Source: Promethearchaeota archaeon (lineage in GTDB: Archaea > Asgardarchaeota > Lokiarchaeia > Sigyniarchaeales > SOKP01). From it: 56,100 bases of DNA. A program made the translations under genes and the position numbers. Numbering within the stretch: the stretch's first letter is position 1; the number at the start of each line of letters is the position of its first letter. A model generated the notes under the pieces. That model saw only the letters and a list, made by a program, of their open reading frames with translations, was not told where the DNA came from and did no database searches. Shown piece by piece: positions 1 through 56,100 of this stretch. Where the stretch lies: contig JABXKB010000001.1 in NCBI GenBank assembly GCA_013375485.1, positions 1 to 56,100 of the forward strand, written 5' to 3'.

Positions 1-35
1 ATGAAAACGAGTTTTTTACTAGTCATGTCACTCAA

Positions 36-518
36 ATGGCACACTTATTTAAAGAAAGCCCCAATGCATTAGAAATTAACTCACAACCTGCTTTTGCTGC
101 TAAAACACTACCCGATGGCAAAAGATTATTTAGAAGAAAACATGGGTTTAATATTACAGTAGATGCAAATGGTAACAATGAACTCGTTCTCACAGTTCCA
201 TATGCCGCAGCAAAAATTAATGAATTGGAGTTAGTTAATTGCGAAGCGGGTGATAAAGTTGACTTTATGGTTTATGATTCTGAGCAAGGTTTGTATCAAA
301 TAAATATATTGGGAATGCCAGCAGAACAAGTAAATCCAAACCTCATGTTAAATCAATTTGGTTTTGGAGTTTATTTGCCAGACGGTGCATATAAAGATAT
401 TTCTAAATATGATGCTGATGTTTACGGAACCATGCGACTAAAGATAAAATATTACAATAACTCCGCTATTCAAAGAACAATTTATGGAAATATTGTTTAC
501 CATGAGGTGAAAGAATAA
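36..518 (+). CDS. hypothetical protein, possibly 5'-truncated at window edge
   Basis: 160-aa ORF; frame stays open back to nt 3 and no SD precedes ATG 36, so the true start may lie upstream of the window. Confidence 0.55.
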   Translation: MAHLFKESPNALEINSQPAFAAKTLPDGKRLFRRKHGFNITVDANGNNELVLTVPYAAAKINELELVNCEAGDKVDFMVYDSEQGLYQINILGMPAEQVNPNLMLNQFGFGVYLPDGAYKDISKYDADVYGTMRLKIKYYNNSAIQRTIYGNIVYHEVKE

Positions 519-520
519 CT

Positions 521-1009
521 ATGAAACCAGGAAATATTTTAGCCTTTAAAATAAACAACAATACCACCAACTTTTTCTCTAAAGCCATTAGTTTAATTTC
601 TCGCTTTACAGTTGGTAATTGGCTTCCAAACAATGATTCATATAGTCATGTATCTATATTGGCAGAAGAGTTAGATATGCATTATGAACTAACATGGCCT
701 CGTGGCGGTAAAAATCGTATAAAGTGGGATAAATATGACGTATATCAAGTTGTACACAATGATTTAACTAATGAAAAACGACAACAAATACTTGAATTTT
801 GTCGTACAAAGGCACACAAATACAGATATGATTGGTTGTGTATAATAACTTTTGGTCTTTTACGTCTATCTAATAATGCAAGCGTTTGTTCTAGATTTGT
901 AGGTGATGCCTACGCAGCAGTAGGCATCAATTTACGTAAAAAATCAGAAAAATTACTCTCTCCTAATGAGATAGCACATAATCCCAATGTTAAGATAAAA
1001 AAAATATAG
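521..1009 (+). CDS. permuted papain-fold (NlpC/P60- or YiiX-like) hydrolase, candidate cell-wall amidase
   Basis: His-then-Cys arrangement (YSHVSIL ... VCSRFVGDAY); starts 3 nt after preceding stop; motif recall only. Confidence 0.4.
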   Translation: MKPGNILAFKINNNTTNFFSKAISLISRFTVGNWLPNNDSYSHVSILAEELDMHYELTWPRGGKNRIKWDKYDVYQVVHNDLTNEKRQQILEFCRTKAHKYRYDWLCIITFGLLRLSNNASVCSRFVGDAYAAVGINLRKKSEKLLSPNEIAHNPNVKIKKI

Positions 1010-1234
1010 TTATTTTTTACTGGCCTTAGATGGCTTATCTTTATTGGCCTTAGATAGTTTCTCTTTATTGGCTTTTATAAGCATATTTAACTCTTTAACT
1101 GCGCTAATAATTTCTATATTGCGTATACTTATTTTATTTGACTCTTCTTTTAATTCTTCCATTCGTTTTTTTAAAAAATCGAATTCTGTTGTTAACTCTT
1201 TAATCCTTTTGTCGATTATCTTTTCCACCCTCAC
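1010..1234 (-). CDS. small coiled-coil protein
   Basis: 74-aa charged heptad-like ORF with Lys-rich tail; the antisense plus ORF 1044..1241 is hydrophobic low-complexity. Confidence 0.45.
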   Translation of the reverse strand: MRVEKIIDKRIKELTTEFDFLKKRMEELKEESNKISIRNIEIISAVKELNMLIKANKEKLSKANKDKPSKASKK

Positions 1235-1409
1235 CTCCTAATTCTACGATTACATTGTTTAACTCGTGTATTGTTCCAGCTAACTGATCTAATCTAACAT
1301 CGATAGATTTGATACGTTCTACGCACCCGCCACGCTCCTCTACCAAATTAGTTATCTCTCTACCTAATCCCTTTACTCTTTTTTTTAGCATTTCTATTAC
1401 TTTTTTCAT
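1200..1409 (-). CDS. small coiled-coil protein
   Basis: ORF 1200..1460 trimmed to internal ATG at 1409 (MKKVIEMLKK...). Confidence 0.45.
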   Translation of the reverse strand: MKKVIEMLKKRVKGLGREITNLVEERGGCVERIKSIDVRLDQLAGTIHELNNVIVELGGEGGKDNRQKD

Positions 1410-1505
1410 ACCAATATTATACCTGTTTAGGTATTTTATATGGTATATTAAAGGTAACATGTCGGTAGTTTTAAGACTACTTCACTACGAAAGGAATTAG
1501 TGCAC

Positions 1506-1817
1506 ATGGCCACAAAACAAGATTTGATTTATGAAATAGTTAAAGAAAGTCAAGAAGAACTTAAAAAAATCCACGAGGAACAAGTTCGTCAAGGTATTCA
1601 CATTGCTCAAAATACAAAAGACTTAGAGCATCATATCAAAAGAAGTGATCAATTTGAAGAAGATTTAAAACTACATAGAAATAATGATTTACGCCATAAA
1701 AATCCCCTTACAGTTAAGGGTTTATTTGTAAAATCAATATGGTTTTTTGGTGGAATAGGTACAATAATAGGTGCTATGTACGCATTATTAAAACTTTTAG
1801 AAACAATAAAACAATAA
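1506..1817 (+). CDS. tail-anchored membrane protein (single C-terminal TM; holin-like candidate)
   Basis: ATG 1506 preceded by AAAGGAA; charged N-terminal part, C-terminal TM SIWFFGGIGTIIGAMYALL. Confidence 0.5.
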   Translation: MATKQDLIYEIVKESQEELKKIHEEQVRQGIHIAQNTKDLEHHIKRSDQFEEDLKLHRNNDLRHKNPLTVKGLFVKSIWFFGGIGTIIGAMYALLKLLETIKQ

Positions 1818-1868
1818 TATTTTTTGGTTGTCACGGTCATATCCGTGCCTCAATGAAAGGAGACTTTT

Positions 1869-2504
1869 ATGAGTCAACACAAAGCTACGTTAAGGAAATC
1901 GTTAAGATCAGCCTTAAAACACAAAAATCTTGCAGATAAAATCATAGATGATATTTATGCTGTACAAACTAAATTTAATGCTGCAATGGATAAAATCGAC
2001 GCAGATGATTCTTCTGCATTAGATATTGATTATGCTTCTACAATAGCCGTATCTATTTCAGAATATGATGCTGCTGGCGTTGGACAGCATAAAGCTGACA
2101 TGAGAAAAACTCTTAGATCGGCTCTTTCACATAAAAAATTGGCAGATGAAATTGTTGATTCTATTGAAGAGTTGCAAGCTACTTTGAGTGCTCTTATGGT
2201 TAAACTTGATGCGGATGCAGGTACGCTATCTGGCACTAATGTCGCTACTTTTGGATTAAGTGAAATGGGTGCTGATTCGGTTGGCTCAGACGCACAACAT
2301 AAAGCATCTTTTAGAAAATCATTGAGATCAGCTCTTTCTCATAAAAGATTAGCAGATCAAATTATCGATGCAATTGAAGGTATTCAGGGAGCTATAAATT
2401 CAGCTCTTGCTCAATTAGACATTGACGGTCCTGGTGCAACTGGCGCATTGGTTGGCCTTTATACGCCATTTAAAGTAACTGCCATTGACCCTGATTCAGA
2501 ATAA
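1869..2504 (+). CDS. protein with three internal ~70-aa repeats (possible virion/decoration protein)
   Basis: three copies of QHKAxxRKxLRSALxHKxLADxIxDxI... at about aa 3, 73 and 152; SD AAAGGAG upstream. Confidence 0.7.
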   Translation: MSQHKATLRKSLRSALKHKNLADKIIDDIYAVQTKFNAAMDKIDADDSSALDIDYASTIAVSISEYDAAGVGQHKADMRKTLRSALSHKKLADEIVDSIEELQATLSALMVKLDADAGTLSGTNVATFGLSEMGADSVGSDAQHKASFRKSLRSALSHKRLADQIIDAIEGIQGAINSALAQLDIDGPGATGALVGLYTPFKVTAIDPDSE

Positions 2505-2514
2505 GGAGTAATAT

Positions 2515-2694
2515 ATGGGACGTAAAGATAATATAAAAAGATTAAAAGAATTAACTGAAAAACTAGCTAAAAAGAAAAAAGTTAAAAAGTCAGTTAAAAA
2601 GAAAAAAGTAGATGCCGATATAAACAAAGATGGAAAAGTCGACGAAAAAGATATTGAAATCGTTAAAAAACAGGCCAAGAAAAAGAAATCTTAA
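2515..2694 (+). CDS. 59-aa lysine-rich protein with EF-hand/dockerin-like calcium-binding loop
   Basis: SD AAGGAG at 2503-2508; loop DINKDGKVDEKD fits DxNxDGxVDxxD; below the 60-aa ORF-track cutoff. Confidence 0.5.
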   Translation: MGRKDNIKRLKELTEKLAKKKKVKKSVKKKKVDADINKDGKVDEKDIEIVKKQAKKKKS

Positions 2695-2714
2695 TCTTAA
2701 AATTAATTAGTAAT

Positions 2715-2745
2715 AAAAGGACCACTTATAGTGGTCCTTTTTTAT
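2715..2745. terminator. bidirectional rho-independent terminator at convergence of plus and minus blocks
   Basis: AAAAGGACCAC-TTATA-GTGGTCCTTTTTT; A-run before and T-run after a 7-bp GC-rich stem. Confidence 0.8.
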
Positions 2746-2897
2746 TTGTCTTCTTGATATTTTTCGATTAATTCGACCATTTGTTTATACAACTCTTCAG
2801 CATCTTCTGGTTTTAAATGCTTTGTAGTAATTGACTTCATCATTCGTTGTGGATGTACAAAAGAATTCAACAATTCAACTTTAACCTTCAATCTCAC
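2742..2897 (-). CDS. small hypothetical protein (51 aa, GTG start)
   Basis: GGAGG 6 nt upstream of GTG at 2897; open to TAA at 2742-2744. Confidence 0.3.
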   Translation of the reverse strand: MRLKVKVELLNSFVHPQRMMKSITTKHLKPEDAEELYKQMVELIEKYQEDK

Positions 2898-2956
2898 TAT
2901 TAGCCTCCGTTTTTATAATTCCAAAATCAAAGTGAAGCAGTGTCAGTGCTTTTATA

Positions 2957-3256
2957 TTAGTATAGATGATAACGATCTTCTTCTACCTGTATTCCCATTT
3001 TATATAATAAGACTTCCATTGCGGTTATATATGTTAACTGCAGTAGGCGTATTTCAGTCACCTTATGGTGATTTTCTGTTTTAGCTGTAGAAAAAAAGGA
3101 AACAGAGTGATCATTGTGAACAAACAAACGATCAGATTCACTTAGTGCCGTAATACACCATTTATCTTCACAGCTCACCGCTGGCCGTCTCCACACTTGA
3201 ATCTTATATGGACCTATTTTATTTGGGATTATATTCGACAAAAAACCATTATTCAT
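2957..3256 (-). CDS. hypothetical protein
   Basis: 99-aa ORF, start overlaps stop of upstream gene by 8 nt. Confidence 0.5.
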   Translation of the reverse strand: MNNGFLSNIIPNKIGPYKIQVWRRPAVSCEDKWCITALSESDRLFVHNDHSVSFFSTAKTENHHKVTEIRLLQLTYITAMEVLLYKMGIQVEEDRYHLY

Positions 3257-4010
3257 CTTCTATTGTTCCAGTTAATTCACAAATGGGCTTAGTAAAATAC
3301 AATCTATATGTTACAAACATTTCTATTGGTAACTTCATTGGCTTATCTTCATGATTTTTTACTACCACATTAAATCCATAGCCACCCCAATCCCCAAAGC
3401 CCGCTTTAACTTGAACTCCACCCCATCGAAAATAATGGTGCTTTAACGCAAGTTGTTGTGGCTTAGAAACCAACCAAAACTCTTTTCCTTCTTTCATAAT
3501 ACTCTTTAAAGTCTCAAATATTTTAACTGTATCTGTTCTATTACAATCAATGGATACAGCATTATTTTTATTTACTTTACGTATTGCGGTTTGACGTTCT
3601 TTCACCTCCCTGAGTTCCTTAATTGGATTATATTCGTCGCCATCACTATCCAATAAAAAGTGATCAGCTATATCTGGATCATGTTCATAATGCGTGAGTT
3701 CTGATTGACTTGCAATACAAGTTAAAACTTTACCTAACTTGCCATTGGCGCATATCGTTCTAACATATGGAACACCTATTGCATCAACATATTGAACTAC
3801 GTATTTTCTGGGTAAATTAATAGACTTACTGACCATAACAACTTTTCTACTTAAACGATCACCATATCCCGTTTTCTTAATTAAAATATCACCGATTGCA
3901 AAGTTTGTGTCTTTATTTTCTATTAACCACTTATAAACAGGGTTATCATTTTGTGTTGTTTTGATTTGTTTTTTGAATGCATCAGTTATTTCTGCTTGCC
4001 ACTTACTCAT
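3249..4010 (-). CDS. hypothetical protein, paralogue of 4007..4723
   Basis: shared segment IGDILIKK...YVVQYVD..GVPYVR...GKLG.. vs VGDTLIRY...YIVARND.GIVYVKK...GKLG; ATGA overlap with upstream gene. Confidence 0.7.
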   Translation of the reverse strand: MSKWQAEITDAFKKQIKTTQNDNPVYKWLIENKDTNFAIGDILIKKTGYGDRLSRKVVMVSKSINLPRKYVVQYVDAIGVPYVRTICANGKLGKVLTCIASQSELTHYEHDPDIADHFLLDSDGDEYNPIKELREVKERQTAIRKVNKNNAVSIDCNRTDTVKIFETLKSIMKEGKEFWLVSKPQQLALKHHYFRWGGVQVKAGFGDWGGYGFNVVVKNHEDKPMKLPIEMFVTYRLYFTKPICELTGTIEDE

Positions 4011-4723
4011 AGAACTTCCTCTGCTTTCTTGAAGGTCATTGGCTGTTCAATATACATAAAATAATTCGCCTCAGTAAAATGTCTTACATCTAACTTAACA
4101 CCATCTGTCGTTATCAAGCTATGTAAATAATAGATACGACTACTCCAACTACATACCTTTCCCTCTACTTTATATTTTTCTACTATATATTCATTAATTT
4201 TTTTGCCATCGCCAAATACATCTTCCCATACTTTAATTCCAGTTTTACAATTTGCCATCCATTTTTGGACTTCAACATCTTTCTTAAAGCGTAGTCTTGA
4301 TTTCTCGTTATATCTACGTAGTTTATCCACTATCTTATTGTGACGTTTACGCGCGTTACGCGGGTCAAATTCTGTACCCAGTAACACACTATCGATTTGT
4401 GCTGGATCTATTTGATACTCATAATTATCAAAGTCTTCAACCGCTATGGCCTCAATACCGGTGCCCAATTTGCCGCTTTTTAATATTTTTTTTACATATA
4501 CTATACCGTTGTCGTTACGTGCAACAATGTATCTTTCTGGTATTCCATCAATCTTAATAACCTTGTTGCTTCGCTTGTTGTAACGAATTAACGTATCGCC
4601 CACTTTAAAAAAACGTTGATACTCTATATTTTTGCCGACAGTAAAGGCAGTTTTTACGCTTTTCTTTGTTCTTGACAATCTTTCTAAACGTTCATCTGGT
4701 ATTTCTAAGTTTTTGAAATGCAT
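4007..4723 (-). CDS. hypothetical protein, paralogue of 3249..4010
   Basis: 238-aa ORF; SD AAGGAGGG upstream of ATG 4723. Confidence 0.7.
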   Translation of the reverse strand: MHFKNLEIPDERLERLSRTKKSVKTAFTVGKNIEYQRFFKVGDTLIRYNKRSNKVIKIDGIPERYIVARNDNGIVYVKKILKSGKLGTGIEAIAVEDFDNYEYQIDPAQIDSVLLGTEFDPRNARKRHNKIVDKLRRYNEKSRLRFKKDVEVQKWMANCKTGIKVWEDVFGDGKKINEYIVEKYKVEGKVCSWSSRIYYLHSLITTDGVKLDVRHFTEANYFMYIEQPMTFKKAEEVL

Positions 4724-4746
4724 GAATTTCCCTCCTTATTATTATT

Positions 4747-4779
4747 ATTATACAAAACAAAAATTAACGATAGTATAAT
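4747..4779. promoter_or_regulatory. divergent pair of TATAAT -10-like boxes
   Basis: minus-sense TTGTATAAT (4747-4755) upstream of ATG 4723; plus-sense GATAGTATAAT (TATAAT at 4774-4779) upstream of ATG 4808. Confidence 0.4.
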
Positions 4780-4807
4780 AGAGATGGTACGGTAAACAGG
4801 AGATACT

Positions 4808-4978
4808 ATGTTAAGAATTTTTAAATGTAGAAGAAGCTCGATAGCATTAATAGGTATCGCAATCTTAACTTTTCTTGGATATACAAAAGGATTAGATGTT
4901 TCTATGGCTATCTCAGGGATAGTTTTAGCCGTTGCTGGTTCTAATGCTTATGAAAAAAAGAATAAGGATGAATACTAA
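4808..4978 (+). CDS. small membrane protein (56 aa)
   Basis: SD CAGGAGA before ATG 4808; two hydrophobic segments (IALIGIAILTFLG, AISGIVLAVAG). Confidence 0.4.
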   Translation: MLRIFKCRRSSIALIGIAILTFLGYTKGLDVSMAISGIVLAVAGSNAYEKKNKDEY

Positions 4979-4979
4979 T

Positions 4980-5171
4980 TTATTCCATATTAGATATATC
5001 ATTATCTAACACTATAATGTGTTTTTCTTTAGTTAAGCGCACTTTATATCGCTTTATTTTAACTTTTTCTGTGACTGTGCCGCGAACTGGACATTTCCAT
5101 GTATATTCTGCTTCATATTCATAATCTAACCAATCTTCTAATTTTTTTTGACCCTTTTTCTTTCTCGCCAT
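4980..5171 (-). CDS. hypothetical protein
   Basis: 63-aa ORF directly downstream (2 nt) of 5173..5730. Confidence 0.5.
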   Translation of the reverse strand: MARKKKGQKKLEDWLDYEYEAEYTWKCPVRGTVTEKVKIKRYKVRLTKEKHIIVLDNDISNME

Positions 5172-5172
5172 T

Positions 5173-5730
5173 TTAACCTTCTTTGTATTGGTCTAACTCC
5201 AACCACTCCGTTTTTAATAATTCGTATATAGCCATTCTATATTGCTCTAACTGTTTTGGTAATTTTTTGCGCCTTATTAGCTCCATCCACGCCTGTAAAC
5301 TACCATGCATTATAACTTCATTATACTTATTGATTGGCGTAAGAGTCTGCGAAGTGAACCTATCACATCCATCCATTTCAAATCCTTTGGAATTTAATTC
5401 CAATGCATCATTGGTCTCTTTTATATATTCTGCAATCCTACGGTCATCCTCAGCAACCCCTGTATCAATCTCAGATACATCTGGGATATACGATTCTAAT
5501 TGTTTAGTTGAAGGTAGAGGCGTGATTTTAAGGTCAAATTGACTTAAAAAAATCTGTACAAAAAGTGGACATTTAATGATAAATGTTGCGTTTGCGATTT
5601 TTAGAAGTTCTTTATTTAAGCGAGTCTTAAAATAAATATCGGATACGTTTTTAATTGCGCGGCCGTTTAAATTAGCGCTTAATAAACCCACATAACCATG
5701 ATCTAATACATTAATTTTACTTAACAGCAT
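5173..5730 (-). CDS. ThyX-like protein lacking the RHR..S catalytic motif
   Basis: INVLDHGYVGLL, ATFIIKCPLFVQIFLSQFD (ThyX has FTFxVKAPIFVARQWxRHR), ESYIPD and the C-terminal helices resemble T. maritima ThyX; GGTATAAT box at 5753-5760. Confidence 0.6.
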   Translation of the reverse strand: MLLSKINVLDHGYVGLLSANLNGRAIKNVSDIYFKTRLNKELLKIANATFIIKCPLFVQIFLSQFDLKITPLPSTKQLESYIPDVSEIDTGVAEDDRRIAEYIKETNDALELNSKGFEMDGCDRFTSQTLTPINKYNEVIMHGSLQAWMELIRRKKLPKQLEQYRMAIYELLKTEWLELDQYKEG

Positions 5731-5759
5731 ACAATAATCCCTTTATGGAACTATTATAC

Positions 5760-6203
5760 CTATTTGTCTTCATCGTCTTCATCACTTAATAAAATATTAT
5801 CTATTGGATTGTCTACAATCTTTATTATTTCGTTTATTTGCTCTAAATCTCTTATTTTTTCTGCCCGTTCATCCATAATAATAATTTTTTTGTCAACTAT
5901 TTTCCACACTCGAATGAAATAATCCCGTAACTCAGCGTGCTCTTTTTTAGACAAATCTTTTCCTTTTATATAAAGCGAATTTCTTACAAAGTTAAGAGAA
6001 CCTCCACCCTCTTCTTGAAAAATTGTCCACTGTTGGTCTTGATATCGTACGCGATACGCCAATTTTGGTCCCACTTGGACACAAAAACTATTTAAGTGGG
6101 TATATCCAATATCGCGGCCATATTTAATTTCATTTAAGTTTATATTATTTATGTAGTTTTCGATAAACTTCAATATCTTTTTAGCAACTTTAATCTTCTT
6201 CAT
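5760..6203 (-). CDS. hypothetical protein with acidic C-terminus
   Basis: 147-aa ORF overlapping upstream gene by 14 nt. Confidence 0.6.
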   Translation of the reverse strand: MKKIKVAKKILKFIENYINNINLNEIKYGRDIGYTHLNSFCVQVGPKLAYRVRYQDQQWTIFQEEGGGSLNFVRNSLYIKGKDLSKKEHAELRDYFIRVWKIVDKKIIIMDERAEKIRDLEQINEIIKIVDNPIDNILLSDEDDEDK

Positions 6204-6654
6204 TGGCCCCCAATACTATATCGTTGATAGAATCATCAGTAATTCTTAAAATTTCTTCACACTTATTATATTCACTGCCATTATCTCTTTTCTCTTTTTG
6301 AGCACGATATGCTTCACGTATTTCATTGCTTGACTGTTCTATTTCTTTTATTAACTGTTTGCGTATTTTTGATGGTATATCTCTAAAGTGCACGCGGATT
6401 GTTTGTTTTTTGCAACAAAACCCATTTGCATTATAGGTTTCTTTTATTACATCAATCCAAGAATTACTCCAACTTAAGTATAATGCATTGCTTGAGTCAA
6501 GCCACCAACCAAACCAACGTGCTTTACCATATGAAAACTTAGTCAATATCTCTTTTTCTTTTTTATATTGTCGTACCATATAGTCTACTGTAGAGCGTAT
6601 TGTTTCTAATTGACGCTTAACTAAAGGTGTTATTTCTTTTCTTCGCCAGAACAT
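6190..6654 (-). CDS. hypothetical protein
   Basis: 154-aa ORF in co-oriented operon. Confidence 0.6.
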   Translation of the reverse strand: MFWRRKEITPLVKRQLETIRSTVDYMVRQYKKEKEILTKFSYGKARWFGWWLDSSNALYLSWSNSWIDVIKETYNANGFCCKKQTIRVHFRDIPSKIRKQLIKEIEQSSNEIREAYRAQKEKRDNGSEYNKCEEILRITDDSINDIVLGANEED

Positions 6655-6658
6655 ATAT

Positions 6659-6976
6659 TTACCTTTTAAAAACCACAGTATTTACGGCGCCCCTTAAATC
6701 CTCTTCGCTTAATGTTGAAATTTTATATGAATCATCGCGGTCAGAAATGGCATCTGCGCCATATAAATAGCGCTTATACGCACTAAAGGCTCGTCCCAAT
6801 GCCTTTATTAAACCAACTTTTTTCGCAAATTGATCTAATGGGTGGCATCTAGATTCGCCAACAAAAACCTGATTACCATTTACCAAAGCAACAACCGTCA
6901 TCTTTTTGTCCACATAATGCCTAATACACACTTTTTCAAAAATTATTTTTGCGGTATCTAAATTAATTGTCATCAT
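6659..6976 (-). CDS. hypothetical protein
   Basis: ORF 6659..7015 trimmed to ATGATG at 6976 preceded by AAGGGAAG; motif GESRCHPLDQFAKKVGLIKALGRA. Confidence 0.55.
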   Translation of the reverse strand: MMTINLDTAKIIFEKVCIRHYVDKKMTVVALVNGNQVFVGESRCHPLDQFAKKVGLIKALGRAFSAYKRYLYGADAISDRDDSYKISTLSEEDLRGAVNTVVFKR

Positions 6977-7400
6977 TCTTCCCTTCTTTTTCAACAAAGC
7001 GAAAATCTTCGTCATCTGTTACTTCATTAATTCCAGCTTTACATGTATATTCATCATTTAATACGATTCCCTCTATGACTTCATTCATTATAAGGTCTTC
7101 ATAGTTTGCCTCTATATAGTCAATTGTATTTCTATCTAAAAAGTTTAAACGCTTGCTTTTATCAGTTCCACATATCAATATCTTTGCGTGATGTTGATGC
7201 TCAAGGTACATACTGCCGACTTCATCTAACATTTCAGTAAACTCATATGGACCATGGAGCGTTCCACAAAGATACTTACATTTTTCTGGATCACCAGTAG
7301 CTACTGCAACCATAAACTGTTTATCACGTAGTTCATTAAGGTCCATAGTTTCAAATTCGCCAACAAAATTCTCGTCTTTATTAACCGGTAAATCACTCAT
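6963..7400 (-). CDS. acidic hypothetical protein
   Basis: 145-aa ORF; SD GAGGAG 8 nt before ATG 7400; first gene after motif copy 1. Confidence 0.6.
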   Translation of the reverse strand: MSDLPVNKDENFVGEFETMDLNELRDKQFMVAVATGDPEKCKYLCGTLHGPYEFTEMLDEVGSMYLEHQHHAKILICGTDKSKRLNFLDRNTIDYIEANYEDLIMNEVIEGIVLNDEYTCKAGINEVTDDEDFRFVEKEGKNDDN

Positions 7401-7433
7401 ACAAATCTCCTCAATTTAAAATATATTAATTTG

Positions 7434-7444
7434 TCGAATCGGTT
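7434..7444 (-). promoter_or_regulatory. AACCGATTCGAT-class intergenic motif, copy 1
   Basis: minus-sense CTGAAACCGATTCGACAAAT; 11 nt after stop of 7456..8190, 34 nt before ATG 7400. Confidence 0.55.
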
Positions 7445-7455
7445 TCAGTTAAAAG

Positions 7456-8190
7456 CTATCTCCCTAGCATTTTTAAGACCTTTTCTTCATCTCGTTCGTA
7501 AATATGCATGCTATGAGCTGTATGAGTATAATGTCCAACTTCTAAATCAGGATAAGCGTCCTTAAGTTCATCTATCATTTTATACATTAAACTGATAAAC
7601 CATGGAAGGTCATAAGTTAGTCCCAAAGTAAGGTCATTACTTCGCATGACGATGCTTAGATTAAGTTTATTATCACGAATCAAGAAGTTACCGCCAAGCG
7701 TACAAACAAAATCTTTATTGCCCATATAGTGATGTTCTGGCAGACTAAACCGTAAAAGTGCTTGACGTGTATCTTTGTCTGCTCTTAAAGATTCAACACA
7801 CCATTCCCATGGCGTACGTGACACTGCTTCGTAAGCGTCATTGCCCAAACTCTTCTTTTGCCAAATCAAATGACCATAGGCCGAGTTTACTGTTCCATCG
7901 GAATTAGCTATCTTATTCCAAAACTTAGAAGCCTTAGCAAACTCTTTGACATCGTTAGTGCACGAATTATATAGTTCAACCTCTTTTTTAGTATATTTTT
8001 CTATTATCTTATTGCGCTCTGCATCGCGTGTTATGATTGGGTCGGGTTTAGGATTTGTTACTCGAAATGTATAATCAGTAATCTCGCGCACAGCTTGACC
8101 GCGTGGTGATGCTTTGTATTCATAATTAAAATAAACATCTTCTAACGAACCTAGATACGCTTCGTGTAAAGTATCATAAACCTTCATCAC
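7456..8190 (-). CDS. thymidylate-synthase-fold deoxypyrimidine hydroxymethylase (T4 gp42-like)
   Basis: DFVCTLGGNFLIRDNKLNLSIVMRSNDLTLGLTYDLPWF and HSMHIYERD match recalled gp42 blocks; catalytic Cys present; Asp at the ThyA Asn177-equivalent position. Confidence 0.7.
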   Translation of the reverse strand: MMKVYDTLHEAYLGSLEDVYFNYEYKASPRGQAVREITDYTFRVTNPKPDPIITRDAERNKIIEKYTKKEVELYNSCTNDVKEFAKASKFWNKIANSDGTVNSAYGHLIWQKKSLGNDAYEAVSRTPWEWCVESLRADKDTRQALLRFSLPEHHYMGNKDFVCTLGGNFLIRDNKLNLSIVMRSNDLTLGLTYDLPWFISLMYKMIDELKDAYPDLEVGHYTHTAHSMHIYERDEEKVLKMLGR

Positions 8191-8211
8191 TATCTCCTTT
8201 AATCACAATTA

Positions 8212-8886
8212 TTACATCCACCTTTTTACATGTTCTTCATATATTCTACGATTTGATCTAGTAGGACTGTTATAACGGGTCCACCAGTCAATTGGCTCGC
8301 GTTTTTTATAACCTCGTTGAAAATCGCGTAAAACTATGGCACCAGATTCTATGGAGTATTCTAAGTCTGTAGTTAATTGCTCAATATCAAAATCATATCT
8401 ATTGGCGGTTGTATAGTTAATTTGACTCATTCCAAAGTCAAAACAAATCTTGACTTTCTTAAACCTTTTAACTCCATTAACGCACCGATCAATCAACACA
8501 AAATCCCCATCTTGTAATGGATTTAAAAACATTCCATCTACTGTTTTAAATTTTTCAATACATTTACTTTTTTTCTCTGCAATTTCTTCATGACTTAATT
8601 CTGTAATTCCACTAGTACAATTCTTGGCACCCAAGTCATACTTAGATTCTTGCATTAAAATAGCTGTATATAGTCGCGCATCGATTTTATACCTTTTAGC
8701 AATTTTATAAATTATATTAGATATCTTAAACATTTTCTTTTTATTGACTTTATACGTTTTGCTTACCAATTTAAGTTTTTTAGCTGTTTTAAAATTGTTT
8801 AATATTTGACAGTATATCTTATTGCGTTTACAGTCTACGGCATATAAGGTGCTTGATAATATTAAAAATATTAGTACATGTCTCAT
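8212..8886 (-). CDS. secreted lytic transglycosylase (SLT domain)
   Basis: N-terminal signal peptide MRHVLIFLILSSTLYA; AILMQESKYD catalytic-Glu motif and FGMSQINY. Confidence 0.65.
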   Translation of the reverse strand: MRHVLIFLILSSTLYAVDCKRNKIYCQILNNFKTAKKLKLVSKTYKVNKKKMFKISNIIYKIAKRYKIDARLYTAILMQESKYDLGAKNCTSGITELSHEEIAEKKSKCIEKFKTVDGMFLNPLQDGDFVLIDRCVNGVKRFKKVKICFDFGMSQINYTTANRYDFDIEQLTTDLEYSIESGAIVLRDFQRGYKKREPIDWWTRYNSPTRSNRRIYEEHVKRWM

Positions 8887-9053
8887 CGCTTTTTCCTTCT
8901 ATCAATGTCTTCAATTATTTTTACTATCCACATGTTCACTAAACAAAATATCACCGCAACTACACTTAAAGTATTAACTTTAATATATAAAGCAAACATG
9001 TTTAATAGGCATAATATGAACCATCCCCAAAATCCAAATATAGGTTTTTTCAT
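8883..9053 (-). CDS. small membrane protein (56 aa)
   Basis: ATGA overlaps at both ends (9050-9053 and 8883-8886); SD GGGAG; two hydrophobic helices. Confidence 0.45.
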   Translation of the reverse strand: MKKPIFGFWGWFILCLLNMFALYIKVNTLSVVAVIFCLVNMWIVKIIEDIDRRKKR

Positions 9054-9250
9054 TTTAAGCTCCCTATAACTATAAGAAGAATTATGCTAATTATAATTAA
9101 AACTGCCAATGCAGCAGTAAAAATCAATGGACTTAATACCCAGAACCATGACCATGTAATTACGCCACCTAGCTTTAAGCCAATAAAAAGAATAGTTAAT
9201 AGTCCCCAAAAACCTATTCCACCGCCATTTACTTGAATCTTATCGCTCAT
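9050..9250 (-). CDS. small multi-TM membrane protein (holin-like candidate)
   Basis: 66 aa, almost entirely hydrophobic (GFWGLLTILFIGL..., LSPLIFTAALAVLIIISIILLIVI). Confidence 0.6.
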   Translation of the reverse strand: MSDKIQVNGGGIGFWGLLTILFIGLKLGGVITWSWFWVLSPLIFTAALAVLIIISIILLIVIGSLK

Positions 9251-9251
9251 A

Positions 9252-9401
9252 TTAAGTCTCCATCCAAATACAAAATAAACCTAACACTATCCATCCTATT
9301 CCTGTTGAACTATTGGTGATATACATACAAAAACTGCCGGCTACGCAAACAGCAATAGATGCTATACCTCTCGCTATACCTCTTGCTATATCTCTATCCA
9401 T
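9252..9401 (-). CDS. small membrane protein (49 aa)
   Basis: SD GGAGGAATA before ATG 9401 (TAATG overlap with upstream stop); hydrophobic core. Confidence 0.45.
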   Translation of the reverse strand: MDRDIARGIARGIASIAVCVAGSFCMYITNSSTGIGWIVLGLFCIWMET

Positions 9402-9787
9402 TATTCCTCCGCATCGCGCTCCCATAAAACTTCTTCTAAATTAGAAGTCCATTTACCATAACCATACCTTGTTTTTGTTAGTTTTTTCATTAACTGACCA
9501 GTTCTATTAAATAAATGTTGATAAACAAAAGTAGATTCTTTAACAGATTTTCCAGTTCTTTCACTAATGTAATTAGGGTTATATTTTTGCAAAGCAACTA
9601 ATACTTCAGTTTTTAAGTGCTGTCTAAAATCATTCATTGTCCAACCAGAATTACCTAATTGAACTTCACTATCATGTTTATTTAATGAAGCTTCGTTCCA
9701 ATTTTTTTGTACGTATTTCTGTAAATACATTTCTACCATAGCTTCATATTTTTTAATGTCTGCATTTGTTACTTTTCTCATTACCAT
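9401..9787 (-). CDS. sigma-70-family region-2-like protein (no region 4), candidate phage sigma factor
   Basis: YEAMVEMYLQKYV / TEVLVALQKYNPNY / STFVYQHLFNRTGQLMKKLTK resemble ECF sigma regions 2.1-2.4 (RpoE FNLLVVRYQHKV / VQEAFIKAYRALDSF / FYTWLYRIAVNTAKNYL). Confidence 0.4.
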   Translation of the reverse strand: MVMRKVTNADIKKYEAMVEMYLQKYVQKNWNEASLNKHDSEVQLGNSGWTMNDFRQHLKTEVLVALQKYNPNYISERTGKSVKESTFVYQHLFNRTGQLMKKLTKTRYGYGKWTSNLEEVLWERDAEE

Positions 9788-10302
9788 CTCCTCATTCTAC
9801 GACGACGGGCATTAGGTGTCTCGTATTTATCACTATATTTTGTATACAATACTTCCATAATTTTAAATGCGTTATTCATATGAAAATCATCGCCTTTATT
9901 TTCTTGTATGTATTTCCATAAATTATATATAACAACTTCTGTATCACTATTTTCTAAAAAGTTTGACTCATTTAACCACTTTCCAACTTTTGTTTTTAAT
10001 GGGTGTAATTTAGTACTATTTTCTTCGTATGTGTCAATGATATTTCTTCTCATTTCTGACCTAATTCTATAATATGCATTATCTGTATCAATAGTAAATT
10101 TAAGCATTGTAATGTCAAAGCGAAAATAAATATGATCTTCAATTATCTTACGTAGATGCTCATTGTCGACATTAACTGTGCACTTAAAATCGCCACGAGG
10201 AAAACGTAGGCTTGTTCTCCCGTGATAATCTTTGTATAGACATGGTGACCATATAGATTTTGGCGGTTCAACATCATTGATAATTTCTTTTATATAACTC
10301 AT
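9781..10302 (-). CDS. hypothetical protein
   Basis: 173-aa ORF overlapping both neighbours. Confidence 0.6.
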   Translation of the reverse strand: MSYIKEIINDVEPPKSIWSPCLYKDYHGRTSLRFPRGDFKCTVNVDNEHLRKIIEDHIYFRFDITMLKFTIDTDNAYYRIRSEMRRNIIDTYEENSTKLHPLKTKVGKWLNESNFLENSDTEVVIYNLWKYIQENKGDDFHMNNAFKIMEVLYTKYSDKYETPNARRRRMRRW

Positions 10303-11036
10303 ACCTCCTCCTCATCAATAGAATAAATGGGATTTTCTGTTTTATGGGTTAACATTTTAAATTTACAGAAATTAACTAATGCAGCACCATTACCAGTCTT
10401 TAAATACAGTATAATCCACTTTACAACTTTATTAGATAACTCTACGTCTCTAATATTCCATTCATTATTTTTCATTATTTCACCTAATGCACTATATAGT
10501 CCACGAAGTTTTTGTCTAGCAGATCTTTTCTTTCTAACTTCTGATAAGCCTATATGATCTATTATTTCATTAATACGCTCAACCGGTATATCTCTCCAAT
10601 TATATAACAATTGTCTGAAATTACCAAGTTCGTGACTACCAAGTAATTTTAAGGCGTCTTTTTCTTCAAAACGCTCTCGTATTTTAAATATCCTTATTTG
10701 TATTCCATCACTTGTTTTATTTTCTAAATCTAAAACTGCATTTTCATCAATATTAAATTCTATATCAAAGCTTTCAATCAACTGATTACGGTCTTCCCAT
10801 CGTATTGAATTATAATCATCGAGCTCTTTTGCCATTAAAAGCTTTATTATATTTTCTTTTGTTATGCTGGCAGGTCCATCCCAACCATTACTTACTAATT
10901 TTAGTATTGTCTTATTATCTAGCGTAAACTCATTTGGCAATTTTGCCAATTTTTCATCTAAAGGATTAAAAACTGGCTCACAAAGCTTTGATACAAAATC
11001 CATATCATCAAAAACTTTGTCGTCAAAAATACCCAT
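10299..11036 (-). CDS. hypothetical protein
   Basis: 245-aa ORF; SD AAGGAGA before ATG 11036; first gene after motif copy 2. Confidence 0.65.
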   Translation of the reverse strand: MGIFDDKVFDDMDFVSKLCEPVFNPLDEKLAKLPNEFTLDNKTILKLVSNGWDGPASITKENIIKLLMAKELDDYNSIRWEDRNQLIESFDIEFNIDENAVLDLENKTSDGIQIRIFKIRERFEEKDALKLLGSHELGNFRQLLYNWRDIPVERINEIIDHIGLSEVRKKRSARQKLRGLYSALGEIMKNNEWNIRDVELSNKVVKWIILYLKTGNGAALVNFCKFKMLTHKTENPIYSIDEEEV

Positions 11037-11078
11037 ATTGTCTCCTTAATAAATATCCAAAATAATTACATTAAAAAA

Positions 11079-11089
11079 TCGAATCGGTT
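11079..11089 (-). promoter_or_regulatory. AACCGATTCGAT-class intergenic motif, copy 2
   Basis: minus-sense TTAAACCGATTCGATTTTTT; overlaps stop codon of 11089..11685, 43 nt before ATG 11036. Confidence 0.55.
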
Positions 11090-11685
11090 TAATTATCAAA
11101 GCAAAATATAAGTCTTGCCTTTAATTTAGTTGGATTGTTCGGTTTAAGTAAAATTTGTATGGCATTGTGTTTATCTTGTTCATGTTTAATGTAGTCTAAA
11201 ATAGACACCCATTTCATAGGTCTTTCTTCTATAGGAATTGTAGACCGATCATAGAAACACGATGCTGCTTTACCTAACCACTTTAAATAATCTGTTGGCA
11301 TATCCCATTCATTAAGCGCAACTCCCCGTGTTGTAAGATGCTTACATTCACGCTCTTGCCAACAATATAAGCGCCTTAAAGATTCTTTAAACTCTTCCGG
11401 TGTTAACCATGAATGACTATGGAAATCCCAACCGCTATCAAAATGTATTTCATTAGCAAGATCAACAGAAACATCTTTTGGCACTCCACGACATTTCCAT
11501 TTAAAGGGGCTATCAGATCTTACGTTGGCCAATATACCAAATAAACCATAATGTCTTCCGGTTGCTGAAATTTCTCGCATTACTTTCCATGTGCCATCTT
11601 TTTGAATAGTGTGATGGCGATCAAGCCGCCACTTACTTTCACCTTCTTCGCGCCATTCTATGTACATATGTATATCACAACCCAT
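11089..11685 (-). CDS. hypothetical protein
   Basis: 198-aa ORF (MGCDIHMYIEW...), ATGA-type abutment with upstream gene. Confidence 0.65.
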   Translation of the reverse strand: MGCDIHMYIEWREEGESKWRLDRHHTIQKDGTWKVMREISATGRHYGLFGILANVRSDSPFKWKCRGVPKDVSVDLANEIHFDSGWDFHSHSWLTPEEFKESLRRLYCWQERECKHLTTRGVALNEWDMPTDYLKWLGKAASCFYDRSTIPIEERPMKWVSILDYIKHEQDKHNAIQILLKPNNPTKLKARLIFCFDN

Positions 11686-11972
11686 TATTTGCCTTCTACA
11701 ACATACCCAAGTTCTCTAGCTTTAGTTAAAGATAAGTCACCCTTTTTCTCGCCTTCACGGCGAGTTCTTTGATAACCAATCTTATCAAAGGCAACAAAGC
11801 GTCCAGTTGGTATTACTATTTGGTAAACAGTTCCCTCATCGTCTTGGAAATGTCCATCTACACCCAATTCATCCGCTACGGCTTGAGTGGCTTCAGCAAG
11901 TTCTTCAAAGTATTTCTTAATCTCGTTTTTCTTTTTTTCTAATTCAATGAATTGTTTTTGAGCATCAGTCAT
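11685..11972 (-). CDS. hypothetical protein
   Basis: 95-aa ORF in operon. Confidence 0.6.
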   Translation of the reverse strand: MTDAQKQFIELEKKKNEIKKYFEELAEATQAVADELGVDGHFQDDEGTVYQIVIPTGRFVAFDKIGYQRTRREGEKKGDLSLTKARELGYVVEGK

Positions 11973-12165
11973 TATTGACCTCCTTATTATTAGCCTTTTT
12001 TCTGGCGTCTGTCCACTCTTCTTCAGGTAGGTTTAACCATGCTTGATATTTTGCATCTCTTTCTGCTTTTGCTTTTTTCTTTTCTTCTTTTAAGCGCCTT
12101 TTATTTTTACTTGCATTCAAGCGTACCTGCTTTAATTCTGACTTTCTACTTTTAGATTTCCTCAT
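11965..12165 (-). CDS. highly basic small protein
   Basis: 66 aa, Lys/Arg-rich. Confidence 0.5.
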   Translation of the reverse strand: MRKSKSRKSELKQVRLNASKNKRRLKEEKKKAKAERDAKYQAWLNLPEEEWTDARKKANNKEVNND

Positions 12166-12836
12166 GCATTTCCTCCATTGTCATTATCGTCATCATCCCA
12201 ACCTTTAATTTTTTCATCCAAATCTTTATCGCCATCTATTACAAAGAATTGACCATGCTGCCTAATATTATCTTTATGTACCTTAGTTCCATGTGTTTTT
12301 GCTGCCGCTTCTATATCTTTTGCCAATCTTTTGATTCTTTCTTGTACAGAATTTTTTTCATCGTAGTCTTTGTAAAGATCATTGGCCTCTTTATTAATAT
12401 CTTTAGTTTGCTGTAACATTTCCGATAATTTCATTGTTTCTACTTTACCATCGTCTTTTCTAACTTTAACATTAAAATCAAAGCCATCTTTTAATATGGT
12501 TTCCATAATACGAATCTTATCGATCTCTAATTCTTTATATTCATGCAATAAACCATTTTTATAGTTTGAATGTCCTGCATTTGCGCTTGGTTTTTGCAAT
12601 TCATCACTTATTTCTTGCTGTCGATCAAAGATTTCATGTAGTTTCTTTAGTGTTGTTCTTGCTTCTTGTTCTACTTTTTCAACTTCGTTTTTAAATTTGG
12701 CCTCAAAATTCTTTAACTCTTGTTTTGCTTTTTTGTGGCGTCGTAACCCTAAAACATATAAAATTATAATGGCGGTTAAACATCCGCATCCAAAACCCGC
12801 ACCAAAAAATACTAACCCTAAAGTGTTCAACATCAT
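12162..12836 (-). CDS. N-terminally membrane-anchored coiled-coil protein
   Basis: TM LGLVFFGAGFGCGCLTAIIILYVLGL followed by long charged helices and acidic tail. Confidence 0.65.
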   Translation of the reverse strand: MMLNTLGLVFFGAGFGCGCLTAIIILYVLGLRRHKKAKQELKNFEAKFKNEVEKVEQEARTTLKKLHEIFDRQQEISDELQKPSANAGHSNYKNGLLHEYKELEIDKIRIMETILKDGFDFNVKVRKDDGKVETMKLSEMLQQTKDINKEANDLYKDYDEKNSVQERIKRLAKDIEAAAKTHGTKVHKDNIRQHGQFFVIDGDKDLDEKIKGWDDDDNDNGGNA

Positions 12837-13000
12837 TGAATTTCCTCCCTATGCTATTAAATGATATGTGTGATATATATAACTACCGTTTTTTCTTAAA
12901 ACGGCTTGAGCCTTATGTCTACTCCAACTAAAGTGCCGCAAAAGACAAAAATATTCATACGTTATTTGATTACTTGCTGTACATCGCCCCATAAACTTTC

Positions 13001-13222
13001 CTATTCTATGTCTACTTTTAAAATACCAGGATTACCAATCTTTTCAAAAACTTTAAATCCATAGTCTTTCAACAACTTAATTAATACCTGTTTTATTTTG
13101 CCTTGACCAGTTATGAATTGACAGTGATACATAACTCCACAAGATCGAGCATCATCAACTAATTTATTAACTTCTCGCTTAGAACTTTCTACTGTTTGTC
13201 CATGAAAATCAATTATTGGCAT
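13001..13222 (-). CDS. stand-alone Smr (small MutS-related) domain protein
   Basis: IDFHGQTVESSKREVNKLV ... ITGQGKIKQVLIKLL fits Smr DLHG ... HGKG pattern; 73 aa. Confidence 0.5.
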   Translation of the reverse strand: MPIIDFHGQTVESSKREVNKLVDDARSCGVMYHCQFITGQGKIKQVLIKLLKDYGFKVFEKIGNPGILKVDIE

Positions 13223-13382
13223 CGATTACTCCCAATGTTTTCAATAAGATTATTAATGCTTGTTTTTCTCTTAAAAATCGATTTTTTCTAAGTTCTCGCA
13301 TTGCCTTTTTATAATGATAATTTTCATACGCAATTAACAATAAAGGCGTAATTAATATACAAATTGCAAACCACTCAAACAT
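13209..13382 (-). CDS. small membrane protein (57 aa)
   Basis: SD GGAGA before ATG 13382; N-terminal TM FAICILITPLLLIAY; overlaps Smr gene start by 14 nt. Confidence 0.4.
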   Translation of the reverse strand: MFEWFAICILITPLLLIAYENYHYKKAMRELRKNRFLREKQALIILLKTLGVIDANN

Positions 13383-13391
13383 TTAATCTCC

Positions 13392-13419
13392 ATAAAAATA
13401 GGGACCACTTAATGGCCCC
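13392..13419 (-). terminator. hairpin plus U-run (terminator/attenuator) between motif copy 3 and next gene
   Basis: minus-sense GGGGCCA-TTAAG-TGGTCCC (one G-U pair) followed by TATTTTTAT. Confidence 0.5.
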
Positions 13420-13463
13420 CAACATTAAAAATTATTTATGAGGATTTATTCTCTGATAATATA

Positions 13464-13474
13464 TCGAATCGGTT
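13464..13474 (-). promoter_or_regulatory. AACCGATTCGAT-class intergenic motif, copy 3
   Basis: minus-sense CTGAAACCGATTCGATATAT; 5 nt after stop of 13479..14516, 82 nt before ATG 13382. Confidence 0.55.
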
Positions 13475-13478
13475 TCAG

Positions 13479-14516
13479 TTAAGAGTTTAATATCGCTTTT
13501 ATTAATTCTAAACCATTGATTTCCAATGCTTTTTCTAGTTCATCGTTACCGTTATCAATAGCGTGCGCTCGAAGCAGTGTCAAGAAGTCATCGGGAGTTA
13601 TTGACTTATTCATTTTTTTATGCTTTAAGGCCCCTTGAAGTCCATACTTACGAAAAACGCCAGTATTTAAGTTATCGTGTATATCTAGATGACTTTCATT
13701 TTCAGCCAACTTTTCTTTATCTTTATAGGATACTATCTCCATGGGTTTACCTGACCAATGTTCAGATACTAATTTTCTAAGTGTTGCTGTAGCGGGGTGA
13801 TTTGGATTATTTAATATATCAGTGTGACCACGAATTGAATTCTCACCACTATGACCTACACCTATCCATCCTTCTTTATGGCCGGGCGTTGTATCATAGT
13901 CATCTGGATGATCATATTCATCATTCCAATCGCCAGGTTTTCCTTGTATTCCCATTAAAAAAGCATTATGATTTTCATTTGGTTTCATGGCGTGAAATTC
14001 ACCTTTTGGAGAAATCCAGCCGTGTAACGTGTTTAAATCACTGCGCATTTTACCTGTTCCACTTAAATCATACTGCTCTTTAATTAACTCTTCATCGAAC
14101 TCAATCATCATCTTTTTCATGCGTTTACGCCAATTTGCAAGTTTTTTAGAGTCAACTTTGTGACGACCACGATTTAACTTTTCTGGAACAGCTCTTGTAT
14201 TTGATGCCGCATAACCCCTTGAATTGTCTTTGCGATCTGGGGATAGCTTTTGCCCTGTCTTTTTCTCGGCACTTTGTATTTGCTTAACAATTGACTTACG
14301 GTTACCGCGCCCAGAACTTTTTTTAGAAGCAGTACCATTTTTACCATCTTGCCTGCGAAGTGCATCGTCCGCTTTTGTTTGTGCTCTCTGAGCGGAACCG
14401 GGTGTTTTCTTAGCGATTCTTAGTTTCTTAAGACAGCTTTTACACCTACCACCTTTAGTAGATACAGTATTTGAACACCTAACACATTTATGTTTTTCTA
14501 ATTTTTCCATACTCAT
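13479..14516 (-). CDS. hypothetical protein with N-terminal zinc ribbon and long basic region
   Basis: CVRCSN...GRCKSCLKK then Lys/Arg-rich ~120 aa, globular C-terminal half. Confidence 0.7.
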   Translation of the reverse strand: MSMEKLEKHKCVRCSNTVSTKGGRCKSCLKKLRIAKKTPGSAQRAQTKADDALRRQDGKNGTASKKSSGRGNRKSIVKQIQSAEKKTGQKLSPDRKDNSRGYAASNTRAVPEKLNRGRHKVDSKKLANWRKRMKKMMIEFDEELIKEQYDLSGTGKMRSDLNTLHGWISPKGEFHAMKPNENHNAFLMGIQGKPGDWNDEYDHPDDYDTTPGHKEGWIGVGHSGENSIRGHTDILNNPNHPATATLRKLVSEHWSGKPMEIVSYKDKEKLAENESHLDIHDNLNTGVFRKYGLQGALKHKKMNKSITPDDFLTLLRAHAIDNGNDELEKALEINGLELIKAILNS

Positions 14517-14538
14517 ATTATACCATGAACTGCGCTTA

Positions 14539-15003
14539 TTAAATTACTAATATGCCACTACGTTCACCAAGCGTAACATTTTGTAATTGTTCCATGTTAG
14601 GAAATTGTGGTTTATCGCCTTCTGGCTTAAAATATTCAGGATAACAATCTGGATCTTTCTCCAATTCTTGTTCTTGCCATTTTTCATGATCTCGTAGTTC
14701 TTTAATGGTATAAAATGGACTGCCAAAATTAGATATTAAAACTTGATTTGTTTCTATATCGTAGCAATACGCATAATCGGTAGTATTTGAATCTTCCCAT
14801 GGCCATGGCCAACCATGCATATTAGGCAAAGAAACATCGTCTCTTTGATCTAAAAATAACTTAAGTTCTTTCATAAAAAGGTTTGGTGTGTTGGCTTGTA
14901 ATAAATTGTCAGGAAGTCCATCTTCGTAACCGTCATAGGATGTAGATCCTAAATACCTGTATTCTTGATCTTTTTTAATATAGTAATCAGCTCTCGTCCC
15001 CAT
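14539..15003 (-). CDS. hypothetical protein
   Basis: 154-aa ORF. Confidence 0.65.
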   Translation of the reverse strand: MGTRADYYIKKDQEYRYLGSTSYDGYEDGLPDNLLQANTPNLFMKELKLFLDQRDDVSLPNMHGWPWPWEDSNTTDYAYCYDIETNQVLISNFGSPFYTIKELRDHEKWQEQELEKDPDCYPEYFKPEGDKPQFPNMEQLQNVTLGERSGILVI

Positions 15004-15011
15004 TATTCCCC

Positions 15012-15521
15012 CTACTTCTTGTTCAGGATTGCTTTCTCAAACGCTTCATCTTTTAGCCATTCTTTATATGCATCAGCGACATCATCATTATCCCACCATT
15101 GCCAATCTCGATTCACGTGCATAGCAAAATGATAACATGGCAATTCTTTTATGTGATAAACACACATGGCAGAATCTGTAAAAACTGCAATTGATTCTCT
15201 AAACCACACTTCTATTTTTCTATCGTTTATATAATTTACATAGTCTGCATCACGCGTTGGTATTTTAGGGGTTTTAGTGGGAGCACCCAAGTTTTCCTCA
15301 TTCACAAAATTATATTTAACCCAACACTCTATATGGTCATAATCTTCCCAATCATCAAAGTCATATTCTTCAACTAATTCATATATATAGTTATTAAGAT
15401 CCACTATTTGTCTGGCAACTTCTAAAGTTGATTTTTTACTTGATAGTTTCTTTTTAGGTGTACTATTTCTCCCTCTTGCCTTACAGTTTCCCATAATATT
15501 TTCCTTTCCGCAAACAATCAA
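15012..15521 (-). CDS. hypothetical protein with FEKAIL-type C-terminal tail
   Basis: ends AYKEWLKDEAFEKAILNKK; start may be internal (MGNCKARG). Confidence 0.6.
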   Translation of the reverse strand: MIVCGKENIMGNCKARGRNSTPKKKLSSKKSTLEVARQIVDLNNYIYELVEEYDFDDWEDYDHIECWVKYNFVNEENLGAPTKTPKIPTRDADYVNYINDRKIEVWFRESIAVFTDSAMCVYHIKELPCYHFAMHVNRDWQWWDNDDVADAYKEWLKDEAFEKAILNKK

Positions 15522-16054
15522 TCATCTTTATATTCTCCTACAAGAACAATTTTTTCTAATTCTTGATCTACATGATATTTATTTATTTCTTCTTGAATTA
15601 TTGCCGTTAGACAATCTGGTATTTCGCAGCCCTCAATGCACCACTTTAAATCTTCCCACCTACCACCTCCCCAAGTCGATACATATATAAGCATATCACT
15701 AAGCGGCATTACAGGGACAGCGTGGTATATATAATTATTCAAACCTATTTTATGCTCTTTCCACCACATTTTTAAAGTATGTATATCGTCGTAATTATCG
15801 CATGCTGTTCTATGTACATCTGGTGTCCTTTTAGGTTCGCGTGGATGCGCAGAAAGTTTTTTGTGGCGATTAAGTACTTGTTTATAATACCACATTAGAT
15901 CTTCTTTTACGGCATCAATCAACTCGTGAATGCTTTCTAGCGCATAACTACAATCACCAAATCGCTCATACATTTTTTTAGCCGCATTTCTTAAAATTTC
16001 AAGTTCGCCATCACAACCTTGATCTAGTTTTTTAAGTTTTTTAGGTAAATTCAT
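15518..16054 (-). CDS. hypothetical protein
   Basis: 178-aa ORF, ATGA overlap downstream. Confidence 0.65.
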   Translation of the reverse strand: MNLPKKLKKLDQGCDGELEILRNAAKKMYERFGDCSYALESIHELIDAVKEDLMWYYKQVLNRHKKLSAHPREPKRTPDVHRTACDNYDDIHTLKMWWKEHKIGLNNYIYHAVPVMPLSDMLIYVSTWGGGRWEDLKWCIEGCEIPDCLTAIIQEEINKYHVDQELEKIVLVGEYKDD

Positions 16055-16073
16055 ACTATCAAAACCTTCTTAT

Positions 16074-16700
16074 TTATTGTTGCGCCATTGGACAATCGTC
16101 CGGCATTATAGAACCGTCTCCAACGCTCTTTTTGCTTATGCCACAATCATAACAATTATCATGTATTCTTTCTCCATGTAAACAATTACAACAATTATTA
16201 ATAATTTTATTTTCTTTTTTGCTTAAAAAAACGTCTTCAAAAGCTTGGTCAAATTTCCATTTATAATATTTTTTAGCGATTCGTTCTGCCTTATCGTAAT
16301 CATAGTAATCTTCTAATAATAACCACTTATTGTGGCAATATATCGCCAATCTTTCAAAAGGCAATTCTGCTATATGATAAATCGTTATTTGCAAAGCACC
16401 CGAATCATTTAGGTCGCGTTCAGCTAAAAGCTTATCTTTAGTCCAAATAAAATCATACTTGCCACAATCATTTTTAACTTTAAAGGTTGGTGCTTTAAGT
16501 GGCATTTCAGGGATTTTAACGGGTTTTTTTATAAGTCGAAGTACGTTTAACTCAAGAAAATCTGAAATAAACTCCTCAGTCTCTTCACAAACTATAAAAT
16601 ATTTCAAATCATATTGTTCTTCTATTGCCTTTATTTCTAGATATTTTTGTGCTATTAAATTAACAGCGTCTATATTTATTTTAGGTTTTTTATTTGCCAT
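16074..16700 (-). CDS. hypothetical protein with Cys-rich C-terminal extension
   Basis: KYYKWKFDQAFEDVFL tail followed by CCNCLHGERIHDNCYDCG. Confidence 0.65.
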   Translation of the reverse strand: MANKKPKINIDAVNLIAQKYLEIKAIEEQYDLKYFIVCEETEEFISDFLELNVLRLIKKPVKIPEMPLKAPTFKVKNDCGKYDFIWTKDKLLAERDLNDSGALQITIYHIAELPFERLAIYCHNKWLLLEDYYDYDKAERIAKKYYKWKFDQAFEDVFLSKKENKIINNCCNCLHGERIHDNCYDCGISKKSVGDGSIMPDDCPMAQQ

Positions 16701-16701
16701 A

Positions 16702-18240
16702 TTATTCCTTTACATTGGTTGAAGCTGGTATTTTAATAGTTTTACCAAATCTTTTTAGTGGATGTTCAGCATCACCTTCTCTACTAATTATATAGAGACA
16801 CTGTGGAAATTGAGTACCCGGCGTTAACCACCCAGTTATATCCACATCACAATAACAACCATCAGTAACAAAAACATTAAGATCAGCTTTACGTTTTGCT
16901 ATATCCCTCATTGAGCTTTCTAAGCATGTTCCACCAGATTCAATCATGCTTCTATCTATTCTCATACCAAGTTTATATTCTTCTGAATAATAATTCGACG
17001 TATGAAATAAGTTTAATCTGCACTTTCTAGAACCTGCTCTTAAGAAGTTATCTACTATTTCTAAAAATTCATTAAGTTCTTCAATAGATATAGAGCCAGA
17101 TGTATCTAAATAAAAATTAAGTTTTGGAAGATCGCCAACTTTAGTACCCGGTGCTTTGGTTCCGAATCTACGAGATTTTCTAGTCCACGTTGACTTTCTT
17201 TCGTGTCCAGAAGCTGATTTCTTAATCGCTGCTAAAATTTCACCACGATAATCAAGCTCAGCACGCCTAGCTTTTAGTTCTTCAAGTAAATCTTTCATGC
17301 CACCAGGAAGATCGTCATAGGACATACGTTGTTTTACCATCGCGCGTTTAACTAAATCTTCTGTTGCTTCTATCATATCTCTTTCATCGCCCGAACCATC
17401 CCAATCATGAGAATCAAGCGTATCCATCATTCCTTTAGCTTTCCCAGTTCCTTTGCAATCTGGACATACTTTACCTGATCCGCCCGTCCCACTACAATCC
17501 TTACAGGGCTTTCCCTGATCATCTTTACCAGTTCCACCGCAACTTCCGCATGATGCTTCACCGGTACCATTGCAAGATTGACATTCTCCCTCACCATCTT
17601 CACCCTCTTCTATTTTCCTTAAGAGTAAGTCATAATAGTGTTCCATGGTTTTGCCTTCTGGCCATGGAGTCTTTTTACCGTTCTCATCTTCATCATAATA
17701 ATCTTCTACATGAATCGTATATCCACAACAATTTGGATTGGCACATTGAACACCCATTTGTAGAGCTTCTTTAGGTGGACATTGTGAACAGCCTTTAGGC
17801 AAATGCTGAATAAATTGATTAATGGCCATATCAGCTGCCACATTCATGAGTCGTCTTTTATTGGGCGATAATTTAATAAATGGAACACGCATTGGGTGCT
17901 TATTTGTTATATGATATAGTTCATGTAATAAAATCGCTTTACGCGCTTTATCACCAATGGACTTTTTATTTTTATCCATTGCTTCATTTAGATGATGACA
18001 GAAAAATTTTGGATTTATAAAAAGATCCCATCTTTTTGCATCTGCATTGAAACTTACTCCAGCTGTAGGTAAAGCATGGGTATACATGATATTGAGACAT
18101 TGTAGTATTGCTCCCATAAAGGGGTGCGATCTAGTTGTTTCATACAGCGCAGTTGCCAAACAACGATCTTGCTCTTTTACTTCAACAAACTCTTTATCTA
18201 ATAATTCTTTTGTGACTTTTGTCCTTTTTGTCTTTGCCAT
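16702..18240 (-). CDS. VWA-domain protein with N-terminal DUF2201-like metallopeptidase motif and DnaJ-type zinc-finger insert (MoxR partner)
   Basis: HELYHITNKH; MIDAS DTSGS (LNFYLDTSGSIS); four CxxCxGxG motifs at aa 220-266. Confidence 0.75.
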   Translation of the reverse strand: MAKTKRTKVTKELLDKEFVEVKEQDRCLATALYETTRSHPFMGAILQCLNIMYTHALPTAGVSFNADAKRWDLFINPKFFCHHLNEAMDKNKKSIGDKARKAILLHELYHITNKHPMRVPFIKLSPNKRRLMNVAADMAINQFIQHLPKGCSQCPPKEALQMGVQCANPNCCGYTIHVEDYYDEDENGKKTPWPEGKTMEHYYDLLLRKIEEGEDGEGECQSCNGTGEASCGSCGGTGKDDQGKPCKDCSGTGGSGKVCPDCKGTGKAKGMMDTLDSHDWDGSGDERDMIEATEDLVKRAMVKQRMSYDDLPGGMKDLLEELKARRAELDYRGEILAAIKKSASGHERKSTWTRKSRRFGTKAPGTKVGDLPKLNFYLDTSGSISIEELNEFLEIVDNFLRAGSRKCRLNLFHTSNYYSEEYKLGMRIDRSMIESGGTCLESSMRDIAKRKADLNVFVTDGCYCDVDITGWLTPGTQFPQCLYIISREGDAEHPLKRFGKTIKIPASTNVKE

Positions 18241-18266
18241 TATATCCTCCTCCTTGTAAATAACAA

Positions 18267-18277
18267 TAGAATCGGTT
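18267..18277 (-). promoter_or_regulatory. AACCGATTCGAT-class intergenic motif, copy 4 (TTCTAT variant)
   Basis: minus-sense CTTAAACCGATTCTATTGTT; immediately after terminator 18279..18322, 27 nt before ATG 18240. Confidence 0.5.
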
Positions 18278-18278
18278 T

Positions 18279-18322
18279 AAGAAAAAGGCACGGTTATCAA
18301 AAGGAGGTAAGATGACCGTGCC
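18279..18322 (-). terminator. rho-independent terminator after MoxR gene
   Basis: minus-sense GGCACGGT-(20-nt loop)-ACCGTGCC followed by TTTTTCTT. Confidence 0.65.
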
Positions 18323-18336
18323 ACCAACATTAGCTG

Positions 18337-19476
18337 TTATTTCTTTTTAACAGCGCGATCGACCACAATGTTTCCTCTAAGTATATCTACTAAATCAGGA
18401 TGTCTTTTGGTGAAATCTTTAAAATACATTGAAATGTTTACACCTTTTTGTTTGAACCCGCATCCTTTGAGTAGATTAACGGCCTGATCAGATGGAATAA
18501 TCTTAGCGACTTCCGCCATTACGTCTTCGCTAATTTTATCGCCTGGACAGTCAGACGGTAAACCACCATAATGTTGAACAATTGACTCTATGGTTATAGC
18601 AATCATGTCACCTTTATAGTGTTTTGTATCTGAGTGTTTTTTGAGTCGTTTAAGTGCTGATTTCTTATCGGAGAGTAAATCTTGAGCAGTAACTGGAGCC
18701 TCTTCATAGCAAAATTTATGAAATTCATTACCAATTTCTCTTCCAAGAATAGAACACATAACGTCTCTATGTAGAGCTCGTCTATCTTTTACACCGGCGA
18801 CTGTTGCGGCTTGAACCTTTTCCCAAGTTCTTGGTGAAATATACTTGCCATTTTCTTTAATTTCAGAGGTTGGTTTATAAATCCAAGTACCACTACCAAC
18901 AAAATGCTGTATATCGGCATCCCAATTCTTAGCATCCATATAATTAATGAAAGCCATTGGGTCATATTCAACTTCAAATTCCTCAAATCTATTTTTGAGG
19001 GCTGCATCCATATGGTTAACGTCATATTCCGCAGAATCTGGGTTAATACACGCTGCAAACATTACACCATCTGGAATCTTTAATTTATGGACTTGACGAT
19101 CAGTTAAAATCTGCATAAGGCAGTTCATAACGCCCGTTGTTCCACGATTAGGCTCTTCAAAAAGAATTAAGCCTTCCATGTCAGGACTAATTTCCTTATC
19201 AGGCCAAAATTCTGGAATGAAATGACAAGTTCTTTTGAATCCATCAACTTCTGAAGTTTCAGGAAAACCAATCATATCTGGTGCTTCCATATAGGCCACA
19301 CGTAAATCTAAGAAAAAGAAATTGGGATTTCTCTTTCTTTGTTTGTCTACCCATTCTTTTACAATGGCTGATTTACCAAGACCAGCTTCACCCGTAAACA
19401 ATGGGTTAAAAATTTGTCCTTTCTTTCTAGCTTCCCATGCTAAATCCAACATGTCCAAAATTTTTGTAGGTTTCAT
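18337..19476 (-). CDS. MoxR-like AAA+ ATPase
   Basis: Walker A GEAGLGKS, Walker B LILFEEPNRG; 379 aa; adjacent VWA partner. Confidence 0.8.
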   Translation of the reverse strand: MKPTKILDMLDLAWEARKKGQIFNPLFTGEAGLGKSAIVKEWVDKQRKRNPNFFFLDLRVAYMEAPDMIGFPETSEVDGFKRTCHFIPEFWPDKEISPDMEGLILFEEPNRGTTGVMNCLMQILTDRQVHKLKIPDGVMFAACINPDSAEYDVNHMDAALKNRFEEFEVEYDPMAFINYMDAKNWDADIQHFVGSGTWIYKPTSEIKENGKYISPRTWEKVQAATVAGVKDRRALHRDVMCSILGREIGNEFHKFCYEEAPVTAQDLLSDKKSALKRLKKHSDTKHYKGDMIAITIESIVQHYGGLPSDCPGDKISEDVMAEVAKIIPSDQAVNLLKGCGFKQKGVNISMYFKDFTKRHPDLVDILRGNIVVDRAVKKK

Positions 19477-19504
19477 TCATCCTCCTTTTTAATTTAAAAA
19501 ATAA

Positions 19505-19515
19505 TCGAATCGGTT
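19505..19515 (-). promoter_or_regulatory. AACCGATTCGAT-class intergenic motif, copy 5
   Basis: minus-sense TTAAAACCGATTCGATTATT; abuts stop of 19516..19848, 29 nt before ATG 19476. Confidence 0.55.
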
Positions 19516-19848
19516 TTAATCTACTAATAATATATAGTCTGATAATTCATCTTCTAGTCGTTCAACGTTATCTTCTAGTTGTTCAACGTTATCTTCTAGT
19601 TGTTCAATGTCACTTTCCAGTTTTTCTATGGTGTCAAAATATTCATCTGCTAATTCTTCAGTGGCTCTTAACTCACCGTTTATCTCAGTCAGTTTATCTT
19701 CTAACCCACCATTTGATTCTTCTAATAGTTCAAAATCATATTCAATGCTATTTAACTCCCATTTTGCTAATTCAGCCTTATTGTTTGCATCATCGAGTTC
19801 TTTTTGTTTTTTGCACAACAATTTAAGTAAAAAAGTTCTTTGTATCAT
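19516..19848 (-). CDS. acidic coiled-coil protein
   Basis: 110 aa; contains heptad tandem repeat IEQLEDNVEQLEDNVERLEDEL. Confidence 0.6.
   Translation of the reverse strand: MIQRTFLLKLLCKKQKELDDANNKAELAKWELNSIEYDFELLEESNGGLEDKLTEINGELRATEELADEYFDTIEKLESDIEQLEDNVEQLEDNVERLEDELSDYILLVD
19551..19613. repeat. 3 x 21-nt tandem repeat inside coiled-coil gene
   Basis: cttctagt(c/t)gttcaacgttat repeated three times (third copy diverged). Confidence 0.8.
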
Positions 19849-20108
19849 TATAATCCCAATTTTTTCCTTAATTCTTCGGGTATTTCATCTAAATTAATCT
19901 TAGAAAGATCTAACTCTTTTTTCTTTCTACGTTTTGCTGGTTCACCGTAAAACAATTCCCCTTCAGATAGGGTCATTATTGTGGCAGGACCAGCATTATT
20001 GGGTTTATATTCATGTTTTGATTTGGGTGCTTCTTGTGGTGGACATTTAGTTATTTTTCCACCTTTTTCTAAAAATTCTTCAATTAATTTCTTTGTTGTT
20101 TTTGGCAT
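19848..20108 (-). CDS. hypothetical protein with basic stretch and C-terminal IPEELRKKLGL motif
   Basis: ORF trimmed to ATG 20108 (MPKTTKK) preceded by AAGGAAGG. Confidence 0.55.
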   Translation of the reverse strand: MPKTTKKLIEEFLEKGGKITKCPPQEAPKSKHEYKPNNAGPATIMTLSEGELFYGEPAKRRKKKELDLSKINLDEIPEELRKKLGL

Positions 20109-20451
20109 TAATACCTTCCTTTGCTTTTGTATATTTATCAATAATTTCATTTTTCAATTTTAATTGTTGTTGATGGCTTGCCAATTCATTCATTGTTTTG
20201 GCCATTTCTGGTTCTAATCTGTCCCTGTTTAACTTTAATCTGCTTTTGTAGTGTTCATCTTGTTCTGTTGGAATTTGACGAATTACTTGAGAATATTCAT
20301 CACTTAAGTCGCTCAATTCGACACGTGTTTTTTCAATCTCTTTTGTTAAATATGTCTTTTGCTGTTGATAATACTCAACAATCTCTTCAGGTGTCATTTT
20401 CAAGATCTTTTTAGTTTTATTTTTAACATAACTATCAAATGATTTACTCAT
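20080..20451 (-). CDS. coiled-coil hypothetical protein
   Basis: 123 aa; SD GGAGG before ATG 20451; first gene left of divergent gap. Confidence 0.6.
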   Translation of the reverse strand: MSKSFDSYVKNKTKKILKMTPEEIVEYYQQQKTYLTKEIEKTRVELSDLSDEYSQVIRQIPTEQDEHYKSRLKLNRDRLEPEMAKTMNELASHQQQLKLKNEIIDKYTKAKEGINAKNNKEIN

Positions 20452-20480
20452 TATAAAACCTCCATAATTATAAAAAATAA

Positions 20481-20491
20481 TCGAATCGGTT
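20481..20491 (-). promoter_or_regulatory. AACCGATTCGAT-class intergenic motif, copy 6 (in divergent gap)
   Basis: minus-sense TTAGAACCGATTCGATTATT; no upstream minus gene; 30 nt before ATG 20451. Confidence 0.6.
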
Positions 20492-20525
20492 CTAAGTTTC
20501 TAAACTAAGATGATAATCAAGATAG

Positions 20526-20531
20526 TATAAT
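20526..20531 (+). promoter_or_regulatory. TATAAT -10-like box for plus-strand ClpP/HNH island
   Basis: GATAGTATAAT, same extended box as at 4771-4779; 19 nt before ATG 20550. Confidence 0.35.
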
Positions 20532-20549
20532 GTTTATAGGAGTATAATT

Positions 20550-21365
20550 ATGGCGGACAAAAACAAAGAAATAACTGATATTTTTGATCATGGATTAGAT
20601 CGTAAGAATCGTAAAATATATTTTGGTGTTTTAGGGGATGAAGATGAAAGTGATTTTAGTTGGAGTTCGGTAGAACAAGCAATACGTGGAATGCATATTT
20701 TAGTTAAAGATAATCCTCGTTTACCTATAGAGCTCCATATATCGTCATATGGTGGATCGTTAGACGATATGCTTCGTTTAATTGATGAAGTACAAATATG
20801 TCCTTGTCAAATAAAATTTATCGGAGGGGGAAAAATACAATCAGCAGCTACATGGTTAATGGTAGTTTGTGACGAGCGCAATTTATATCCAAATACTCAA
20901 ATTATGCTTCATAATGGTAATTGTGAGGGTTATCCTCGTACATATACAGAAAATAATATAGATAGCGAGCAATGGACGCGACAAAACAAAGTTTTAAAAG
21001 AAGTGTTTGCCAATAATACCCACATGCCTTTTGAGTTTTGGGATGATGTGCTTCAACGCGATTTATTTTTAAATGCTGACGAAGCAGTGTCGTTAGGTCT
21101 TGCTGACAATATAGTTAAATATAAAAAGCGTGGAAATTTACGTAAATCAAGATCAGCAAAAATGGCTGCCAATAAAGACGCCGATGCATTAAAGAAATTA
21201 ATTAAAGCATTGTTAAAACGCGTACACAAAAAGACGATAAAAACCATCAACGTTAATATTCCTATCATTGAAGAATGTGACCCCGATATTGTAGTTGGTG
21301 ACAATATTAAGGAGAATAGTGATGTTAAAGATACTCAAGGACAGAATACAGGGGAAGGCGCCTAA
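20550..21365 (+). CDS. ClpP-fold serine protease (paralogue 1)
   Basis: HISSYGGSLDDMLRLID; Ser in GKIQSAATWL; His in IMLHNG; Asp in LQRDLFLNADEAVSLGLAD. Confidence 0.7.
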   Translation: MADKNKEITDIFDHGLDRKNRKIYFGVLGDEDESDFSWSSVEQAIRGMHILVKDNPRLPIELHISSYGGSLDDMLRLIDEVQICPCQIKFIGGGKIQSAATWLMVVCDERNLYPNTQIMLHNGNCEGYPRTYTENNIDSEQWTRQNKVLKEVFANNTHMPFEFWDDVLQRDLFLNADEAVSLGLADNIVKYKKRGNLRKSRSAKMAANKDADALKKLIKALLKRVHKKTIKTINVNIPIIEECDPDIVVGDNIKENSDVKDTQGQNTGEGA

Positions 21366-21654
21366 AGGAGCAAAACGTAGCTCTAAATGGAGAAAAGTTC
21401 GTAAACAATTTCTAAAAGATAACCCTAAGTGTGCAGTGTGTAGTTCTGTTACTTCATTAGAAGTGCATCATTGCATACCATTTCACTTAGCGCCCGATTT
21501 AGAATTAGAAAATGATAATCTAATTACACTATGCGAAAATAAAAAATATGGAGTTAATTGCCATTTATTAATTGGACATCTTGGAAACTATAAACGAGCC
21601 AACATGCAAGTTAAAATTGATGCCATTACTTGGAACATGAAAATAAAGCATTAA
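21322..21654 (+). CDS. HNH endonuclease
   Basis: CAVCSS...EVHHCIPF...NLITLCENKKYGVNCHLLIGH; AAGGAG at 21308-21313; overlaps ClpP gene end. Confidence 0.8.
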   Translation: MLKILKDRIQGKAPKGAKRSSKWRKVRKQFLKDNPKCAVCSSVTSLEVHHCIPFHLAPDLELENDNLITLCENKKYGVNCHLLIGHLGNYKRANMQVKIDAITWNMKIKH

Positions 21655-21698
21655 ATCTTAAAAGTTATTAAATTTTTATTCCCGATCCGTTTTTTTAT

Positions 21699-22154
21699 TT
21701 ATTTGATACTTGAATTAACCATTGCATAATTAGCACATTGTAAAGCGACTAGACCTAAATTTCTCCACATATCGCATTGATCTTGCATATCATCGATGCA
21801 CAATTCAACTTCATATGCACCAGCTATTTGACTGCTATATATTTCTTGTTTTACTATCCATGTGGGCCGTAAATCGCCATCTTTTCTCATCATTAATTCA
21901 TAGTTAACTTGTGAAATTAAATTACTATTTAACCATTGTGTAGTATCTTTTCTAGCGCGTTCGCTTCTACCTGTTACAAATAGTATTTTATAATTGCGAT
22001 ACGCATAACCCTCTACTATATTCTTACACCATTCATTTATTGGGTCATATGGTATGCCAGCATAGAATTTATCCCAATCTTGTAATTGTGCATGTAAATG
22101 TCTACTTGTAGAATCGCACAATGTTCCATCTAAATCAACAATTATTGCTTTCAT
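21699..22154 (-). CDS. HAD-superfamily phosphatase (nucleotidase / PNK 3'-phosphatase-like)
   Basis: motif I IIVDLDGTL, motif II FVTGR, C-terminal DD (CIDDMQD). Confidence 0.65.
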   Translation of the reverse strand: MKAIIVDLDGTLCDSTSRHLHAQLQDWDKFYAGIPYDPINEWCKNIVEGYAYRNYKILFVTGRSERARKDTTQWLNSNLISQVNYELMMRKDGDLRPTWIVKQEIYSSQIAGAYEVELCIDDMQDQCDMWRNLGLVALQCANYAMVNSSIK

Positions 22155-22486
22155 TCTTTAACTCCATGTCCATTGTGATATACAACTTTTGTCATGGTTA
22201 AAAACTTATGAATAGGTATGTATATGGTTATATCTTCGCCACTAACTTCAAATTCAACTTCTTTATACTTAATGTCCTTTATATATCCCACTTTACCATC
22301 AATCATCATTTTAGTATTTAATCCCCAAAGTGAAAATCTAAGTTTTATGTAATTTATTATATTATTTATAAAATCTTTTAGAAAGGAATAAATGAAAAGT
22401 ACTAAAATCCCCTGTATAAACATCCAAGTTAATTCAGGAGAAACTATTTTTACCATTTCTTGAATAGCGTGTTTATCCATCAACAC
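22151..22486 (-). CDS. membrane protein
   Basis: TM LTWMFIQGILVLFIYSFL; AGTATAAT box at 22499-22506 upstream. Confidence 0.55.
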   Translation of the reverse strand: MLMDKHAIQEMVKIVSPELTWMFIQGILVLFIYSFLKDFINNIINYIKLRFSLWGLNTKMMIDGKVGYIKDIKYKEVEFEVSGEDITIYIPIHKFLTMTKVVYHNGHGVKE

Positions 22487-22548
22487 CTCCTAATATTTAT
22501 TATACTTTAATATATAGAAGATGGCGAAGGCCGAAGTTAAACTTAATA

Positions 22549-22788
22549 TTAAAATTCTTTATTTAATATGTTGTCAATCTCTTTTTCTATTTGATCTTTT
22601 TTTAACTTCTCTCTACATTTATTTACTGTTTCATCATCTGTACACTTTACAGCAGTACAAGTGGATTTGCGCCGATTGAGGTCGTGAAAGGGGCATTCCC
22701 AGCACGATATGTCAATACATTTCCCCTTTTGCCTAATAATGAGTTTTAACATTGCAACGTCATGTTCATTCAACATAAAGTTTTCCAT
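22549..22788 (-). CDS. Cys-rich small protein, paralogue of 39428..39658
   Basis: shared C-terminus QIEKEIDNILNKEF vs EIEKEIDKILQ. Confidence 0.55.
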   Translation of the reverse strand: MENFMLNEHDVAMLKLIIRQKGKCIDISCWECPFHDLNRRKSTCTAVKCTDDETVNKCREKLKKDQIEKEIDNILNKEF

Positions 22789-22797
22789 TGTCTTTAA

Positions 22798-23076
22798 TTA
22801 TATTGTGTCTTTTTTTAACATTTCTTCTATTGCATCGTCCATTTCTTTATCTTTCAAATATTTTTCGTAAGCTTCTTCATGGTGATATCCACAGTCTCCA
22901 GAACTTTGCCATTCACTTTCTTCACTTTCATATGGTTGTTCAATCCAACTGTTATCTTCTAATTTTTGTATTTCAAAAACGTTTTTCTTATCAGTAATGG
23001 CGACCATTCTATCAAAATCGAATTCACAGGCAGCAGGGCTATGGCTGCACCCCTTACATCTATATTTTCTTCTCAT
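22798..23076 (-). CDS. hypothetical protein
   Basis: 92-aa ORF, N-terminal CKGCSHSPAAC. Confidence 0.55.
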   Translation of the reverse strand: MRRKYRCKGCSHSPAACEFDFDRMVAITDKKNVFEIQKLEDNSWIEQPYESEESEWQSSGDCGYHHEEAYEKYLKDKEMDDAIEEMLKKDTI

Positions 23077-23077
23077 A

Positions 23078-23290
23078 TTAATCCTTTATTCTAGTCGCCA
23101 TTAATTTTAAAAAAGATAAAGTCTTTTTTAAATGTTCGTGTGGCCACTTATCATTGGGCATTTTTTCCAAAAAACCTATTGTTTTCTCTAAACGAGAAAT
23201 AGTAGTTTCTAATTCTTTTTTAGTCGGAACTTCTTCTGGGTCTATCATGACATAATTACCAAATGATTTATTCATTGTCTTTCCCCTCAT
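23078..23290 (-). CDS. hypothetical protein
   Basis: 70-aa ORF; probable start at internal MNKSFG. Confidence 0.5.
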   Translation of the reverse strand: MRGKTMNKSFGNYVMIDPEEVPTKKELETTISRLEKTIGFLEKMPNDKWPHEHLKKTLSFLKLMATRIKD

Positions 23291-23846
23291 GTTTCTTTTT
23301 TCTATTGTACTTTGTCTTATCTGGTGTAACGCGTGTAGGCTTAATGGGAATGTGGTATTTTATTGTACATTCGCTATCCGCTTCAAATTCCATAATTGAA
23401 TTTTTGCGCCTATGATCTAATTCTTCTTCGTAATAATCAATGTTATCAGCATAATAATCAGACATGCCAAAAACATAAGGGTACATAATACTTGTTGGAT
23501 AACCAATTAACGGTAATGTTGCATTGTCATGCCCCAATCTAAAGCTACAATGGCCAAATTCATGCCATAAAACATTATGAATTGTGTAATAATCATCTTT
23601 ATATTCTTCAAAAAAAGATCTATCAATTCTAACCTCTGGAAGTCCAAAACCATAAATTCTACAAACTCCAACAGCGGGATAAGTTAGATCTTCAAAATCC
23701 ACGCTATAATCGATTTTCACTGAATAATAACGCTCAAACTCTTCAATATATTCAACTAATTCTGGTGGAGGTGGAGGCACCTTTTTATCTATTTTTTGAA
23801 ATCCACAAGAAGAAATTAACAAAAATAAAATAACTATTTTATTCAT
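23268..23846 (-). CDS. metzincin-like zinc metalloprotease lipoprotein
   Basis: lipobox LLISSC; WHEFGHCSFRLGHDN; Met-turn-like SIMYPY; paralogue of 35796..36323. Confidence 0.6.
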   Translation of the reverse strand: MNKIVILFLLISSCGFQKIDKKVPPPPPELVEYIEEFERYYSVKIDYSVDFEDLTYPAVGVCRIYGFGLPEVRIDRSFFEEYKDDYYTIHNVLWHEFGHCSFRLGHDNATLPLIGYPTSIMYPYVFGMSDYYADNIDYYEEELDHRRKNSIMEFEADSECTIKYHIPIKPTRVTPDKTKYNRKKKHEGKDNE

Positions 23847-24447
23847 AAAATTCCCCTGATTTTAAGTTGTCATAAAAAGCTGCTGCTGCCTCTAAATCTT
23901 CTTGTGCTATTTCTTCAGCTTCTGGATTTATTATGCCATTAACGGCTGCATCAACCTCTTTTATTTTGCGGTGCTCATTTACATCCATTGTCTTAACGGC
24001 GTTATTTTGAACGACGATAACGCCCATATCATTTGAACTTTCACCTTGCCAATGGACATCGCCAGTTAGCGAATAGCCTTTAGGTTTTAAAAAGTTATCG
24101 ATTATGTACTGTAACCATTCTACGTAATTGTAGAACTTTTCACCGCCATCCCATTCTATATAATTACCACAATCACTTGGAGTCCATTGACACCATAGTC
24201 CAGGTTGCGTTGAAGGTGGACAATTATAACTCATTAAACCTGAATAACTTCGATCAACTTGACCCGCAAAACAACCAGAAAAATCCCAATGATGACCAAC
24301 ATAAAACTCTCCGTCAATTCCATATTTAGAATCAACATTAAATGCCATTCTTCGTGTTTCGTTAAAACGGGTTAAATAAACTTTAGTATCATTATCTAAA
24401 GTTTTGTTTAACTTAAACTTACCATGAAAATCAGTAGTATATCCCAT
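23839..24447 (-). CDS. hypothetical protein
   Basis: 202-aa ORF. Confidence 0.65.
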   Translation of the reverse strand: MGYTTDFHGKFKLNKTLDNDTKVYLTRFNETRRMAFNVDSKYGIDGEFYVGHHWDFSGCFAGQVDRSYSGLMSYNCPPSTQPGLWCQWTPSDCGNYIEWDGGEKFYNYVEWLQYIIDNFLKPKGYSLTGDVHWQGESSNDMGVIVVQNNAVKTMDVNEHRKIKEVDAAVNGIINPEAEEIAQEDLEAAAAFYDNLKSGEFYE

Positions 24448-24770
24448 TATTTCTCCAATATCTCTTCTACATTAAATCCATTTTTAAGCAATATTTGCTT
24501 AACAGTTGCTTCTGACATTTTTGTTTTTTCTGCGTAAATTTTTAAACGTTCTTTGGTTATCGGATCTTTTTTTAGCTCACGATAATCATAAAATGTAAAA
24601 TGCAATACATATTTACCAATTACAAAAAATAAACTACTTTTGTATTTAGCAAAACCAAACTTAATGAATTTAGTTTTATTATTCCTTGTAAGATACCATG
24701 GTCCCTTTTTACATTTCTCAAGCCACAACCCTATACTCCAATTTGAACATTTCATCTTTAAAAGCCTCAT
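24447..24770 (-). CDS. hypothetical protein
   Basis: 107-aa ORF. Confidence 0.55.
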   Translation of the reverse strand: MRLLKMKCSNWSIGLWLEKCKKGPWYLTRNNKTKFIKFGFAKYKSSLFFVIGKYVLHFTFYDYRELKKDPITKERLKIYAEKTKMSEATVKQILLKNGFNVEEILEK

Positions 24771-25072
24771 TTTTCCTCCTTTAGAAATTTAAAACGCTTA
24801 AAAGTGATACCTGTTATTGATTCTAATTGTTGTAGGTCGTTGGAGTGAAATTCAATTTTATATTCTATATGTGAGCAATATTTGATAAATAAAAATTTAC
24901 GCATTACTTGTTTACTATAAAATCTGCGTCTTAAGGGGACAAAATTACTTAATCGTGTTCCACAACTAGGACACATATATAAATTAAGATTAAAACCATT
25001 ATGCATTCTGTAAGTTTTATGACATTTTGGACACACGTGACGTAATTTCCATTTTGATACTAAATCTCCCAC
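24767..25072 (-). CDS. zinc-ribbon protein
   Basis: CPKCHK...CPSCG. Confidence 0.55.
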   Translation of the reverse strand: MGDLVSKWKLRHVCPKCHKTYRMHNGFNLNLYMCPSCGTRLSNFVPLRRRFYSKQVMRKFLFIKYCSHIEYKIEFHSNDLQQLESITGITFKRFKFLKEEK

Positions 25073-25080
25073 TGCTCCTC

Positions 25081-25299
25081 CTACATTTCAAAAAGCCAAG
25101 GGCAATATAGCGCCCACTCTTTTTTATCGTTAAATATTAAAAATTGAACTTCATATTCATCATCGTCATGGTGCGCCGGTACTGCCAATACATCATATAC
25201 CTTTCCCACAGTTATTCCTTCCACTAACTGTTTTTCTTTACGCCTATTAAAGTTTCCTTTTGTTGCCATTATATAGTTTTTAACACATGTAACCTTCAT
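25081..25299 (-). CDS. hypothetical protein
   Basis: 72-aa ORF following MORN array A. Confidence 0.5.
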   Translation of the reverse strand: MKVTCVKNYIMATKGNFNRRKEKQLVEGITVGKVYDVLAVPAHHDDDEYEVQFLIFNDKKEWALYCPWLFEM

Positions 25300-25789
25300 C
25301 TAATATCTCCTCTATAGCTAAACTAGCTAAGTAATCTTGCCTTTTAGGATGACTCTCAAATTCTTCTTCAGTTAGGTATTTATCATCAACATACCATCGT
25401 TTACTGCCACCAGAATATTCAACTGCTGGCCCATCTAAGCGATGACGTTTACTCTTAACATACCAACATTTACTGCCATTAGCATACTCAATTGCTGGCC
25501 CGTCTAAGCGATGTAACTTACCTTCAACATACCAATATTTATCACCATTAGCATACTCAATTGCTGGCCCCTTAAGGCGATGACGTTTATCCTCAACATA
25601 CCAACATTTACTACTACTAGCGTACTCAATTGCTGGTCCATCTAAGCGATGTAACTTACCATTAACATACCACGCTTTATAACCATTAGCAAGCTCAATT
25701 GCTGGCCCATCTAAGCGATGTAGTTTCTTATTATAATCACGATAACTTAAAACACTACCGTCTAAGTAATAAAATTTATCTTTCTTCAT
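25280..25789 (-). CDS. MORN-like 23-aa repeat protein, 5 repeats
   Basis: 5 HRL(D/K)GPA cores; N-cap MKKDKFYYLDGS; tail LASLAIEEILDEGYMC. Confidence 0.8.
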   Translation of the reverse strand: MKKDKFYYLDGSVLSYRDYNKKLHRLDGPAIELANGYKAWYVNGKLHRLDGPAIEYASSSKCWYVEDKRHRLKGPAIEYANGDKYWYVEGKLHRLDGPAIEYANGSKCWYVKSKRHRLDGPAVEYSGGSKRWYVDDKYLTEEEFESHPKRQDYLASLAIEEILDEGYMC

Positions 25790-26348
25790 CCAATATCTCC
25801 TCTATGGCTAAACTGGCTAAATAATCTTGCCTTCTAGGATGACTCTCAAATTCTTCTTCAGTTAGGTATTTATCATCAACCCACCATTCTTTATGGCCAT
25901 TAGCGTATTCAACTGCTGGCCCATCTAAGCGATGTAACTTGCCTTTAATATACCAACTTTTATTGCCATTAGCATACTCAATTGCTGGCCCATCTAAGCG
26001 ATGATGTTTACCCTCAACATACCAATATTTATTACCACTAGCATACTCAACTGCTGGCCCATCTAAGCGATGTAACTCACCTTCAAAAAACCATTCTTTA
26101 TCGCCATTAGCCCACTCAATTGCTGGCCCATCTAAGCGATGTAACTTACCTTCAACACACCAACATTTATGACCATTAGCATACTCAATTGCTGGCCCAT
26201 CTAAGCGATGAATCTTATCTTCAATATACCAACATTTATGACCATTGGCATACTCAACAGCTGGCCCATCAAGGCGATGTAGTTTCTTCGTATCATCACA
26301 ATAATCTAAAATACTACCATCTAAGTAATAAAATTTATCTCTTTTCAC
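25776..26348 (-). CDS. MORN-like 23-aa repeat protein, 6 repeats
   Basis: 6 HRLDGPA cores; GTG start at 26348 inside upstream tail codons; tail LASLAIEEILDEER. Confidence 0.8.
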   Translation of the reverse strand: MKRDKFYYLDGSILDYCDDTKKLHRLDGPAVEYANGHKCWYIEDKIHRLDGPAIEYANGHKCWCVEGKLHRLDGPAIEWANGDKEWFFEGELHRLDGPAVEYASGNKYWYVEGKHHRLDGPAIEYANGNKSWYIKGKLHRLDGPAVEYANGHKEWWVDDKYLTEEEFESHPRRQDYLASLAIEEILDEER

Positions 26349-26700
26349 TTAGTATCTCCTCTATCGCCAAACTAGCTAAGTAGTCTTGCCTTTTAGGATG
26401 CGCTTCAAACTCTTCGTAAGTTAATTCTTCACCACCAACATACCACTCTTTATCACCATCAGCCCACTCAACAGCTGGCCCATCTAAGCGATGACGTTTA
26501 TCTTCAACATACCAACATTTATGACCATTGGCATACTCACAAGCTGGCCCATCAAGGCGATGTAACTTATCTTCAATCCACCACTCTTTACTGCCACTAG
26601 AATACTCAATTGCTGGCCCATCTAAGCGATGTAGTTTCTTATCCCAATCATAATAATCTAAAACACCACCGTCTGAGTAATAATATTTATTTTCTTTCAT
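26335..26700 (-). CDS. MORN-like 23-aa repeat protein, 3 repeats
   Basis: 3 HRLDGPA cores; tail LASLAIEEILSEKR. Confidence 0.8.
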   Translation of the reverse strand: MKENKYYYSDGGVLDYYDWDKKLHRLDGPAIEYSSGSKEWWIEDKLHRLDGPACEYANGHKCWYVEDKRHRLDGPAVEWADGDKEWYVGGEELTYEEFEAHPKRQDYLASLAIEEILSEKR

Positions 26701-26713
26701 TTAATGCGCTCCA

Positions 26714-26905
26714 TTAACTCGATAAAATTTCTGTTTCTATCGCTCTATTTATTAAATGTACTTTATACGCCTTATAGACCTCAATTGGAACCATACAATG
26801 TTTTCCTTCAACATTTACTCCTTCATATAAATGATCATATCCAAGCTCAATTAGCTTATTTAAGGACTTTAGACTGATTTTCTTAACAAAAACAACACGT
26901 TTCAT
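26714..26905 (-). CDS. hypothetical protein
   Basis: 63-aa ORF upstream of array A. Confidence 0.5.
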   Translation of the reverse strand: MKRVVFVKKISLKSLNKLIELGYDHLYEGVNVEGKHCMVPIEVYKAYKVHLINRAIETEILSS

Positions 26906-26998
26906 AAAAACCTCCTAAAATTTCCATTTTTACCAGTTTCCCCCTCTAATTATTAATGTAACACAGGTTGTTGAAAATGTCAAGCACTTTTTTAAAAA

Positions 26999-27277
26999 TT
27001 ATTCCTCTAATAGATATTTAAAATAATCCTCAAGTAAAACATACAGTTCACATGCTTTGTCTAGTTCTAATGTCTGGCAACCGATGTTTACAGTGTTGCC
27101 GCTTTCCTTTTTTATATCTTTTTTAAATTCAATAAAAATATGAAAAAGGCGTTCAGTATAACTACCATAAACCCACTGCCAGGTATCCTCCCAAAAGTAA
27201 AACATTCTTTGTTGGACTTCTATACAACCGTCTTTTAAAACAAGCCTAAATACACCATTACCCATTAAAACTTTCAT
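26999..27277 (-). CDS. hypothetical protein, paralogue of 45944..46222
   Basis: identical C-terminus LELDKACELYVLLEDYFKYLLEE; ~73 nt near-identical at the 3' end. Confidence 0.6.
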   Translation of the reverse strand: MKVLMGNGVFRLVLKDGCIEVQQRMFYFWEDTWQWVYGSYTERLFHIFIEFKKDIKKESGNTVNIGCQTLELDKACELYVLLEDYFKYLLEE

Positions 27278-27380
27278 GCTACCTCCTTTTTATATGTATT
27301 TAAACACTCTGCAACATATTCTAAATCAAAATCTATGTCTAATTCTCCTATTATATAATTATTTATATATTCGGTTGAGG

Positions 27381-27386
27381 TATAAT
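27381..27386 (+). promoter_or_regulatory. TATAAT -10-like box
   Basis: GAGGTATAATAC, 31 nt before ATG 27418 in divergent gap. Confidence 0.4.
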
Positions 27387-27417
27387 ACAGATAAATAACC
27401 TTTAAAAGGAGAGACGT

Positions 27418-27711
27418 ATGAGTCAGTCCGCTAAACAAAAGGTGCATAAAGTTACTATCCGTAACAAAGTACCAGGAACAATTTCTACCGGAGCTAATAC
27501 TGAAGTGTTATTAGACGGTAAAGTATTAAAAGCAGTCAACTTCGCTAAGATAGAGATCAAGGCTAGTAAAGCAGCTAAACTAACCCTAGAGATGTTTGTA
27601 GATGCCGATGAGGTAGAGATAGACACACCCATTAAATGTACGAGTTATAGGCCCTTGAAAAGAATTGTGAATTGGGTAATAGGTAAATATGAGTCGTATA
27701 TAACCACATAG
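27418..27711 (+). CDS. hypothetical protein
   Basis: 97 aa; SD AAAGGAGAG before ATG 27418. Confidence 0.6.
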   Translation: MSQSAKQKVHKVTIRNKVPGTISTGANTEVLLDGKVLKAVNFAKIEIKASKAAKLTLEMFVDADEVEIDTPIKCTSYRPLKRIVNWVIGKYESYITT

Positions 27712-27712
27712 T

Positions 27713-27743
27713 GACACTGCTTCGAGTTAACTCAAATCAATGG
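27713..27743 (+). promoter_or_regulatory. plus-strand variant of the GACACYGCT box plus TTAACTCAAAYCAAT motif
   Basis: GACACTGCTTCG (27713-27724) 1 nt after stop, then TTAACTCAAATCAATGG; compare minus-sense ATAACTCAAACCAATTCGAC at 43587-43606. Confidence 0.4.
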
Positions 27744-27848
27744 CTTTAAGTTAAATGGTTGTTTTTATTATTAAATATTAAACTACAAACATACACAATA
27801 TTTACTTTCTTTCACGCTTATTGTAAAAAACGGTGAAATATAAAATTT

Positions 27849-27874
27849 TTGATAACCTAATAACCTGGTATAAT
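27849..27874 (+). promoter_or_regulatory. sigma70-like promoter candidate
   Basis: TTGATA - 14 nt - TGGTATAAT; spacing is short, so -35 assignment is doubtful. Confidence 0.35.
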
Positions 27875-27891
27875 TAAAGTGTATACTTTTA

Positions 27892-28641
27892 ATGCTTATT
27901 ATGGATGGTTATATGTCAAAAATAAATCAGTCAAATATTGAACTTTTAAATAAAAATTTAGACGCTTTGATGGAAGCTTTATCTAAAGTTAATCCAAAAT
28001 ATGTTGGAAAAATCATACGCCGTAAGGGAAACAACCCAGAAGATCAAGCGGCCACAAAAAAACGGAAAGAGCAAGCTGCTGAAGCAAAGCGCCTTGAAAG
28101 CATAATTGATAAGGGCCCCACTCTTAATGCTAAAAACTTGCGCAACATGGATAGAGCCAATGCTCAAAAAAAAGCTGAAGCCAAGAGAAAGCTTCGAGGT
28201 AGTCTTAAAAAGTTTAAGGAAAGTTTAAAAGATTTAAATGAAAATTTAGAGAAAATGGCAGATGATGTTGGTAGGCAGTTTAGTAACAATAGTGTCGCTA
28301 GAAAAATGCGTGACGAATATCTTCCATTTAAACATGGAAGTCATATTAAAATAAATAAAGCTGTAACAAACCCTGAAACTGGCAAAACGCATGGTTACCA
28401 TGTTACTGAAACTATGGCAAATGGTACAACAGTAAAGCATCCAAATGTAAATTACTATACAATGGATTCAGCTATGAGTGGTGGTCGTTTAAGAATGACT
28501 GGCGAAAAACCTCATAGAAAATATAATCTTCATCATGAAGCAAAAGTTCATGTTGGAGAAATGACTTACCCTAATGGTAAAAAGAAATTGCATTATAGAC
28601 TTGATCCACATGGTGACCATCACACAAAGGCCACGGGTTAA
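27892..28641 (+). CDS. hypothetical protein (basic/coiled-coil N-half)
   Basis: 249-aa ORF; true start may be ATG 27913 (MSKINQ). Confidence 0.6.
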   Translation: MLIMDGYMSKINQSNIELLNKNLDALMEALSKVNPKYVGKIIRRKGNNPEDQAATKKRKEQAAEAKRLESIIDKGPTLNAKNLRNMDRANAQKKAEAKRKLRGSLKKFKESLKDLNENLEKMADDVGRQFSNNSVARKMRDEYLPFKHGSHIKINKAVTNPETGKTHGYHVTETMANGTTVKHPNVNYYTMDSAMSGGRLRMTGEKPHRKYNLHHEAKVHVGEMTYPNGKKKLHYRLDPHGDHHTKATG

Positions 28642-28934
28642 TTTTTTAATAAAGCGCGCTCAACTAATTCACTTTTTATAGCATCAACGGTTTCTATTGC
28701 TCTAGATACTATATATTGTTCATCGCCCAATAATATATATTCTAAAACATCGGTTGGCAGTTGACATACGCGCTTTATGTATTCTTTAGATATTTCATCA
28801 TCATCCATAATATCTTTTTTCTTTTCATGAAAATCAAGTATTATTTGAGAATATATTACTCCAGTTATGGCCCGTAATCTCCTTCTGTTGTTATCTTCTG
28901 AAAAACGGCCGCGTCTGCGTTTTACTTTTACCAT
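28638..28934 (-). CDS. hypothetical protein
   Basis: 98 aa; convergent 4-nt stop overlap (TTAA) with 27892..28641. Confidence 0.55.
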   Translation of the reverse strand: MVKVKRRRGRFSEDNNRRRLRAITGVIYSQIILDFHEKKKDIMDDDEISKEYIKRVCQLPTDVLEYILLGDEQYIVSRAIETVDAIKSELVERALLKN

Positions 28935-28944
28935 TACAACTCCA

Positions 28945-28986
28945 TAAAAAAAGCCCGATAACCAAGGGGGAGGGAAGTTATCGGGC
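28945..28986 (-). terminator. rho-independent terminator
   Basis: minus-sense GCCCGATAAC-(14-nt loop)-GTTATCGGGC followed by TTTTTTTAT. Confidence 0.75.
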
Positions 28987-29005
28987 CAGTAAAGGAACTA
29001 CGTTC

Positions 29006-29497
29006 CTACTCTATAATATTAGCTAATTCTTCTGGAAGAACACTTATATCTACTGCGTTTTTAGAAACTTTCGTTTTAGATGCTTTTATACCCTTTAATT
29101 CTTGTTGACGAGCTGTAATAGCTTCTTTTACTTCATCATACTCATCAGTGCCTTCAGTATAATTAGACAATAGACGATTTAAATTAAGCAATGTAGTATC
29201 GCGTTTTGCGCCAGTTTTAGTTGGTGTATATTTTGTCCCACCATTCAATTCCTTTGCTTTTCTTAAATAATTGGCAACCATACCACTTACATACCTATCA
29301 ACTTCTTTTGTATCGGTGGTTGGTTTACCATATGCAACATTACCCTGCAAGATGCCCTTTAAAACTACGTTACGGACTTCTTTTAATTGATCGATGGTTA
29401 AAACCTCTTTTACTTTAGTGGAATTAGGTGTAAAAGAATCTCCCAATACATTTTTTACAGCATTAACAACTGCCTGCCTTTGATTAATAACACTCAT
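29006..29497 (-). CDS. hypothetical protein, paralogue of 55618..56046
   Basis: ATG 29497 after GGAAGGAG; shared YVSGMVANYLRKAKELNGG vs YVSGLVSNWYRKDKRFNGN; C-term VLPEELANIIE. Confidence 0.65.
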   Translation of the reverse strand: MSVINQRQAVVNAVKNVLGDSFTPNSTKVKEVLTIDQLKEVRNVVLKGILQGNVAYGKPTTDTKEVDRYVSGMVANYLRKAKELNGGTKYTPTKTGAKRDTTLLNLNRLLSNYTEGTDEYDEVKEAITARQQELKGIKASKTKVSKNAVDISVLPEELANIIE

Positions 29498-29570
29498 AAA
29501 ATCTCCTTCCAAAAACGTTTTACATTATATTCTATATTTTTATTATACAAAAATTAAAAAACACAACGTG

Positions 29571-29855
29571 TTACCAGTTATAAGAAAACTCAATCTTTTG
29601 TTTGGTTGACACAAAAGTCAATTTAATTCTCTCTTTAGGCAATAAAATCCACTCAAAATCCGCCAATAATAATTTTTCCGATTCTATTGATCTTTTTATT
29701 ATTTTGTACAAATATTCAGCTTTATGATAACTTAACCCCAATTCTTTAACCTCTTCTTGGCTTATTAGCCTTTCATCTAATAAAAAATTAAGTATGTCGG
29801 CGTAACATCCCGATAAATCAAATAATTGCTTTAAACATTGCACCTTTTTATTCAT
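29571..29855 (-). CDS. hypothetical protein
   Basis: ORF trimmed to internal ATG (MNKKVQCLKQ). Confidence 0.5.
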   Translation of the reverse strand: MNKKVQCLKQLFDLSGCYADILNFLLDERLISQEEVKELGLSYHKAEYLYKIIKRSIESEKLLLADFEWILLPKERIKLTFVSTKQKIEFSYNW

Positions 29856-30156
29856 TGGGTGTCCACCTATCATCTGTTCCAAGGCCTCTTAACTCTAAAT
29901 CTAACAAAATAAGTAAACTAGCAGCAGCATGCGCTAAATGTGATTTCTTTGATTCGGGGTCAATTTCTCTATCTAACCAAGAGTTAATGTGACGTTCAGC
30001 AGCATCTGCATATCTTAACCATTCTGTTCCATTTAGATGATTAAATTTACCATACTTATCTTCGCCCATCGACATTATTTCAGCCACTAATCGTATTGCC
30101 TTAGTAGGAATACGTGTCATTCTTGGTTTTCCCGTATCAAACTTTTTAAAACTCAT
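29848..30156 (-). CDS. all-alpha MazG-like (DUF5664-type) dNTP pyrophosphohydrolase
   Basis: FDTGKPRM..IP.KAI..VAEIMSMGEDKYG...WLRYADAAERHINSWL...DPESKKSHLAHAAASLLILL fits recalled dATP/dGTP diphosphohydrolase N-terminal family. Confidence 0.55.
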   Translation of the reverse strand: MSFKKFDTGKPRMTRIPTKAIRLVAEIMSMGEDKYGKFNHLNGTEWLRYADAAERHINSWLDREIDPESKKSHLAHAAASLLILLDLELRGLGTDDRWTPNE

Positions 30157-30392
30157 TTCTCCTCCTTAATTATTTTATTAATTTCAATATCACATTGTAC
30201 CGTGCGAATTTTATCCATAATTTCTTCTATATTTTCATTAACGCTTAAAAGGCAGCCTCCATTCAATGAAAATGCAGTTCCATCAGGGTGCCCCGTGTGA
30301 AATTCACAATTTTGTCTAACAAACAATATTTGTTCTATGCTTATATAAACTGTGTCATTAGAATTACTAAGATGACATTTAATAAAATCCAT
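30153..30392 (-). CDS. hypothetical protein
   Basis: trimmed to ATG 30392 (TAATATG junction with upstream stop); tail DIEINKIIKEEK. Confidence 0.5.
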   Translation of the reverse strand: MDFIKCHLSNSNDTVYISIEQILFVRQNCEFHTGHPDGTAFSLNGGCLLSVNENIEEIMDKIRTVQCDIEINKIIKEEK

Positions 30393-30393
30393 A

Positions 30394-31164
30394 TTATACC
30401 TCAAAAATTTTATATTTAGGGGCATTGTAATCGCTGCCCGCATTAATTATTCTACAATCATCTATTATCATATCAGTCTCTTGATGTGTATGCCCTATTA
30501 AAAAATAGTTAAAGCGGCATGTTATTTGTTGTAGAAATTTAGGATTCGCGGCGTGGTCTTTATATTGCCACTCACTTGGTAAAGGTGAATGATGCGTTAC
30601 CGCTATTCTAATCTTAGCATCAGTTTGATCAAATATAACCCGATTAAATTCCCTTTCTGCTCTATATGTTAACCATTCTGTTGTACGTATTCCTTCTGTA
30701 TAAGGTGTCATACGAAATTCGTCATTTGTGGGCGGATTTAATGAATGATACCATCCATCCCAACCTATAAAAACTATATCATTAATTTCAAAATTACCAG
30801 ATTCTAAGTGGCGTATGTCGTTGTCATGGAACCACTGCTCGTGCTGCTTATATATACTTTTTATGGATGGTTTTGGCTTATTAAGCCATTGGCCTTTTTG
30901 TCCAAAATCACCTTTTTGAGTGTCCCATAGATCATGATTGCCTCTAACCACTAAAATAGGTATATTTATTTTGGTTCTTAACATTTTTAGTACACGTGGC
31001 AATTGCCTTTGTTTATGTGAGGCTAAATCACCGGTAACAACCATAACCTTAATATCTGCATCTTTTTTTATTTCTTCAGACATTTTTGTTATAAATTTAC
31101 TGTTTATTCTATTAGTTTTATTATCAAAGCCTTCATGTAAATCAGTTGTTAATATTATCTTCAT
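30394..31164 (-). CDS. calcineurin-like metallophosphoesterase
   Basis: TDLHEG, VVTGDLASH, VRGNHD, IGHTH. Confidence 0.7.
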   Translation of the reverse strand: MKIILTTDLHEGFDNKTNRINSKFITKMSEEIKKDADIKVMVVTGDLASHKQRQLPRVLKMLRTKINIPILVVRGNHDLWDTQKGDFGQKGQWLNKPKPSIKSIYKQHEQWFHDNDIRHLESGNFEINDIVFIGWDGWYHSLNPPTNDEFRMTPYTEGIRTTEWLTYRAEREFNRVIFDQTDAKIRIAVTHHSPLPSEWQYKDHAANPKFLQQITCRFNYFLIGHTHQETDMIIDDCRIINAGSDYNAPKYKIFEV

Positions 31165-31364
31165 TCATTTAATTCCTCACAATGTGCTTTGTAACACGCC
31201 TTACAAACCTCTATTTCTTTTACGATTTCCCAACCAGTACCTGCTTCAATTTCATGTCCACGCCTATTAATCTTGGTATAAATTTTATTGCGTGTTTTTA
31301 CGACAATCTTTTCCATTTTTTCACCTAATTCAGTGAAATTTTTGCATTTTTTACACTTATACAT
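31161..31364 (-). CDS. zinc-ribbon protein
   Basis: CKKCKN ... CKACYKAHC. Confidence 0.5.
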   Translation of the reverse strand: MYKCKKCKNFTELGEKMEKIVVKTRNKIYTKINRRGHEIEAGTGWEIVKEIEVCKACYKAHCEELNE

Positions 31365-31615
31365 TATTCCTCCATATCATTAAAAAATACATTTTCAAAT
31401 TGATCATTTAAATATTGCTGATATAATTCTGAAAATTTTTTTGCTCTCACGGGAGTAAACTGCAACTCAGCGCTCTTCAAGTTATTGTTATTGTCAACAA
31501 TAAAAGAATATTCTTTGTGATATCCATTATTAATTCTATAAGTTTTAGCATCAAAATTAATAATCACTTCAAAATATTCTCTATCTTCTGGAATAATATA
31601 TAGCTTATTCTTCCC
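31364..31615 (-). CDS. hypothetical protein, tandem paralogue of 31605..31871
   Basis: trimmed to MGKNKLYIIPEDREYFEVIINFDAKTY; parallels MKKNKKYVIPEGQHNYAVTIDFDAKTL. Confidence 0.55.
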   Translation of the reverse strand, partial: GKNKLYIIPEDREYFEVIINFDAKTYRINNGYHKEYSFIVDNNNNLKSAELQFTPVRAKKFSELYQQYLNDQFENVFFNDMEE

Positions 31616-31871
31616 CATGCTTTTTCTCCACATTGTTAAAAAGTATATCATCCAATTGATCACTTAAATATTGCTGATACAATTCTAAAATTTTCCGCTT
31701 ATATTTTTTATTCCAAGACCGCACAGCATCGATTTCATGATTCTCATTTATCGTAAAATTATATTCTGAGCGATGTGTAGATTCAATAATAAGGGTTTTA
31801 GCATCAAAATCAATAGTCACCGCATAATTGTGTTGGCCTTCTGGAATAACGTATTTTTTATTCTTTTTCAT
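31605..31871 (-). CDS. hypothetical protein, tandem paralogue of 31364..31615
   Basis: shared tail ELYQQYL(S/N)DQ. Confidence 0.55.
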   Translation of the reverse strand: MKKNKKYVIPEGQHNYAVTIDFDAKTLIIESTHRSEYNFTINENHEIDAVRSWNKKYKRKILELYQQYLSDQLDDILFNNVEKKHGEE

Positions 31872-31961
31872 ATCAACCCTTTCCCGTAGAAGTAGGCTAA
31901 AATTAATACCACTATTGAATATGTGACGACAACTATCACCAACTTCTCTATAAGATTATGT

Positions 31962-32129
31962 TTAGAACTTTTCATCTTCTCCCTCAACTATTAATTCCCA
32001 ATTCCACGATGAAACCCAATTTTGAGCATCTTCTATAACGTGGTGTTTTTGCCCATGAAAAAAGGGCGATATTCTTCGATCACCGTTAAATATTGCCCAA
32101 CTATTGGGTGATGCTTTTCTTAAAGTCAC
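31962..32129 (-). CDS. small hypothetical protein (GTG start coupled to ligase stop)
   Basis: track ORF 31962..32264 overlaps ligase by 139 nt; GTGA overlap at 32126-32129 gives a 55-aa product. Confidence 0.35.
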   Translation of the reverse strand: MTLRKASPNSWAIFNGDRRISPFFHGQKHHVIEDAQNWVSSWNWELIVEGEDEKF

Positions 32130-33415
32130 TGTTTGTCGTTCCGGTATCGGACTATAATTGGAAAGCGCATACGTCCCTCGGAACCTAATTCTTGATATTT
32201 GATTTCCACTATTCGCCCTAGTATTACTTCCGGATTTTGCCATATCATGTTCCTTTCTTTCCACGACCCTTTTATTTCATTAAAACCACTTCCGACATTA
32301 CATTTAATGCCGTTTTCTTGAACAACAGTAATACCACCCAAAGTTCCCTCAAATTTTTTACCTTTTTCGCCTTCATATACTTCAACAACTTCACAATCCA
32401 TAGATAGCATTGTCTTAAATTTCAACATTTTATTAGATTTTTTACCTTTATAATATGGAATATCAGGGTTCACCATTACTCCTTCATATCCATCTTTAAT
32501 ATAATCTTGTTCTAACTTATTAATGTCTGCCATTGTTGTGATTAATTTATGGGGAACCATTTTTATATTATTTATATTTAAGTCGCTCATTTTATCTCTA
32601 GACATATCAAACAAAAACTCTAAATTGTTATATCTAATACTTGCTTTAGTTGTAAATTGATTATTGCTCCATTCTTCAAATGGTATCATGTCAAAAATAT
32701 AAAACGTAACGTCGCCAACGGTTGTACCTCGAGTAGAAGCAAAAGCAGATTGTTGCATACTATTAAAGTCATCTGACATAATTTCACCGTCAAATACGCA
32801 TTTAAAGTTTTGTTTACTGTCCCACCACAAATCTCTTATGCTTTTTTCAACACTAGGAAAATTTAGGTATACGGTACCATTTCTACTGTAGAGTGTTACG
32901 TTGCCATCTTCTAATACAGCTAAACAGCGATATCCATCAAATTTGGGACTTGCATATGCTCCCTTTTTAAATATGTCATTTACTTTTTTGCACTTTTTAC
33001 CATCTTTAGCCAATTGAACATCAAACTTAGGGACGTCGAAGCCTGCCTTATTAGCAGTACTTATATTACACCCAATTTTCAAATCTTTTCTTAATACGCG
33101 GGCGTACCATTTACTATGATTAATGGAACATTCTGATAAGAATTTTTCTACGGCCGTTATAGCTGCAGTACCCGTTAACTCTCTTTTTTCTAATTTATTT
33201 AAAAGTTCAACAAATAATGTATGATTATTTGCATTAACATATACATGTGGCCGTGGAATAGTAAACTTTTTAATGTAATATTTTTTCTGAAAATCTAATG
33301 CAGCATGTATTAAAAAGCGCAACTTTGTATTGCAATTATTGTCTCGCAATATTTTTTCTTTTGCTAATTTACCACTAGCTTTTTCAACTGCTTCAAGGAC
33401 ATCAAATTCATTCAT
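32126..33415 (-). CDS. ATP-dependent DNA ligase
   Basis: adenylation motif I SPKFDGYRC; EGVMV; LKFK; C-terminal RFPIIVRYRNDK. Confidence 0.9.
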   Translation of the reverse strand: MNEFDVLEAVEKASGKLAKEKILRDNNCNTKLRFLIHAALDFQKKYYIKKFTIPRPHVYVNANNHTLFVELLNKLEKRELTGTAAITAVEKFLSECSINHSKWYARVLRKDLKIGCNISTANKAGFDVPKFDVQLAKDGKKCKKVNDIFKKGAYASPKFDGYRCLAVLEDGNVTLYSRNGTVYLNFPSVEKSIRDLWWDSKQNFKCVFDGEIMSDDFNSMQQSAFASTRGTTVGDVTFYIFDMIPFEEWSNNQFTTKASIRYNNLEFLFDMSRDKMSDLNINNIKMVPHKLITTMADINKLEQDYIKDGYEGVMVNPDIPYYKGKKSNKMLKFKTMLSMDCEVVEVYEGEKGKKFEGTLGGITVVQENGIKCNVGSGFNEIKGSWKERNMIWQNPEVILGRIVEIKYQELGSEGRMRFPIIVRYRNDKQ

Positions 33416-33426
33416 ATTTCTCCCTT

Positions 33427-33470
33427 AAAAACAATAAAAGGTATGAGATTTTTTCCCATACCTTTATTAT
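33427..33470. terminator. bidirectional hairpin terminator overlapping a minus-sense TTGTATAAT box
   Basis: GGTATGAG-ATTTTTT-CCCATACC flanked by A-run and T-run; TATAAT (minus) at 33466-33471. Confidence 0.5.
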
Positions 33471-33489
33471 ACAAAATTTTATTTATATT

Positions 33490-34323
33490 CTATTTTTTAG
33501 CTGCTCGGTTTAAAACGTGTCTTGGAGTAATCCACATAAAGTTTTTTATATCAGTATTGATTTTTTCTATAATAGGTTCGCGTGAGAAACCATTGTGTTT
33601 CCACAATAAATCGTCATCGTCTTTCTTGTTTTCTGGTAATGGCTCTGCAAGTAATGGACACCCTGAAAACTTTTTATATTCGGTGATACAATCAAACCAT
33701 CCACATTTTCTTTGTGGCTTGATTACTGTTTTTTCTATTAAATCTTTATCACAGCCTATAGTTTTTATAACCGCATCAATGGCATTATATTTAGGTGCCG
33801 TTACTCTTGATAACCATAGATTGTTATTTATAGCAACCTTATAATCTTTATATTCCATTTTTAAGCGTTTAGAGGTCATATGCTCTACGTCTATTACTAT
33901 ATCGTTAATGGCATTAAAAAGACTCATTATTCTTGGAAATTCATCCCTAAAAAACCCAGATGCATTATGTTGCATAATAATTCCATCGTATAACAGGAGT
34001 CTATCATGGCATGCTTGAAACATAGCAAAAGCAGCAGAAGCAGCAAATCTCGCTACACAAGTAAACTTAATTTTAGATGACTTCATTATTCCTATAATTC
34101 TAGCCATAGCAAATACACTTCCACCAGGACTATCTATATAAACTATAAGCCTATCTTTATCATATGTCATAACTTTTCTGGTGAAACTTTCTACTAATTG
34201 TTCCGTAAAAACATCTGTCACGGCAAAAAAATTATTGTTTTCTAATTTTACATTTACATCTTTATTGTTGGCAAATGCACCAAAATTAATTAAAATTAAA
34301 AATAACACTAAAACCCTATACAT
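33490..34323 (-). CDS. secreted ClpP-fold protease-like protein (paralogue 3)
   Basis: signal peptide MYRVLVLFLILINFGAFA; IVYIDSPGGSV; ARFAASAAFAMF; IIMQHNAS. Confidence 0.6.
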   Translation of the reverse strand: MYRVLVLFLILINFGAFANNKDVNVKLENNNFFAVTDVFTEQLVESFTRKVMTYDKDRLIVYIDSPGGSVFAMARIIGIMKSSKIKFTCVARFAASAAFAMFQACHDRLLLYDGIIMQHNASGFFRDEFPRIMSLFNAINDIVIDVEHMTSKRLKMEYKDYKVAINNNLWLSRVTAPKYNAIDAVIKTIGCDKDLIEKTVIKPQRKCGWFDCITEYKKFSGCPLLAEPLPENKKDDDDLLWKHNGFSREPIIEKINTDIKNFMWITPRHVLNRAAKK

Positions 34324-34325
34324 AT

Positions 34326-34640
34326 TTACTCCTCTTGCTTATTGTTGTCTGCGGTTAACATTTCATCTATATCATCTTCAAATTGAAGTTGACACGCTGT
34401 TTTTTTACACCCTTCCAGCACTTGAGAAAACAATTTAATAAATGTCTCATCTTTTATATTAACTAATCCAATAGTTAATTGCTTAATCAAGTCACGCTGT
34501 GTAAAAAGTGTTTGTTTTTCTTTAAAGGCATTTATTGCCTCTTTAAGATCATTCGGCATAGTAAAGCCAAAACGATCGTAAAAGGTTGTTATAACCTCTG
34601 TGTCATCAGCACTGATGACTACGTCACATAGTTTCTTCAT
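34326..34640 (-). CDS. hypothetical acidic protein
   Basis: 104-aa ORF between two ClpP-fold genes. Confidence 0.55.
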   Translation of the reverse strand: MKKLCDVVISADDTEVITTFYDRFGFTMPNDLKEAINAFKEKQTLFTQRDLIKQLTIGLVNIKDETFIKLFSQVLEGCKKTACQLQFEDDIDEMLTADNNKQEE

Positions 34641-34648
34641 ATTACTCC

Positions 34649-35380
34649 TTATTTTTTATAAGTTCGTTTTTTAGTTGGTGCTTTTTTCTTAGTTGGTGCT
34701 TTTTTCTTAGCTGGTGCTTTTTTCTTAGCTTTCTTTTTACTTTTAATATTTTTAACCGCTTCTTCTAATGTTTCCGCTTTAACATGTTCACCGCGATGAT
34801 TTTTAGCTTTTATAATTTCATATAGACTTGCAGCGTTTAAAGCAGGAACACCGACATCGTCTATTATTCCAAACTTTTTAGCCTCTTCAGCACTTAAATA
34901 AATGTCTTGGTTATCATTGTTCTTTATTATTTGTCTCATGCCATCATAACCATCTTTTATGCAACAATTTTTTGCTAATAAACCAATCCACATTTTGTTG
35001 AGTCTTTGTAGTTCTTTAGATGTATTTTTAATCTCCCTAACATTTCCTAATGCACCTGCCGACAATTCGTGTATCATTATTCTACTGCTTTTTGAGCAAA
35101 ATCTCATGTCTCCGTGCGATAATAGTATGGCGCCAGCAGACATAGCTTTCCCCACACAAACAGTTATTTTAGGATTTGGGGTTTCATCCATGGTATCTAT
35201 CATTTTAGCCATACCATCGACATTACCACCATATGAATCTATGTAAATTACAATTGGTTGATTAGGGCACTCTTTGGTTTTACTCCGCATTTGCAATCTA
35301 AATTTGTGTGATGCTTTTTCATCAAACTCATAAACCCATATTTCTTCGCCATAATCACGCGCATCAAAACGTTCGCCCAT
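34649..35380 (-). CDS. ClpP-fold serine protease with lysine-rich KKAPxK tail (paralogue 2)
   Basis: VIYIDSYGGNVDG; GKAMSAGAILL; IMIHELS; LSAEEAKKFGIIDD; tail KKAPAKKKAPTKKKAPTKK. Confidence 0.7.
   Translation of the reverse strand: MGERFDARDYGEEIWVYEFDEKASHKFRLQMRSKTKECPNQPIVIYIDSYGGNVDGMAKMIDTMDETPNPKITVCVGKAMSAGAILLSHGDMRFCSKSSRIMIHELSAGALGNVREIKNTSKELQRLNKMWIGLLAKNCCIKDGYDGMRQIIKNNDNQDIYLSAEEAKKFGIIDDVGVPALNAASLYEIIKAKNHRGEHVKAETLEEAVKNIKSKKKAKKKAPAKKKAPTKKKAPTKKRTYKK
34671..34724. repeat. 3 x 18-nt tandem repeat encoding KKAP(A/T)K
   Basis: ttag(t/c)tggtgcttttttc x3. Confidence 0.8.
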
Positions 35381-35475
35381 GTACTCTCCCTTGTTAAATT
35401 GTTTACAATATTATTATACTAAATTATAAAATTTGAATGTTATAATAGAATAATAGATTGCTTTAAAGTTTTAAT

Positions 35476-35838
35476 TTACTTTTTATAAGTTTTACCTTCT
35501 CCTTTAATAACTCCTTTAACAGATTCATCCCATAATTGAGATTTGGTATGTTTATCACAATTATTACATTTACGAAAATATCTATTGCCAATTATAATTA
35601 ACTCAAGAACCCCCTTTTCACAATCATGACATTTCCATTTTTCTTGAAGTTCTTTTTCTTTTTGTCGTTTTTTACTGGGCATTATAGCACCCTCGTCTAT
35701 TAAACCTTTTTCTTCGGCTACAGAATATCTATCCAACATTTTACGCGTTGCCTTTAAATCTCTTTTAAGGCGTTTATTTTCTTTTTTTAATCTGTCTAGT
35801 AAATCAAATTCTTTATCTGTGTAATTACCGCGTGCCAA
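35476..35838 (-). CDS. coiled-coil plus zinc-ribbon protein
   Basis: TTG start after GGGAGG; CHDCEK...CNNCDK. Confidence 0.55.
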   Translation of the reverse strand: MARGNYTDKEFDLLDRLKKENKRLKRDLKATRKMLDRYSVAEEKGLIDEGAIMPSKKRQKEKELQEKWKCHDCEKGVLELIIIGNRYFRKCNNCDKHTKSQLWDESVKGVIKGEGKTYKK

Positions 35839-36323
35839 TAAGTCCTCCCAATGTTTTTAGTGAATAGTTCTTTTATATAATACTCCCTATATATATAATA
35901 TGTTGTGCCACTCATAATTAAATATGGATGCATTATACTTATAGGTCGATATTCCGAGATCATATCTTTTGTGTGAAACAACCGTGACAATGTACAATGC
36001 GCCAACTCATGGAATAATAATTGCTCTCTAGACTGAGTACTTATTGTGTCCCAATATTCCCTATCAATCATTATAAAACGATCAAATGGTATTGGAGAAC
36101 ATACGCCAATAGGTCGCCCCGCCATTGATAACTTAAAAGCATCTACTTTGCCAAAAACTATTGTAATTGTTGGCATTTTGTAGTCTTTACCCAAAAAACG
36201 ACGCGCATCTTGATTCCATTGTTCTATATATGGAATAAAATGTTTATCTATAGTTCCACGCTTTGGAGGTGTATCTTGTATGCCAACTATCATTAAAATT
36301 ATTATTATTAGTATTTTTAACAT
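35796..36323 (-). CDS. membrane-anchored metzincin-like metalloprotease, paralogue of 23268..23846
   Basis: trimmed to MLKILIIIILMIVG (TAATATG junction); FHELAHCTL; SIMHPY; PIGVC like AVGVC. Confidence 0.55.
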   Translation of the reverse strand: MLKILIIIILMIVGIQDTPPKRGTIDKHFIPYIEQWNQDARRFLGKDYKMPTITIVFGKVDAFKLSMAGRPIGVCSPIPFDRFIMIDREYWDTISTQSREQLLFHELAHCTLSRLFHTKDMISEYRPISIMHPYLIMSGTTYYIYREYYIKELFTKNIGRTYWHAVITQIKNLIY

Positions 36324-36324
36324 A

Positions 36325-36534
36325 TTACTCATTATTAATGTGGTGATGAGAATATTTTTTAAGTATTTTAATTTCTTCATTTAAGTGGCTAATAGTTGAC
36401 CAATGGTCTAACATTATAGCGGCTAAAAAAAACAAAAAAGCATTATACATCATTATGTGATATGAATACCATATACCAATCAATAAACATATAAAAGATA
36501 CTATGCGCATAACAAATTGTATTAATCTTTTCAT
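36325..36534 (-). CDS. small membrane protein
   Basis: track ORF trimmed to ATG 36534 (MKRLIQFVMRIVSFICLLIGIW...), two TM helices. Confidence 0.45.
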   Translation of the reverse strand: MKRLIQFVMRIVSFICLLIGIWYSYHIMMYNAFLFFLAAIMLDHWSTISHLNEEIKILKKYSHHHINNE

Positions 36535-36738
36535 AATCTTTCCTTTGCATATTATTATACTTTTTGTGATATAATATAAGTATGAATAAGTGGATTTGTA
36601 ATAAATGTCATGTTGCCCGATTAGAACACCATTGGCTATATTTATGGTGGATGAAATGTCCATTGTGTGGCTATACAATATTCGACTTATATTTTATCCA
36701 TCCCAAAAACCATAAAAAAGCCCAAAAAAATAAATTTG

Positions 36739-36972
36739 TTAAGCGGGCTTCAAAATAAGCAACTTTTCAACTTCATTTTTAGTTTTAATGTCAATTTGGC
36801 CATCATTTAACCTCTTAAGCTTATAATTTGCAGGATTAGCTTCGATGACTTCATATTCAAAATTTTCTGCAACCTTTTTTAAGCTAGCATAAACAGTAGA
36901 CCCTTTACATCCACTATATTGATACTCAAATTCACTCATATTAACCTTTAATATGTCTCCTTTTTTAAACAT
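36739..36972 (-). CDS. hypothetical protein
   Basis: 77-aa ORF. Confidence 0.55.
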   Translation of the reverse strand: MFKKGDILKVNMSEFEYQYSGCKGSTVYASLKKVAENFEYEVIEANPANYKLKRLNDGQIDIKTKNEVEKLLILKPA

Positions 36973-37435
36973 CGTTGCCCCCCTTTAAAACAATATTATG
37001 AAAAACATATTGATCATGCAATTCTTTTATTCCTCCCTTTCTTAAAAATTTATTTTGAAAATAAATGAATTCAATGTTGCCACTTCCATCATATTGATGA
37101 ATTAACTTTAATTCTTTACGGGTAGTTGCTGATTTTTTTATCCAATAACTTTTCTTTATTGAATGTTTTAAACTTTTAAGCCTTAATTCAGTCAATATTA
37201 TTTCTTGATCGCGATGCTTTCCCTGGTCCCAATAGTCACTCCAAGTGTGGTGATCAAACTGACGTAAGTGCTTAGAATAGTTATAAAAAAACTTTTTATC
37301 ATACCACGGTTTTACATACATATTCCACATTTTTTTTCTTTCTCTGCCCAATTTACGAACATAATGTAATCTTTTTTTGTTTTCTAAGGTGGCATTGTAA
37401 ACTAAATAACAATGATATTCTAAGGTCAATTCCAT
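36965..37435 (-). CDS. hypothetical protein
   Basis: trimmed to ATG 37435 after GGAGAGAG. Confidence 0.55.
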   Translation of the reverse strand: MELTLEYHCYLVYNATLENKKRLHYVRKLGRERKKMWNMYVKPWYDKKFFYNYSKHLRQFDHHTWSDYWDQGKHRDQEIILTELRLKSLKHSIKKSYWIKKSATTRKELKLIHQYDGSGNIEFIYFQNKFLRKGGIKELHDQYVFHNIVLKGGNDV

Positions 37436-37475
37436 ACTCTCTCCATAAAAAATGAGCAAGCTCATATATTGTATT

Positions 37476-37559
37476 TTATTTAAATTTTTTCCAATAATAA
37501 ATTACATATCTCTTAAACCAATATTGGCGATATAAATATTTTTTAAGCCCCTTATACAT
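37476..37559 (-). CDS. 27-aa basic/aromatic micro-ORF (possible leader peptide)
   Basis: strong SD AAAGGAGGAG before ATG 37559; followed by hairpin ATGAGC-TT-GCTCAT plus TTTTTT at 37447-37465. Confidence 0.25.
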   Translation of the reverse strand: MYKGLKKYLYRQYWFKRYVIYYWKKFK

Positions 37560-37580
37560 TACTCCTCCTTTATAAAAATA

Positions 37581-37591
37581 TCGAATCGGTT
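37581..37591 (-). promoter_or_regulatory. AACCGATTCGAT-class intergenic motif, copy 7
   Basis: minus-sense CTAAAACCGATTCGATATTT; 5 nt after stop of 37596..37859, 22 nt before ATG 37559. Confidence 0.55.
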
Positions 37592-37595
37592 TTAG

Positions 37596-37859
37596 TTAAG
37601 GGTTTAATATTTCAGCTATTTCTTCATCAACTAAGAATTCTTTTAATTTATTTACGAATTCGTCTGTATAATATGATTGACGATGATATTTTTCTGATGA
37701 TAAATTCCACACTAAAATTACTTTACATTCATCTAAAGTTAAATTATTAATAACAAAATTCACTTGATCTGTTATTTCCATGTGATGACAAGAACTAGCT
37801 AAATCATCAACTTTACGCATCGTTTTAACTAAATTTTCAATTACTTCAAATTTATCCAC
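37596..37859 (-). CDS. hypothetical protein
   Basis: 87-aa ORF. Confidence 0.55.
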   Translation of the reverse strand: MDKFEVIENLVKTMRKVDDLASSCHHMEITDQVNFVINNLTLDECKVILVWNLSSEKYHRQSYYTDEFVNKLKEFLVDEEIAEILNP

Positions 37860-38073
37860 GTAATATATCCTCTATAGCTTGATTTGCTAAGCGATTTTGG
37901 TATTTTTCCAACATATCTTTATAGGTTGATAGAGCTTCTTCACGAATAAAATCATATTCAGAAACTACCATTAACTTTAATAAGGAATTTAGGCACTCGT
38001 TGATTGTTTCATCTCTCCAATCATCAAAAGTCTGATTTATGTGTTGTATTCCCATTAATGACATTTTAGCCAC
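37852..38073 (-). CDS. hypothetical protein
   Basis: 73-aa ORF; tail LANQAIEDILRG. Confidence 0.5.
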   Translation of the reverse strand: MAKMSLMGIQHINQTFDDWRDETINECLNSLLKLMVVSEYDFIREEALSTYKDMLEKYQNRLANQAIEDILRG

Positions 38074-38647
38074 GATATCGCCCTTCTATTATCTCTACAA
38101 TAGTTTTTTCAGATACTGGTTTAAAATTCCATTGATCAACTCCGACATTTATCTGTTTATCTTTTATTTTCCAAGCGTGGCGATTGTTATGGATGTGTCC
38201 ATGTATTAACCAATGATCATCGCGCCGCATTTGTTTATGCGTATATTTTTTCCACTTATCGTAACCATGCCACCATAACTTAAGTCTAACAAGCCACGTA
38301 GGGTAATAAGGATAATGGCTTAAATATACTTTATGTCCATTTAAATTAATATATATATTTTCTCTAACATCTTTAAAACCTGCACGTATCATTTGCCATG
38401 CACGTTTATCATGATTGCCATAAATTAGTATCTTATAACCATGTAGGCGCGTCAGAATATCTCTAATTTGTTTCTGATTACCCCAACTAAAATCACCTAA
38501 CACATAAACTGTGTCTGTTTTTTTTATAACGGCATTCCATTGCTTGACAATATAATCGTTCATCTCGTGGATATCTTTGAACGGACGATTATTGTGTTTT
38601 ATTGCCCTTTTATGGTAAAAATGTGTATCAGCTATAAACCATTTCAT
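38066..38647 (-). CDS. metallophosphoesterase
   Basis: FIADTHFYH, VLGDFSW, YGNHD, IHGHIH. Confidence 0.7.
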   Translation of the reverse strand: MKWFIADTHFYHKRAIKHNNRPFKDIHEMNDYIVKQWNAVIKKTDTVYVLGDFSWGNQKQIRDILTRLHGYKILIYGNHDKRAWQMIRAGFKDVRENIYINLNGHKVYLSHYPYYPTWLVRLKLWWHGYDKWKKYTHKQMRRDDHWLIHGHIHNNRHAWKIKDKQINVGVDQWNFKPVSEKTIVEIIEGRYRG

Positions 38648-39180
38648 GTTTTAATTCTACTAAAAATATTTTTACAAACGTCTTTAACGGCGCTTTTTAA
38701 GTTTTCTAATGAACCATCATTTTTTATATTAAAGTCAACAGGATAACGGTCCAATTCTGTATCACTAATATGATTATCAGTCCATTCGCCGGGCGCGCAT
38801 CGTTCTTTTCGCGTTGTATTGTCGCTATTGACTCGTATAGTAATTGTTCCATCCCACTTTAAAAAATCTGTTTGACTAATTCTACGACAATCATCAACAA
38901 TTATATTACCTCTAGTGTGTAATAATTGATCTACAAAATATTGATTAACTTTATCGCCTTTTCCATGTTCAGCCAACACTTCTCCAATTGCATCAAATAA
39001 AGGTCGGAATTTACGGTAAGGTATATCCCATCTATCATAAAAATCTTCAACTTCTTTATATATAGGGTCAGCGAAGCGTACATGTTTAAACGTAATACCA
39101 TATGTTGCTGCTTCTTGCTCTATTAATTTTCTTACAGTGGATTTTCCACTTCTAATTCTTCCAATAATAGATATAATCAT
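38644..39180 (-). CDS. deoxynucleoside monophosphate kinase (T4 gp1-like)
   Basis: P-loop GRIRSGKST; IVDDCRR; DNHISDTEL; C-term IKNDGSLENLKSAV like recalled gp1 ITNDGSLEELFSKI; start at second ATG after GGGAGAA. Confidence 0.7.
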   Translation of the reverse strand: MIISIIGRIRSGKSTVRKLIEQEAATYGITFKHVRFADPIYKEVEDFYDRWDIPYRKFRPLFDAIGEVLAEHGKGDKVNQYFVDQLLHTRGNIIVDDCRRISQTDFLKWDGTITIRVNSDNTTRKERCAPGEWTDNHISDTELDRYPVDFNIKNDGSLENLKSAVKDVCKNIFSRIKT

Positions 39181-39417
39181 TATTCTCCCAACAATATCCA
39201 TTCAGCATAAGCTTCTTGTGCGTTTAAAAAAGTTTGATGTCCAATGCATTCTCATTTAAGTACTCTTGCATTCTCTTTAGGCACAGATATTTTGTGACCA
39301 CTGTCCATCTTGACTATGTATGCCAATTCTGTTTCACGACAAACAGTTCCTATATCTCCAACCTTAATATCAAGATCTTTATCATACTCAAATATGGCCA
39401 ATAAACAAATTCTCATA
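39180..39417 (-). pseudogene. decayed small gene (frame break plus in-frame TGA)
   Basis: GGGAGG + ATG 39417 opens a frame that stops after 27 codons; a second frame runs on (…GDIGTVCRETELAYIVKMDSGHKISVPKENARVLK), hits TGA at 39252-39254, then encodes a typical tail NAQEAYAEWILLGE ending in TAATG. Confidence 0.35.
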
Positions 39418-39427
39418 TAGCCTCCCG

Positions 39428-39658
39428 TTATTGTAATATTTTGTCAATCTCTTTTTCTATTTCTTTATTTAATATAATTTTAGCTATTTTATAGGCTTGT
39501 TTGAGGGTGCAAGTTGTCACTCTATGTACCTTGTTACTTTTTAATGGACACTTGCTACTACACCCAAAATGGACACAAATAGCTCGAGCTGCAGTAGAAG
39601 ACACCCTTCCTTTATTTTCAATAACATCTTGCAATAAAGTATATTCATCGTTAGTCAT
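39428..39658 (-). CDS. Cys-containing small protein, paralogue of 22549..22788
   Basis: trimmed to ATG 39658 (MTNDEYTLL) after AAGAGG. Confidence 0.5.
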   Translation of the reverse strand: MTNDEYTLLQDVIENKGRVSSTAARAICVHFGCSSKCPLKSNKVHRVTTCTLKQAYKIAKIILNKEIEKEIDKILQ

Positions 39659-40061
39659 ATAATACCTCTTTTTCAAATGCCTCATTGCGATAAGCTTCAA
39701 ACTTTTTATAAGTTAAACACTCACCTTCAATATACCAACTTTTACTACCATCAGCAAACTCAACCGCTGGTCCATCTAAGCGATGTAACTTACCATTAAC
39801 ATACCATCGTTTACTGCCACTAGTATACTCAATTGCTGGTCCATCTAAGCGATGTAACTTACCATTAACATACCATCGTTTACTGCCACTAGAATACTCA
39901 ACCGCTGGTCCATCTAAGCGATGTAACTTACCTTCAACATACCATTCCCTATGACCATTGGCATACTCAACAGCTGGCCCATCTAAGCGATGTAGTTCCT
40001 TATCCCAATCATCATAATCTAAAATACTACCACCTAAGTAATAAAATTTATCTCTTTTCAC
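39651..40061 (-). CDS. MORN-like repeat protein, 4 repeats, array-closing tail
   Basis: 4 HRLDGPA cores; tail LTYKKFEAYRNEAFEKEVLYD. Confidence 0.8.
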   Translation of the reverse strand: MKRDKFYYLGGSILDYDDWDKELHRLDGPAVEYANGHREWYVEGKLHRLDGPAVEYSSGSKRWYVNGKLHRLDGPAIEYTSGSKRWYVNGKLHRLDGPAVEFADGSKSWYIEGECLTYKKFEAYRNEAFEKEVLYD

Positions 40062-40479
40062 CTAGTATCTCCTCTATAGCTAAACTAGCTAAGTAATCTT
40101 GCCTTTTAGGATGCGCTTCAAATTGTTCTTCAGTTAAACGTTTACCCTCAACATACCATTCTTTATCGCCATTAGCGTACTCAATCGCTGGCCCATCAAG
40201 GCGATGACATTTACCCTCAACATACCAACTTTTACTACCCTCAACATACTCAATTGCTGGTCCATCTAAGCGATGACGTTTACCCTTAACATACCATCGT
40301 TTACTGCCACTAGAATACTCAATTGCTGGTCCATCTAAGCGATGACGTTTATCTTCAATCCACCACTCTTTACTGCCATTAGCGTACTCAATTGCTGGCC
40401 CATCTAAGCGATGTAAGATTTTATCCCAACCATAATAATCTAAAATACTACCATCTAAGTAATAAAATTTATCTTTCAT
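40048..40479 (-). CDS. MORN-like repeat protein, 4 repeats
   Basis: 4 HRLDGPA cores; tail LASLAIEEILGEKR. Confidence 0.8.
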   Translation of the reverse strand: MKDKFYYLDGSILDYYGWDKILHRLDGPAIEYANGSKEWWIEDKRHRLDGPAIEYSSGSKRWYVKGKRHRLDGPAIEYVEGSKSWYVEGKCHRLDGPAIEYANGDKEWYVEGKRLTEEQFEAHPKRQDYLASLAIEEILGEKR

Positions 40480-40897
40480 TCAATATTTCCTCTATGGCTA
40501 AACTAGCTAAGTAGTCTTGCCTTTTAGGATGCGCTTCGAATTGTTCTTCAGTTAATAATTTACCATCAACCCACCATTCTTTATGGCCACTAGCATACTC
40601 AACTGCTAGCTCATCTAAGCGATGTAACTTACCTTCAAAAAACCACTTTTTACTACCATCAGCATACTCACAAGCTGGCCCATCTAAGCGATGTAACTTA
40701 CCTTCAAAAAACCACTTTTTACTACCATCAGCATACTCAATTGCCGGCCCATCTAAGCGATGACGTTTATCTTCAACATACCACTCTTTATCACCATTGG
40801 CAAACTCAGCTGCTGGTCCATCTAAGCGATGTAGTTTCTTATCCCAATCATAATAATCTAAAATACTGCCATCTAAGTAATAAAATTTATCTTTCAT
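40469..40897 (-). CDS. MORN-like repeat protein, 4 repeats
   Basis: 4 HRLD cores (last HRLDELA); tail LASLAIEEILNER. Confidence 0.8.
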   Translation of the reverse strand: MKDKFYYLDGSILDYYDWDKKLHRLDGPAAEFANGDKEWYVEDKRHRLDGPAIEYADGSKKWFFEGKLHRLDGPACEYADGSKKWFFEGKLHRLDELAVEYASGHKEWWVDGKLLTEEQFEAHPKRQDYLASLAIEEILNER

Positions 40898-41456
40898 TCA
40901 ATATTTCCTCTATAGCTAAACTAGCTAAGTAATCTTGTCTTTTAGGATGTGTTTCAAATTGTTCTTCAGTTAAATGTTTACCATCAACCCACCAATATTT
41001 ATCACCATTGGCATACTCAACAGCTGGCCCATCTAAGCTATGCAACTTACCTTCAAAAACCCATTCTTTACTGCCATTAGCATACTCAACAGCTGGTCCA
41101 TCTAAGCGATGCAACTTACCTTCAAAAAACCATTCTTTATCGCCATTAGCGTACTCAATTGCTGGTCCATCTAAGCGATGAAACTTACCTTCAAAAAACC
41201 ATTCTTTATCGCCATCAGCCCACTCAATTGCTGGCCCGTCTAAGCGATGTAACTTACCTTCAACATACCAATATTTATCACCATTAGCATACTCAATTGC
41301 TGGCCCATCTAAGCGATGACGTTTATCCTCAATCCACCACTCTTTATTACCATCAGCATACTCAATTGCTGGTCCATCAAGGCGATGTAGTTTCTTCGTA
41401 TCATCATAATAATCTAAAATACTACCGTCTAAGTAATAAAATTTATTTTTCTTCAC
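40887..41456 (-). CDS. MORN-like repeat protein, 6 repeats
   Basis: 6 cores (last LHSLDGPA); tail LASLAIEEILNER. Confidence 0.8.
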   Translation of the reverse strand: MKKNKFYYLDGSILDYYDDTKKLHRLDGPAIEYADGNKEWWIEDKRHRLDGPAIEYANGDKYWYVEGKLHRLDGPAIEWADGDKEWFFEGKFHRLDGPAIEYANGDKEWFFEGKLHRLDGPAVEYANGSKEWVFEGKLHSLDGPAVEYANGDKYWWVDGKHLTEEQFETHPKRQDYLASLAIEEILNER

Positions 41457-41805
41457 TTAGTATCTCCTCTATAGCTAAACTAGCTAAGTAATCTTGTCTT
41501 TTAGGATGTGTTTCAAACTCTTCGTAAGTTAATTCTTCACCATCAACCCACCATTCTTTATGGCCACTAGCAAACTCAATTGCTGGTCCATCTAAGCGAT
41601 GTAACTTACCATTAACATACCATCGTTTACTGCCATTAGCATACTCAATTGCTGGCCCGTCTAAGCGATGTAACTTACCATTAACATACCAATATTTATC
41701 ACCATTAGCATACTCAATTGCCGGCCCATCAAGGCGATGTAGTTTCTTCGTATCATCATAATAATCTAAAGTACTACCATTTAAGTAATAAAACTTATCT
41801 TTCAT
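41443..41805 (-). CDS. MORN-like repeat protein, 3 repeats
   Basis: 3 HRLDGPA cores; tail LASLAIEEILSEEK. Confidence 0.8.
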   Translation of the reverse strand: MKDKFYYLNGSTLDYYDDTKKLHRLDGPAIEYANGDKYWYVNGKLHRLDGPAIEYANGSKRWYVNGKLHRLDGPAIEFASGHKEWWVDGEELTYEEFETHPKRQDYLASLAIEEILSEEK

Positions 41806-42154
41806 TCAATATTTCCTCTATAGCCAAATTAGCTAAGTAATCTTTTCTTTTGGGGTGAGTTTCGAATTCTTCTTCAGTTAGGTATTTATCATCAATCCAC
41901 CATTCTTTATGGCTACTAGCGCACTCAATTGCTGGTCCATCTAAGCGATGACGTTTACCCTTAACATACCATCGTTTACTACCACTAGAATACTCAACAG
42001 CTGGCCCATCTAAGCGATGACGTTTATCTTCAATCCACCATTCTTTACTGCCATTAGCATACTCAATTGCTGGCCCGTCTAAGCGATGTAGTTTCTTATC
42101 CCAATCATAATAATCTGAAACACTACCATTTAAGTAATAAAATTTATCTTTCAT
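41795..42154 (-). CDS. MORN-like repeat protein, 3 repeats
   Basis: 3 HRLDGPA cores; tail LANLAIEEILNER. Confidence 0.8.
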   Translation of the reverse strand: MKDKFYYLNGSVSDYYDWDKKLHRLDGPAIEYANGSKEWWIEDKRHRLDGPAVEYSSGSKRWYVKGKRHRLDGPAIECASSHKEWWIDDKYLTEEEFETHPKRKDYLANLAIEEILNER

Positions 42155-42506
42155 TCAATATTTCCTCTATAGCTAAACTAGCTAAGTAATCTTGCCTTTT
42201 AGGATGCGCTTCAAATTCTTCTTCAGTTAGGTATTTATCATCAACATACCATTCTTTATCGCCATTAGCGTACTCAACTGCTGGTCCATCTAAGCGATGT
42301 AACTTACCATCAATACACCACTTTTTACTACCATTAGCATATTCAACTGCTGGTCCATCTAAGCGATGACGTTTACCCTTAACATACCACCATTTACTGC
42401 CATCAACCCGCTCAATTGCTGGCCCATCTAAGCGATGTAGTTTCTTATCCCAATCATAATAACCTAAAACACTACCATCTAAGTAATAATATTTATTGCC
42501 CTTCAT
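42144..42506 (-). CDS. MORN-like repeat protein, 3 repeats (first gene of array B)
   Basis: 3 HRLDGPA cores; ATG 42506 31 nt downstream of motif copy 8. Confidence 0.8.
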   Translation of the reverse strand: MKGNKYYYLDGSVLGYYDWDKKLHRLDGPAIERVDGSKWWYVKGKRHRLDGPAVEYANGSKKWCIDGKLHRLDGPAVEYANGDKEWYVDDKYLTEEEFEAHPKRQDYLASLAIEEILNER

Positions 42507-42535
42507 TTAATGGTCCCCTTTTTATGTGTTTAATA

Positions 42536-42573
42536 ATCGAATCGGTTGGGGTGAATTGTGGCGTAGCGGTGTC
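42536..42573 (-). promoter_or_regulatory. 38-nt box GACACCGCTACGCCACAATTCACCCCAACCGATTCGAT (contains motif copy 8)
   Basis: identical 38-mer at 44209..44246; core motif at 42537-42547. Confidence 0.6.
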
Positions 42574-42575
42574 AA

Positions 42576-42720
42576 TTAAAAGGACAGGCGCTGCGAAGCC
42601 ACCTGTCCCGTATCGCAGTCGGAGATTACTTGTTTACCGTCAGGCACAAGCTGAACTCTCCGTAAGTTCTAAGGGGTGGCGCCCATTACAAGCGCCTTGG
42701 GGGTATGTAGGTATTTAATA
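42576..42720 (-). ncRNA. candidate structured non-coding RNA / leader ending in an intrinsic terminator
   Basis: GC-rich, no credible ORF; stems GGCGC/GCGCC (42678-82/42692-96), CGGAGA/TCTCCG (42620-25/42657-62) enclosing CTTGT/ACAAG; terminator GGACAGG/CCTGTCC (42582-88/42602-08) + U-run on minus strand. Confidence 0.45.
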
Positions 42721-42885
42721 CTATAATTCTGCAAAATCATCCCAGTTAGGATTATTATAATAATCAACTACTTGTTTGCGGGTTATCACGTTAGTATTGA
42801 TTAAGTGTTGTATCTCTGATGCGTCTAATTCATCAAAATTAATATCTTCATATATCTCAGTAAATATTGCTTTCATCTTACCCAT
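42721..42885 (-). CDS. small acidic protein (54 aa)
   Basis: SD GGAGGA before ATG 42885; below ORF-track cutoff. Confidence 0.4.
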   Translation of the reverse strand: MGKMKAIFTEIYEDINFDELDASEIQHLINTNVITRKQVVDYYNNPNWDDFAEL

Positions 42886-42893
42886 ATTTCCTC

Positions 42894-43298
42894 CTATTCA
42901 AAAAAAGATAAATCGGGAAAATTACAGTTATAACAACCATTTTCTAATCCACAATCACACTTTACTATTACATTTTTCTCAAATACCTCACTACGATAAT
43001 TTTCAAACTCTTCGTAAGTTAATTCTTCACCATCAATCCACCATTCTTTATGGCTACTAGCGCACTCAATTGCTGGTCCATCTAAACGATGCAACTTACC
43101 TTCAACATACCATTCCCTATAACCATTAGCGTACTCAATTGCTGGCCCATCTAAGCGATGACGTTTACCTTTAACATACCACGCTTTACAACTGTCAGCA
43201 TACTCAATTGCTGGTTCATCTAAGCGATGTAACTTCTTATTGCGATTATAATAATCTAAAACACTACCATCTAAGTAATAATATTTATTTTTCTTCAT
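42894..43298 (-). CDS. MORN-like repeat protein, 3 repeats, with Cys-rich C-terminal extension
   Basis: 3 cores; tail LTYEEFENYRSEVFEKNVIVKCDCGLENGCYNCNF. Confidence 0.8.
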   Translation of the reverse strand: MKKNKYYYLDGSVLDYYNRNKKLHRLDEPAIEYADSCKAWYVKGKRHRLDGPAIEYANGYREWYVEGKLHRLDGPAIECASSHKEWWIDGEELTYEEFENYRSEVFEKNVIVKCDCGLENGCYNCNFPDLSFFE

Positions 43299-43560
43299 CT
43301 ATTACCTTACTATGGAATACTTCATCCACATATTTTTTATAATGCGACTCAATTTCTTGAGATACTACATTATCACCACAATCTATATCTATACTATCCC
43401 AACCACCATTATCAGTTTCAAACTCCCATTGATTACTATCTACTCGTTTTATTGAGTTTATATTTACGTTATTAATGCCATCATCAAACTTTAATTGCAT
43501 TGTTTTAAAATTAATCTTAATCCATCCAGAATAATCGATCGCATACCATTTATCACTCAT
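43285..43560 (-). CDS. hypothetical protein
   Basis: trimmed to ATG 43560 after GGGAGG; tail HYKKYVDEVFHSKVIDEEK overlaps next start. Confidence 0.55.
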   Translation of the reverse strand: MSDKWYAIDYSGWIKINFKTMQLKFDDGINNVNINSIKRVDSNQWEFETDNGGWDSIDIDCGDNVVSQEIESHYKKYVDEVFHSKVIDEEK

Positions 43561-43586
43561 CTTACCTCCCATTATATATTTAACAG

Positions 43587-43597
43587 TCGAATTGGTT
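43587..43597 (-). promoter_or_regulatory. AACCGATTCGAT-class motif, copy 9 (CCAATTCGAC variant)
   Basis: minus-sense CTCAAACCAATTCGACTGTT; 27 nt before ATG 43560. Confidence 0.5.
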
Positions 43598-43609
43598 TGA
43601 GTTATAAGC

Positions 43610-43632
43610 GGGGCGAATTACTCGCCCCTTTT
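43610..43632. terminator. GC-rich hairpin (orientation ambiguous)
   Basis: GGGGCGA-ATTAC-TCGCCCC; the T-run is on the plus strand although the neighbouring genes are minus. Confidence 0.4.
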
Positions 43633-43677
43633 CGAGACAGGTTGAGGGTTTGCCTTTATCCACCCACAATTTTACGC

Positions 43678-43893
43678 TTAGCGATCGGCTAACTCATATT
43701 TAGATGGAGAACATACTACTACTCCATGTGGGCTCCATCCCAAGTATATTCCATAAAACTTTTCCAACTGAAACAATATTCGTCCATTTTCTTTACGGTT
43801 TTTAACTCTATAAAGCTCAGGGTGTCTATTTACTAAATATTCAAATGCTTTAAGTTTTCGCCTATTGCGCGCAATTGTTTCTTCTCTAGTCAT
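43678..43893 (-). CDS. hypothetical protein
   Basis: 71-aa ORF, ATGA overlap upstream. Confidence 0.55.
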   Translation of the reverse strand: MTREETIARNRRKLKAFEYLVNRHPELYRVKNRKENGRILFQLEKFYGIYLGWSPHGVVVCSPSKYELADR

Positions 43894-44174
43894 AATACCT
43901 CCTTTTCTAGAATATCACTTACATACTTTTCATATGCTTTATCCCATGCGTCTTTACATTCATCTGTATAGTACTCAAGCGGTACGAATCTCCATGTTTC
44001 ATCGCCGGGATACATTTCTTGTAGCTCTTCAATTTTCTCATCTGTTAAATCTTCAACGATAGTATTGGATGGTAAGTCTTCAACCACATACCAATCATTA
44101 TCCAAGTCTTTAACCATTATAGGCGCAACATGTTCATCGAGATCAATTTCTAATACTAAATACTTTCTTTTCAT
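43890..44174 (-). CDS. acidic hypothetical protein
   Basis: 94 aa; SD AAGGGGG; tail KYVSDILEKEVL. Confidence 0.6.
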   Translation of the reverse strand: MKRKYLVLEIDLDEHVAPIMVKDLDNDWYVVEDLPSNTIVEDLTDEKIEELQEMYPGDETWRFVPLEYYTDECKDAWDKAYEKYVSDILEKEVL

Positions 44175-44208
44175 ATTAACCCCCTTATTGCGTTGTTGTT
44201 ATATATAC

Positions 44209-44246
44209 ATCGAATCGGTTGGGGTGAATTGTGGCGTAGCGGTGTC
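44209..44246 (-). promoter_or_regulatory. second copy of the 38-nt box (contains motif copy 10)
   Basis: identical to 42536..42573; core at 44210-44220, 36 nt before ATG 44174. Confidence 0.6.
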
Positions 44247-44265
44247 GGCCAGTGAAATAGAGGTA

Positions 44266-44469
44266 TTATTCTCGAGGATATTTTCTCCAAAAATCAATTT
44301 CTTTATAGAATCTTATTTTTTGAAGATCGGGGTTAGTAGTGTCTCGTTTAATGGGAATAGGTGCGCCTAATTTATTTAGTCTATCGCTATAATTGTGTGC
44401 AAACCACATGATAAAAATAAACATTCCAATCCCGCATCCAATGCTCACTAACATTATTGTCCAATCCAT
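44266..44469 (-). CDS. small membrane protein
   Basis: N-terminal TM IMLVSIGCGIGMFIFIMWF. Confidence 0.5.
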   Translation of the reverse strand: MDWTIMLVSIGCGIGMFIFIMWFAHNYSDRLNKLGAPIPIKRDTTNPDLQKIRFYKEIDFWRKYPRE

Positions 44470-44470
44470 A

Positions 44471-44689
44471 CTATTCCTCTTTTTTAGGTGGTTTATATTT
44501 GGGACAATAATCTGAATGTTTGCCCCCTGATGCTCCAGCTTTTATAGCTGCGTCTAATCCACATTCACATTTTTTATTTGAAGATTCTGAAATAATTTTT
44601 TCGATATAACCATGCGCGGCATCATTATCATCAATGTGTCCCCAACTTGGGTCATTATTGTGATTATAATAAAAACTAGGGTAAGCCAT
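44471..44689 (-). CDS. hypothetical protein, possibly leaderless
   Basis: no SD; minus-sense TTGTATAAT-TAATAT-ATG places a -10 box 6 nt from the start codon. Confidence 0.5.
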   Translation of the reverse strand: MAYPSFYYNHNNDPSWGHIDDNDAAHGYIEKIISESSNKKCECGLDAAIKAGASGGKHSDYCPKYKPPKKEE

Positions 44690-44695
44690 ATATTA

Positions 44696-44701
44696 ATTAT
44701 A
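44696..44701 (-). promoter_or_regulatory. TATAAT -10-like box
   Basis: minus-sense TTGTATAAT immediately after terminator 44706..44735. Confidence 0.35.
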
Positions 44702-44705
44702 CAAT

Positions 44706-44735
44706 ATAAAACCCTGGTTACGTTAATAACCAGGG
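44706..44735 (-). terminator. rho-independent terminator
   Basis: minus-sense CCCTGGTTA-TTAACG-TAACCAGGG followed by TTTTATATT; second hairpin GTGGAC-TTA-GTCCAC at 44755-44769. Confidence 0.7.
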
Positions 44736-44777
44736 CATATGAGGGGTTATGAATGTGGACTTAGTCCACGAGGAGTG

Positions 44778-45041
44778 TTACTGTAGCATTTCATCTATCA
44801 TTTTAAAAGCAATAGCATCTAAAATAGTTTTTTCTAATGGTTCTATTAGTTCAACTTTATATTTAAGTTCAGTTGGCCATCTTTTAAATAAAGCATTAGT
44901 TTTAGTATGTCTATAATATAATTTATTATCGTCAATTTTCCACTCAGCAAAATTATTTTGGGCTTTCATTATTTCATATTGATAAGTGTTATCTTTGTAA
45001 AAAGTTACATCACCAATAACAATTAAAACTTCTTTACTCAT
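44778..45041 (-). CDS. hypothetical protein
   Basis: 87-aa ORF. Confidence 0.55.
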   Translation of the reverse strand: MSKEVLIVIGDVTFYKDNTYQYEIMKAQNNFAEWKIDDNKLYYRHTKTNALFKRWPTELKYKVELIEPLEKTILDAIAFKMIDEMLQ

Positions 45042-45177
45042 AGTTAACCTTACTTAAATTTACTGTTACAGTGCATATCTTTCTTTGACACACCATATTA
45101 ATTATATCTAATTTAAGACCAATAAAGATGACTATCGCAGCCACTCCTACAATTGTAAAAACTAGATCTTTAATCAT
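45034..45177 (-). CDS. small membrane protein (47 aa)
   Basis: SD GGAGGAA; TM LVFTIVGVAAIVIFIGL; overlaps both neighbours. Confidence 0.4.
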   Translation of the reverse strand: MIKDLVFTIVGVAAIVIFIGLKLDIINMVCQRKICTVTVNLSKVNYE

Positions 45178-45310
45178 ATTGTTCCTCCGCTAATTCATCA
45201 AGCATTTCCCATAAACCTGGTTCTTCTTCTTCGTCTGGAAGAACATAATATGTATTTATGGCACACCCCATTAAACTACATGCAATTATAAGAATAAATA
45301 ACCGTTTCAT
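45170..45310 (-). CDS. small lipoprotein (46 aa)
   Basis: SD GGGAGA; signal + lipobox MKRLFILIIACSLMGC; acidic mature part. Confidence 0.45.
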   Translation of the reverse strand: MKRLFILIIACSLMGCAINTYYVLPDEEEEPGLWEMLDELAEEQYD

Positions 45311-45323
45311 TTATTGTCTCCCT

Positions 45324-45455
45324 TTAATCGTTTAATATTCTTTTTAAACTTTGTTTTCTATATTTAGAATTTTTCAATGTCTTTGTAGAAAGTTCGCATT
45401 TTTTTGCTTTTTTTAGAGCATTCTTTATTAAGTTTACAAATATCCTTTGTACCAT
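45324..45455 (-). CDS. small basic protein (43 aa)
   Basis: SD GAAGGAA before ATG 45455. Confidence 0.3.
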   Translation of the reverse strand: MVQRIFVNLIKNALKKAKKCELSTKTLKNSKYRKQSLKRILND

Positions 45456-45479
45456 ATAAAATTCCTTCTATTTTATTAA

Positions 45480-45710
45480 CTATGGCTTAGACTTTTTTTC
45501 TTTTGTGGTTTTTATTTGGTTATACATATCAAGAGCAATAGCCGCTGTATCTATAACATTATTTAAACCATCTCCAGATTTAACTTTATTACCTTGATGT
45601 AAAAGTGTCCAGGAATATTTGGTTCTCTTAAGTTTTATTTCTATTCGCCATTGATCCTTTTGTGAATACCAATTTTTAGTGCCTTTCTGACACGAAAACG
45701 CATTAATCAT
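45480..45710 (-). CDS. hypothetical protein
   Basis: 76-aa ORF, ATGA overlap upstream. Confidence 0.5.
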   Translation of the reverse strand: MINAFSCQKGTKNWYSQKDQWRIEIKLKRTKYSWTLLHQGNKVKSGDGLNNVIDTAAIALDMYNQIKTTKEKKSKP

Positions 45711-45925
45711 AATGTTCCCTCCTTTTTTATCTTATGGGCTAATATTTGTCCAATAATCTCACTATTCTCTCTGATATTGGATAGATGCCTTTTGTCTAAC
45801 TCAGTACATTCATGTTGAACTGACTCAACAGTCATTGCGAATCTTTCAAGCTTCTTTAACTGCTTGAAATTTAGTGCTTTTAGTTTAATTATATTGGGTT
45901 TATCAAGCATTTCATGTATTTTCAT
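45707..45925 (-). CDS. hypothetical protein
   Basis: 72-aa ORF; SD AAGGAGG. Confidence 0.5.
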   Translation of the reverse strand: MKIHEMLDKPNIIKLKALNFKQLKKLERFAMTVESVQHECTELDKRHLSNIRENSEIIGQILAHKIKKEGTL

Positions 45926-45943
45926 AAAACCTCCTTTATAAGT

Positions 45944-46222
45944 TTATTCCTCTAATAAATATTTAAAATAATCCTCAAGTAAAACATACAGTTCACATGC
46001 TTTGTCTAGTTCTAATCTTTGACAACCGAAATTTATAAACAGGTCTTTCTTCTTGTTCATGTCTTTTTTAAACTCTAAGAAATCATCAAAACGATCTGTT
46101 AAGCTTGAATAATAACTCCACTCCCGCTCACAATAATTATAATTATACGTATATCTCTCAATACCTATACGATCTTTGTGTAAAAAAAGCCTATACTCAC
46201 TATTACCCATTAAAACTTTCAT
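45944..46222 (-). CDS. hypothetical protein, paralogue of 26999..27277
   Basis: same N-term MKVLMGN and identical C-terminal 23 aa. Confidence 0.6.
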   Translation of the reverse strand: MKVLMGNSEYRLFLHKDRIGIERYTYNYNYCEREWSYYSSLTDRFDDFLEFKKDMNKKKDLFINFGCQRLELDKACELYVLLEDYFKYLLEE

Positions 46223-46230
46223 AAAACCTC

Positions 46231-46425
46231 TTAATAATTATTCAATCTTTTTTCAATTTCATCATTGTTTAAGTGTTTATTGCTAAGGTCTGCTATCGCT
46301 CTTTCTTTGTTATCAACAATAAAACGGCACGTATTCTTGTTTCCAATCCAAACACCGAAACAAGCTCCAGCGAAAAATGGAACCGATGCCCAAATAATTA
46401 TCAGAACTAAGTTGTCTACACTCAT
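46231..46425 (-). CDS. small membrane protein
   Basis: TM LVLIIIWASVPFFAGACFGVWIG; SD AAGGAGG. Confidence 0.5.
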   Translation of the reverse strand: MSVDNLVLIIIWASVPFFAGACFGVWIGNKNTCRFIVDNKERAIADLSNKHLNNDEIEKRLNNY

Positions 46426-46436
46426 AAAACCTCCTT

Positions 46437-46601
46437 TTATTTACCTATATACCGCAAACAATATGTTCCTGCTACTTTATGTGGAAGTATAACTTTATAA
46501 CATACTTTGCCTTTTATACTTTTTGCCTTTAAATGATTAAGAACATGCGGATTTCTTTCACCACAACCAATTAACATAAATGCCAACAATAAAAATCTCA
46601 T
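46437..46601 (-). CDS. small lipoprotein (54 aa)
   Basis: SD GGAGGAA; MRFLLLAFMLIGC lipobox. Confidence 0.45.
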   Translation of the reverse strand: MRFLLLAFMLIGCGERNPHVLNHLKAKSIKGKVCYKVILPHKVAGTYCLRYIGK

Positions 46602-46750
46602 TAGTTCCTCCATGGATCATGTGGTTTTAAAAAATTACATTTACACCAATATCTAGTTCCAAATATATTGGTGCTTGTACGTATACTATGTTTCTTATGA
46701 AATAAAATTCTGTGTTTCAATACGTGCAGTAAAACCCTAAAAAAATTCAT
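46601..46750 (-). CDS. small basic protein (49 aa)
   Basis: SD GGGGAA; TAATG overlap downstream. Confidence 0.3.
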   Translation of the reverse strand: MNFFRVLLHVLKHRILFHKKHSIRTSTNIFGTRYWCKCNFLKPHDPWRN

Positions 46751-46751
46751 T

Positions 46752-46934
46752 TTATTCCCCCTTAAAAAGTGGAACAAACTTTTCTGTTTCTTTTAAAAAC
46801 TTAAGCAATACTTTTTTATCTTTAATTATGTGTTTATGTTTAATCAATGTTCCATTTTCAATGGCCTTTAATTGTGCCTGTGTAACTTCTCTCATTAGCC
46901 TTATACGTCTAACAATTGTTTCTCTTATTAACAT
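46752..46934 (-). CDS. hypothetical protein
   Basis: 60-aa ORF; SD AAGGAGG. Confidence 0.45.
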   Translation of the reverse strand: MLIRETIVRRIRLMREVTQAQLKAIENGTLIKHKHIIKDKKVLLKFLKETEKFVPLFKGE

Positions 46935-46998
46935 AAAACCTCCTTATAGTAATTTATTGATACTTGCCAATACGCACATTTAACACCTCAAGCCTCCT

Positions 46999-47211
46999 TT
47001 AAAAATTATCGCTATAAATATCTATTTTATTTGATTTTTTTTGACTAATTTCATTAATAAGCGCCTGCATTTCATACTTTATTTTATCGAAACACTTCTT
47101 ACATATTGATGCAGCATCCCAGTCTATTACATGATTTTCTGTGTACGTTGCAATAATTTTATCGCACGTTTGACATTTGTGCTTAATAATAGTGTGTTCA
47201 TTGTCATACAT
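46999..47211 (-). CDS. zinc-ribbon protein
   Basis: CQTCDK ... CKKCFDK. Confidence 0.5.
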   Translation of the reverse strand: MYDNEHTIIKHKCQTCDKIIATYTENHVIDWDAASICKKCFDKIKYEMQALINEISQKKSNKIDIYSDNF

Positions 47212-47220
47212 ATAAGCCCC

Positions 47221-47586
47221 TTACTTTTGTTTATAGCTTTCTCTTAATAAATACATAACTTCATTATAATCTTTAGTGAGTTCTTTCGATTGTTGCAATA
47301 ATTCAGCGTATTCTTTGTACGCCTTATCAACCAAACTTTGCTCCCATGGTCTTACCACAAAAACAACAAAGGCCGACATTATTAACAAACTTATACCAAA
47401 GTATATAACTCCACGTTTCATTTCAGCTAAGTGATCTTTCTTAGGCTGCTTAATTGATGTTTTAGGTTTATTATAAACATTAATAACTTCTCGCTTATAT
47501 TCACCTTCAGGATTTTGGGTTTCTCTGAAAGTTTGCTTTGCAAGGCTTTGGTTAGCTTTAACTATTAAACCCTTTTTATCATACAT
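47221..47586 (-). CDS. membrane protein with central TM
   Basis: TM VIYFGISLLIMSAFVVFVV; SD GGAGGAA. Confidence 0.55.
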   Translation of the reverse strand: MYDKKGLIVKANQSLAKQTFRETQNPEGEYKREVINVYNKPKTSIKQPKKDHLAEMKRGVIYFGISLLIMSAFVVFVVRPWEQSLVDKAYKEYAELLQQSKELTKDYNEVMYLLRESYKQK

Positions 47587-47594
47587 ATTTCCTC

Positions 47595-47882
47595 CTAATG
47601 ATAAACTTGATTTAATTCATCGAGTCTATCTAACATCTCTTCTTCTGTCATAGTTTCCATAATTCGCTTAACGGATTGCTCCATTGATTCTCCAGTAACT
47701 TTAATTAACCACTTATTAAAGTTATTTTTCAGTTGAACATTCACATCTAATTTTTCATTATAAATAAAGGAGAATTCTATCTTACAGTGACCACAAATAA
47801 ACTCATAGTATTTCTTACTCCAATGTTGGCGTAATATCACCCTATCTCCTTCTTTTTTACATAGTGGACATTTATGGTTCAT
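47595..47882 (-). CDS. zinc-ribbon protein
   Basis: CPLCKK ... CGHCK. Confidence 0.55.
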   Translation of the reverse strand: MNHKCPLCKKEGDRVILRQHWSKKYYEFICGHCKIEFSFIYNEKLDVNVQLKNNFNKWLIKVTGESMEQSVKRIMETMTEEEMLDRLDELNQVYH

Positions 47883-48229
47883 GATATGTCTCCACCTTTT
47901 AAACCTAACGATTTAATTAGCCCAGCTGGAATTTCATTAAGATCAACTTCTTGAGTTTTCTTTTTTCTACGTGGATAGAATTTTCTTTTGTTTTTCTTTT
48001 CTTCTTTTTCTGCTGCTTCACGGGCCTTATATCTCTCTATGGCCTTTTCAAAAGATGCACGCCTTTCATCAGATATTACATATTCATTAGCTTTACGCTC
48101 AGCTTCACGTTGTTTTATGCCAGCAACGATAACATCCCATTCTTCTTTTGAATGATTTATACGACCACCATTTTTAGCTTTTTTAACTCCCACAATGCCA
48201 ATATTTTTAACTTTTAATTGCTTTCTCAT
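47879..48229 (-). CDS. basic protein with C-terminal VDLNEIPAGLIKSLGL motif
   Basis: 116 aa; first gene after motif copy 11; SD AAGGAGG. Confidence 0.55.
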   Translation of the reverse strand: MRKQLKVKNIGIVGVKKAKNGGRINHSKEEWDVIVAGIKQREAERKANEYVISDERRASFEKAIERYKAREAAEKEEKKNKRKFYPRRKKKTQEVDLNEIPAGLIKSLGLKGGDIS

Positions 48230-48259
48230 AACCTACCTCCTTTGTTTTATATAAACTAA

Positions 48260-48270
48260 TAGAATCGGTC
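48260..48270 (-). promoter_or_regulatory. AACCGATTCGAT-class motif, copy 11 (GACCGATTCTAT variant)
   Basis: minus-sense CCCTGACCGATTCTATTAGT; overlaps the stop codon of 48269..48535 by 2 nt, 31 nt before ATG 48229. Confidence 0.5.
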
Positions 48271-48535
48271 AGGGTTTGGAGCGCTTAGGATAAATGGGGC
48301 CAAATATAGCTTTTTCAAATTGCTCGTCTTTCCATTGTTTATATACTTTTTGTACGTTATCAGTAAAAATTCCCCAACCTATTCCCTCACCTCGAAAACC
48401 CATTAATTTTCCATTTTCTTCTAACATTGGGAGTGGAAATAGTAATCTATCTTTTAAAGTATATTGCATATTCTCAAAATCAAAAGACCAGCCATATTTT
48501 GGGTCAGTCCAATATATTTTTTCTAGTTTAATCAT
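48269..48535 (-). CDS. hypothetical protein
   Basis: 88 aa; tail VYKQWKDEQFEKAIFG. Confidence 0.55.
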   Translation of the reverse strand: MIKLEKIYWTDPKYGWSFDFENMQYTLKDRLLFPLPMLEENGKLMGFRGEGIGWGIFTDNVQKVYKQWKDEQFEKAIFGPIYPKRSKP

Positions 48536-48750
48536 TAATCACAACTCGCAGAACAATTCCATGTGGCAATATACTTATCATTTATTTTGCTGCATTGAAA
48601 GTTATAAAATCCATAGCCACAAGGATGATAACCTTTGTTCATTTGTGCCTGTTGAGCATCGACAGTATTAATCATTGTATGCGATTCTGCTTTAAAAAAA
48701 ATATTATTACCTACTCCATCACCATCTTTTTTAACAATACTACTTATCAT
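48535..48750 (-). CDS. hypothetical protein
   Basis: 71-aa ORF. Confidence 0.5.
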   Translation of the reverse strand: MISSIVKKDGDGVGNNIFFKAESHTMINTVDAQQAQMNKGYHPCGYGFYNFQCSKINDKYIATWNCSASCD

Positions 48751-49040
48751 TTCTCCTCCTTTAATATGTTATTGATTTCTTCACTTGCCTTTGATTCATA
48801 AAGCTCATATTCAAATTTTTCCCATAATTTGCATTCTTCACAGTCACAATTATCGTCGTGACTTTCATGCCACATTTCAAATTCATCACGCAATTCTTCG
48901 TCTTCTGATTCGTCATACCCCTTAAATCCATATAAAGCTAATTCATATAATTCTCTTTGAGAATAGCAATAAAAAGAATTTGCTTGATGTGTGGCTAATA
49001 ACTCTATAACTTTATCTCTTGTTTCATCACTTACCTTCAT
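48747..49040 (-). CDS. acidic hypothetical protein
   Basis: 97 aa; tail EEINNILKEEK. Confidence 0.55.
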   Translation of the reverse strand: MKVSDETRDKVIELLATHQANSFYCYSQRELYELALYGFKGYDESEDEELRDEFEMWHESHDDNCDCEECKLWEKFEYELYESKASEEINNILKEEK

Positions 49041-49041
49041 A

Positions 49042-49344
49042 TTATTTTCCTCCTAATAATTCTTTTTCTAATTCTTCATCCACATATTCATTAAAAGCCA
49101 ATTCTTGACATTTAATACAATCATTGGAACACTTTCTATAATTATCATCAATGCAATCAAGTTTTTTACCATTGCTAACAATTTGTAGTTCTAACCATTT
49201 ACCATTATCTTCTCTAGCTAATAAATACATATCGGCTTTGTTCTGAGATCCCATTGAAAAATCGAATACTATAACTTTCATGGTTTTAAAGTTAAAATAG
49301 CATTTATTTCCTGTACATGTTTTACATCTATTTTTATTTTTCAT
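49042..49344 (-). CDS. Cys-rich hypothetical protein
   Basis: 100 aa; tail NEYVDEELEKELLGGK. Confidence 0.55.
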   Translation of the reverse strand: MKNKNRCKTCTGNKCYFNFKTMKVIVFDFSMGSQNKADMYLLAREDNGKWLELQIVSNGKKLDCIDDNYRKCSNDCIKCQELAFNEYVDEELEKELLGGK

Positions 49345-49679
49345 AGCACAGTCCTCTCAAATAATTCATGTTGTATATCTTTTATCATATTAGGGTCAAG
49401 TTCCATTTCTTTGCGGCGACATTTAATTATAACTATGTTTCCCACAAACCTCCATGCATATCGATTACGGTGTTTATCTAATGAGATCCATTGTTGACAA
49501 GTAGACCACGTCCATTCGTTTTTGTTAGTTTTATTAGTTGCTTCGTTGAATAATCTAAGTAGAAATTCAAGTTCAAATGTAGTAAAAGACTTTAAATCTT
49601 TTAAGCTATAACGATATGTGTTGGCTATATATTGCTTTGCTATTTTTTTTAACAATCTTATTTTCTTAATTCTGTCCAT
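49341..49679 (-). CDS. hypothetical protein (FELEFL family, paralogue of 55291..55548)
   Basis: TTFELEFLLRLFNEATNKTNKNEWT.STCQQW vs TKFELEFLTKMYENGGDSNKTNFT.KACQHY. Confidence 0.55.
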   Translation of the reverse strand: MDRIKKIRLLKKIAKQYIANTYRYSLKDLKSFTTFELEFLLRLFNEATNKTNKNEWTWSTCQQWISLDKHRNRYAWRFVGNIVIIKCRRKEMELDPNMIKDIQHELFERTVL

Positions 49680-50082
49680 CTAATACATTCCTCTCAAATG
49701 CTTCATTGCGATAAGCTTCAAACTCTTTATAAGTTAAACACTTACCTTCAATATACCAACTTTTACTACCATCAGCAAACTCAACCGCTGGTCCATCTAA
49801 GCGATGACGTTTACCCTTAACATACCAACATTTACAACTGTCAGCATACTCAATTGCTGGTCCATCTAAGCGATGTAACTTACCATTAACATACCATCGT
49901 TTACTGCCACTAGAATACTCAACAGCTGGCCCATCTAAGCGATGTAACTTATCTTCAATATACCAACATTTATGACCATTGGCATACTCAATTGCTGGCC
50001 CCTTAAGGCGATGTAGCTTCTTATTGCAATTATAATAATCTAAAATACTACCGTCTGAGTAATAAAATTTATTTTTCTTCAC
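49666..50082 (-). CDS. MORN-like repeat protein, 4 repeats, array-closing tail
   Basis: 4 cores; tail LTYKEFEAYRNEAFERNVLDGQN. Confidence 0.8.
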   Translation of the reverse strand: MKKNKFYYSDGSILDYYNCNKKLHRLKGPAIEYANGHKCWYIEDKLHRLDGPAVEYSSGSKRWYVNGKLHRLDGPAIEYADSCKCWYVKGKRHRLDGPAVEFADGSKSWYIEGKCLTYKEFEAYRNEAFERNVLDGQN

Positions 50083-50503
50083 TTAGTATCTCCTCTATAG
50101 CTAAACTAGCTAAGTAGTCTAACCGCTTAGGGTGATTCTCAAATTCTTCTTCAGTTAAATGTTTACCATTAATATACCATCGTTTACTGCCACTAACATA
50201 CTCACAAGCTGGCCCATCTAAGCGATGTAACTTATCGTCAATAAACCAATATTTACTGCCATTAGCAAACTCAACCGCTGGCCCATCAAGGCGATGCAAC
50301 TTACCTTCAACATACCATTCCCTATGACCATTAGCATACTCAATTGCTGGCCCATCTAAGCGATGACGTTTACCCTCAACATACCACCATTTATAACCAT
50401 TGGCATACTCAACAGCTGGCCCATCAAGGCGATGTAGTTTCTTCGTATCATCATAATAATTTAAAATACTACCGTCTAAGTAATAAAATTTATTTTTCTT
50501 CAC
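50069..50503 (-). CDS. MORN-like repeat protein, 4 repeats
   Basis: 4 cores; tail LASLAIEEILSEEK. Confidence 0.8.
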   Translation of the reverse strand: MKKNKFYYLDGSILNYYDDTKKLHRLDGPAVEYANGYKWWYVEGKRHRLDGPAIEYANGHREWYVEGKLHRLDGPAVEFANGSKYWFIDDKLHRLDGPACEYVSGSKRWYINGKHLTEEEFENHPKRLDYLASLAIEEILSEEK

Positions 50504-50852
50504 TTAGTATCTCCTCTATAGCTAAACTAGCTAAGTAATCTTGCCTTTTAGGATGCACTTCAAATTCTTCTTCAGTTAAATGTTTACCATTAATACACCA
50601 ATATTTATCACCATCGGCGCACTCAATTGCCGGCCCATCTAAGCGATGTAACTTATCTTCAACATACCACTCTTTATCACCATCAGCCCACTCAACAGCT
50701 GGCCCATCAAGGCGATGACGTTTACCCTCAACATACCAATATTTATCACCATCAGCAAACTCAACCGCTGGCCCATCTAAACGATGTAGTTCCTTATTGC
50801 GATTATAATAATCTAAAATACTACCGTCTGAGTAATAATATTTATTTCCCAT
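50490..50852 (-). CDS. MORN-like repeat protein, 3 repeats
   Basis: 3 cores; tail LASLAIEEILSEEK. Confidence 0.8.
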   Translation of the reverse strand: MGNKYYYSDGSILDYYNRNKELHRLDGPAVEFADGDKYWYVEGKRHRLDGPAVEWADGDKEWYVEDKLHRLDGPAIECADGDKYWCINGKHLTEEEFEVHPKRQDYLASLAIEEILSEEK

Positions 50853-51339
50853 CTAATAATTCCTCTATGGCTAAACTAGCCAAGTAATCTTTTCTTTTGG
50901 GGTGTGTTTCAAATTCTTTTTCAGTTAAATATTTACCATTAACATACCGCGCTTTATAACCATTAGCGTACTCAACTGCTGGCCCATCAAGGCGATGACG
51001 TTTACCCTCAACATACCAACATTTATCGCCATTAGCGCACTCAATCGCTGGCCCATCAAGACGATGACGTTTACCCTCAACATACCATTCCCTATGACCA
51101 TTGGCATACTCAACAGCTGGCCCATCTAAGCGATGACGTTTATCTTCAATAAACCAATATTTATTACCATTAGCGCACTCAATCGCTGGCCCATCAAGAC
51201 GATGACGTTTACCCTCAACATACCACGCTTTATAACCATTAGCGTACTCAATTGCTGGCCCCTTAAGGCGATGTAGCTTCTTATTGCAATCATAATAATC
51301 TAAAATACTACCATCTAAGTAATAAATTTTATCTTCCAT
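50842..51339 (-). CDS. MORN-like repeat protein, 5 repeats
   Basis: 5 cores; tail LASLAIEELLDGK. Confidence 0.8.
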   Translation of the reverse strand: MEDKIYYLDGSILDYYDCNKKLHRLKGPAIEYANGYKAWYVEGKRHRLDGPAIECANGNKYWFIEDKRHRLDGPAVEYANGHREWYVEGKRHRLDGPAIECANGDKCWYVEGKRHRLDGPAVEYANGYKARYVNGKYLTEKEFETHPKRKDYLASLAIEELLDGK

Positions 51340-51628
51340 CTAATACATTCCTCTCAAACAACTCAGTCTTAAAGCAATTTATGCCACCTATCTTAAAGCG
51401 CCTACCTATTGGGTTATTATCTTCTTTAATCATCAGCCAATCTATTTCAAGCGGATATCTTATGGTATAAACACCTTCGCGGTAACTATCTATCCTTCCA
51501 TCTACCACATTACAGATAGCCGCTAATATACGAGTAGGAATCTGCTTCAAAATACGCTCAGATATATAGTTACACGAGATTTCGTCTATATCATTTATAT
51601 TCGTTAATAAATCCCACGTTTTCTTCAT
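51329..51628 (-). CDS. hypothetical protein interrupting array C
   Basis: no MORN repeats; tail FKTELFERNVLDGR. Confidence 0.55.
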   Translation of the reverse strand: MKKTWDLLTNINDIDEISCNYISERILKQIPTRILAAICNVVDGRIDSYREGVYTIRYPLEIDWLMIKEDNNPIGRRFKIGGINCFKTELFERNVLDGR

Positions 51629-52029
51629 AGCACATTCCTTTCAAACAATTCATTACGATAAGCTTCAAACCTTTCGTAAGTTAAACGCTTACCATTAATA
51701 TACCAGCGCTTATTACCATTGGCCCATTCAATTGCTGGCCCATCTAAACGATGTAACTTACCCTCAACACACCATTCTTTATCGCCACTAGCATGCTCAA
51801 CTGCTGGCCCATCTAAGCGATGTAACTTACCTTTAACATACCATCGTTTACTGCCATTGGCATACTCAACAGCTGGCCCGTCTAAGCGATGTAGTTTATC
51901 TTCAATCCACCACTCTTTATCACCATCAACGTACTCAGCTGCTGGCCCATCTAAACGATGTAACTTCTTATTGCGATTATAATAATCTAAAACACTACCG
52001 TCTGAGTAATAATATTTATCTTCCTTCAT
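51625..52029 (-). CDS. MORN-like repeat protein, 4 repeats, array-closing tail
   Basis: 4 cores; tail LTYERFEAYRNELFERNVL. Confidence 0.8.
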   Translation of the reverse strand: MKEDKYYYSDGSVLDYYNRNKKLHRLDGPAAEYVDGDKEWWIEDKLHRLDGPAVEYANGSKRWYVKGKLHRLDGPAVEHASGDKEWCVEGKLHRLDGPAIEWANGNKRWYINGKRLTYERFEAYRNELFERNVL

Positions 52030-52519
52030 CTAATAATTCCTCTATGGCTAAACTAGCTAAGTAGTCTTGCCTTTTAGGATGCGCTTCAAATTGTTTTTCA
52101 GTTAGGTATTTACCTTCAACATACCATTCCCTATGACCATTAGCATACTCAATTGCTGGCCCGTCTAAGCGATGCAACTTACCTTCAACATACCATTCCC
52201 TATCACCATTAGCATACTCAATTGCCGGCCCATCTAAGCGATGACGTTTATCTTCAGTCCGCCACTCTTTACAACCATTAGCCCACTCAATTGCTGGCCC
52301 ATCAAGACGATGTAACTTACCTTCAACATACCATTCCCTATGACCATTAGCATACTCAATTGCTGGCCCGTCTAAGCGATGACGTTTATCTTCAACATAC
52401 CACGCTTTACAACTGTCAGCATACTCAACTGCTGGCCCGTCTAAGCGATGTAGCTTCTTATTACAATCACAATAATCTAAAACACTACCATCTAAGTAAT
52501 AATAATATTTATTTTCCAT
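52016..52519 (-). CDS. MORN-like repeat protein, 5 repeats
   Basis: 5 cores; tail LASLAIEELLDEGR. Confidence 0.8.
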   Translation of the reverse strand: MENKYYYYLDGSVLDYCDCNKKLHRLDGPAVEYADSCKAWYVEDKRHRLDGPAIEYANGHREWYVEGKLHRLDGPAIEWANGCKEWRTEDKRHRLDGPAIEYANGDREWYVEGKLHRLDGPAIEYANGHREWYVEGKYLTEKQFEAHPKRQDYLASLAIEELLDEGR

Positions 52520-52802
52520 CTAATAATTCCTCTATAGCTAAACTAGCTAAATAATCATAACGCTTAGGATGTGTTTCAAATTCTTCTTCAGTTAAATGTT
52601 TACCATTAACATACCACGCCTTATAACCATTAGCGTACTCAACTGCTGGCCCATCTAAGCGATGACGTTTATCTTCAACATGCCACTCTTTATTACCATC
52701 AGCATACTCAACAGCTGGCCCATCTAAGCGATGTAACTTCTTGTTCCAATCACAATAATTTAAAATACTGCCGTCTAAGTAATAAAATTTATTTTTCTTC
52801 AC
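52509..52802 (-). CDS. MORN-like repeat protein, 2 repeats
   Basis: 2 cores; tail LASLAIEELLDGK. Confidence 0.8.
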   Translation of the reverse strand: MKKNKFYYLDGSILNYCDWNKKLHRLDGPAVEYADGNKEWHVEDKRHRLDGPAVEYANGYKAWYVNGKHLTEEEFETHPKRYDYLASLAIEELLDGK

Positions 52803-53226
52803 TTAGTATCTCCTCTATCGCCAAACTAGCTAAGTAGTCTTTTCTTTTGGGGTGGGCTTCAAATTCTTCTTCAGTTAAACGCTTACCATTAATAATCCAC
52901 CACCTTTTACCACCATCAGCAAACTCAACCGCTGGCCCATCAAGGCGATGACGTTTATCCTCAACATACCATTCCCTATGACCATTGGCAAACTCAACAG
53001 CTGGCCCGTCTAAGCGATGTAACTTACCATTAACATACCACTCTTTACAACCATTAGCCCACTCAATTGCTGGCCCATCAAGACGATGTAACTTACCTTC
53101 AACATGCCAATATTTACTGCCATTGGCATACTCAGCTGCTGGCCCATCTAAGCGATGTAGTTCCTTATCCCAATCATAATAATCTAAAATACTACCGTCT
53201 AAGTAATAATATTTATTTTCTTTCAT
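52789..53226 (-). CDS. MORN-like repeat protein, 4 repeats
   Basis: 4 cores; tail LASLAIEEILSEEK. Confidence 0.8.
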   Translation of the reverse strand: MKENKYYYLDGSILDYYDWDKELHRLDGPAAEYANGSKYWHVEGKLHRLDGPAIEWANGCKEWYVNGKLHRLDGPAVEFANGHREWYVEDKRHRLDGPAVEFADGGKRWWIINGKRLTEEEFEAHPKRKDYLASLAIEEILSEEK

Positions 53227-53509
53227 TTAATATCTCCTCTATAGCTAAACTAGCTAAATAATCATAACGCTTAGGATGTGTTTCAAATTCTTCTTCAGTT
53301 AGGTATTTACCATTAACCCACCATCGTTTACTACCACTAGAAAACTCAACCGCTGGTCCATCTAAGCGATGACGTTTACCCTTAACATACCACCATTTAC
53401 TGCCACTAGCATACTCAATTGCTGGCCCATCAAGGCGATGTAGTTTCTTCGTATCATCATAATAATTTAAAATACTACCGTCTAAGTAATAAAATTTATC
53501 TCTTTTCAC
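53213..53509 (-). CDS. MORN-like repeat protein, 2 repeats
   Basis: 2 cores; tail LASLAIEEILNERK. Confidence 0.8.
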   Translation of the reverse strand: MKRDKFYYLDGSILNYYDDTKKLHRLDGPAIEYASGSKWWYVKGKRHRLDGPAVEFSSGSKRWWVNGKYLTEEEFETHPKRYDYLASLAIEEILNERK

Positions 53510-53999
53510 TTAGTATCTCCTCTATAGCTAAACTAGCTAAGTAATCTTGCCTTTTAGGGTGCGCTTCAAATTGTTTTTCAGTTAGGTATTTACCTTCAAC
53601 ATACCATTCCCTATGACCATTAGCATACTCAATTGCTGGCCCGTCTAAGCGATGACGTTTATCTTCAACATACCACGCTTTACCACCATCAGCAAACTCA
53701 ACCGCTGGCCCATCAAGGCGATGCAACTTACCTTCAACATACCATTCCCTATGACCATTAGCATACTCAATTGCCGGCCCATCTAAGCGATGACATTTAC
53801 CCTTAACATACCATGCGTTATTACCATTAGCATACTCAATTGCTGGCCCATCTAAGCGATGAATCTTATCTTCAATATACCAATATTTACTGCCATTGGC
53901 ATACTCAACAGCTGGCCCATCAAGGCGATGTAACTTCTTGTTCCAATCTTTATAATCTAAAATACTACCATCTAAGTAATAAAATTTATTTTTCTTCAC
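53496..53999 (-). CDS. MORN-like repeat protein, 5 repeats
   Basis: 5 cores; tail LASLAIEEILSEKR. Confidence 0.8.
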   Translation of the reverse strand: MKKNKFYYLDGSILDYKDWNKKLHRLDGPAVEYANGSKYWYIEDKIHRLDGPAIEYANGNNAWYVKGKCHRLDGPAIEYANGHREWYVEGKLHRLDGPAVEFADGGKAWYVEDKRHRLDGPAIEYANGHREWYVEGKYLTEKQFEAHPKRQDYLASLAIEEILSEKR

Positions 54000-54210
54000 T
54001 TAGTATCTCCTCTATAGCTAAACTAGCTAAGTAATCATAACGCTTAGGATGCGCTTCAAATTCTTCTTCAGTTAAATGTTTACCATTAATATACCATCGT
54101 TTACTGCCACTAACATACTCAATTGCTGGCCCATCTAAGCGATGTAGTTTCTTATCCCAATCATAATAACCTAAAACACTACCATCTAAGTAACAATATT
54201 TATCTCCCAC
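53986..54210 (-). CDS. MORN-like repeat protein, 1 repeat (minimal member, first gene of array C)
   Basis: N-cap + single HRLDGPA core + tail LASLAIEEILSEEK in 74 aa. Confidence 0.75.
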   Translation of the reverse strand: MGDKYCYLDGSVLGYYDWDKKLHRLDGPAIEYVSGSKRWYINGKHLTEEEFEAHPKRYDYLASLAIEEILSEEK

Positions 54211-54529
54211 CTAATACATTCCTCTCAAATAACTCAGCCTTAATTTTTTCTTCACAACACCTTTTTCTTAAAAAACCCCTTTTAACAAAACTATAATCTA
54301 AATATAAACCATACTCTACATCTGTACCACGAACCCTAACCCTTAAATGTGCTGTCTTTCCATTCTTATGTATATAGTGCCAGAATCTATGTTCATTATG
54401 AGTTTGATTCATAACCTCTAACAATCCCTCTAAGGTACTAGAAGGAAGGGTAGACGGGTCAAACTGGTCATACTGACGGCTATATTGGCACAGTACTTCA
54501 ACTACACTTTCTAACACTAATGAATCCAC
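54200..54529 (-). CDS. hypothetical protein (LESVV family)
   Basis: GTG start after GGAGGCAAGTA; tail KIKAELFERNVLGGR. Confidence 0.6.
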   Translation of the reverse strand: MDSLVLESVVEVLCQYSRQYDQFDPSTLPSSTLEGLLEVMNQTHNEHRFWHYIHKNGKTAHLRVRVRGTDVEYGLYLDYSFVKRGFLRKRCCEEKIKAELFERNVLGGR

Positions 54530-54842
54530 TACTTGCCTCCACCTAACACATTCCTCTCAAATAACTCAGCCTCAATATTTTCCTTACAATCACTTTCTCC
54601 TAAAAAACCACTACCACTAAAAATATCGTATAATATATACCTGTATCATTATCAACCTCAATCTCGAACCATATTTCTTTAGTAGCACTTTTCTTAAACC
54701 ACCCCCAATTACAGCCTTTATTTATAACTTCTAACAATCCCTCTAGAGTATTAGAAGGAAGGGTGGATAGGTCGCACTGACTCCAATCATAGCTGTACCT
54801 GTGCACCACCTTAACTACACTTTCTAATACTGATATTTCCAC
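54529..54842 (-). pseudogene. frameshifted paralogue of 54200..54529 (or programmed frameshift)
   Basis: N-part (GTG 54842, ISVLESVVKVV...STLPSNTLEGLLEV) stops at 54600; homologous C-part SGSGFLGESDCKENIEAELFERNVLGGGK is in another frame ending TAG 54529-54531; switch must lie in GTATATATTATAC near 54630-54642. Confidence 0.55.
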
Positions 54843-54879
54843 TACTCGCCTCCAACTGATACTATACCATGATAATATT

Positions 54880-54890
54880 TCGTATCGGTT
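54880..54890 (-). promoter_or_regulatory. AACCGATTCGAT-class motif, copy 12 (CCGATACGA variant)
   Basis: minus-sense CTATCAACCGATACGAAATA; 38 nt before GTG 54842. Confidence 0.45.
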
Positions 54891-54891
54891 G

Positions 54892-55290
54892 ATAGATATT
54901 TTATAAGTATTTGATATTATAGAGGCTAATATAGATCAAGGCGCAGTAAAGGGCGGGGGTGGGGCGGCGAGCAATTTGCGCTTACAGCTTAACTTTATTT
55001 TAGCTTAGTATATAGAGCCAGTAATGGCGCCAGTATGGACCCTGCGAGGATACGTGATCTTCTCCCCCTAGGGGCTAAGGACATGCGGTCGTGATTAGCT
55101 AAGAACGGTCGTAATCTTGTTTCTCTAGGCCCTTTTTACACGTTTATTGGTTTTTTTGGGAAGGATTTTGTGGGGACCTGATGGAGCTAGGGTAGTAAAA
55201 TAAAGCGGCCAATGAGCTCAGGGGGCGTAAAGTGCGCCGGCCAATGGGTGGCGTAGCAGTGTCAGTTGTTGTTAGGTCACTGGGGCTCGC
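54892..55290. other. ~400-nt GC-rich non-coding island with tandem imperfect duplications
   Basis: no ORF of 60 aa or more on either strand; pairs GCCAGTAATGG/GCCAGTATGG (55017-55038), GCTAAGGACATGCGGTCGTGAT/GCTAAGAACGGTCGTAAT (55074-55115), CGGCCAATGAG.../CGGCCAATGGG... (55207-55263); box GTGGCGTAGCAGTGTC at 55248-55263. Confidence 0.6.
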
Positions 55291-55548
55291 TTATCGGTCG
55301 GTAAGTACCACTTTCTCAAACTCTTCATTTGCCCAAGTTTCGAGTATTTCTTTAATATCCGCTTGACAGTCCGCAAATAAACAGCCAGGCTTTCCACTGC
55401 GCTTACCATATACGTTTACAGGACACTTAACACAACTCTTAAGAAAATAATGTTGGCACGCCTTCCGAGTGAAGTTAGTCTTATTGCTATCACCACCATT
55501 TTCATACATCTTTGTTAGAAATTCAAGTTCAAATTTAGTCAACTTCAT
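55291..55548 (-). CDS. hypothetical protein (FELEFL family)
   Basis: start at MKLTKFELEFL; tail ILETWANEEFEKVVLTDR. Confidence 0.55.
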   Translation of the reverse strand: MKLTKFELEFLTKMYENGGDSNKTNFTRKACQHYFLKSCVKCPVNVYGKRSGKPGCLFADCQADIKEILETWANEEFEKVVLTDR

Positions 55549-55567
55549 AAACAACCTCTAATAAGGT

Positions 55568-55589
55568 GGGCTGAACTTTCGCTCAGCCC
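55568..55589 (-). terminator. hairpin after 55618..56046 (weak terminator)
   Basis: GGGCTGA-(8-nt loop)-TCAGCCC; poor U-run on the minus strand. Confidence 0.35.
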
Positions 55590-55617
55590 GTATTTAAGTT
55601 TAGATTTGGAGCTTTGA

Positions 55618-56046
55618 TTACTCGCTGTCTTCAGCACCAAGTCCTAGACTTGCTCTAAGTTCAGCTGGTATTTTATCAAGATCAACTTGAATGTCTTTTG
55701 CTTTAGCAGCTTTGAGTTCTGTGCTGCGTTTCTCAATTGCTGCATCGATCTCCTTAGTTTCTTTGCCAGCAGCTTCGAACTGCTTCTTGAGTAGTCTTAG
55801 GTTCTTCATCTGTGAATCACCTTGACCAGCTCTTGAACCAGGATTAGCGGCAACATAAGTCACATTGCCATTGAAGCGCTTATCTTTGCGATACCAATTG
55901 CTCACTAGTCCGCTCACATAAGCCTTGAGTTTAGAGTCATCTGCTAGTTTCTCTTTGTTGGCTGGAGTATCTTTAAGGTCGATCTCACCAGCTTTGAAAC
56001 TCTCACAAATGATTGAAGTGATTGACTGTCTCATGTCTTCGGTCAT
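55618..56046 (-). CDS. hypothetical protein, GC-richer paralogue of 29006..29497; may extend beyond window
   Basis: frame remains open upstream of ATG 56046 to the window end; C-term VDLDKIPAELRASLGL. Confidence 0.6.
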   Translation of the reverse strand: MTEDMRQSITSIICESFKAGEIDLKDTPANKEKLADDSKLKAYVSGLVSNWYRKDKRFNGNVTYVAANPGSRAGQGDSQMKNLRLLKKQFEAAGKETKEIDAAIEKRSTELKAAKAKDIQVDLDKIPAELRASLGLGAEDSE

Positions 56047-56100
56047 AACGTCCTTGATGTTTGAGTTGTCCTCGAATTCAACTCCGTTCTCTGCTAGAAC

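Follow-up and report, generated by a model that had tools for sequence, protein, structure and literature searches.

The flavin-dependent thymidylate synthase ThyX (PF02511, Thy1; EC 2.1.1.148) is an antibacterial drug target. To our knowledge, the ThyX fold is associated with one type of reaction only, the flavin-dependent methylation of (d)UMP. The Thermotoga maritima enzyme (TM0449; PDB 1kq4 and 1o26) provides the ThyX residue numbers used here. ThyX chemistry depends on FAD stacked on dUMP in an active site made of three subunits (PMC5954106). Phages also carry ThyX (actinophages, roseophages, crAss-like phages and others), and phage genes annotated as "ThyX-like thymidylate synthase" often lie beside other genes of nucleotide metabolism. 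The second system relevant to this locus is the T4 pyrimidine module (dCMP hydroxymethylase gp42, dCMP deaminase Cd and thymidylate synthase Td). According to work by C. K. Mathews and colleagues, a dNTP-synthesizing complex of T4 reportedly brings thymidylate synthase into physical association with dCMP deaminase and dCMP hydroxymethylase. A third comparison can be made with dead-paralogue regulators, in which an inactive copy of an oligomeric enzyme is maintained by selection, for example the "prozyme" of trypanosome AdoMetDC (PMC5201418). The likeness to prozyme is an analogy only, based on a proposed action by assembly, and does not imply homology.

The DNA analyzed, a stretch of 56,100 nucleotides referred to here as the window, originates from a marine-sediment metagenome and has a GC content of 34%. 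Nearly all window genes are located on the minus strand, and a long co-directional run of them contains the ThyX-like gene (5173-5730, minus strand; family member P0001). The position originally predicted for this open reading frame was exact: the frame is intact, begins with ATG and encodes 185 aa, and a Shine-Dalgarno-like AAAGGGA is found upstream of the ATG. Shine-Dalgarno motifs were found for 65 of the 100 ORFs of the window. A scan for promoters and terminators over positions 3000-9500 did not give counts clearly in excess of chance. One relative is assigned to a Flavobacteriaceae MAG by binning, but a Flavobacteriaceae (Bacteroidota) host for the window phage is not trusted because of this strong use of Shine-Dalgarno motifs.

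The ORF at 5173-5730 is a true but very divergent homologue of ThyX, with a similarity far beyond chance. The ancestry is visible only by profiles and structure and not by single-sequence searches. As a single query, the window protein had no match in Pfam, PHROGs, NCBIfam, the PDB or 50,697 deposited phage genomes, and no Pfam match, Thy1 included, was scored even at E ≤ 1. The first family profile was built from 16 close metagenome homologues (46-76% identity) and was searched against the PDB with HMMER. It matched ThyX chains exclusively (6j61, E = 7.7e-5; T. maritima 1kq4, E = 4e-4). The aligned blocks, family first, were KINVLDKGYV with KIDILDKGFV, ATLIIKvPLFVQ with FTFHVKAPIFVAR, EAYIPD with EFYIPS, tPIsvYne with LPLNLYT, and the C-terminal helix. 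These include the blocks by which the original prediction had compared the protein with Thermotoga-type ThyX, and that prediction had also proposed a profile and Foldseek comparison, which gave clear similarity. Alignment of 82 family members with 21 canonical ThyX sequences by hhalign gave a probability of 99.8% and an E-value of 5.6e-28 over 184 columns, and the AlphaFold2 (AF2) model (pLDDT 78, pTM 0.71) matched T. maritima ThyX in Foldseek with an E-value of 1.3e-12, a TMq of 0.74 and 20% identity. In addition, 29 of the 82 family members individually reached Pfam Thy1 at E ≤ 1, the best with an E-value of 7e-9. All of the significant structure matches in BFVD were phage ThyX, at no more than 18% identity; these phage proteins, the best structural matches in BFVD, have the same fold as the present family. 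The fold is common to ThyX and the present family over about 185 residues, with the blocks LDxGxV, KxPxFV, E-x-Y-x-P and P-x-x-x-Y and the C-terminal helix in both.

The residues that ThyX uses to bind its ligands are missing from this common framework. The two alignments were merged with hhalign, all columns conserved in at least 80% of ThyX were listed, and T. maritima numbers were assigned through the HMMER alignments to PDB sequences. Codons 59-73 (QIFLSQFDLKITPLP; 5512-5556, minus strand) align with the ThyX motif region ARQWxRHRxxSxNExSxRY. Here R74 corresponds to I60 in the window protein (L/I/V in the family), Q75 to F61 (N/F/S), R78 to Q64 (Q/R/K/E), H79 to F65 (F/Y) and R80 to D66 (G/N/D), S88 falls in a deletion of three residues in the window protein, and R90 corresponds to P73 by hhalign or L72 by HMMER (P/K/N). 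Elsewhere, H53 corresponds to N39 (a variable position, N/T/D/K), E144 to F125 (F in the family), R147 to Q128 (Q), Q180 to P158 (P) and E182 to Q160 (P/Q/L), while R174 falls in a second deletion of three residues, which shortens the R174 loop. All 13 of the ThyX-conserved polar ligand-binding positions examined have been lost (79-89 family members), and the columns corresponding to the dUMP-binding residues R74, Q75, R90, R147 and R174 are non-basic in the family.

The RHR motif had been predicted to read SQFD in this protein, and translation places Q64-F65-D66 at the positions of R78, H79 and R80, with the segment bearing the S88 of RHRx7S deleted. Not one of the 89 full-length members of the family has the R[HYS]R..S motif, which is present in 21 of 32 far hits (canonical ThyX). 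An alignment that restored the RHR and Ser residues, named beforehand as evidence against the prediction, was not obtained with either hhalign or HMMER. The invariant residues of the HxSPFEH segment, which contains H53 of the flavin/oxidase site, are also gone (H to N39, P to L42, F to L43, E to K44). By hhalign, the window protein has about 18 residues fewer than ThyX just ahead of the third strand, which is the strand that follows this segment. The predicted deletion of an HGHETPFEH-type segment is upheld as far as the shortening and the missing invariants are concerned, but the alignment does not decide between loss of the loop and loss of the preceding helix.

The overall composition of the family differs from that of ThyX as well. 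The proteins are about 185 aa long, whereas those in the canonical ThyX set used have 198-318 aa. The family is acidic to neutral, with a median pI of 5.9, and ThyX is basic, with a median of 8.1 in the canonical set. Arginine makes up 3.2% of residues in the family and 6.5% in canonical ThyX. A low pI and a low arginine content fit the loss of a phosphate-binding site. Since ThyX chemistry requires the three-subunit FAD and dUMP site and the residues of that site are lost throughout the family, the ThyX-like protein is, judging from sequence, almost certainly not a thymidylate synthase, as the original prediction had held probable for a protein whose fold and homology are now confirmed. With the residues that bind FAD, dUMP and methylene-tetrahydrofolate gone, no dTMP would be made, and catalysis is presumably absent. 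Because every catalytic ThyX feature that was tested is missing, the protein is not classed as a ThyX enzyme despite the common fold and ancestry. A fold-based annotation as "thymidylate synthase" is almost certainly wrong for this family.

An exhaustive profile search delimited a family of about 120 clusters at 50% identity, followed by a score gap and then by canonical ThyX. Nearly all family members are 175-200 aa long, and the canonical ThyX sequences beyond the gap have about 200-330 aa. Only G12 and P55 are invariant across the 82-member alignment, and L9, P83, P132, Y136 and Y164 are the only others conserved in at least 90%; no polar side chain reaches this level in the family. These conserved positions belong to the fold core that is common to ThyX (L9-D10-x-G12, K53-x-P55-x-F57-V58, Y81-x-P83, P132-x-x-x-Y136 and Y164). 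Among relatives for which synonymous divergence could still be estimated, dN/dS was 0.07-0.18, which indicates purifying selection. The carriers are uncultured phages. Their longest contigs measure 157-176 kb (for example IMGVR_UViG_3300005613_000005, IMGVR_UViG_3300008266_000027 and ena:ERZ27256772:k141_2301005), and the loci fetched from metagenomes and IMG/VR span 30-60% GC. One lake relative was found in at least 20 metagenome runs, of which almost all were freshwater or lake. Family members were absent from BFVD, Pfam, PHROGs, NCBIfam and the 50,697 deposited phage genomes, and the literature on dead, degenerate or "ThyX-like" pseudoenzymes yielded no description of such a family. We found no description of this conserved phage family, which thus appears not to have been reported before.

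The ORFs of the relatives' loci were clustered all-against-all in order to compare gene order. The genes occur in the order cl3 (95 aa), cl4 (about 240 aa), cl5 (about 125 aa), a ThyA-family gene, cl10 and cl18 (variable), cl1 (about 150 aa), the ThyX-like gene, an ORF of 74-85 aa, cl2 (about 250-285 aa), a dCMP deaminase and a UDG-superfamily gene. The window and the loci of 10 relatives keep this order, even for a member with only 23% identity to the window protein, which lies on a contig of 166.7 kb. In the window, the string includes cl4 (10299-11036, minus strand; 245 aa, conserved) and the highly conserved cl5 (9401-9787, minus strand; 128 aa), which precedes the hydroxymethylase gene in all relatives. 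The cl1 gene (6963-7400, minus strand; 145 aa) was assigned by synteny. In several relatives cl1 is the immediate upstream neighbour of the ThyX-like gene, with overlapping stop and start codons; in the window, three small window-specific genes lie between the two. A 63-aa ORF (4980-5171, minus strand; clusters cl21/cl17) starts one base past the ThyX-like stop codon, in the slot that holds the 74-85-aa ORF in most relatives. The conserved cl2 gene (4007-4723, minus strand; 238 aa), also assigned by synteny, follows the ThyX-like gene in each relative whose available sequence extends far enough to show it, and ORF clustering identified a second cl2 paralogue (3249-4010, minus strand; 253 aa).

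Most relatives have the dCMP deaminase gene one or two genes beyond the ThyX-like gene, on its downstream side. The L013/L014-type phage has an operon-like arrangement in which all genes from hydroxymethylase to deaminase overlap or abut. In addition, the GC-rich P0133 (60% GC), a singleton for which no relatives were found, has genes for an HD-domain protein, the ThyX-like protein and a dCMP deaminase that are consecutive and overlapping. The arrangement in P0133 argues that the link with the dCMP/dUMP branch is not merely inherited synteny. By tblastn, no dCMP deaminase, UDG-like, ADK-like, cl10 or cl18 gene was detected in the window; these are variable parts of the string. The string members cl1, cl2, cl4 and cl5 have no recognizable fold or family, so the logic of the pathway is incomplete. 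For example, the 205 homologues of cl1 are all hypothetical proteins, its AF2 model (pLDDT 75) had no significant PDB match by Foldseek, and profile searches, including profile against PDB, gave no match. The profiles of cl2, cl4 and cl5 had no matches in the PDB either.

The ThyA-family gene of the string (7456-8190, minus strand; PF00303, 59 bits; phrog_160) has T4 dCMP hydroxymethylase as its best PDB match (1b49, E = 6.5e-19). It lies upstream of the ThyX-like gene and is the gp42-like gene that had been placed 1.7 kb away, and its T4 signature was confirmed. Three diagnostic features have been described for such enzymes: an Asp at the position of E. coli ThyA N177 confers cytosine specificity, an acidic residue at the position of L143 indicates a hydroxymethyl product, and D169 is retained, in contrast to the D169N of 5-hydroxy-dCMP synthases (PMC13326640). 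The catalytic Cys, Asp at both the L143 and N177 equivalents, and an unchanged D169 are present in this protein and in all nine clade members examined, in the conserved motifs D-F-V-C-T and M-R-S-N-D-...-Y-D-L-P-W. These residues mark the product of 7456-8190 as a 5-hydroxymethyl-dCMP synthase and not a thymidylate synthase or a 5-hydroxy-dCMP synthase, and they indicate that the phages very probably replace cytosine by hydroxymethylcytosine (hmC) or a derivative. Like the T4 module, the present clade has a gp42-type hydroxymethylase with all diagnostic residues, and the string of most relatives also contains a dCMP deaminase. T4 has the thymidylate synthase Td, whereas the corresponding slot of the present clade is filled by a ThyX-fold protein that lacks an active site, and not by an active ThyA or ThyX. 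Given its place between dCMP hydroxymethylase and dCMP deaminase in abundant uncultured aquatic phages, the ThyX-like protein would be an uncharacterized part of the machinery for hmC-DNA and dTTP balance, and knowing what it binds or catalyses would close a gap in the pathways of modified DNA and dTTP.

The reading we prefer, with somewhat more than even confidence, is that the protein is a ThyX-derived subunit without catalytic activity, which would exert its effect in phage pyrimidine-deoxynucleotide metabolism through binding. This descendant of ThyX has kept the fold and lost the residues that bind FAD, dUMP and methylene-tetrahydrofolate, and would have ceased to synthesize dTMP. Its gene is fixed in a tightly packed, co-directional string of early genes that runs from the gp42-type hydroxymethylase through two to three conserved proteins without known function to the ThyX-like protein and, in most relatives, the deaminase. 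Such a pseudoenzyme could serve its co-transcribed neighbours (cl1, the small ORF, cl2, the deaminase and the hydroxymethylase) as adaptor or regulator. For example, it may hold the place of thymidylate synthase beside dCMP deaminase and hydroxymethylase. Alternatively, its partner may be a genuine thymidylate synthase, for example a bona fide ThyX, which it would modulate. We infer action by binding from the lack of any strongly conserved polar residue together with the loss of the basic site, and the partners proposed are candidates in the same sense. Knowledge of its partner or activity could also show how ThyX-type assemblies are regulated or inhibited.

One observation runs counter to the pseudoenzyme reading. 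A family-specific, semi-conserved patch, identified by conservation counts and column mapping, is located at codons 120-128 (DGCDRFTSQ; 5347-5373, minus strand). D120 is conserved in 87%, G121 in 80%, C122 in 81%, D123 in 63% and Q128 in 74% of members; position 120 is acidic (D/E) in 96%, and position 123 is D or N. The wider polar patch consists of T106, N113, D/E120, G121, C122, D/N123, Q128 and S134. It is the sole hint of a new functional surface, and T106, N113, D120-G-C-D123, Q128 and S134 could form an active site or ligand site and not a protein interface. The confidence of the AF2 model is lowest at the patch (pLDDT about 60). Neither Cys122 nor Cys54 is accepted as a catalytic nucleophile, because both alternate with Ala; Cys54 is also frequent in genuine ThyX, which has KCP or KAP at this point.

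The patch is the basis for the strongest of the alternatives, in which the protein is a neo-functionalized, flavin-independent enzyme that acts on a pyrimidine deoxynucleotide with a site around these residues. Candidate activities are the hydrolysis of dCTP, dCDP or dUTP, as by T4 gp56, or a further step on 5-hydroxymethyl-dCMP. The semi-conserved polar residues gather on one helix-loop-helix, and this element, a loop and helix that bear E144 and R147 in ThyX, lines the ThyX substrate site. The operon context is also one of nucleotide metabolism. A survey of cytosine-modified phage contigs reported pyrophosphohydrolases that co-occur with ThyA homologues and dCMP deaminases (PMC8670742). A phage with hmC needs such a function, yet searches of the string detected no dCTPase, dUTPase or MazG-like gene, and none of its other members was recognizably related to T4 gp1 or gp56. 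However, the other string genes without an assigned function could supply the missing activities. In addition, conservation stays below 90% at every patch residue. Ala takes the place of Cys122 in 9 of 89 members, and Gln128 and Asp123 are not constant, which is unusual for catalytic residues. We also know of no hydrolase or transferase built on the ThyX fold, and an enzyme of this type is therefore regarded as rather unlikely.

A broader proposal takes in both the patch enzyme and a dead subunit, namely that a large clade of cytosine-modifying phages has given the ThyX scaffold a function new to the fold. We advance it tentatively and with well short of even confidence. In its first version, the family would be a flavin-independent pyrimidine-deoxynucleotide enzyme working through the D/E120-G-C-D123 patch. 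In its second version, it would be a dedicated dead subunit that reprograms a thymidylate synthase or dCMP deaminase complex, possibly host ThyX. A widespread family under selection that keeps the fold and discards the active site shows that the ThyX scaffold has a second use, and the dead-subunit version, if true, would give a first handle on roles of ThyX that are independent of catalysis.

The original prediction had offered a dominant-negative subunit that poisons a host ThyX as one possible role, beside a nucleotide-binding regulator and a new pyrimidine-modifying activity, both of which are still candidates. In the poisoning proposal, the dead subunit would co-assemble with the host enzyme and either inactivate it or, in the manner of prozyme, activate it; co-assembly could have such an effect because three subunits of the tetramer contribute to every active site of ThyX. 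The fold and the non-catalytic blocks (LDxGxV, KxPxFV, YxP and PxxxY) are retained. An HMM of 21 canonical sequences was searched against the window and the relatives' loci (within 10 kb); it detected ThyX-like genes only and no canonical ThyX, so any ThyX partner would need to come from the host or be encoded elsewhere in the genome. Several points argue in the opposite direction. First, the gene travels with dCMP deaminase, which is a source of dUMP, the substrate of thymidylate synthase. Secondly, blocking the supply of dTMP conflicts with the AT-rich window (34% GC), which implies that the phage needs dTTP. Third, the residues lost are those that form the inter-subunit active-site interface of ThyX. 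Lastly, loci of 30-60% GC suggest diverse hosts, many of which are expected to use ThyA. For these reasons, poisoning of host ThyX is possible but disfavoured by context, and modulation of a host ThyX in either direction appears improbable.

Less probable by far is that the protein has remained a thymidylate synthase with another mode of flavin and dUMP binding. It occupies the slot beside dCMP deaminase in which phages commonly carry a thymidylate synthase, and neither the window nor the relatives' loci (within 10 kb) showed another thymidylate synthase. Against this, the conserved residues that bind FAD, dUMP and folate are absent without any conserved basic residues to compensate for them, the S88 and R174 positions fall in deleted segments, and the arginine content is half that of ThyX. 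Finally, a non-functional ThyX relic or a chance similarity, for which nothing speaks beyond the loss of the active site, is refuted by the intact frame in about 120 clusters, the dN/dS of 0.07-0.18, the synteny down to 23% identity and the hhalign E-value of 5.6e-28.

Two further sequences were noted in the course of the family searches. P0112, in which an ABC ATPase is fused to a ThyX-like C-terminus, was judged a probable chimeric contig and set aside. P0141 is another degenerate form of ThyX, which suggests that loss of the ThyX motif may have occurred more than once.

The dCMP hydroxymethylase gene of the window (7456-8190, minus strand) has homologues in the relatives' loci L001, L002, L007, L009-L011, L021 and L022, and the T4 gp42-type signature is common to the whole clade. 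The signature consists of the catalytic Cys, Asp at the positions equivalent to L143 and N177, and a retained D169. Because this signature is found throughout the clade, the sequences predict hmC-type DNA in the phage group that carries it. This group is uncultured, has contigs of up to 157-176 kb and was recovered from lakes and marine sediment.

Two further genes are conserved in the clade. The first, cl5 (window 9401-9787, minus strand), encodes a 128-aa protein with homologues across the clade and unusually high conservation (mean column identity of 67%, 47 invariant columns). It is always located upstream of the hydroxymethylase, and in several relatives it immediately precedes that gene; family and structure searches with cl5 returned no match. 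The second encodes a DUF2201 metallopeptidase/VWA-like protein (window 16702-18240, minus strand) and lies upstream of the nucleotide string, the conserved co-directional genes that include the hydroxymethylase and the ThyX-like gene. Near the nucleotide string, the relatives also carry a set of RNA/DNA-repair and translation-maintenance genes: RtcB (L002 4739-5902), a Ro60/TROVE protein (L010 3859-5505), UvdE (L007 4165-5181), a PNKP-type HAD phosphatase (L022 1209-1685), PTH2 (L005 4319-4735) and peptide deformylase (L021 137-643).

Degenerate ThyX-like proteins were also identified in other contexts. In L020, a phage contig of 60% GC, the genes for an HD-domain protein, the degenerate ThyX-like protein P0133 and a dCMP deaminase occupy positions 7498-9400 with overlapping stops and starts. 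P0133 is a singleton in the searched database, and the link between a ThyX-like gene and a deaminase is seen in L020 independently of the other loci. A different degenerate ThyX, P0141 (187 aa, L024 415-978), is missing the N-terminal helical region; it retains RQW, but RHR is replaced by GNPWN. P0141 still scores with Pfam Thy1, so its motif may have been lost independently. In one database protein, P0112, the N-terminus is that of an ABC-ATPase and the C-terminus is ThyX-like; this fusion is probably the product of a chimeric contig. Separate from P0112, the short contig L019 (region 1071-3578) has an ABC-2 membrane gene 1 kb from its ThyX-like gene.

The contig of one relative is included in a Flavobacteriaceae MAG bin. 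Despite this binning, the host of the window phage is unlikely to belong to the Bacteroidota, given the strong Shine-Dalgarno usage in the window: 65 of 100 ORFs have such a motif, and the upstream regions are rich in G from -11 to -7.

This single 56 kb phage fragment contains three ClpP-like protease genes (20550-21365, plus strand; 33490-34323 and 34649-35380, both minus strand). Two of the three proteins are detectably paralogous to one another, and ClpP is present in the relatives too. The window also contains tandem, overlapping arrays of small ORFs (25280-26700, 39651-43298 and 49666-54210, minus strand) that form a family of 22 paralogues of 74-190 aa, a very large multigene expansion by phage standards. 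The sole Pfam match of the family is a weak, N-terminal one to DUF6745, and some members share near-identical upstream regions.

Follow-up and report, generated by a model that had tools for sequence, protein, structure and literature searches.

A strand-locked intergenic motif in a family of uncultured large phages probably marks a phage-specific promoter class

The window analysed here is the entire 56.1-kb contig of an uncultured large phage. It carries an intergenic motif, ACCGATTCGA, which most likely is a phage-specific promoter. On sequence grounds, its best reading is a single-block promoter without a -35 element that serves a phage-directed class, distinct from the sigma70-like TGTATAAT promoters; taken as a whole, the explanation that the motif is the recognition block of such a class is probable. 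A phage-encoded specificity factor would redirect the host RNA polymerase core to the motif sites, and the leading candidate factor is a putative sigma-region-2-only protein encoded at 9401-9787. Dozens of related phages, sampled in lakes, soils and sediments, carry the motif in lineage-specific spelling. The family is uncultured, with genomes of 150-178 kb, so that the visible 56 kb is about one third of the whole, and it spans many habitats and 32-60% GC, which implies many hosts. The ligase encoded in the window has its closest relatives in SPO1-like phages (35% identity).

Results

Motif copies in the window

Exact copies of ACCGATTCGA number eight, all on the minus strand, against a chance expectation of 0.02 for the window (Table 1). 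With one mismatch allowed there are 12 matches (1.39 expected), again all on the minus strand, in agreement with the 12 copies counted in a sequence-only reading of this DNA; two-mismatch matches are at chance level (25 vs 26 expected). Each of the 12 sits between minus-strand ORFs, upstream of a minus-strand gene. The earlier description of the copies as intergenic, with a stop overlap at most, is borne out: the only overlap is one base shared with the upstream TGA stop at 48260, and the copies at 11079 and 19505 adjoin a stop codon. Between a copy and the next start codon lie 21-42 nt in 11/12, the number of cases given in the first reading, and 81 nt at 13464. The copy at 20481 does lie in the divergent gap 20452-20549. 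Three copies had been placed after hairpin terminators, which holds at 18267 and 42537, where terminator-like hairpins with U-runs lie upstream, and not at 43587, where the hairpin has no U-run. The genes that the motif would drive are non-structural, comprising an ATPase, nucleotide-metabolism neighbours and small-gene arrays.

A weight matrix trained on 52 sites, all from relatives, ranks the 12 copies at the top of the window (15.5-27.9 bits). One further site, overlooked in the first reading, scores level with the weakest of them: ACCGAATATA at 27366-27375, within the divergent gap that spans 27278-27417. The downstream positions show the expected T, pyrimidine and A. This is possibly a degenerate 13th copy, but confidence is low, since core position 8 lacks the C that is invariant in the family. 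The remaining window matches score at most 10.5 bits, and the plus-strand maximum is 7.6 bits. A degenerate plus-strand copy proposed at 27727-27743 scores below -5 bits and is rejected; the argument built on it, that motif orientation tracks transcription, falls with it.

Sigma70-like promoters (TGTATAATAA, TTGACA-17-TACATT) form a separate class, found in other gaps and ahead of all plus-strand genes, which accords with the earlier statement that the motif is unlike sigma70 elements. The phage would thus have two classes of promoter side by side, as T4 and SPO1 do.

Table 1. Predicted promoter copies and the candidate reader operon in the window. Scores are from the relatives-trained matrix; starts are predictions.
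Feature	Span	Strand	Core	Match to ACCGATTCGA	Bits	Predicted start	Context
Promoter copy 1	7424..7450	-	ACCGATTCGA 7434-7443	exact	25.0	7424	flank TAACTGAA, core, AT spacer; gene 6963-7400 downstream
Promoter copy 2	11069..11095	-	11079-11088	exact	25.7	11069	heads conserved operon 10299-11036 / 9781-10302 / 9401-9787 (sigma-like)
Promoter copy 3	13454..13480	-	13464-13473	exact	27.9	13454	then terminator-like hairpin 13399-13421, then gene 13209-13382
Promoter copy 4	18257..18283	-	ACCGATTCTA 18267-18276	one mismatch	18.1	18257	terminator-like hairpin just before; 512-aa metallopeptidase-like gene 16702-18240 downstream
Promoter copy 5	19495..19521	-	19505-19514	exact	26.1	19495	MoxR-type ATPase gene 18337-19476 downstream
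Promoter copy 6	20471..20497	-	20481-20490	exact	23.5	20471	gene 20080-20451 downstream
Promoter copy 7	37571..37597	-	37581-37590	exact	27.8	37571	then 26-codon ORF with strong ribosome-binding site, then 36965-37465
Promoter copy 8	42527..42553	-	42537-42546	exact	24.5	42527	preceded by terminator-like hairpin and repeat GACACCGCTACGCCAC; DUF6745 paralog run behind
Promoter copy 9	43577..43603	-	ACCAATTCGA 43587-43596	one mismatch	15.5	43577	
Promoter copy 10	44200..44226	-	44210-44219	exact	23.8	44200	same 27-nt repeat ahead as at copy 8 (GACACCGCTACGCCAC)
Promoter copy 11	48250..48276	-	ACCGATTCTA 48260-48269	one mismatch	17.9	48250	
Promoter copy 12	54870..54896	-	ACCGATACGA 54880-54889	one mismatch	18.8	54870	end of GC-rich 448-nt gap; long DUF6745 array behind
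Possible 13th copy, degenerate	27347..27382	-	ACCGAATATA 27366-27375		15.6		gene 26999-27277 downstream
Candidate motif reader	9401..9787	-					126-128 aa; sigma-region-2-like fold, without region 4
Two genes (245 aa, 173 aa)	9781..11036	-					predicted to be co-transcribed with sigma-like gene behind copy 2

Conservation across related phages

In 83 related loci (844 kb) the motif, or a lineage variant that aligns with it in register, lies ahead of genes with the same strand lock. Gene-sense matches comprise 25 exact and 68 one-mismatch sites, and antisense matches 0 exact and 12 one-mismatch. The variants (ACAGATTCGA, ACCGAATCGA, TCCGAAACTA and TCTGAAACTA) share the pattern C.GA..C.A, and each lineage is homogeneous for its own. 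Where the window variant is missing, the top sense-only upstream 7-mers are TTTCCGA, CCGAAAC and GAAACTA (21:0, 16:0 and 22:2, sense:antisense), which align in the motif's 10-nt register. The same orthologous genes carry different variants by lineage, as seen for the ATPase ortholog and the sigma-like operon. Upstream of the ATPase the window type is found in 12 related loci and a shorter CCGA/CTGA type in many others; in one related locus (L003) the motif lies in a divergent gap ahead of this gene. This divergent gap, that at 20481 and the two copies after U-run hairpins are contexts that demand a promoter.

Start-site signature and leaderless genes

Counted from the first A of ACCGATTCGA, which is position 0, the proposed promoter would comprise an optional flank AACTnAA (-7 to -1), a 10-bp core (0-9; family-wide w-C-(C/T/A)-G-A-w-w-C-(G/T)-A), an AT-rich 8-nt spacer (10-17, with T at 14 in the window's clade), a pyrimidine at 18 and, at 19, a purine on which transcription would start; a start at 19 places the block at about -26 to -10. 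All 12 window copies have T at the fifth, a pyrimidine at the ninth and a purine at the tenth nt past the motif, a regularity overlooked in the first reading, and their spacers are 6% GC. Position 18 is a pyrimidine in 55/63 window-type and 26/32 TCYGAAACTA-type sites, and position 19 a purine in 56/63 and 28/32.

The relatives also place start codons in this register. The ATG of an ORF of at least 45 codons lies exactly 9 nt past the core in six plus two relatives; no such ATG is seen at 8 nt and hardly any between 12 and 19 nt; from 20 nt on, Shine-Dalgarno-led starts reappear. An ATG exactly on the conserved purine in eight relatives implies leaderless mRNAs, and this register would put the start of transcription 10 nt past the motif. 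Among these leaderless genes is an ortholog (MGIFDDK...) of window gene 10299-11036; the window gene itself is Shine-Dalgarno-led, 42 nt behind copy 2, and in L026 the ATG of the ortholog falls on the predicted start. Transcripts would thus begin at least 12 nt before a start codon that has a Shine-Dalgarno sequence or, as in some relatives, with the A of the ATG itself. Counting against a promoter, the core would be displaced upstream by about 4 nt relative to a canonical -10 if position 19 is the start.

The family-wide strand lock, the fixed pyrimidine-purine step, the leaderless ATGs and the difference from the sigma70-type promoters of other gaps together favour the phage-specific promoter of the earlier reading over its other option, an RNA-level operator or processing site. 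In that option, a sequence-specific endoribonuclease or RNA-binding protein would recognise ACCGAUUCGA in polycistronic transcripts, either cutting about 9 nt downstream and so creating new 5' ends, including leaderless ones, or acting as a translational operator. There is room for such a role: most copies come straight after a stop codon, with no terminator (among sites in relatives, 5/121 have a strict terminator within 70 nt upstream), so the motif is probably transcribed from upstream. Strand lock would be expected just as much, and a cut at a fixed distance would also explain the ATG register. However, copies that lie in divergent gaps or are preceded by terminator-like hairpins would receive little or no transcript from upstream; spacing to the ribosome-binding site ranges from 0 to >60 nt and orthologous genes switch between leaderless and Shine-Dalgarno-led, neither of which suits an operator; and the AT-rich spacer with its pyrimidine-purine step is typical of initiation. 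Moreover, the motif is not complementary to the Shine-Dalgarno sequence, the RNAalifold prediction for the 12 sites contains 0 pairs, and an Rfam search gave zero matches. We therefore regard an RNA-level element as quite improbable.

A DNA site other than a promoter is more doubtful still. As an operator over weak AT-rich promoters, or a replication, recombination, packaging or nuclease site, it would fit the strictly intergenic placement, and the short tandem CGAT-T-CGAT could suit a dimeric DNA-binding protein. It is contradicted by an orientation that strictly follows the downstream gene, by absence from convergent gaps, and by a pyrimidine-purine step and leaderless ATGs at fixed distance, and the shortest sites have no room for a separate -10 hexamer and discriminator before the ribosome-binding site.

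Within the proposed phage-specific promoter, the 3' half of the core and the next bases, TTCGATaa, resemble the sigma28/FliA -10 element, and the two registers nearly coincide, the invariant A9 of the core falling at about -10/-11. The sigma28 -10 consensus, GCCGATAA, lies at -15 to -8 with A-11 flipped out; TTCGATaa matches it at 6/8 positions, and its register fits the proposed start (PMC12784957). A host sigma28/FliA/SigD-type sigma might therefore recognise the CCGAT/TCGAT core, and some lineages read CCGATAA/CCGATAT. Yet the required spacing shows no conserved TAAA-type -35, information content from -16 to -10 being at most 0.16 bit. The spelling also varies by phage lineage (ACAGATTCGA, TCTGAAACTA), as expected of co-evolution with a phage-encoded factor, and the family's 32-60% GC, habitats and hosts are diverse. 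A host-read promoter is accordingly very unlikely.

A candidate reader of the motif

ORF 9401-9787, which the sequence-only reading had singled out, encodes a highly conserved protein (50-87% identity across the phage family, 50-80% in 13 related loci) with 367 homologs, all unnamed. Among PDB and viral structures, its AlphaFold model (pLDDT 78) best matches region-2 domains of sigma factors and phage sigmas, gp55-type ones among them, at Foldseek E-values of 0.03-6; the sigma28-family WhiG structure is among the top fold matches. Direct sequence tests of the protein for sigma likeness were negative. Some distant homologs have sub-threshold Pfam Sigma70_r2 matches in the homologous stretch (15-17 bits vs a 24-bit cut-off), and others a C-terminal helix-turn-helix, as in two-domain sigmas. 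At fold level and through this transitive sequence evidence, the protein thus appears sigma-like, an assignment resting on weak scores. The 245-aa protein of its operon is also conserved family-wide, and the motif heads this operon in every lineage examined (the window, L003, L015, L026, L032, L036, L047, L048 and L065).

Given a promoter, the chances that this protein reads it seem to us about even. The assignment stays a candidate because the operon itself lies behind the motif, and a sole reader in that position raises a bootstrapping problem; no clear sigma70-type entry promoter was seen for the leftward block from 20.4 to 2.9 kb, which holds the gene. By analogy with SPO1 gp33/34, the protein might instead serve a later class as its sigma. 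The motif would then mark a middle class read by another phage factor or a phage RNA polymerase, encoded off the contig or delivered by the virion, and the motif-expressed sigma-like protein would direct later promoters among structural genes outside the window. The placement of the operon and the lack of an evident entry promoter fit this account, as does the contiguous ~18-bp block, the size of single-subunit polymerase promoters, and the window covers only about a third of the genome. Against it, no polymerase or second sigma-like gene was detected among the 120 window proteins or in the related loci, and a region-2-only sigma is expected to read a single block without a -35. The sigma70-type promoters of the window imply that host polymerase is in use, and alternative sigmas are commonly autoregulated. 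We consider another reader unlikely, though not negligibly so.

Comparison with known systems

The proposed promoter shares features with several known systems. Late promoters of phiKZ/AR9-type jumbo phages, read by non-virion RNA polymerases with a sigma-like specificity subunit, likewise lack a -35 and have their short element immediately ahead of the start. Their motifs, unlike that of the window, are only 4-6 nt and AT-rich, and these phages encode split beta/beta' subunits and ignore host polymerase, whereas the window has sigma70-like promoters and no polymerase subunits were seen in it. T7-type single-subunit polymerase promoters are also strictly oriented, intergenic and repeated through the genome, with a contiguous conserved block of about 18-20 bp followed by an AT-rich melting segment. 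Their conservation crosses the start (-17 to +6), whereas that of the motif ends at about -9, the pyrimidine-purine step alone marking the start, and searches of the 56 kb turned up no polymerase gene.

Bacillus phage SPO1 resembles the window phage in being large, with Shine-Dalgarno-rich genes and with host sigma-A-type early and phage-sigma classes. SPO1 genes 33/34 are a sigma gene behind a phage-specific promoter, an arrangement mirrored by the sigma-like gene of the window. The SPO1 middle (gp28) and late (gp33/34) promoters are, however, bipartite (-35 AGGAGA or CGTTAGA; -10 TTTNTTT or GATATT), whereas the motif has no conserved -35, and the sequences are unrelated. Sigma28/FliA/SigD promoters (-35 TAAA..., -10 GCCGATAA/T) share CGAT(A/T)(A/T) at about -13 to -8, with an A near -11. 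They differ in having a -35; in the motif a second, upstream half (ACCGA/TCYGA) is equally conserved, CTA replaces CGA in the 3' half in many lineages, and the candidate factor is without regions 3 and 4.

In T4, late promoters (TATAAATA; gp55 with gp33 and the gp45 sliding clamp) are unrelated to the motif in sequence; the motif is GC-containing, with a 10-bp core and flank, and its block is placed about 4 nt further from the start. The genes behind it are non-structural and include the sigma-like gene itself, ORF 9401-9787 has no detectable sequence similarity to gp55, and no gp33 or gp45 partners were identified in the window phage. The architecture is nonetheless alike: a single block near the start with no -35, beside sigma70-type early promoters. 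T4 late transcription is directed from one -10-like element by gp55, a small, diverged phage sigma with a region-2 homology domain only, which redirects the host core (PMC7892883), a role that the protein of ORF 9401-9787, with gp55-type sigmas among its fold matches, may putatively fill here.

A strand-locked motif in the intergenic gaps

The core ACCGATTCGA (plus-strand text TCGAATCGGT) occurs eight times as an exact match in the window, always on the minus strand, against an expectation of 0.02 from dinucleotide-preserving shuffles. A search allowing up to one mismatch returns precisely the twelve sites listed in the sequence-only reading, again all on the minus strand (12/12; 1.39 expected), and at two mismatches the matches fall to chance level (25 found, 26 expected). 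The strand-locked core is real and highly non-random. A weight matrix trained on 52 sites from other genomes only scores the twelve copies at 15.5-27.9 bits and adds a single minus-strand candidate of 15.6 bits, everything else in the window scoring at most 10.5 bits. A degenerate plus-strand copy had also been proposed at 27727-27743; this claim falls, as the site scores below -5 and the best plus-strand match anywhere reaches 7.6 bits.

The intergenic placement held for every copy, all twelve occupying gaps that separate minus-strand ORFs. Copy 48260 has one base in common with its upstream stop codon, and copies 11079 and 19505 each adjoin a stop codon. The short distance to the next start codon was likewise recovered, with 21-42 intervening nt in 11 of 12 cases and 81 nt at 13464. 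Hairpins had been described ahead of three copies: those before 18267 and 42537 are terminator-like and carry U-runs, whereas the one before 43587 lacks a U-run. Two string searches of viral contigs were uninformative: the 19-mer TTAACTGAAACCGATTCGA had no match, and the 14-mer AAACCGATTCGATA gave only single, evidently chance matches. In the searchable literature CCGATTCGA and CTGAAACTA turned up in no relevant context, the matches being primers or genes without relation to the motif.

Several further elements lie close to the motif. The repeat GACACYGCTACGCCAC is present in three exact minus-strand copies (none expected), two of them 11 nt upstream of motif copies 8 and 10 within a 37-nt repeat, GACACCGCTACGCCACAATTCACCCCAACCGATTCGAT. 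The third opens a gap with about 47-50% GC in a 34% GC genome, which has no Rfam match even at E<=1 and bears motif copy 12 at its downstream end; it may represent a non-coding RNA or else structured DNA. Behind copy 3, at a distance of 42 nt and ahead of the ribosome-binding site of the next gene, lies a strong terminator-like hairpin that carries a U-run. An attenuator, or a short RNA (about 65 nt), is suggested by this layout; motif and hairpin recur at the corresponding place in L003, the closest long relative (about 13390-13460).

Features of the window (forward-strand coordinates)
Feature	Position	Strand	Remark
Motif copies 1-12	7434, 11079, 13464, 18267, 19505, 20481, 37581, 42537, 43587, 44210, 48260, 54880	-	
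Additional weight-matrix candidate	27366-27375	-	
Repeat GACACYGCTACGCCAC	42558-42573, 44231-44246, 55248-55263	-	
GC-rich gap	54843-55290		448 nt, no ORF
Hairpin with U-run behind copy 3	13421-13399	-	
Possible short RNA or attenuator	13399-13463	-	
Sigma-like operon	9401-11036	-	
Sigma-like gene	9401-9787	-	third in operon
First operon gene (MGIFDDK...)	10299-11036	-	245 aa
Thymidylate-synthase-like enzyme	7456-8190		
ATP-dependent DNA ligase			
Polynucleotide kinase			
dNMP kinase			
dATP/dGTP diphosphohydrolase			PF18909, MazZ-like
MoxR-type ATPase			paired with DUF2201 metallopeptidase-like protein
ClpP-like protease	20550-21365	+	three genes within one 15-kb stretch
ClpP-like protease	33490-34323	-	
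ClpP-like protease	34649-35380	-	
DUF6745 paralogs	about 39428-54529	-	18, tandem, overlapping; Pfam, best E = 9e-11
Gaps with sigma70-like promoters	4724-4807, 5731-5759, 22484-22548, 26906-26998, 27712-27891, 29498-29570, 33416-33489, 35381-35475, 36535-36738, 44690-44777		
Gap with sigma70-like promoter	20452-20549	+	

The window belongs to a widespread, uncultured phage family

The window, which is the contig in its full length of 56,100 bp, has a GC content of 34% and about 120 of its 130 predicted genes on the minus strand. Ribosome-binding sites are of a strong GGAGG type, and searches for tRNA genes and Rfam families came back empty. Its thymidylate-synthase-like enzyme, dNMP kinase and dATP/dGTP diphosphohydrolase suggest a modified-base or nucleotide-pool-editing pathway. 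The DUF6745 paralogs, for which a literature search found no papers, fall into two long arrays, one headed by motif copy 8 and the other by copy 12.

When 8 kb were compared as DNA with 50,697 phage records, none was nearly identical; the contig has no cultured relative. No exact match to the ligase protein is on record; this protein is 35% identical to those of SPO1-like phages, and the nearest cultured-phage match of the ATPase is at 27% identity. Both are far closer to a 176-kb IMG/VR contig (ligase 63%, ATPase 78%). ATPase orthologs were found at 80 metagenomic loci (freshwater, sediment, soil, peat) whose contigs reach 150-177 kb, and the window belongs to a widespread, uncultured family of phages with 150-178-kb genomes. 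One member, L084 (LNEN01000305.1, 146,658 bp), is binned with a Cytophagales MAG; this is weak host evidence, since strong GGAGG ribosome-binding sites fit a Bacteroidota host poorly. L003, a 176-kb contig, carries 22 tRNA genes between its ligase and ATPase regions (2483-6666), where the window has none. A search for relatives extending past the left end of the window via its 211-aa protein found none.

Motif variants across the family

We surveyed the motif in 83 related loci (844 kb), oriented by the ATPase gene. In gene sense there are 25 exact and 68 one-mismatch matches, against 0 and 12 in antisense. About a dozen of the gene-sense matches are coding coincidences from a conserved NRFEE peptide of the ATPase, invariantly present and encoded AAC-CGN-TTC-GAA, which yields in-gene near-matches (e.g. 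L025:9203, L026:1681 and L039:10500) that must be left out of motif counts. The motif was absent from convergent gaps and from the regions ahead of genes on the opposite strand.

The spelling is homogeneous within a lineage and differs between lineages: ACCGATTCGAT in L017, L021, L049 and L050; ACCGATYCGAT in L003; ACCGAWTCGA in L026 and L081; ACAGATTCGAW in L025, L029, L037 and L039; TCTGAAACTA or TCCGAAACTA in L022, L024, L009, L011 and others; TTTCCGAAACAA in L036 and L047; and TTTCCGAWTCWA in L065 and L057. An unsupervised 7-mer count over upstream regions of the 39 loci without the window's spelling is headed by TTTCCGA (21:0 sense to antisense), TCCGAAA (19:1), CCGAAAC (16:0) and GAAACTA (22:2). 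When anchored on CCGA, all variants align in one 10-nt register, w-C-(C/T/A)-G-A-w-w-C-(G/T)-A, and they interchange at orthologous positions, upstream of the ATPase gene and of the sigma-like operon. Six relatives of the TCYGAAACTA type (L011, L019, L024, L033, L043, L077) also feature a conserved GACC-loop-GGTC hairpin with a variable loop, just before the ATPase Shine-Dalgarno sequence and about 20-45 nt upstream of its start, which may be a leader structure.

A transcription start predicted behind the motif

An alignment of 63 non-redundant window-type sites was made with the first A of the core as position 0. Upstream there is a weak AACTnAA flank at -7 to -1, and no position beyond -8 carries more than 0.18 bit of information. 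Downstream, position 10 is W, positions 10-17 are AT-rich with T at 14 in 40/63, position 18 is a pyrimidine in 55/63 and never G, and position 19 is a purine in 56/63. The TCYGAAACTA-type sites (n=32) have no flanking sequence in common with these, yet carry a pyrimidine at 18 in 26 and a purine at 19 in 28. T14, Y18 and R19 (11 A, 1 G) are present in all twelve window copies, and their spacer is only 6% GC.

Distances from the core to the ATG were tabulated for ATGs that open ORFs of at least 45 codons. They show a sharp peak at exactly 9 nt (six window-type and two TCYGAAACTA-type sites), with none at 8 nt and one each at 10 and 11 nt; 12-19 nt is almost empty, and genes led by a Shine-Dalgarno sequence begin from 20 nt upward. 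The simplest reading is that RNA would start at position 19. Genes with an ATG at 9 nt would then have leaderless mRNAs, and the empty zone would reflect leaders too short for a ribosome-binding site. The MGIFDDK... gene of L026, whose ATG lies at 9 nt, is orthologous to the first gene of the window's sigma-like operon, which is Shine-Dalgarno-led and lies 42 nt behind copy 2; an MKxTxEQLIEEFL... gene starts 9, 10 and 11 nt past the core in three different relatives. The shortest leader predicted in the window, at copy 7, is 12 nt and begins right at the Shine-Dalgarno sequence.

Two promoter classes probably coexist

Downstream of the motif come a spacer that should melt easily and a dinucleotide typical of initiation. 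The motif is found in divergent gaps (copy 20481 in the window; upstream of the ATPase in L003) and after terminator-like hairpins. Comparative evidence thus supports a promoter well, and we consider this reading likely. The motif would be neither a -35 box nor an upstream activator site, as it lies too near the ribosome-binding site; at the shortest sites there is no space between the two for a -10 hexamer and discriminator. A MotA-box-like activator site was rejected because no room is left downstream for a -10 hexamer.

A layout of terminator followed by promoter cannot be general, given that a strict terminator lies within 70 nt upstream of only 5/121 sites in relatives. Most copies, in window and relatives alike, directly follow a stop codon without a terminator, and would therefore be internal promoters of long co-directional gene arrays. 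The same arrangement would also suit an RNA-level processing role, which is formally conceivable. Against a structured RNA, RNAalifold predicts 0 pairs over the 12 sites, and Rfam gave no match at the gathering threshold over the window, nor at E<=1 in 54500-55700, which holds copy 12.

Sigma70-like sites are separate from the motif, as the sequence-only reading had it: TGTATAAT-type promoters sit in other gaps, so that the window would have two classes of promoter side by side, as T4 and SPO1 do. Most are of the extended -10 kind (TGTATAATAA), with one canonical TTGACA-17-TACATT at 26906-26998. Every plus-strand gene has one ahead of it, as do the ligase, a ClpP gene and several small genes, and GTATAAT is enriched upstream of genes in relatives too. 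Scanning the window with generic consensus models did no better than chance for sigma70 promoters, and for terminators it missed large-loop hairpins.

A sigma-like protein as candidate reader

The sequence-only reading had suggested a phage sigma factor or RNA polymerase as reader of the motif, and had singled out the product of ORF 9401-9787 (126-128 aa) for in vitro transcription. A sigma-like nature of this product found support at the level of fold, as a match to sigma region 2, but not in direct sequence tests. The protein is among the most conserved of the family (50-80% identical in 13 related loci), and its 367 homologs in a large protein collection are all unnamed and without Pfam domains, with none in a cultured phage. 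Among the 120 window proteins no sigma or RNA-polymerase family was detected, nor a second sigma-like paralog. Pfam and PHROGs were negative for sigma, Pfam Sigma70_r2 gave no match at E<=10 to the protein or 31 close homologs, its profile retrieved only spurious WD40 repeats from PDB sequences, and hhalign against E. coli RpoD region 2 and RpoE was negative.

An AlphaFold model built on 32 homologs (pLDDT 78, pTM 0.69) has no structure match with E below 0.001, and its best matches are mostly sigma region-2 domains, gp55-type sigmas included, at E = 0.03-6. In the PDB these are the N-terminal domain of SigE (probability 0.98, TM 0.72 on target), a sigma fragment in complex with -10 single-stranded DNA, SigA and SigB of mycobacteria, Thermus SigA, WhiG and T4 gp55; among viral models they are phage sigma factors, with late sigmas of the gp55 type from Campylobacter and Delftia phages among them. 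When 1.8 billion representative proteins were searched with a profile, 54 clusters were retrieved. In three distant ones Sigma70_r2 matches exactly the homologous stretch (E = 0.005-0.015), at 15-17 bits and so below the Pfam gathering score of 24 bits; in five others the homologous domain is N-terminal to a C-terminal helix-turn-helix, as in two-domain sigmas. By eye, (D)DLMQFG..VMIALRKYNP...STFV..HL.NR.GQ appears to parallel region 2, DLIQEGNIGLMKAVDKF...FSTYATWWIRQ, a likeness that hhalign did not recover against single sigma sequences. We regard the protein as probably a region-2-only sigma. That it reads the motif is plausible and, taken overall, somewhat short of an even chance.

A near-invariant helix, HLFNR(T/I/V)GQLMKKLTK, becomes HLTFR in the TCCGAAAC(A/G)A clade and HLSKR in the ACAGATTCGA lineage, leaving two variable residues in an otherwise invariant HL(F/T/S)(N/F/K)R. 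The variants FN, SK and TF belong to proteins matching ACCGATTCGA, ACAGATTCGA and TCCGAAACAA promoters, respectively. This co-variation with motif spelling is suggestive, but confounded by phylogeny.

The sigma-like gene takes third place in an operon headed by the motif in all lineages examined (the window and eight relatives), the encoded proteins being 245, about 170 and 126 aa long. The partner proteins have no family match; the second is poorly conserved, with no homologs of its 173-aa window form detectable in the large protein collection, and overlap of the last two genes suggests translational coupling. As this operon lies behind the motif, and no sigma70-type promoter convincingly leads into the leftward block (20.4 to 2.9 kb), the factor could be placed in three ways. 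It may be autoregulated from a basal level, it may arrive with the virion, or it may be a later-class sigma, as with SPO1 genes 33/34, the motif then being read by something encoded outside the contig.

Comparison with known promoter systems

The motif lacks defining features of sigma70, SPO1, ECF, sigma28 (here the -35 element) and T7-type promoters. Host sigma70/sigma-A promoters have TTGACA and TATAAT 16-18 bp apart, or an extended -10 TGnTATAAT. As first noted, the core resembles neither hexamer. No conserved element lies 17 bp upstream, and the 63-site alignment contains no partner at 16-18 bp. There is also no bipartite conservation of the SPO1 type (AGGAGA...TTTNTTT or CGTTAGA...GATATT). 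T7-type promoters are conserved from -17 to +6, whereas here conservation extends to about -9 and is followed by a pyrimidine-purine step only, and the 120 proteins of the 56-kb window match no polymerase family. An ECF-type reading (AAC at -35, CGT at -10) was rejected, as it would make the core part of the spacer and have RNA begin beyond the leaderless ATGs.

Closer is the sigma28/FliA -10 element GCCGATAA/T, which lies at -15 to -8 with A-11 flipped out (PMC12784957). TTCGATaa (motif positions 5-12) matches GCCGATAA at 6/8 positions, and the invariant A9 would fall at -10/-11 for a start at position 19/20. However, many lineages have CTA rather than CGA at this place, and no -35 element TAAA(G) is found about 14-15 bp upstream, positions -16 to -10 carrying at most 0.16 bit. 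For both reasons we treat the resemblance as a lead and not as membership.

T4 gp55 recognises one -10-like element and needs no -35 element (PMC7892883). The motif shares this layout, as a single conserved block ending about 9 nt ahead of the predicted start, and the sigma-like protein, if a region-2-only sigma, would resemble gp55 in architecture. It differs in sequence and position, with ACCGATTCGA (family-wide C.GA..C.A) at about -19 to -10 in place of TATAAATA at the canonical -10, and in its targets: T4 late promoters drive late structural genes, whereas the genes downstream of the motif are not structural. The T4 system also depends on the co-activator gp33 and on a sliding clamp loaded on DNA; no gp33 or gp45 homolog was recognised in the window gene census. 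By sequence and exact position the motif is not a member of the T4 gp55 family. By analogy it would function much as gp55-type late or middle promoters of phages do, with one block, a small sigma and no need of a -35 element.

The temporal programme of a phage genome is read mainly through its phage-specific promoter classes, and to our knowledge those of uncultured phages are almost never known. This motif family marks transcription units and predicted starts from sequence alone in widespread 150-178-kb environmental phages with no cultured member, and provides a predicted transcription map together with a testable candidate for a minimal sigma-promoter pair. If the protein is the reader, it would represent an undescribed minimal sigma family (~126 aa, region 2 only, no gp55 sequence similarity) that redirects host RNA polymerase to a GC-containing 10-18-bp promoter at about -26 to -10 without a -35 element, its spelling co-evolving with the factor across a globally distributed, wholly uncultured family and some transcripts being leaderless, starting exactly on the ATG; we offer this picture tentatively, as possible rather than probable. 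The lineage-specific variants and two variable helix residues would form a natural series for specificity change, and factor and promoter together would make a compact pair that is potentially orthogonal and lends itself to in vitro tests. Such a reader would be a second, independent region-2-only sigma besides T4 gp55, with a promoter intermediate between the gp55 and sigma28 solutions.

Follow-up and report, generated by a model that had tools for sequence, protein, structure and literature searches.

Eukaryotic MORN repeats (PF02493; MORN1, MORN4, junctophilin, RSP1/RSP10) have a 23-residue period, are rich in glycine and aromatic residues with a G-K-x-H element and form an elongated beta-hairpin array; those of junctophilins and PIP kinases are membrane-associated. 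MORN_2/YwqK proteins (PF07661, COG2849), which act in bacterial immunity or as antitoxins, are small prokaryotic-world proteins made of short beta-hairpin repeats. YwqK confers immunity to its partner toxin YwqJ, and polymorphic arrays of immunity genes are common. Giant viruses, according to the available part of Shukla et al. (2018; PMC5753266), hold multigene families of repeat proteins (ankyrin, MORN, FNIP, BTB and others), with dozens of tandem paralogues in variable genome regions. In the jumbo Bacillus phage G, one small domain, a zinc ribbon, has undergone a large lineage-specific expansion to ~35 copies; the accessible portion of that report (Iyer et al. 2021; PMC7824862) describes neither variable internal repeat number nor mosaic exchange of units.

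We describe a family of 22 minus-strand ORFs that most likely encode small, soluble proteins made of beta-hairpin repeats and reflect a lineage-specific expansion within a large tailed phage. The ORFs lie in three tandem arrays of the window, the whole 56.1-kb stretch of DNA that was analysed, and ORF lists with a regular-expression census reproduced exactly the 3, 8 and 11 genes of the preliminary description (array 1, 25280-26700; array 2, 39651-43298; array 3, 49666-54210; Table 1), gene order and number within each array being those of one metagenomic assembly. A 387-nt spacer containing a small unrelated ORF and non-coding DNA splits the eighth ORF of array 2 (42894-43298) from the other seven, and another unrelated ORF (51329-51628) is interposed in array 3. 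The family totals 3032 codons, ~9.1 kb or 16% of the window. It carries 83 unit cores (pattern H[RS]L[DK][GE][PL]A), from one in the gene at 53986-54210 to six in those at 25776-26348 and 40887-41456; the core count, copy range and share of the window claimed earlier were all recovered without change. Outside the 22 ORFs and on the plus strand, the census of the window found no cores. Core-to-core distance is exactly 23 residues in all 22 genes, and Tandem Repeats Finder returned from the DNA the 69-nt period already proposed, its multiples and gene-length periods of 283-490 nt. With dozens of copies that keep the same register and share ~80% nucleotide identity, the repeat family goes far beyond what chance would give.

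Each protein runs from an N-cap hairpin (NKFYYLDGS) through one to six 23-residue units to a C-terminal helical cap, which supports the earlier view that a single unit behind a common N-cap builds all 22 genes and that paralogues differ by whole units. The unit consensus is K-x-H-R-L-D-G-P-A-[IV]-E-Y-A-N-G-x-K-x-W-Y-V-x-G. H3, L5, A9 and E11 are invariant across the 83 units and R4, P8 and W19 (82/83 each), G7 (81/83) and D6 (80/83) nearly so, while positions 2, 10, 12, 14, 16, 18, 20, 22 and 23 vary; this composition matches the pattern E-[YWFC]-[ASV]-[NDS]-G-x-[KR]-x-W on a near-invariant scaffold that had been noted before.

The family genes are phage genes read by the bacterial ribosome. 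A Shine-Dalgarno sequence of the GAGG or AAGG type lies within ~15 nt upstream of all 22 starts (nine of them GTG), the overlaps between neighbouring members measure 11 or 14 nt, and every junction is in frame with the correct overlap. The genes are arranged head to tail in minus-strand operons and seem to be coupled in translation, since the end of one gene, which codes for its tail, also contains the Shine-Dalgarno sequence of the following gene and overlaps its start. Neighbouring genes have strong PHROGs matches, among them a DNA ligase (phrog_114, 6e-95) whose best matches are SPO1-like phages. Bacterial translation signals within a phage backbone, very small genes (74-190 aa) and putatively coupled operons set the family apart from those of giant viruses.

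Table 1. Members of the repeat family and associated elements in the window
Feature	Coordinates	Strand	Evidence
Member, 169 aa, 5 units; array 1 last gene; modified tail end …EEILDEGYMC	25280..25789	-	ORF list, census
Member, 190 aa, 6 units; GTG start	25776..26348	-	ORF list, census; Pfam DUF6745 at 8.8e-11
Member, 121 aa, 3 units; array 1 first gene	26335..26700	-	ORF list, census; Shine-Dalgarno GGAG upstream
Member, 136 aa, 4 units; alternative tail; array 2 last gene	39651..40061	-	ORF list, census
Member, 143 aa, 4 units; array 2	40048..40479	-	Census; AlphaFold2 model; Foldseek to MORN proteins
Member, 142 aa, 4 units, fourth core degenerate (HRLDELA); array 2	40469..40897	-	ORF list, census
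Member, 189 aa, 6 units; GTG start; array 2	40887..41456	-	Census; DUF6745 at 3e-10; poor AlphaFold2 model
Member, 120 aa, 3 units; array 2	41443..41805	-	ORF list, census; DUF6745 at 6.1e-7
Member, 119 aa, 3 units; array 2	41795..42154	-	ORF list, census
Member, 120 aa, 3 units; first of contiguous seven-gene block of array 2	42144..42506	-	ORF list, census
38-nt element ~30 nt upstream of the 42506 start; candidate promoter or regulatory site	42536..42573	-	Exact second copy at 44209-44246 (0 expected by chance)
Terminator-like hairpin GGGACAGG…CCUGUCC, then UUUU; GC-rich spacer upstream of seven-gene block; putative terminator	42578..42609	-	Centroid fold
Unrelated 54-aa ORF between two array 2 members	42721..42885	-	ORF list
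Member, 134 aa, 3 units; alternative tail, then Cys-rich C-terminus KCDCGLENGCYNC	42894..43298	-	ORF list, census
Member, 138 aa, 4 units; alternative tail; array 3 last gene	49666..50082	-	ORF list, census
Member, 144 aa, 4 units; array 3	50069..50503	-	ORF list, census
Member, 120 aa, 3 units; array 3	50490..50852	-	ORF list, census
Member, 165 aa, 5 units; array 3	50842..51339	-	ORF list, census
Unrelated 99-aa ORF inside array 3; C-terminal end ELFERNVLDGR, encoding the next member's Shine-Dalgarno sequence and start	51329..51628	-	ORF list
Member, 134 aa, 4 units; alternative tail …ELFERNVL; closes a sub-array	51625..52029	-	ORF list, census
Member, 167 aa, 5 units; array 3	52016..52519	-	ORF list, census
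Member, 97 aa, 2 units; array 3	52509..52802	-	ORF list, census
Member, 145 aa, 4 units; array 3	52789..53226	-	ORF list, census
Member, 98 aa, 2 units; array 3	53213..53509	-	ORF list, census
Member, 167 aa, 5 units; array 3	53496..53999	-	Census; 95-nt exact tract in common with 52016-52519
Member, 74 aa, 1 unit; GTG start; array 3 first gene	53986..54210	-	ORF list, census

A confident AlphaFold2 model of the four-unit member at 40048-40479 (pLDDT 89.5, pTM 0.77) shows the strands of every unit in a regular arrangement, with helices at residues 117-141; the predicted shape of the repeat part is an elongated, MORN-like array of beta-hairpins. The model of the six-unit member at 40887-41456 was poor (pLDDT 55.7). 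When the four-unit model was searched against the PDB with Foldseek, ranks 1-17 were all MORN proteins, including MORN1, MORN4, radial-spoke MORN proteins and junctophilin, with probabilities mostly of 0.9-1.0 and low TM-scores of 0.3-0.4. The unit has the 23-residue period of eukaryotic MORN repeats, their richness in glycine and aromatic residues and their G-K-x-H element. The sequences are otherwise unlike those of eukaryotic MORN proteins: K-x-H-R-x-D-G-P-A…E…G-x-K-x-W replaces Y-x-G-x-W-x-x-G-K-x-H-G-x-G, the proteins are small and single-domain, no member in the window matched Pfam MORN or MORN_2 at E <= 1, and the MORN chains of the PDB gave no profile match to the family. The MORN likeness claimed at the outset thus holds for the predicted fold and not for membership of Pfam MORN or MORN_2/YwqK, and "MORN-like" would be a valid label in the former sense only. 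The sole Pfam family above its curated cut-off was DUF6745 (PF20530; 41.9, 40.2 and 29.4 bits vs 27), also matched by 98 of 115 outside homologues, for which no publications were found. This match is confined to ~20 of 206 profile positions (60-80), a stretch that corresponds to the H-R-x-D-G-P-A hairpin and is matched repeatedly, whereas the remaining domain is absent from the phage family. Searches of the members with PADLOC, PHROGs and NCBIfam gave nothing informative, and no homologue of known function in these resources pointed to a binding or anti-defence role.

We propose that the 22 genes supply a diversified repertoire of protein-binding modules that act in the cytoplasm. Their targets would be host proteins, of which parts of defence or toxin systems are the most plausible, and binding would neutralise or redirect these. 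Specificity would depend on the variable residues, and the unit number would govern how long the binding surface is. Such a role is supported indirectly, because the repeat is fused to other modules in outside homologues (DUF7666, DUF3310, MazG and LRV/HEAT repeats) and, as the sequence of P0120 reads, probably to an F-box-like N-terminus. The family proteins lack signal peptides and transmembrane segments and are mostly acidic. We are highly confident of the anatomy, selection pattern and accessory status taken alone; the whole explanation, joining anatomy, origin and selection to the binding of host proteins, approaches an even chance without reaching it, and the binding function by itself is possible rather than probable.

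Two other functions could follow from a MORN-like fold. The paralogues might be YwqK/MORN_2-type immunity proteins, each neutralising a different polymorphic toxin from the host or from competing bacteria or phages, as the predicted fold, the YwqK-YwqJ pairing and the habit of immunity genes to form polymorphic arrays would allow. Both groups are small proteins made of short beta-hairpin repeats, and a weak sequence link exists, since Pfam MORN_2 is touched by 3 of the 115 outside homologues (best 2e-4), but the window members themselves have no such match and differ in unit signature and caps. Neither a toxin-like gene adjoining the arrays nor a PADLOC match for the members was found, so that the YwqK-style immunity context of the preliminary description is not borne out, and a search of 185,579 GTDB species genomes for the combined signature of N-cap and C-tail found none; we consider this reading unlikely. 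Some eukaryotic MORN proteins have been proposed to bind membranes or lipids, and the repeats might likewise anchor complexes of the phage or host at the inner membrane. This reading draws on the same fold and on the membrane association of junctophilin and PIP kinase repeats. It is very unlikely, given that 17 of the 22 members are acidic (pI 4.75-7.0, net charge down to -14), which is unfavourable for anionic bacterial membranes, that no transmembrane or amphipathic N-terminal segment is evident, and that a generic tether has no need of 22 diversified paralogues.

The paralogues are put together like mosaics from short tracts of identical sequence, of which some are displaced by whole units. 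For 72 of the 83 units the nearest neighbour lies in a non-adjacent gene, exact tracts common to paralogues reach 95 nt (median 34 nt), with an offset of exactly 69 nt in several cases, and the N-cap and tail closest to those of a given gene usually come from different genes, often in different arrays. The arrays would have grown, and would still be reshuffled, by unequal homologous recombination and gene conversion between 69-nt units, a single event being able to alter both the unit number per gene and the gene number.

The family is maintained and not decaying. All 22 ORFs are intact, with no stops or frameshifts, and dN/dS is below 1 in each of 44 paralogue pairs of equal unit number (0.28-0.76, median 0.45; dS 0.2-0.8) and 0.41 for pooled units, which does not fit the neutral decay, with dN/dS near 1 and accumulating stops, considered in the preliminary description. 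Selection is shown to fix the scaffold residues (codons A9, E11, G7 and D6: pS 0.28-0.62, pN 0-0.05) and to leave a few others free to vary, positions 2, 16 and 18 most of all and 10, 12, 14, 20 and 22 to a lesser degree. At the three hypervariable positions pN (0.40, 0.46 and 0.60) is greater than the pooled pS of 0.36, which could reflect relaxed constraint instead of diversifying selection; per-site pS values are noisy and distorted by gene conversion. It is very improbable that a recombination-prone repeat simply duplicated out of control and left arrays that serve no function, an "accordion" remnant tolerated but not used. Repeats do promote unequal recombination, and a relative dispenses with the arrays; yet the intact ORFs at this level of synonymous divergence, the dN/dS below 1 in every pair, the synonymous nature of scaffold codon changes and the Shine-Dalgarno sequence and overlapping start kept at every junction all speak against it, as does the packaging constraint on phage genomes.

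A 176-kb viral contig (IMGVR_UViG_3300005613_000005) is syntenic with the window from 20.5 to 56 kb, its proteins being 23-78% identical, and has no repeat cores at any of the three array sites. The arrays are therefore lineage-specific accessory insertions, which would have entered an otherwise conserved backbone at three places. Their absence from this relative also speaks against the products being virion components (decoration, fibre or internal proteins) in which the unit number would serve as a ruler or spacer. A helical, oligomerisation-like tail behind elongated beta-sheet repeats does recall some fibre and decoration modules, and there is a weak match to the T4 gp5 beta-helix region; at E 0.03, however, that match is not significant, no structural PHROG was matched, and the arrays are surrounded by small ORFs of unknown function and genes of DNA or nucleotide metabolism, making a structural role highly improbable.

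The repeat recurs in other viruses. Other IMG/VR contigs (120-390 kb) carry similar arrays of 15-21 genes whose caps differ, and Foldseek against BFVD found homologues (query-normalised TM up to 0.73) in uncultured Caudovirales, Agrobacterium phage Atu_ph07, Celeribacter phage P12053L and giant viruses, where Mimivirus R871, Megavirus and Klosneuvirus-like proteins have the same H-R-x-D-G-P-A repeat. Atu_ph07 (490 kb) has six tblastn places and at least nine BFVD matches. The copies in these two cultured phages, ~45% identical to the family or less, are annotated only as hypothetical proteins and form no one dense array in the region inspected. The repeat paralogues are not mentioned in the Atu_ph07 genome paper, and no literature describing this particular family was found. 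The multi-copy state in Atu_ph07, the many IMG/VR arrays and the ~35 zinc ribbons of phage G, whose fold is unrelated, make the earlier statement that large repeat-family expansions are not a described phage feature too strong. That gene number and order are an assembly artefact, in which reads from fewer repeat genes were collapsed or joined into chimeras, is the least credible reading: the contig is metagenomic, and for the same phage an independent assembly in Logan (24,974 bp) seems to stop at the start of array 1, but the copies differ by ~20% at the nucleotide level with no exact tract beyond 95 nt, each junction is in frame with the correct overlap, and comparable arrays occur in many independent contigs.

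An addition to the preliminary description is that the members have two types of C-terminal tail. The conserved helical tail LTEEEFExHPKRQDYLASLAIEEIL is present in 18 of the 22 genes, and LTYxxFEAYRNE.FE[KR]NV[LI] in the four members that end sub-arrays (39651, 42894, 49666 and 51625).

A six-frame regular-expression census of the window with the pattern H[RS]L[DK][GE][PL]A, together with the ORF lists of the three array regions, confirmed the main counts of the preliminary description: 22 minus-strand ORFs hold 83 repeat cores at 1 to 6 units per gene, and no core was found outside them. The genes comprise 3032 codons (about 3030 had been claimed), or about 16% of the window, and the proposed 69-nt period was recovered by Tandem Repeats Finder along with its multiples and gene-length periods. 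Core-to-core distance is exactly 23 residues in all genes. The unit has the composition K-[LR]-H-R-L-D-G-P-A-[IV]-E-[YFWC]-[ASV]-[NDS]-G-x-[KR]-x-W-[YWF]-[VIF]-x-[GD] and the consensus K-[LR]-H-R-L-D-G-P-A-[IV]-E-Y-A-N-G-x-K-x-W-Y-V-x-G. HRLDGPA is near-constant, as stated earlier: H3, L5, A9 and E11 are invariant, and R4, D6, G7, P8 and W19 almost so. Two C-terminal tails had escaped the earlier description. LTEEEFExHPKRQDYLASLAIEEIL is common to 18 genes, and the alternative LTYxxFEAYRNE.FE[KR]NV[LI] is carried by the four others, each of which closes a run of members (39651, 42894, 49666 and 51625). Beyond its alternative tail, member 42894-43298 has a unique Cys-rich C-terminal extension, KCDCGLENGCYNCNFPDLSFFE, which may be a small metal-binding knuckle.

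The paralogues are mosaics. For 72 of the 83 units the nearest relative lies in a non-adjacent gene; the longest exact tract between two genes measures up to 95 nt (median 34 nt), and several tracts are shifted by exactly one 69-nt unit. One unit type, KLHRLDGPAIEYANGHREWYVEG, is found in nearly identical form in four genes, at positions that vary. The closest N-cap and the closest tail of any one gene are usually found in different genes, often in other arrays 10-28 kb away. This pattern is expected of unequal homologous recombination, as previously proposed, with gene conversion, and such exchange between units would generate the mosaic paralogues. Within each gene's tail lie both the Shine-Dalgarno sequence and the overlapping start of its downstream neighbour (ATAGAGGAGATACTAA-GTG where the tail is of the common type, TTTGAGAGGAATGTATTAG-ATG at the ELFERNVL junction). 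If neighbouring genes crossed over between units, an entire functional junction would therefore be duplicated or lost. The ELFER[NT]VL motif ends the alternative-tail members and also four unrelated small ORFs beside the arrays (Table); at 51329-51628 and 54200-54529 the member downstream draws its Shine-Dalgarno sequence from this stretch. A fifth case is a 38-codon open frame ending near 54540, for which no ORF was called. ORFs 54200-54529 and 54600-54842 are paralogues of each other (43% identity), and further small paralogous pairs occur at 45944-46222/26999-27277 (53%), 31605-31871/31364-31663 (40%) and 3249-4010/4007-4723 (34%). A diversity-generating retroelement was rejected as the source of variation because a Pfam scan of all eight ORFs of at least 250 aa found no reverse transcriptase; the variable sites change from one germ-line paralogue to another and not from template to target.

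The translation signals of the family are bacterial. All 22 members have a Shine-Dalgarno sequence of the GAGG, GGAG or AAGG type within ~15 nt upstream of the start, nine of them start with GTG, and the coding regions of adjacent members overlap by 11 or 14 nt; this is therefore a phage and not a eukaryotic giant virus. The window is an entire metagenomic contig of 56.1 kb and 33% G+C and has no tRNA-scan or Rfam match and no megablast match among 50,697 phage records. Its ATP-dependent DNA ligase matches phrog_114 at 6e-95, with the best tblastn matches in SPO1-like Bacillus phages (~34% identity). Phage-family matches were also obtained for other larger genes, encoding a phage ATPase, a thymidylate synthase, a DUF2201 metallopeptidase-like protein, a metallophosphatase and three ClpP-like proteases; the neighbours of the family that match PHROGs are DNA ligase, ATPase, thymidylate synthase and ClpP-like protease genes. 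Two of the three ClpP-like proteins match Pfam CLP_protease, the third is closest to PHROG head-maturation protease families, and each of the three has an equivalent in the 176-kb relative described next.

This relative, IMGVR_UViG_3300005613_000005 (176,243 bp), is collinear with the window over 20.5-56.0 kb. The two ligases share 63% identity, and about 35 further proteins align at 23-78% identity. This contig is free of repeat cores, and tblastn with one member was also empty. We conclude that the three arrays are accessory, being lineage-specific insertions in a conserved backbone (corresponding intervals in the Table). The window thus combines bacterial translation signals with phage-type neighbours, as in a tailed-phage gene set. 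Since it encodes no capsid, terminase or tail gene, we infer only indirectly that the phage belongs to the Caudoviricetes and, considering also the size of the syntenic relative, to a large or jumbo lineage, with a full genome expected to reach at least ~170 kb.

Positions of the array-bearing intervals (sizes given as window vs relative) and associated features in the window, and of array-bearing loci in IMG/VR
Feature	Position in window (strand)	Counterpart, sequence or content	Size or context
Interval with array 1	23290-28638	relative, L037 14352-19798	5.3 kb vs 5.4 kb
Interval with array 2	39201-44471	relative, L039 6508-9450	5.3 kb vs 2.9 kb
Interval with array 3	49040-55618	relative, L043 5659-7716	6.6 kb vs 2.1 kb
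ClpP-like serine protease genes	20550-21365 (+), 33490-34323 (-), 34649-35380 (-)		one 15-kb stretch
Unrelated small ORFs ending in ELFER[NT]VL	49341-49679, 51329-51628, 54200-54529, 54600-54842		beside arrays
Terminator-like hairpin	42578-42609 (-)	GGGACAGG…CCUGUCC then UUUU	
38-nt exact direct repeat	42536-42573 and 44209-44246 (-)	GACACCGCTACGCCACAATTCACCCCAACCGATTCGAT	0 expected by chance
IMG/VR locus L007		19 family ORFs	9 kb of 204-kb contig
IMG/VR loci L016 / L031		21 family ORFs	contigs of 204 and 391 kb
IMG/VR locus L004		15 family ORFs	122-kb contig; same stretch as L006, which is on a near-identical 129-kb contig
IMG/VR locus L010		16 family ORFs	129-kb contig of L006; same stretch as L011, which is on the 122-kb contig

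The resemblance to MORN repeats suggested earlier stands for the predicted fold and the 23-residue period, and fails for membership of the MORN and MORN_2 sequence families. An AlphaFold2 model of the four-unit member 40048-40479, built from seven sequences (pLDDT 89.5, pTM 0.77), has an identical pattern of short strands in each unit and C-terminal helices at 117-121 and 124-141. In a Foldseek search of the PDB with this model, ranks 1-17 were all MORN proteins, including Trypanosoma and Toxoplasma MORN1, MORN4, radial-spoke MORN proteins and junctophilin, with probabilities mostly of 0.9-1.0 (0.66-0.87 at ranks 15-17). TM-scores to these structures were only 0.3-0.4, which could come from the differing curvature of elongated arrays and also limits trust in the MORN match. 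The predicted structure is thus a beta-hairpin array with a repeat of ~23 residues, like that of MORN proteins. A model of a six-unit member from a gapped alignment of the 22 paralogues was poor (pLDDT 55.7) and was left out of the fold search.

By sequence, none of the five members scanned matches Pfam MORN (PF02493) at E ≤ 1, and MORN is not among the families listed for 115 outside homologues. The MORN signature is Y-x-G-x-W-x-x-G-K-x-H-G-x-G; the unit does not reproduce it and has only G-K-x-H in common with it. The sole significant Pfam match is DUF6745 (PF20530), which scores above its curated cut-off of 27 bits in three of the five members (41.9, 40.2 and 29.4 bits) and is matched by 98 of the 115 outside homologues. 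In the members, the alignment covers only positions 60-80 of the 206 in the profile, a single H-R-x-D-G-P-A hairpin, so the proteins have a motif in common with this domain and do not contain the whole of it. Single-protein and profile searches of PDB sequences gave only chance-level matches (OspA, T4 gp5, an antibody chain).

The repeat is widespread. A word-indexed protein search saturated at more than 7,800 matches, and phmmer, run exhaustively against 1.84 billion cluster representatives, returned 27,074 proteins at E ≤ 0.001 (14,270 at E ≤ 1e-10), including repeat proteins of up to 1,927 residues. Structural matches in BFVD include proteins of phages (uncultured Caudovirales, Agrobacterium phage Atu_ph07 with at least nine proteins, and Celeribacter phage P12053L) and of giant viruses (Harvfovirus, Hyperionvirus, Powai lake megavirus and Mimivirus R871); tblastn of a phage database gave weak matches only, in the same phages and in three huge uncultured ones. 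In IMG/VR, 33 loci encode relatives, several of them in dense arrays (Table) that have their own N-caps and tails but an architecture identical to that in the window, with variable unit numbers; no non-family gene is common to their flanks and the window. One 3.8-kb JGI contig (L035) has four tandem members with the cap and tail of the window type and overlaps of ~11 nt, adjoining unrelated genes. The N-cap plus C-tail pattern was not found in 185,579 GTDB species genomes, and in JGI metagenomes the closest relative is at most 65% identical in amino-acid sequence. A Pfam scan of six long outside homologues found mostly further repeats and one LRV/HEAT fusion, and elsewhere the repeat is fused to DUF7666, DUF3310, MazG and LRV/HEAT repeats. 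The N-terminus of one homologue, P0120 from a 551-kb contig, looks to us like an F-box. In loci L018-L030, on contigs of ~216 kb, the core variant H-R-x-N-D-L-P-A replaces H-R-x-D-G-P-A; these viral contigs also encode a dynamin-family GTPase. A 239-kb viral contig with family members (L009) has, at 15305-17491, an IMP dehydrogenase gene split by an intein (Hint and intein-splicing domains).

The family proteins are small and lack a signal or membrane segment. Taken together, small soluble proteins, a rigid conserved scaffold with a few hypervariable positions, variable unit number, dispensability in a relative, separate expansions in several large viruses and fusions fit a set of modular protein binders aimed at variable host targets, whose likeliest use would be against host defences or toxins. 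Other readings are less well supported. Immunity of the YwqK type in the strict sense had been put forward on a resemblance to MORN_2/YwqK (PF07661); three of the 115 outside homologues do touch MORN_2, weakly (best 2e-4), and no member scanned matched it at E ≤ 1. The toxin-partner context implied by that proposal did not hold either: next to each member lie further members or small ORFs, and none of the ORFs scanned gave a toxin or defence match. Membrane tethering would accord with the MORN-like predicted fold; against it, the proteins lack a membrane segment. A role as virion component is also less well supported. Searches of family members against NCBIfam, PHROGs and PADLOC returned nothing informative. 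DNA mimicry was considered on account of the acidic pI (≤ 7.0 in 17 of 22 members); net charge spans -14 to +5, and mimicry is therefore not a family-wide property.

Functionless duplication, the next reading, would account for a tandem family of this kind by exchange alone. The family is maintained and not decaying: all 22 ORFs are intact and dN/dS is below 1. Pooled over all unit pairs it is 0.41, and for 44 paralogue pairs of equal unit number it ranges from 0.28 to 0.76 (median 0.45), with dS of 0.2 to 0.8. Synonymous differences build up at scaffold codons, with replacements almost nil (pS/pN of 0.51/0 at A9, 0.28/0 at E11, 0.36/0.02 at G7 and 0.62/0.05 at D6). At positions 2, 16 and 18, pN (0.40, 0.46 and 0.60) exceeds the pooled pS of 0.36, which is compatible with diversifying selection but no proof of it, per-site pS being noisy and distorted by gene conversion. 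The reading as an assembly artefact is the least likely. For it, a second short-read assembly made independently for this phage (L034; Logan SRR26538807, 24,974 bp) apparently covers ~1-25 kb of the window and ends where array 1 begins, as a repeat-induced contig break would; against it, the copies differ by ~21% at the nucleotide level.

Twenty-two intact paralogues filling 16% of a 56-kb stretch are unusual for a phage. Phage genome content is limited by capsid capacity, and the scale of the family in such a genome implies a strong selective benefit. Absent from the syntenic relative, the arrays are therefore candidate determinants of host range or counter-defence. The fold class and the repeat-protein multigene families of giant viruses are already known, and searches of the literature on DUF6745, PF20530 and MORN with phage found no account of this repeat family or its phage arrays. 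The earlier remark that expansions of this size are not a described phage feature needs correction, as PMC7824862 describes ~35 zinc ribbons in Bacillus phage G, a large single-domain expansion in a jumbo phage. The repeat is very common and forms arrays in unrelated large viral contigs, yet a domain of unknown function is the only label available for its sequence. A wider reading, which we hold to be improbable, is that large phages and, in parallel, giant viruses possess an undescribed hypervariable repertoire of H-R-x-D-G-P-A arrays, in which paralogues would continually trade 69-nt units by gene conversion and so create new binding surfaces against host defence or toxin proteins. Such a repertoire could be likened to a viral germ-line counterpart of the cassette shuffling of lamprey VLRs and antigenic-variation loci. 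Should modular binding be confirmed, the scaffold could be used as a small designable repeat protein; the interest of the family rests mainly on its spread, lack of study and direct testability.

Within the arrays no terminator-like site was found, and the same scan for sigma-70 promoters and terminators gave fewer sites than in shuffled sequence and is therefore uninformative. The seven-gene block of array 2 is preceded by a GC-rich spacer of ~210 nt (42507-42720), which gave only a chance-level match in the tRNA and Rfam scans. Its non-coding stretch 42574-42720 (minus strand) has two hairpins, with a folding z-score of only -1.9. One terminator-like hairpin and one copy of a 38-nt exact direct repeat map here (Table). 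An ATG follows each copy of the repeat at a distance of ~30-35 nt (genes 42144-42506 and 43890-44174), and the repeat may be a phage promoter or regulatory site. The hairpin and the 38-nt element together suggest a putative transcription unit boundary.

Follow-up and report, generated by a model that had tools for sequence, protein, structure and literature searches.

The locus considered here poses a simple question: does an unusually GC-rich stretch in an AT-rich phage genome specify a structured RNA and, if so, what might that RNA do? It lies on a contig of 56.1 kb (33.7% GC), analysed over its whole length and referred to below as the window, which carries phage genes, nearly all of them on the minus strand. 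They include genes for an HNH endonuclease, an ATPase, an ATP-dependent DNA ligase, ClpP-like proteases, thymidylate synthase, a dNMP kinase and phosphoesterases, together with three arrays of MORN-repeat genes. A search of the window and of the large ORFs in the loci that we fetched found neither an RNA polymerase nor a sigma gene, and ARAGORN returned no tRNA or tmRNA genes in the window. The initial annotation had drawn attention to a GC-rich stretch between a stop codon and a 38-nt box ahead of a MORN array, and indeed no other GC island in the window is as strong (0.59 over 80 nt, compared with 0.337 for the whole). The elements which frame it are these:

42721 to 42885, minus strand: a 54-aa ORF whose TAG stop (42721-42723) adjoins the GC-rich stretch (ORF list).
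42536 to 42573, minus strand: the 38-nt box.
42144 to 42506, minus strand: the first gene of MORN-repeat array B, downstream of the box (ORF list and protein search).
44209 to 44246, minus strand: a second and exact copy of the 38-nt box, upstream of a 94-aa ORF (43890-44174) and with no structured module before it (exact repeat).

The 54-aa ORF is an orphan, with no relative among 5.8 billion proteins and none in IMG/VR. The MORN protein has thousands of relatives, and the long contigs carrying them (L030-L032) share the MORN gene only. The stretch between these genes had been called non-coding, and for the most part this holds: no protein relatives were found, and minus-strand stop codons occur in all three frames within the first ~85 nt between the 54-aa ORF stop and the box, closing every frame before the inner helix (P2) described below. 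What is left for a protein-coding gene is a single ORF of 23 codons, which is weighed further on.

Folding of the minus strand reproduced every helix that had been proposed for this stretch, and the following description can be given of it:

42574 to 42663, minus strand: the conserved module, comprising P1, P2, a linker, P3 and a U-tract, and homologous to L051:1397-1493, a locus of a related phage (blastn, CM R1 and alignment A4).
42696-42692 with 42682-42678, minus strand: hairpin 1, GGCGC(UUGUAAUGG)GCGCC (fold).
42662-42657 with 42625-42620, minus strand: P1, the outer helix, CGGAGA/UCUCCG (fold).
42651-42643 with 42638-42628, minus strand: P2, the inner helix, GCUUGU(GCC)/(GGU)ACAAGU (fold).
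42610 to 42619, minus strand: a single-stranded linker, ACUGCGAUAC, holding segment A, CUGCGA (42618-42613) (fold and L051 alignment).
42609-42581, with a U-tract to 42578, minus strand: P3, a terminator-type hairpin, GGGACAGGUG../..CGCCUGUCCU (fold).
42576 to 42647, minus strand: a possible micro-ORF of 23 codons, GTG..TAA, MPDGKQVISDCDTGQVASQRLSF (frame scan).

P1 and P2 together make a two-tier helix spanning 42620 to 42662 on the minus strand, interrupted by an internal loop (GUUCA / AA). Hairpin 1 can be extended by two G.U pairs and has no U-tract. The last helix had been read as a terminator, and P3 does look like one in the predicted fold: it has 12 pairs, a stability of -17.7 kcal/mol and four U residues directly after the stem (UUUUAAUU), and was overlooked by a simple terminator scan because of a bulge. 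Its apex contains segment A', UCGCAG (42596-42591), which is complementary to A, and the interleaving of this pair with the terminator arms, also pointed out in the initial annotation, is real. Taken singly, the window sequence gives weak evidence for structure beyond chance. The minus-strand fold of a 153-nt stretch has a minimum free energy (MFE) of -46.9 kcal/mol and z = -1.82, with 9 of 200 shuffles folding equally well, and the plus-strand fold has z = -0.33; this asymmetry, along with the G.U pairs, indicates the gene-sense strand. Dinucleotide shuffles place a perfect complement of the terminator loop, 6 nt or longer, somewhere in the 45 nt upstream in 13.5% of cases, and in 3.1% when the complement is confined to the last 14 nt upstream.

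The structured-RNA question is settled by a homologue, L051:1397-1493, in which five base pairs have changed on both sides. This locus comes from IMGVR_UViG_3300005613_000005, a related uncultured 176-kb myovirus whose two fetched loci are of 46-48% GC and which is also the closest relative by protein (63% identity in a 168-aa family). A short-word blastn search of clade loci with the stretch, leaving out the box, gave one significant match (L051:1441-1482, 88% identity over 42 nt, E = 4e-6), and CM R1, which was built from the window sequence alone and its MFE structure, recovered the whole of L051:1397-1493 (55.8 bits, E about 1e-10). The alignment obtained with this model has 98% of its cells paired and shows double-sided changes in five pairs, compared with 0-1 in slid controls: a G-C to A-U change in P1, three changes in P2 and an A-U to G-C change in P3. 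Besides these, one G.U pair has become G-C, the outermost P3 pair is lost and the remaining differences all fall in unpaired columns. The alignment consists of two sequences and is fitted to the model structure; the P1 and P3 changes sit in unambiguously aligned sequence, and the compensated substitutions cover P1, the aligned part of P2, and P3. Compensatory change in related phages was among the checks that had been proposed for this RNA, and the outcome supports a strand-specific structured RNA whose helices P1, P2 and P3 have been kept by compensation.

Conservation is uneven across the stretch. Two of the three elements that had been put forward, P1/P2 and P3, are kept in L051, where the fold has z = -2.97 and P3 is a 10-bp stem; hairpin 1 has no counterpart there and lies outside the conserved module. 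The terminator half is the best-conserved part. Nine of the ten linker bases are identical and the twelve bases of A and A' are unchanged in both members, for which P is about 0.2 by chance at 12% divergence. The internal loop reads GUCUG/GA in L051, keeping its 5-nt/2-nt shape and 3 of its 7 unpaired bases in these two sequences.

The two copies occupy different settings. In L051 a 60-aa ORF is followed by a terminator of its own with U5; then come AACCGAAACGAT, ~20 nt and the module, and after the module ACC-UUUU, GGAGGG and the start codon (ATG) of a 47-aa ORF. In that phage the proximal motif takes the form AACCGAAACGAT, which recurs at L051:8000 just ahead of a gene. The L051 module therefore lies within a 126-nt leader that runs from a promoter-like motif to a ribosome-binding site (RBS), and is an insertion into an otherwise short leader; a regulatory role is made possible by this position. 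Since no promoter-like motif follows the module and its U-run ends ~5 nt from the RBS, the 47-aa gene would be expressible only by read-through of P3. The four U residues are set off from the stem there by 3 nt (ACC), which argues against efficient termination in that phage. In the window, the module comes after the 54-aa ORF stop codon with no promoter motif ahead of it, and the promoter-like 38-nt cassette separates it from the downstream MORN gene. The flanking genes of the two copies are unrelated. Each copy is placed among small accessory genes, and the two regions have in common a 67-72-aa protein whose N-terminal stretch is hydrophobic.

Searches for a known class or for further members gave little else. 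The initial annotation could not assign the RNA to a class, and scanning the whole window with Rfam 15 at gathering scores produced none; relaxing the cutoff to E <= 10 for 42400-42900 gave chance matches only, such as Histone3 on hairpin 1 (16.3 bits against a gathering score of 34). Neither the region nor the box had a DNA match among INPHARED phages, exact 22-33-mers of the module had no match in IMG/VR or metagenomes, and the pattern GCTACGCCAC..CCGATTCGAT gave mostly chance matches in GC-rich bacterial contigs when run against metagenomes. Conserved-block scans identified L051 as the only true member in IMG/VR and no member in the genome-collection contigs; other block matches were dismissed as chance or coding, being inside a coding region (L094), antisense to coding sequence (L180) or among L166-L173. 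CM R1 and R2 yielded no third member in ~1.2 Mb of clade loci, in a further ~0.5 Mb of fetched loci or, with filters off, in the window, and their matches at L051:7908, L054:11563, L170 and window positions 55560 and 43603 are ordinary terminators. Two possible sources within the window were also rejected. A decayed MORN gene tail was suggested by matches to TAAATACCTA and AACTTACGGAGAGTT, which hit the same position of paralogous tails, are not collinear and are near chance; an origin as a piece of the extended GC-rich non-coding tract at 54843-55290 fails for lack of any similarity.

The sequence immediately downstream of the module proved to be informative about the phage group as a whole. 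The 38-nt box is two independent elements, a 16-mer and a gene-proximal motif, as can be seen from the spacing between them, which varies from ~4 to >60 nt:

42558 to 42573, minus strand: the 16-mer GACACCGCTACGCCAC (consensus CTGACACYGCTACGCC), first part of the box (motif count).
42536 to 42546, minus strand: the gene-proximal motif ACCGATTCGAT, the last 11 nt of the box, 37 nt before the ATG of the first MORN gene (motif count).

The first 16 nt of the box, GACACYGCTACGCCAC, are present in three copies in the window, and the CTGACACTGCTACGCC form is found at 69 IMG/VR loci on some 45 contigs, many of them 100-177 kb long. There are 128 unique copies of CTGACACYGCTACGCC in ~1.2 Mb of clade DNA, with no locus carrying it on both strands. 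The 50 nt before these copies (n = 128) fold with a mean of -15.9 kcal/mol, compared with -8.6 for random 50-mers, and 53% of them, against 8% of random ones, reach -15 kcal/mol or below. The proximal motif ACCGATTCGAT has 10 copies in the window at no more than one mismatch (7 exact; 0.48 expected), all of which are on the minus strand and 21-55 nt before an RBS-bearing start. The usual layout in the clade is a stop codon, a GC hairpin (often with a U-run), the 16-mer, a variable spacer, the proximal motif in the form CCCGAnnCTATA or ACCGA(A/T)TCGAT, 20-40 nt, an RBS and an ATG. P3, immediately before the 16-mer, thus occupies the clade's usual hairpin site. The locus L075 has hairpin, U-run, 16-mer, proximal motif, RBS and ATG in the window's order, and a terminator followed by the motif recurs at other window junctions (18266-18276 and 43586-43628). 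Judged by where they lie, the 16-mer and the proximal motif are probably promoter-type signals. The latter, as CCGAnnC(G/T)ATA, resembles the -11 to -1 part of T7 and SP6 promoters. The box at 42536-42573 may be a recent insertion; with it removed, the module lies 32 nt from the MORN gene ATG. The motif-bearing contigs encode a tail sheath whose closest cultured relative is from Myxococcus phage Mx1 (31.6%), and the clade consists of uncultured myoviruses, roughly 150-177 kb in size and distantly Mx1/SPO1-like. The 168-aa protein family, with window members at 29006-29512 and 55618-56046, is common to the 16-mer-bearing contigs. The box was not found in any cultured phage record (INPHARED), and the motif string is absent from the searchable literature.

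Our preferred reading, held tentatively, is that 42574-42663 on the minus strand is a conserved cis-acting RNA module in which P3 acts to terminate transcription intrinsically or to attenuate it. For the window, this would mean that transcripts arriving through the 54-aa ORF fold P1/P2 and then P3, and that most RNA polymerases halt at the U-tract (42581-42578), closing the transcription unit of the 54-aa ORF and leaving an RNA 3' end shielded by two stacked hairpins. The cassette directly downstream, with its 16-mer and ACCGATTCGAT, would then restart transcription for the MORN gene array. In L051, termination within the leader would have to be partial or conditional, so that the 47-aa gene is expressed. 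Possible modulators of termination are P1/P2, the CUGCGA/UCGCAG pairing, a factor and the translation of the micro-ORF. P1/P2 itself is best explained as a selected accessory hairpin, because four compensatory pairs have been kept while the sequence diverges.

Those four pairs also count against the plainest alternative, in which P3 is a constitutive terminator and P1/P2 an unrelated hairpin protecting the 3' end from exonucleases, the likeness to L051 resulting from a recent exchange of cassettes between related phages with no regulation involved. We regard this as unlikely, while giving it appreciable weight: a hairpin ahead of the 16-mer is the rule in the clade, the terminator half of the module is the most conserved, and at L007:796-825 a similar terminator 5' arm (14 of 14 nt) precedes the 16-mer with the rest of the module absent. 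Moreover, a GC-rich module in an AT-rich genome and an exact duplicate of the 38-nt box fit the importation of cassettes. The position of the L051 copy is harder to accommodate, since it follows a promoter-like motif and ends 5 nt before an RBS, the upstream gene having already been ended by a separate terminator. That same promoter-like motif ~20 nt upstream, with a hairpin and U-run at the end, would suit a trans-acting small RNA of ~100-125 nt ending at P3 and the U-tract, for which either the linker GACUGCGAUA or the P3 loop would be the seed. The L051 copy would then be made from its own promoter and the window copy processed from the 3' UTR of the 54-aa gene, a scheme which we consider improbable. 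The window copy does end in a good terminator followed by a new promoter-like cassette, and the linker is single-stranded in the MFE fold with its 9 of 10 bases conserved. However, the window copy lacks a preceding promoter motif, the RBS and ATG of L051 follow within 5 nt with no promoter between, and the gene-sense strand of the window, L051 or L095 loci (partial genomes) contains no 7-8-nt complement to the linker, while an unchanged linker is uninformative in two sequences at 12% divergence.

The crossing of A and A' with the terminator arms had been taken to imply either an H-type pseudoknot or a mutually exclusive antiterminator/terminator switch, with an aptamer-like domain in front, and these proposals fared poorly. 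The loop (L3) that would have to cross the 6-bp A-A' stem is 0 nt with a 10-bp P3 stem and 3 nt with a 7-bp stem; under established rules for pseudoknot loop lengths this is too short, and a pseudoknot, being sterically implausible, is rejected. Forcing the A-A' fold costs 7.9-8.4 kcal/mol relative to the MFE in the two members, and an 8-bp extension which borrows two P1 bases costs 10.9-12.6 kcal/mol. The central A-A' pair has an ensemble probability of 0.0000 in both, so that neither member displays a terminator and antiterminator of comparable stability, and a switch would need a stabilising factor to overcome a deficit of 7.9-12.6 kcal/mol. Nor does the variable P1/P2 internal loop, with three of seven bases kept, look like a ligand pocket on this comparison. 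A ligand- or factor-responsive switch, with P1/P2 as its sensor and the terminator blocked when CUGCGA pairs with the UCGCAG of the P3 apex in a helix that could grow to 8 bp, is accordingly a very remote prospect, its alternative state being 8-11 kcal/mol weaker, its match to an Rfam class absent and, in the window, a promoter-like cassette standing between module and gene. It can draw on the L051 copy lying in a 5' leader, on the rarity of such a complement within 14 nt of the hairpin in shuffles (the 3.1% given above), and on a C-to-U change in the P1 3' arm under which P1 still pairs (G-C to A-U) and so does the extended alternative helix (C-G to U.G); the complementary A and A' are unchanged in both members, for which the chance P of about 0.2 leaves little to be claimed. 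Least probable of all the readings weighed here is a translated micro-ORF (42647 to 42576 in the window, 31 codons in L051) making either a small protein or a leader peptide that prevents terminator formation by coupling of the pyrBI type. Its GTG has GGAGAG 8 nt upstream, no stop interrupts its frame across P3 until the one within the U-tract, and L051 has the corresponding frame open as well, with ISDCD(T/N)GQV(A/S)SQRL in common. Yet the Shine-Dalgarno (SD) sequence and start codon are buried in P1/P2 and neither is conserved in L051; the frames differ by 3 non-synonymous and 2 synonymous changes, all of them neutral for RNA structure; an open frame this long would arise by chance with an estimated probability of ~0.3 at 52-60% GC; and no protein sharing three 5-residue words with the L051 frame was found among 5.8 billion proteins.

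Comparison with known systems places the module nearest to elements that end or attenuate transcription, with distinctions in each case. Like the intrinsic terminators and attenuators of bacteria and phages, it has a GC-rich stem-loop and U-tract, co-oriented with the genes and placed at the end of a unit (window) or in a leader (L051); unlike them, it conserves P1/P2 and a linker along with the putative terminator. We identified no leader-peptide logic, T-box, RNA-binding-protein site or aptamer in the module. With riboswitches that use a terminator platform it shares a structured domain, a linker and a terminator, a P1-adjacent segment able to pair with the terminator and, in L051, a place in the 5' UTR. 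It differs from riboswitches in having no Rfam match, a putative sensor that is a plain interrupted hairpin with variable loop bases, an antiterminator far weaker than the terminator and a promoter-like cassette before the window gene. In pyrBI-type attenuation, as in the window, a short ORF with an SD crosses the terminator hairpin, but here the initiation signals are not conserved in L051 and there is no sign of pausing signals.

Two phage systems also invite comparison. Arbiol and co-workers reportedly described PeSL, the promoter/stem-loop regulatory cassettes of T4-type phages, and the present elements are likewise short, repeated cassettes in which a promoter-like signal and a stem-loop are combined, set among small accessory genes where the genome is plastic. 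That the 38 nt are duplicated exactly suggests a mobile cassette. The motif sequences are different, however, the phage clade is unrelated, and here the hairpin precedes the signal. The intergenic signals of the T7 group include RNase III processing hairpins, terminators and promoters for a single-subunit RNA polymerase, and the module resembles these in being an interrupted two-tier hairpin between genes, beside a promoter-like motif. In contrast, P1 and P2 amount to only 15-16 bp and are shorter than T7 RNase III sites, and the phages are myoviruses of roughly 150-177 kb rather than podoviruses, with no RNA polymerase gene in the fetched DNA.

The module is a new and very small family, with two members, of terminator-containing leader or 3'-end RNAs, and it most likely attenuates or ends transcription just before a promoter-like cassette typical of its clade. 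There is a slim chance that it is the founding member of a new class of phage leader RNA, in which P1/P2 senses either a small molecule or a factor from phage or host, with CUGCGA/UCGCAG forming a factor-stabilised antiterminator; were this true, it would imply conditional read-through into accessory genes, namely the MORN array here and the 47-aa ORF in the L051 phage. Following up the module has also exposed the transcription punctuation of this clade, a hairpin, a co-oriented 16-mer CTGACACYGCTACGCC and then CCGAnnC(G/T)AT(A); we found these signals neither in the records of cultured phages nor in the literature that could be searched. If P3 is a plain terminator, the module would still provide a clean marker of transcription-unit boundaries for the annotation of clade genomes. 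If it is instead a conditional terminator, it would offer an entry point to the timing with which such phages express their arrays of accessory genes.

The 16-mer CTGACACYGCTACGCC is conserved throughout an uncultured clade of myoviruses of roughly 100-177 kb that differ greatly in GC content. It is carried by 69 IMG/VR loci (L001-L014, L033-L093), with 128 unique copies in 1.2 Mb, and was found neither in cultured phage records nor in the searchable literature. Its copies always share one orientation within a locus and are intergenic, usually following a stable hairpin. One 16-mer contig binned into a metagenome-assembled genome (MAG) and one IMG/VR contig of the clade are both 146,658 bp long. 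Contigs with the 16-mer in the genome collection were binned into Cytophagales and Verrucomicrobiae MAGs (L201/L217, LNEN01000305.1; L199/L216, CAWBYX01...), which gives a weak hint of host range; most other matches in that collection look like chance 17-mer matches.

Window 42558-42573, 44231-44246 and 55248-55263, minus: 16-mer CTGACACYGCTACGCC
Window 7433, 11078, 13463, 18266, 19504, 20480, 37580, 42536, 44209 and 48259, minus: gene-proximal motif, 11 nt each

The gene-proximal motif, ACCGATTCGAT or a one-mismatch variant of it, lies 21-55 nt upstream of ten start codons in the window, often with CTTAACTGAA ahead of it, and the corresponding site in GC-richer relatives reads CCCGAnnCTATA instead. 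This signal is probably the main gene-proximal promoter element of the phage, and it resembles the T7/SP6 promoter cores.

The third copy of the 16-mer opens about 450 nt of non-coding DNA (window 54843-55290, minus), GC-rich over some 330 nt and ending in AACCGATACGAAAT followed by a GTG start. Four short collinear matches place it in synteny with a region of IMGVR_UViG_3300027985_000872 (L002:2395-2720) in which GTGGGGCTAGCCCCAC-type palindromes are numerous. The stretch, for which an Rfam search gave no match, may function as a long leader or as a non-coding RNA, or may be a region that binds protein.

Several families of small paralogous genes also occupy the window.

Window 25280-26730, 39600-42506, 42894-43298 and 49600-54210, minus: MORN-repeat genes
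Window 29006-29512 and 55618-56046, minus: 140-170-aa family
L051:430-1041, 1829-2335 and 7425-7928 (related 176-kb phage): 140-170-aa family

The small MORN-repeat genes number about 25 in three tandem arrays plus one single copy, and have a repeat period of 69 nt and a common C-terminal tail, ..EEFE.HPKRQDYLASLAIEEIL, except that the gene at 42894-43298 (minus) has a Cys-rich tail instead; their metagenomic relatives run to thousands and the Pfam match, to DUF6745, is faint. For the 140-170-aa family (signature YVSGLVSNWxRKDKRLNGN..KNPGSRAGQGD) neither Pfam nor PHROG offers an annotation, and cultured phages gave no match; like the 16-mer, the family is a marker of this clade, occurring at 71 IMG/VR loci and in two to three copies per genome. 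Next to each other at window 54200-54842 (minus) lie two paralogous ORFs, 109 and 80 aa long, that share LESVV.V....STLPS.TLEGLLEV, GTG starts and similar leaders, GGAGGC(A/G)AGTAGTGGA.

Parts of P3, the terminator-type hairpin of the conserved RNA module, recur in terminators of other phage contigs. At L007:796-825 the 5' arm equals that of P3 over 14 nt and the 16-mer comes next, while at L170:9260-9295, on a contig of 68% GC, the apex GGUGGCUUCGCAGCGCC is the same. Such pieces may have been exchanged between phages or may be convergent; the likeness is of marginal significance. A second GC-rich intergenic region (window 43573-43677, minus) repeats the terminator-then-promoter layout of the RNA module and 38-nt box, but without the 16-mer.

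Window 43628-43610, minus: terminator-like hairpin GGGGCGAGUAAUUCGCCCC
Window 43597-43586, minus: variant proximal motif AACCAATTCGAC, after the hairpin and before a 95-aa ORF

The 38-nt box itself occurs in two exact copies (window 42536-42573 and 44209-44246) whose flanks are unrelated on both sides, and this exact duplication between unrelated flanks suggests a regulatory cassette that was recently copied or is mobile.
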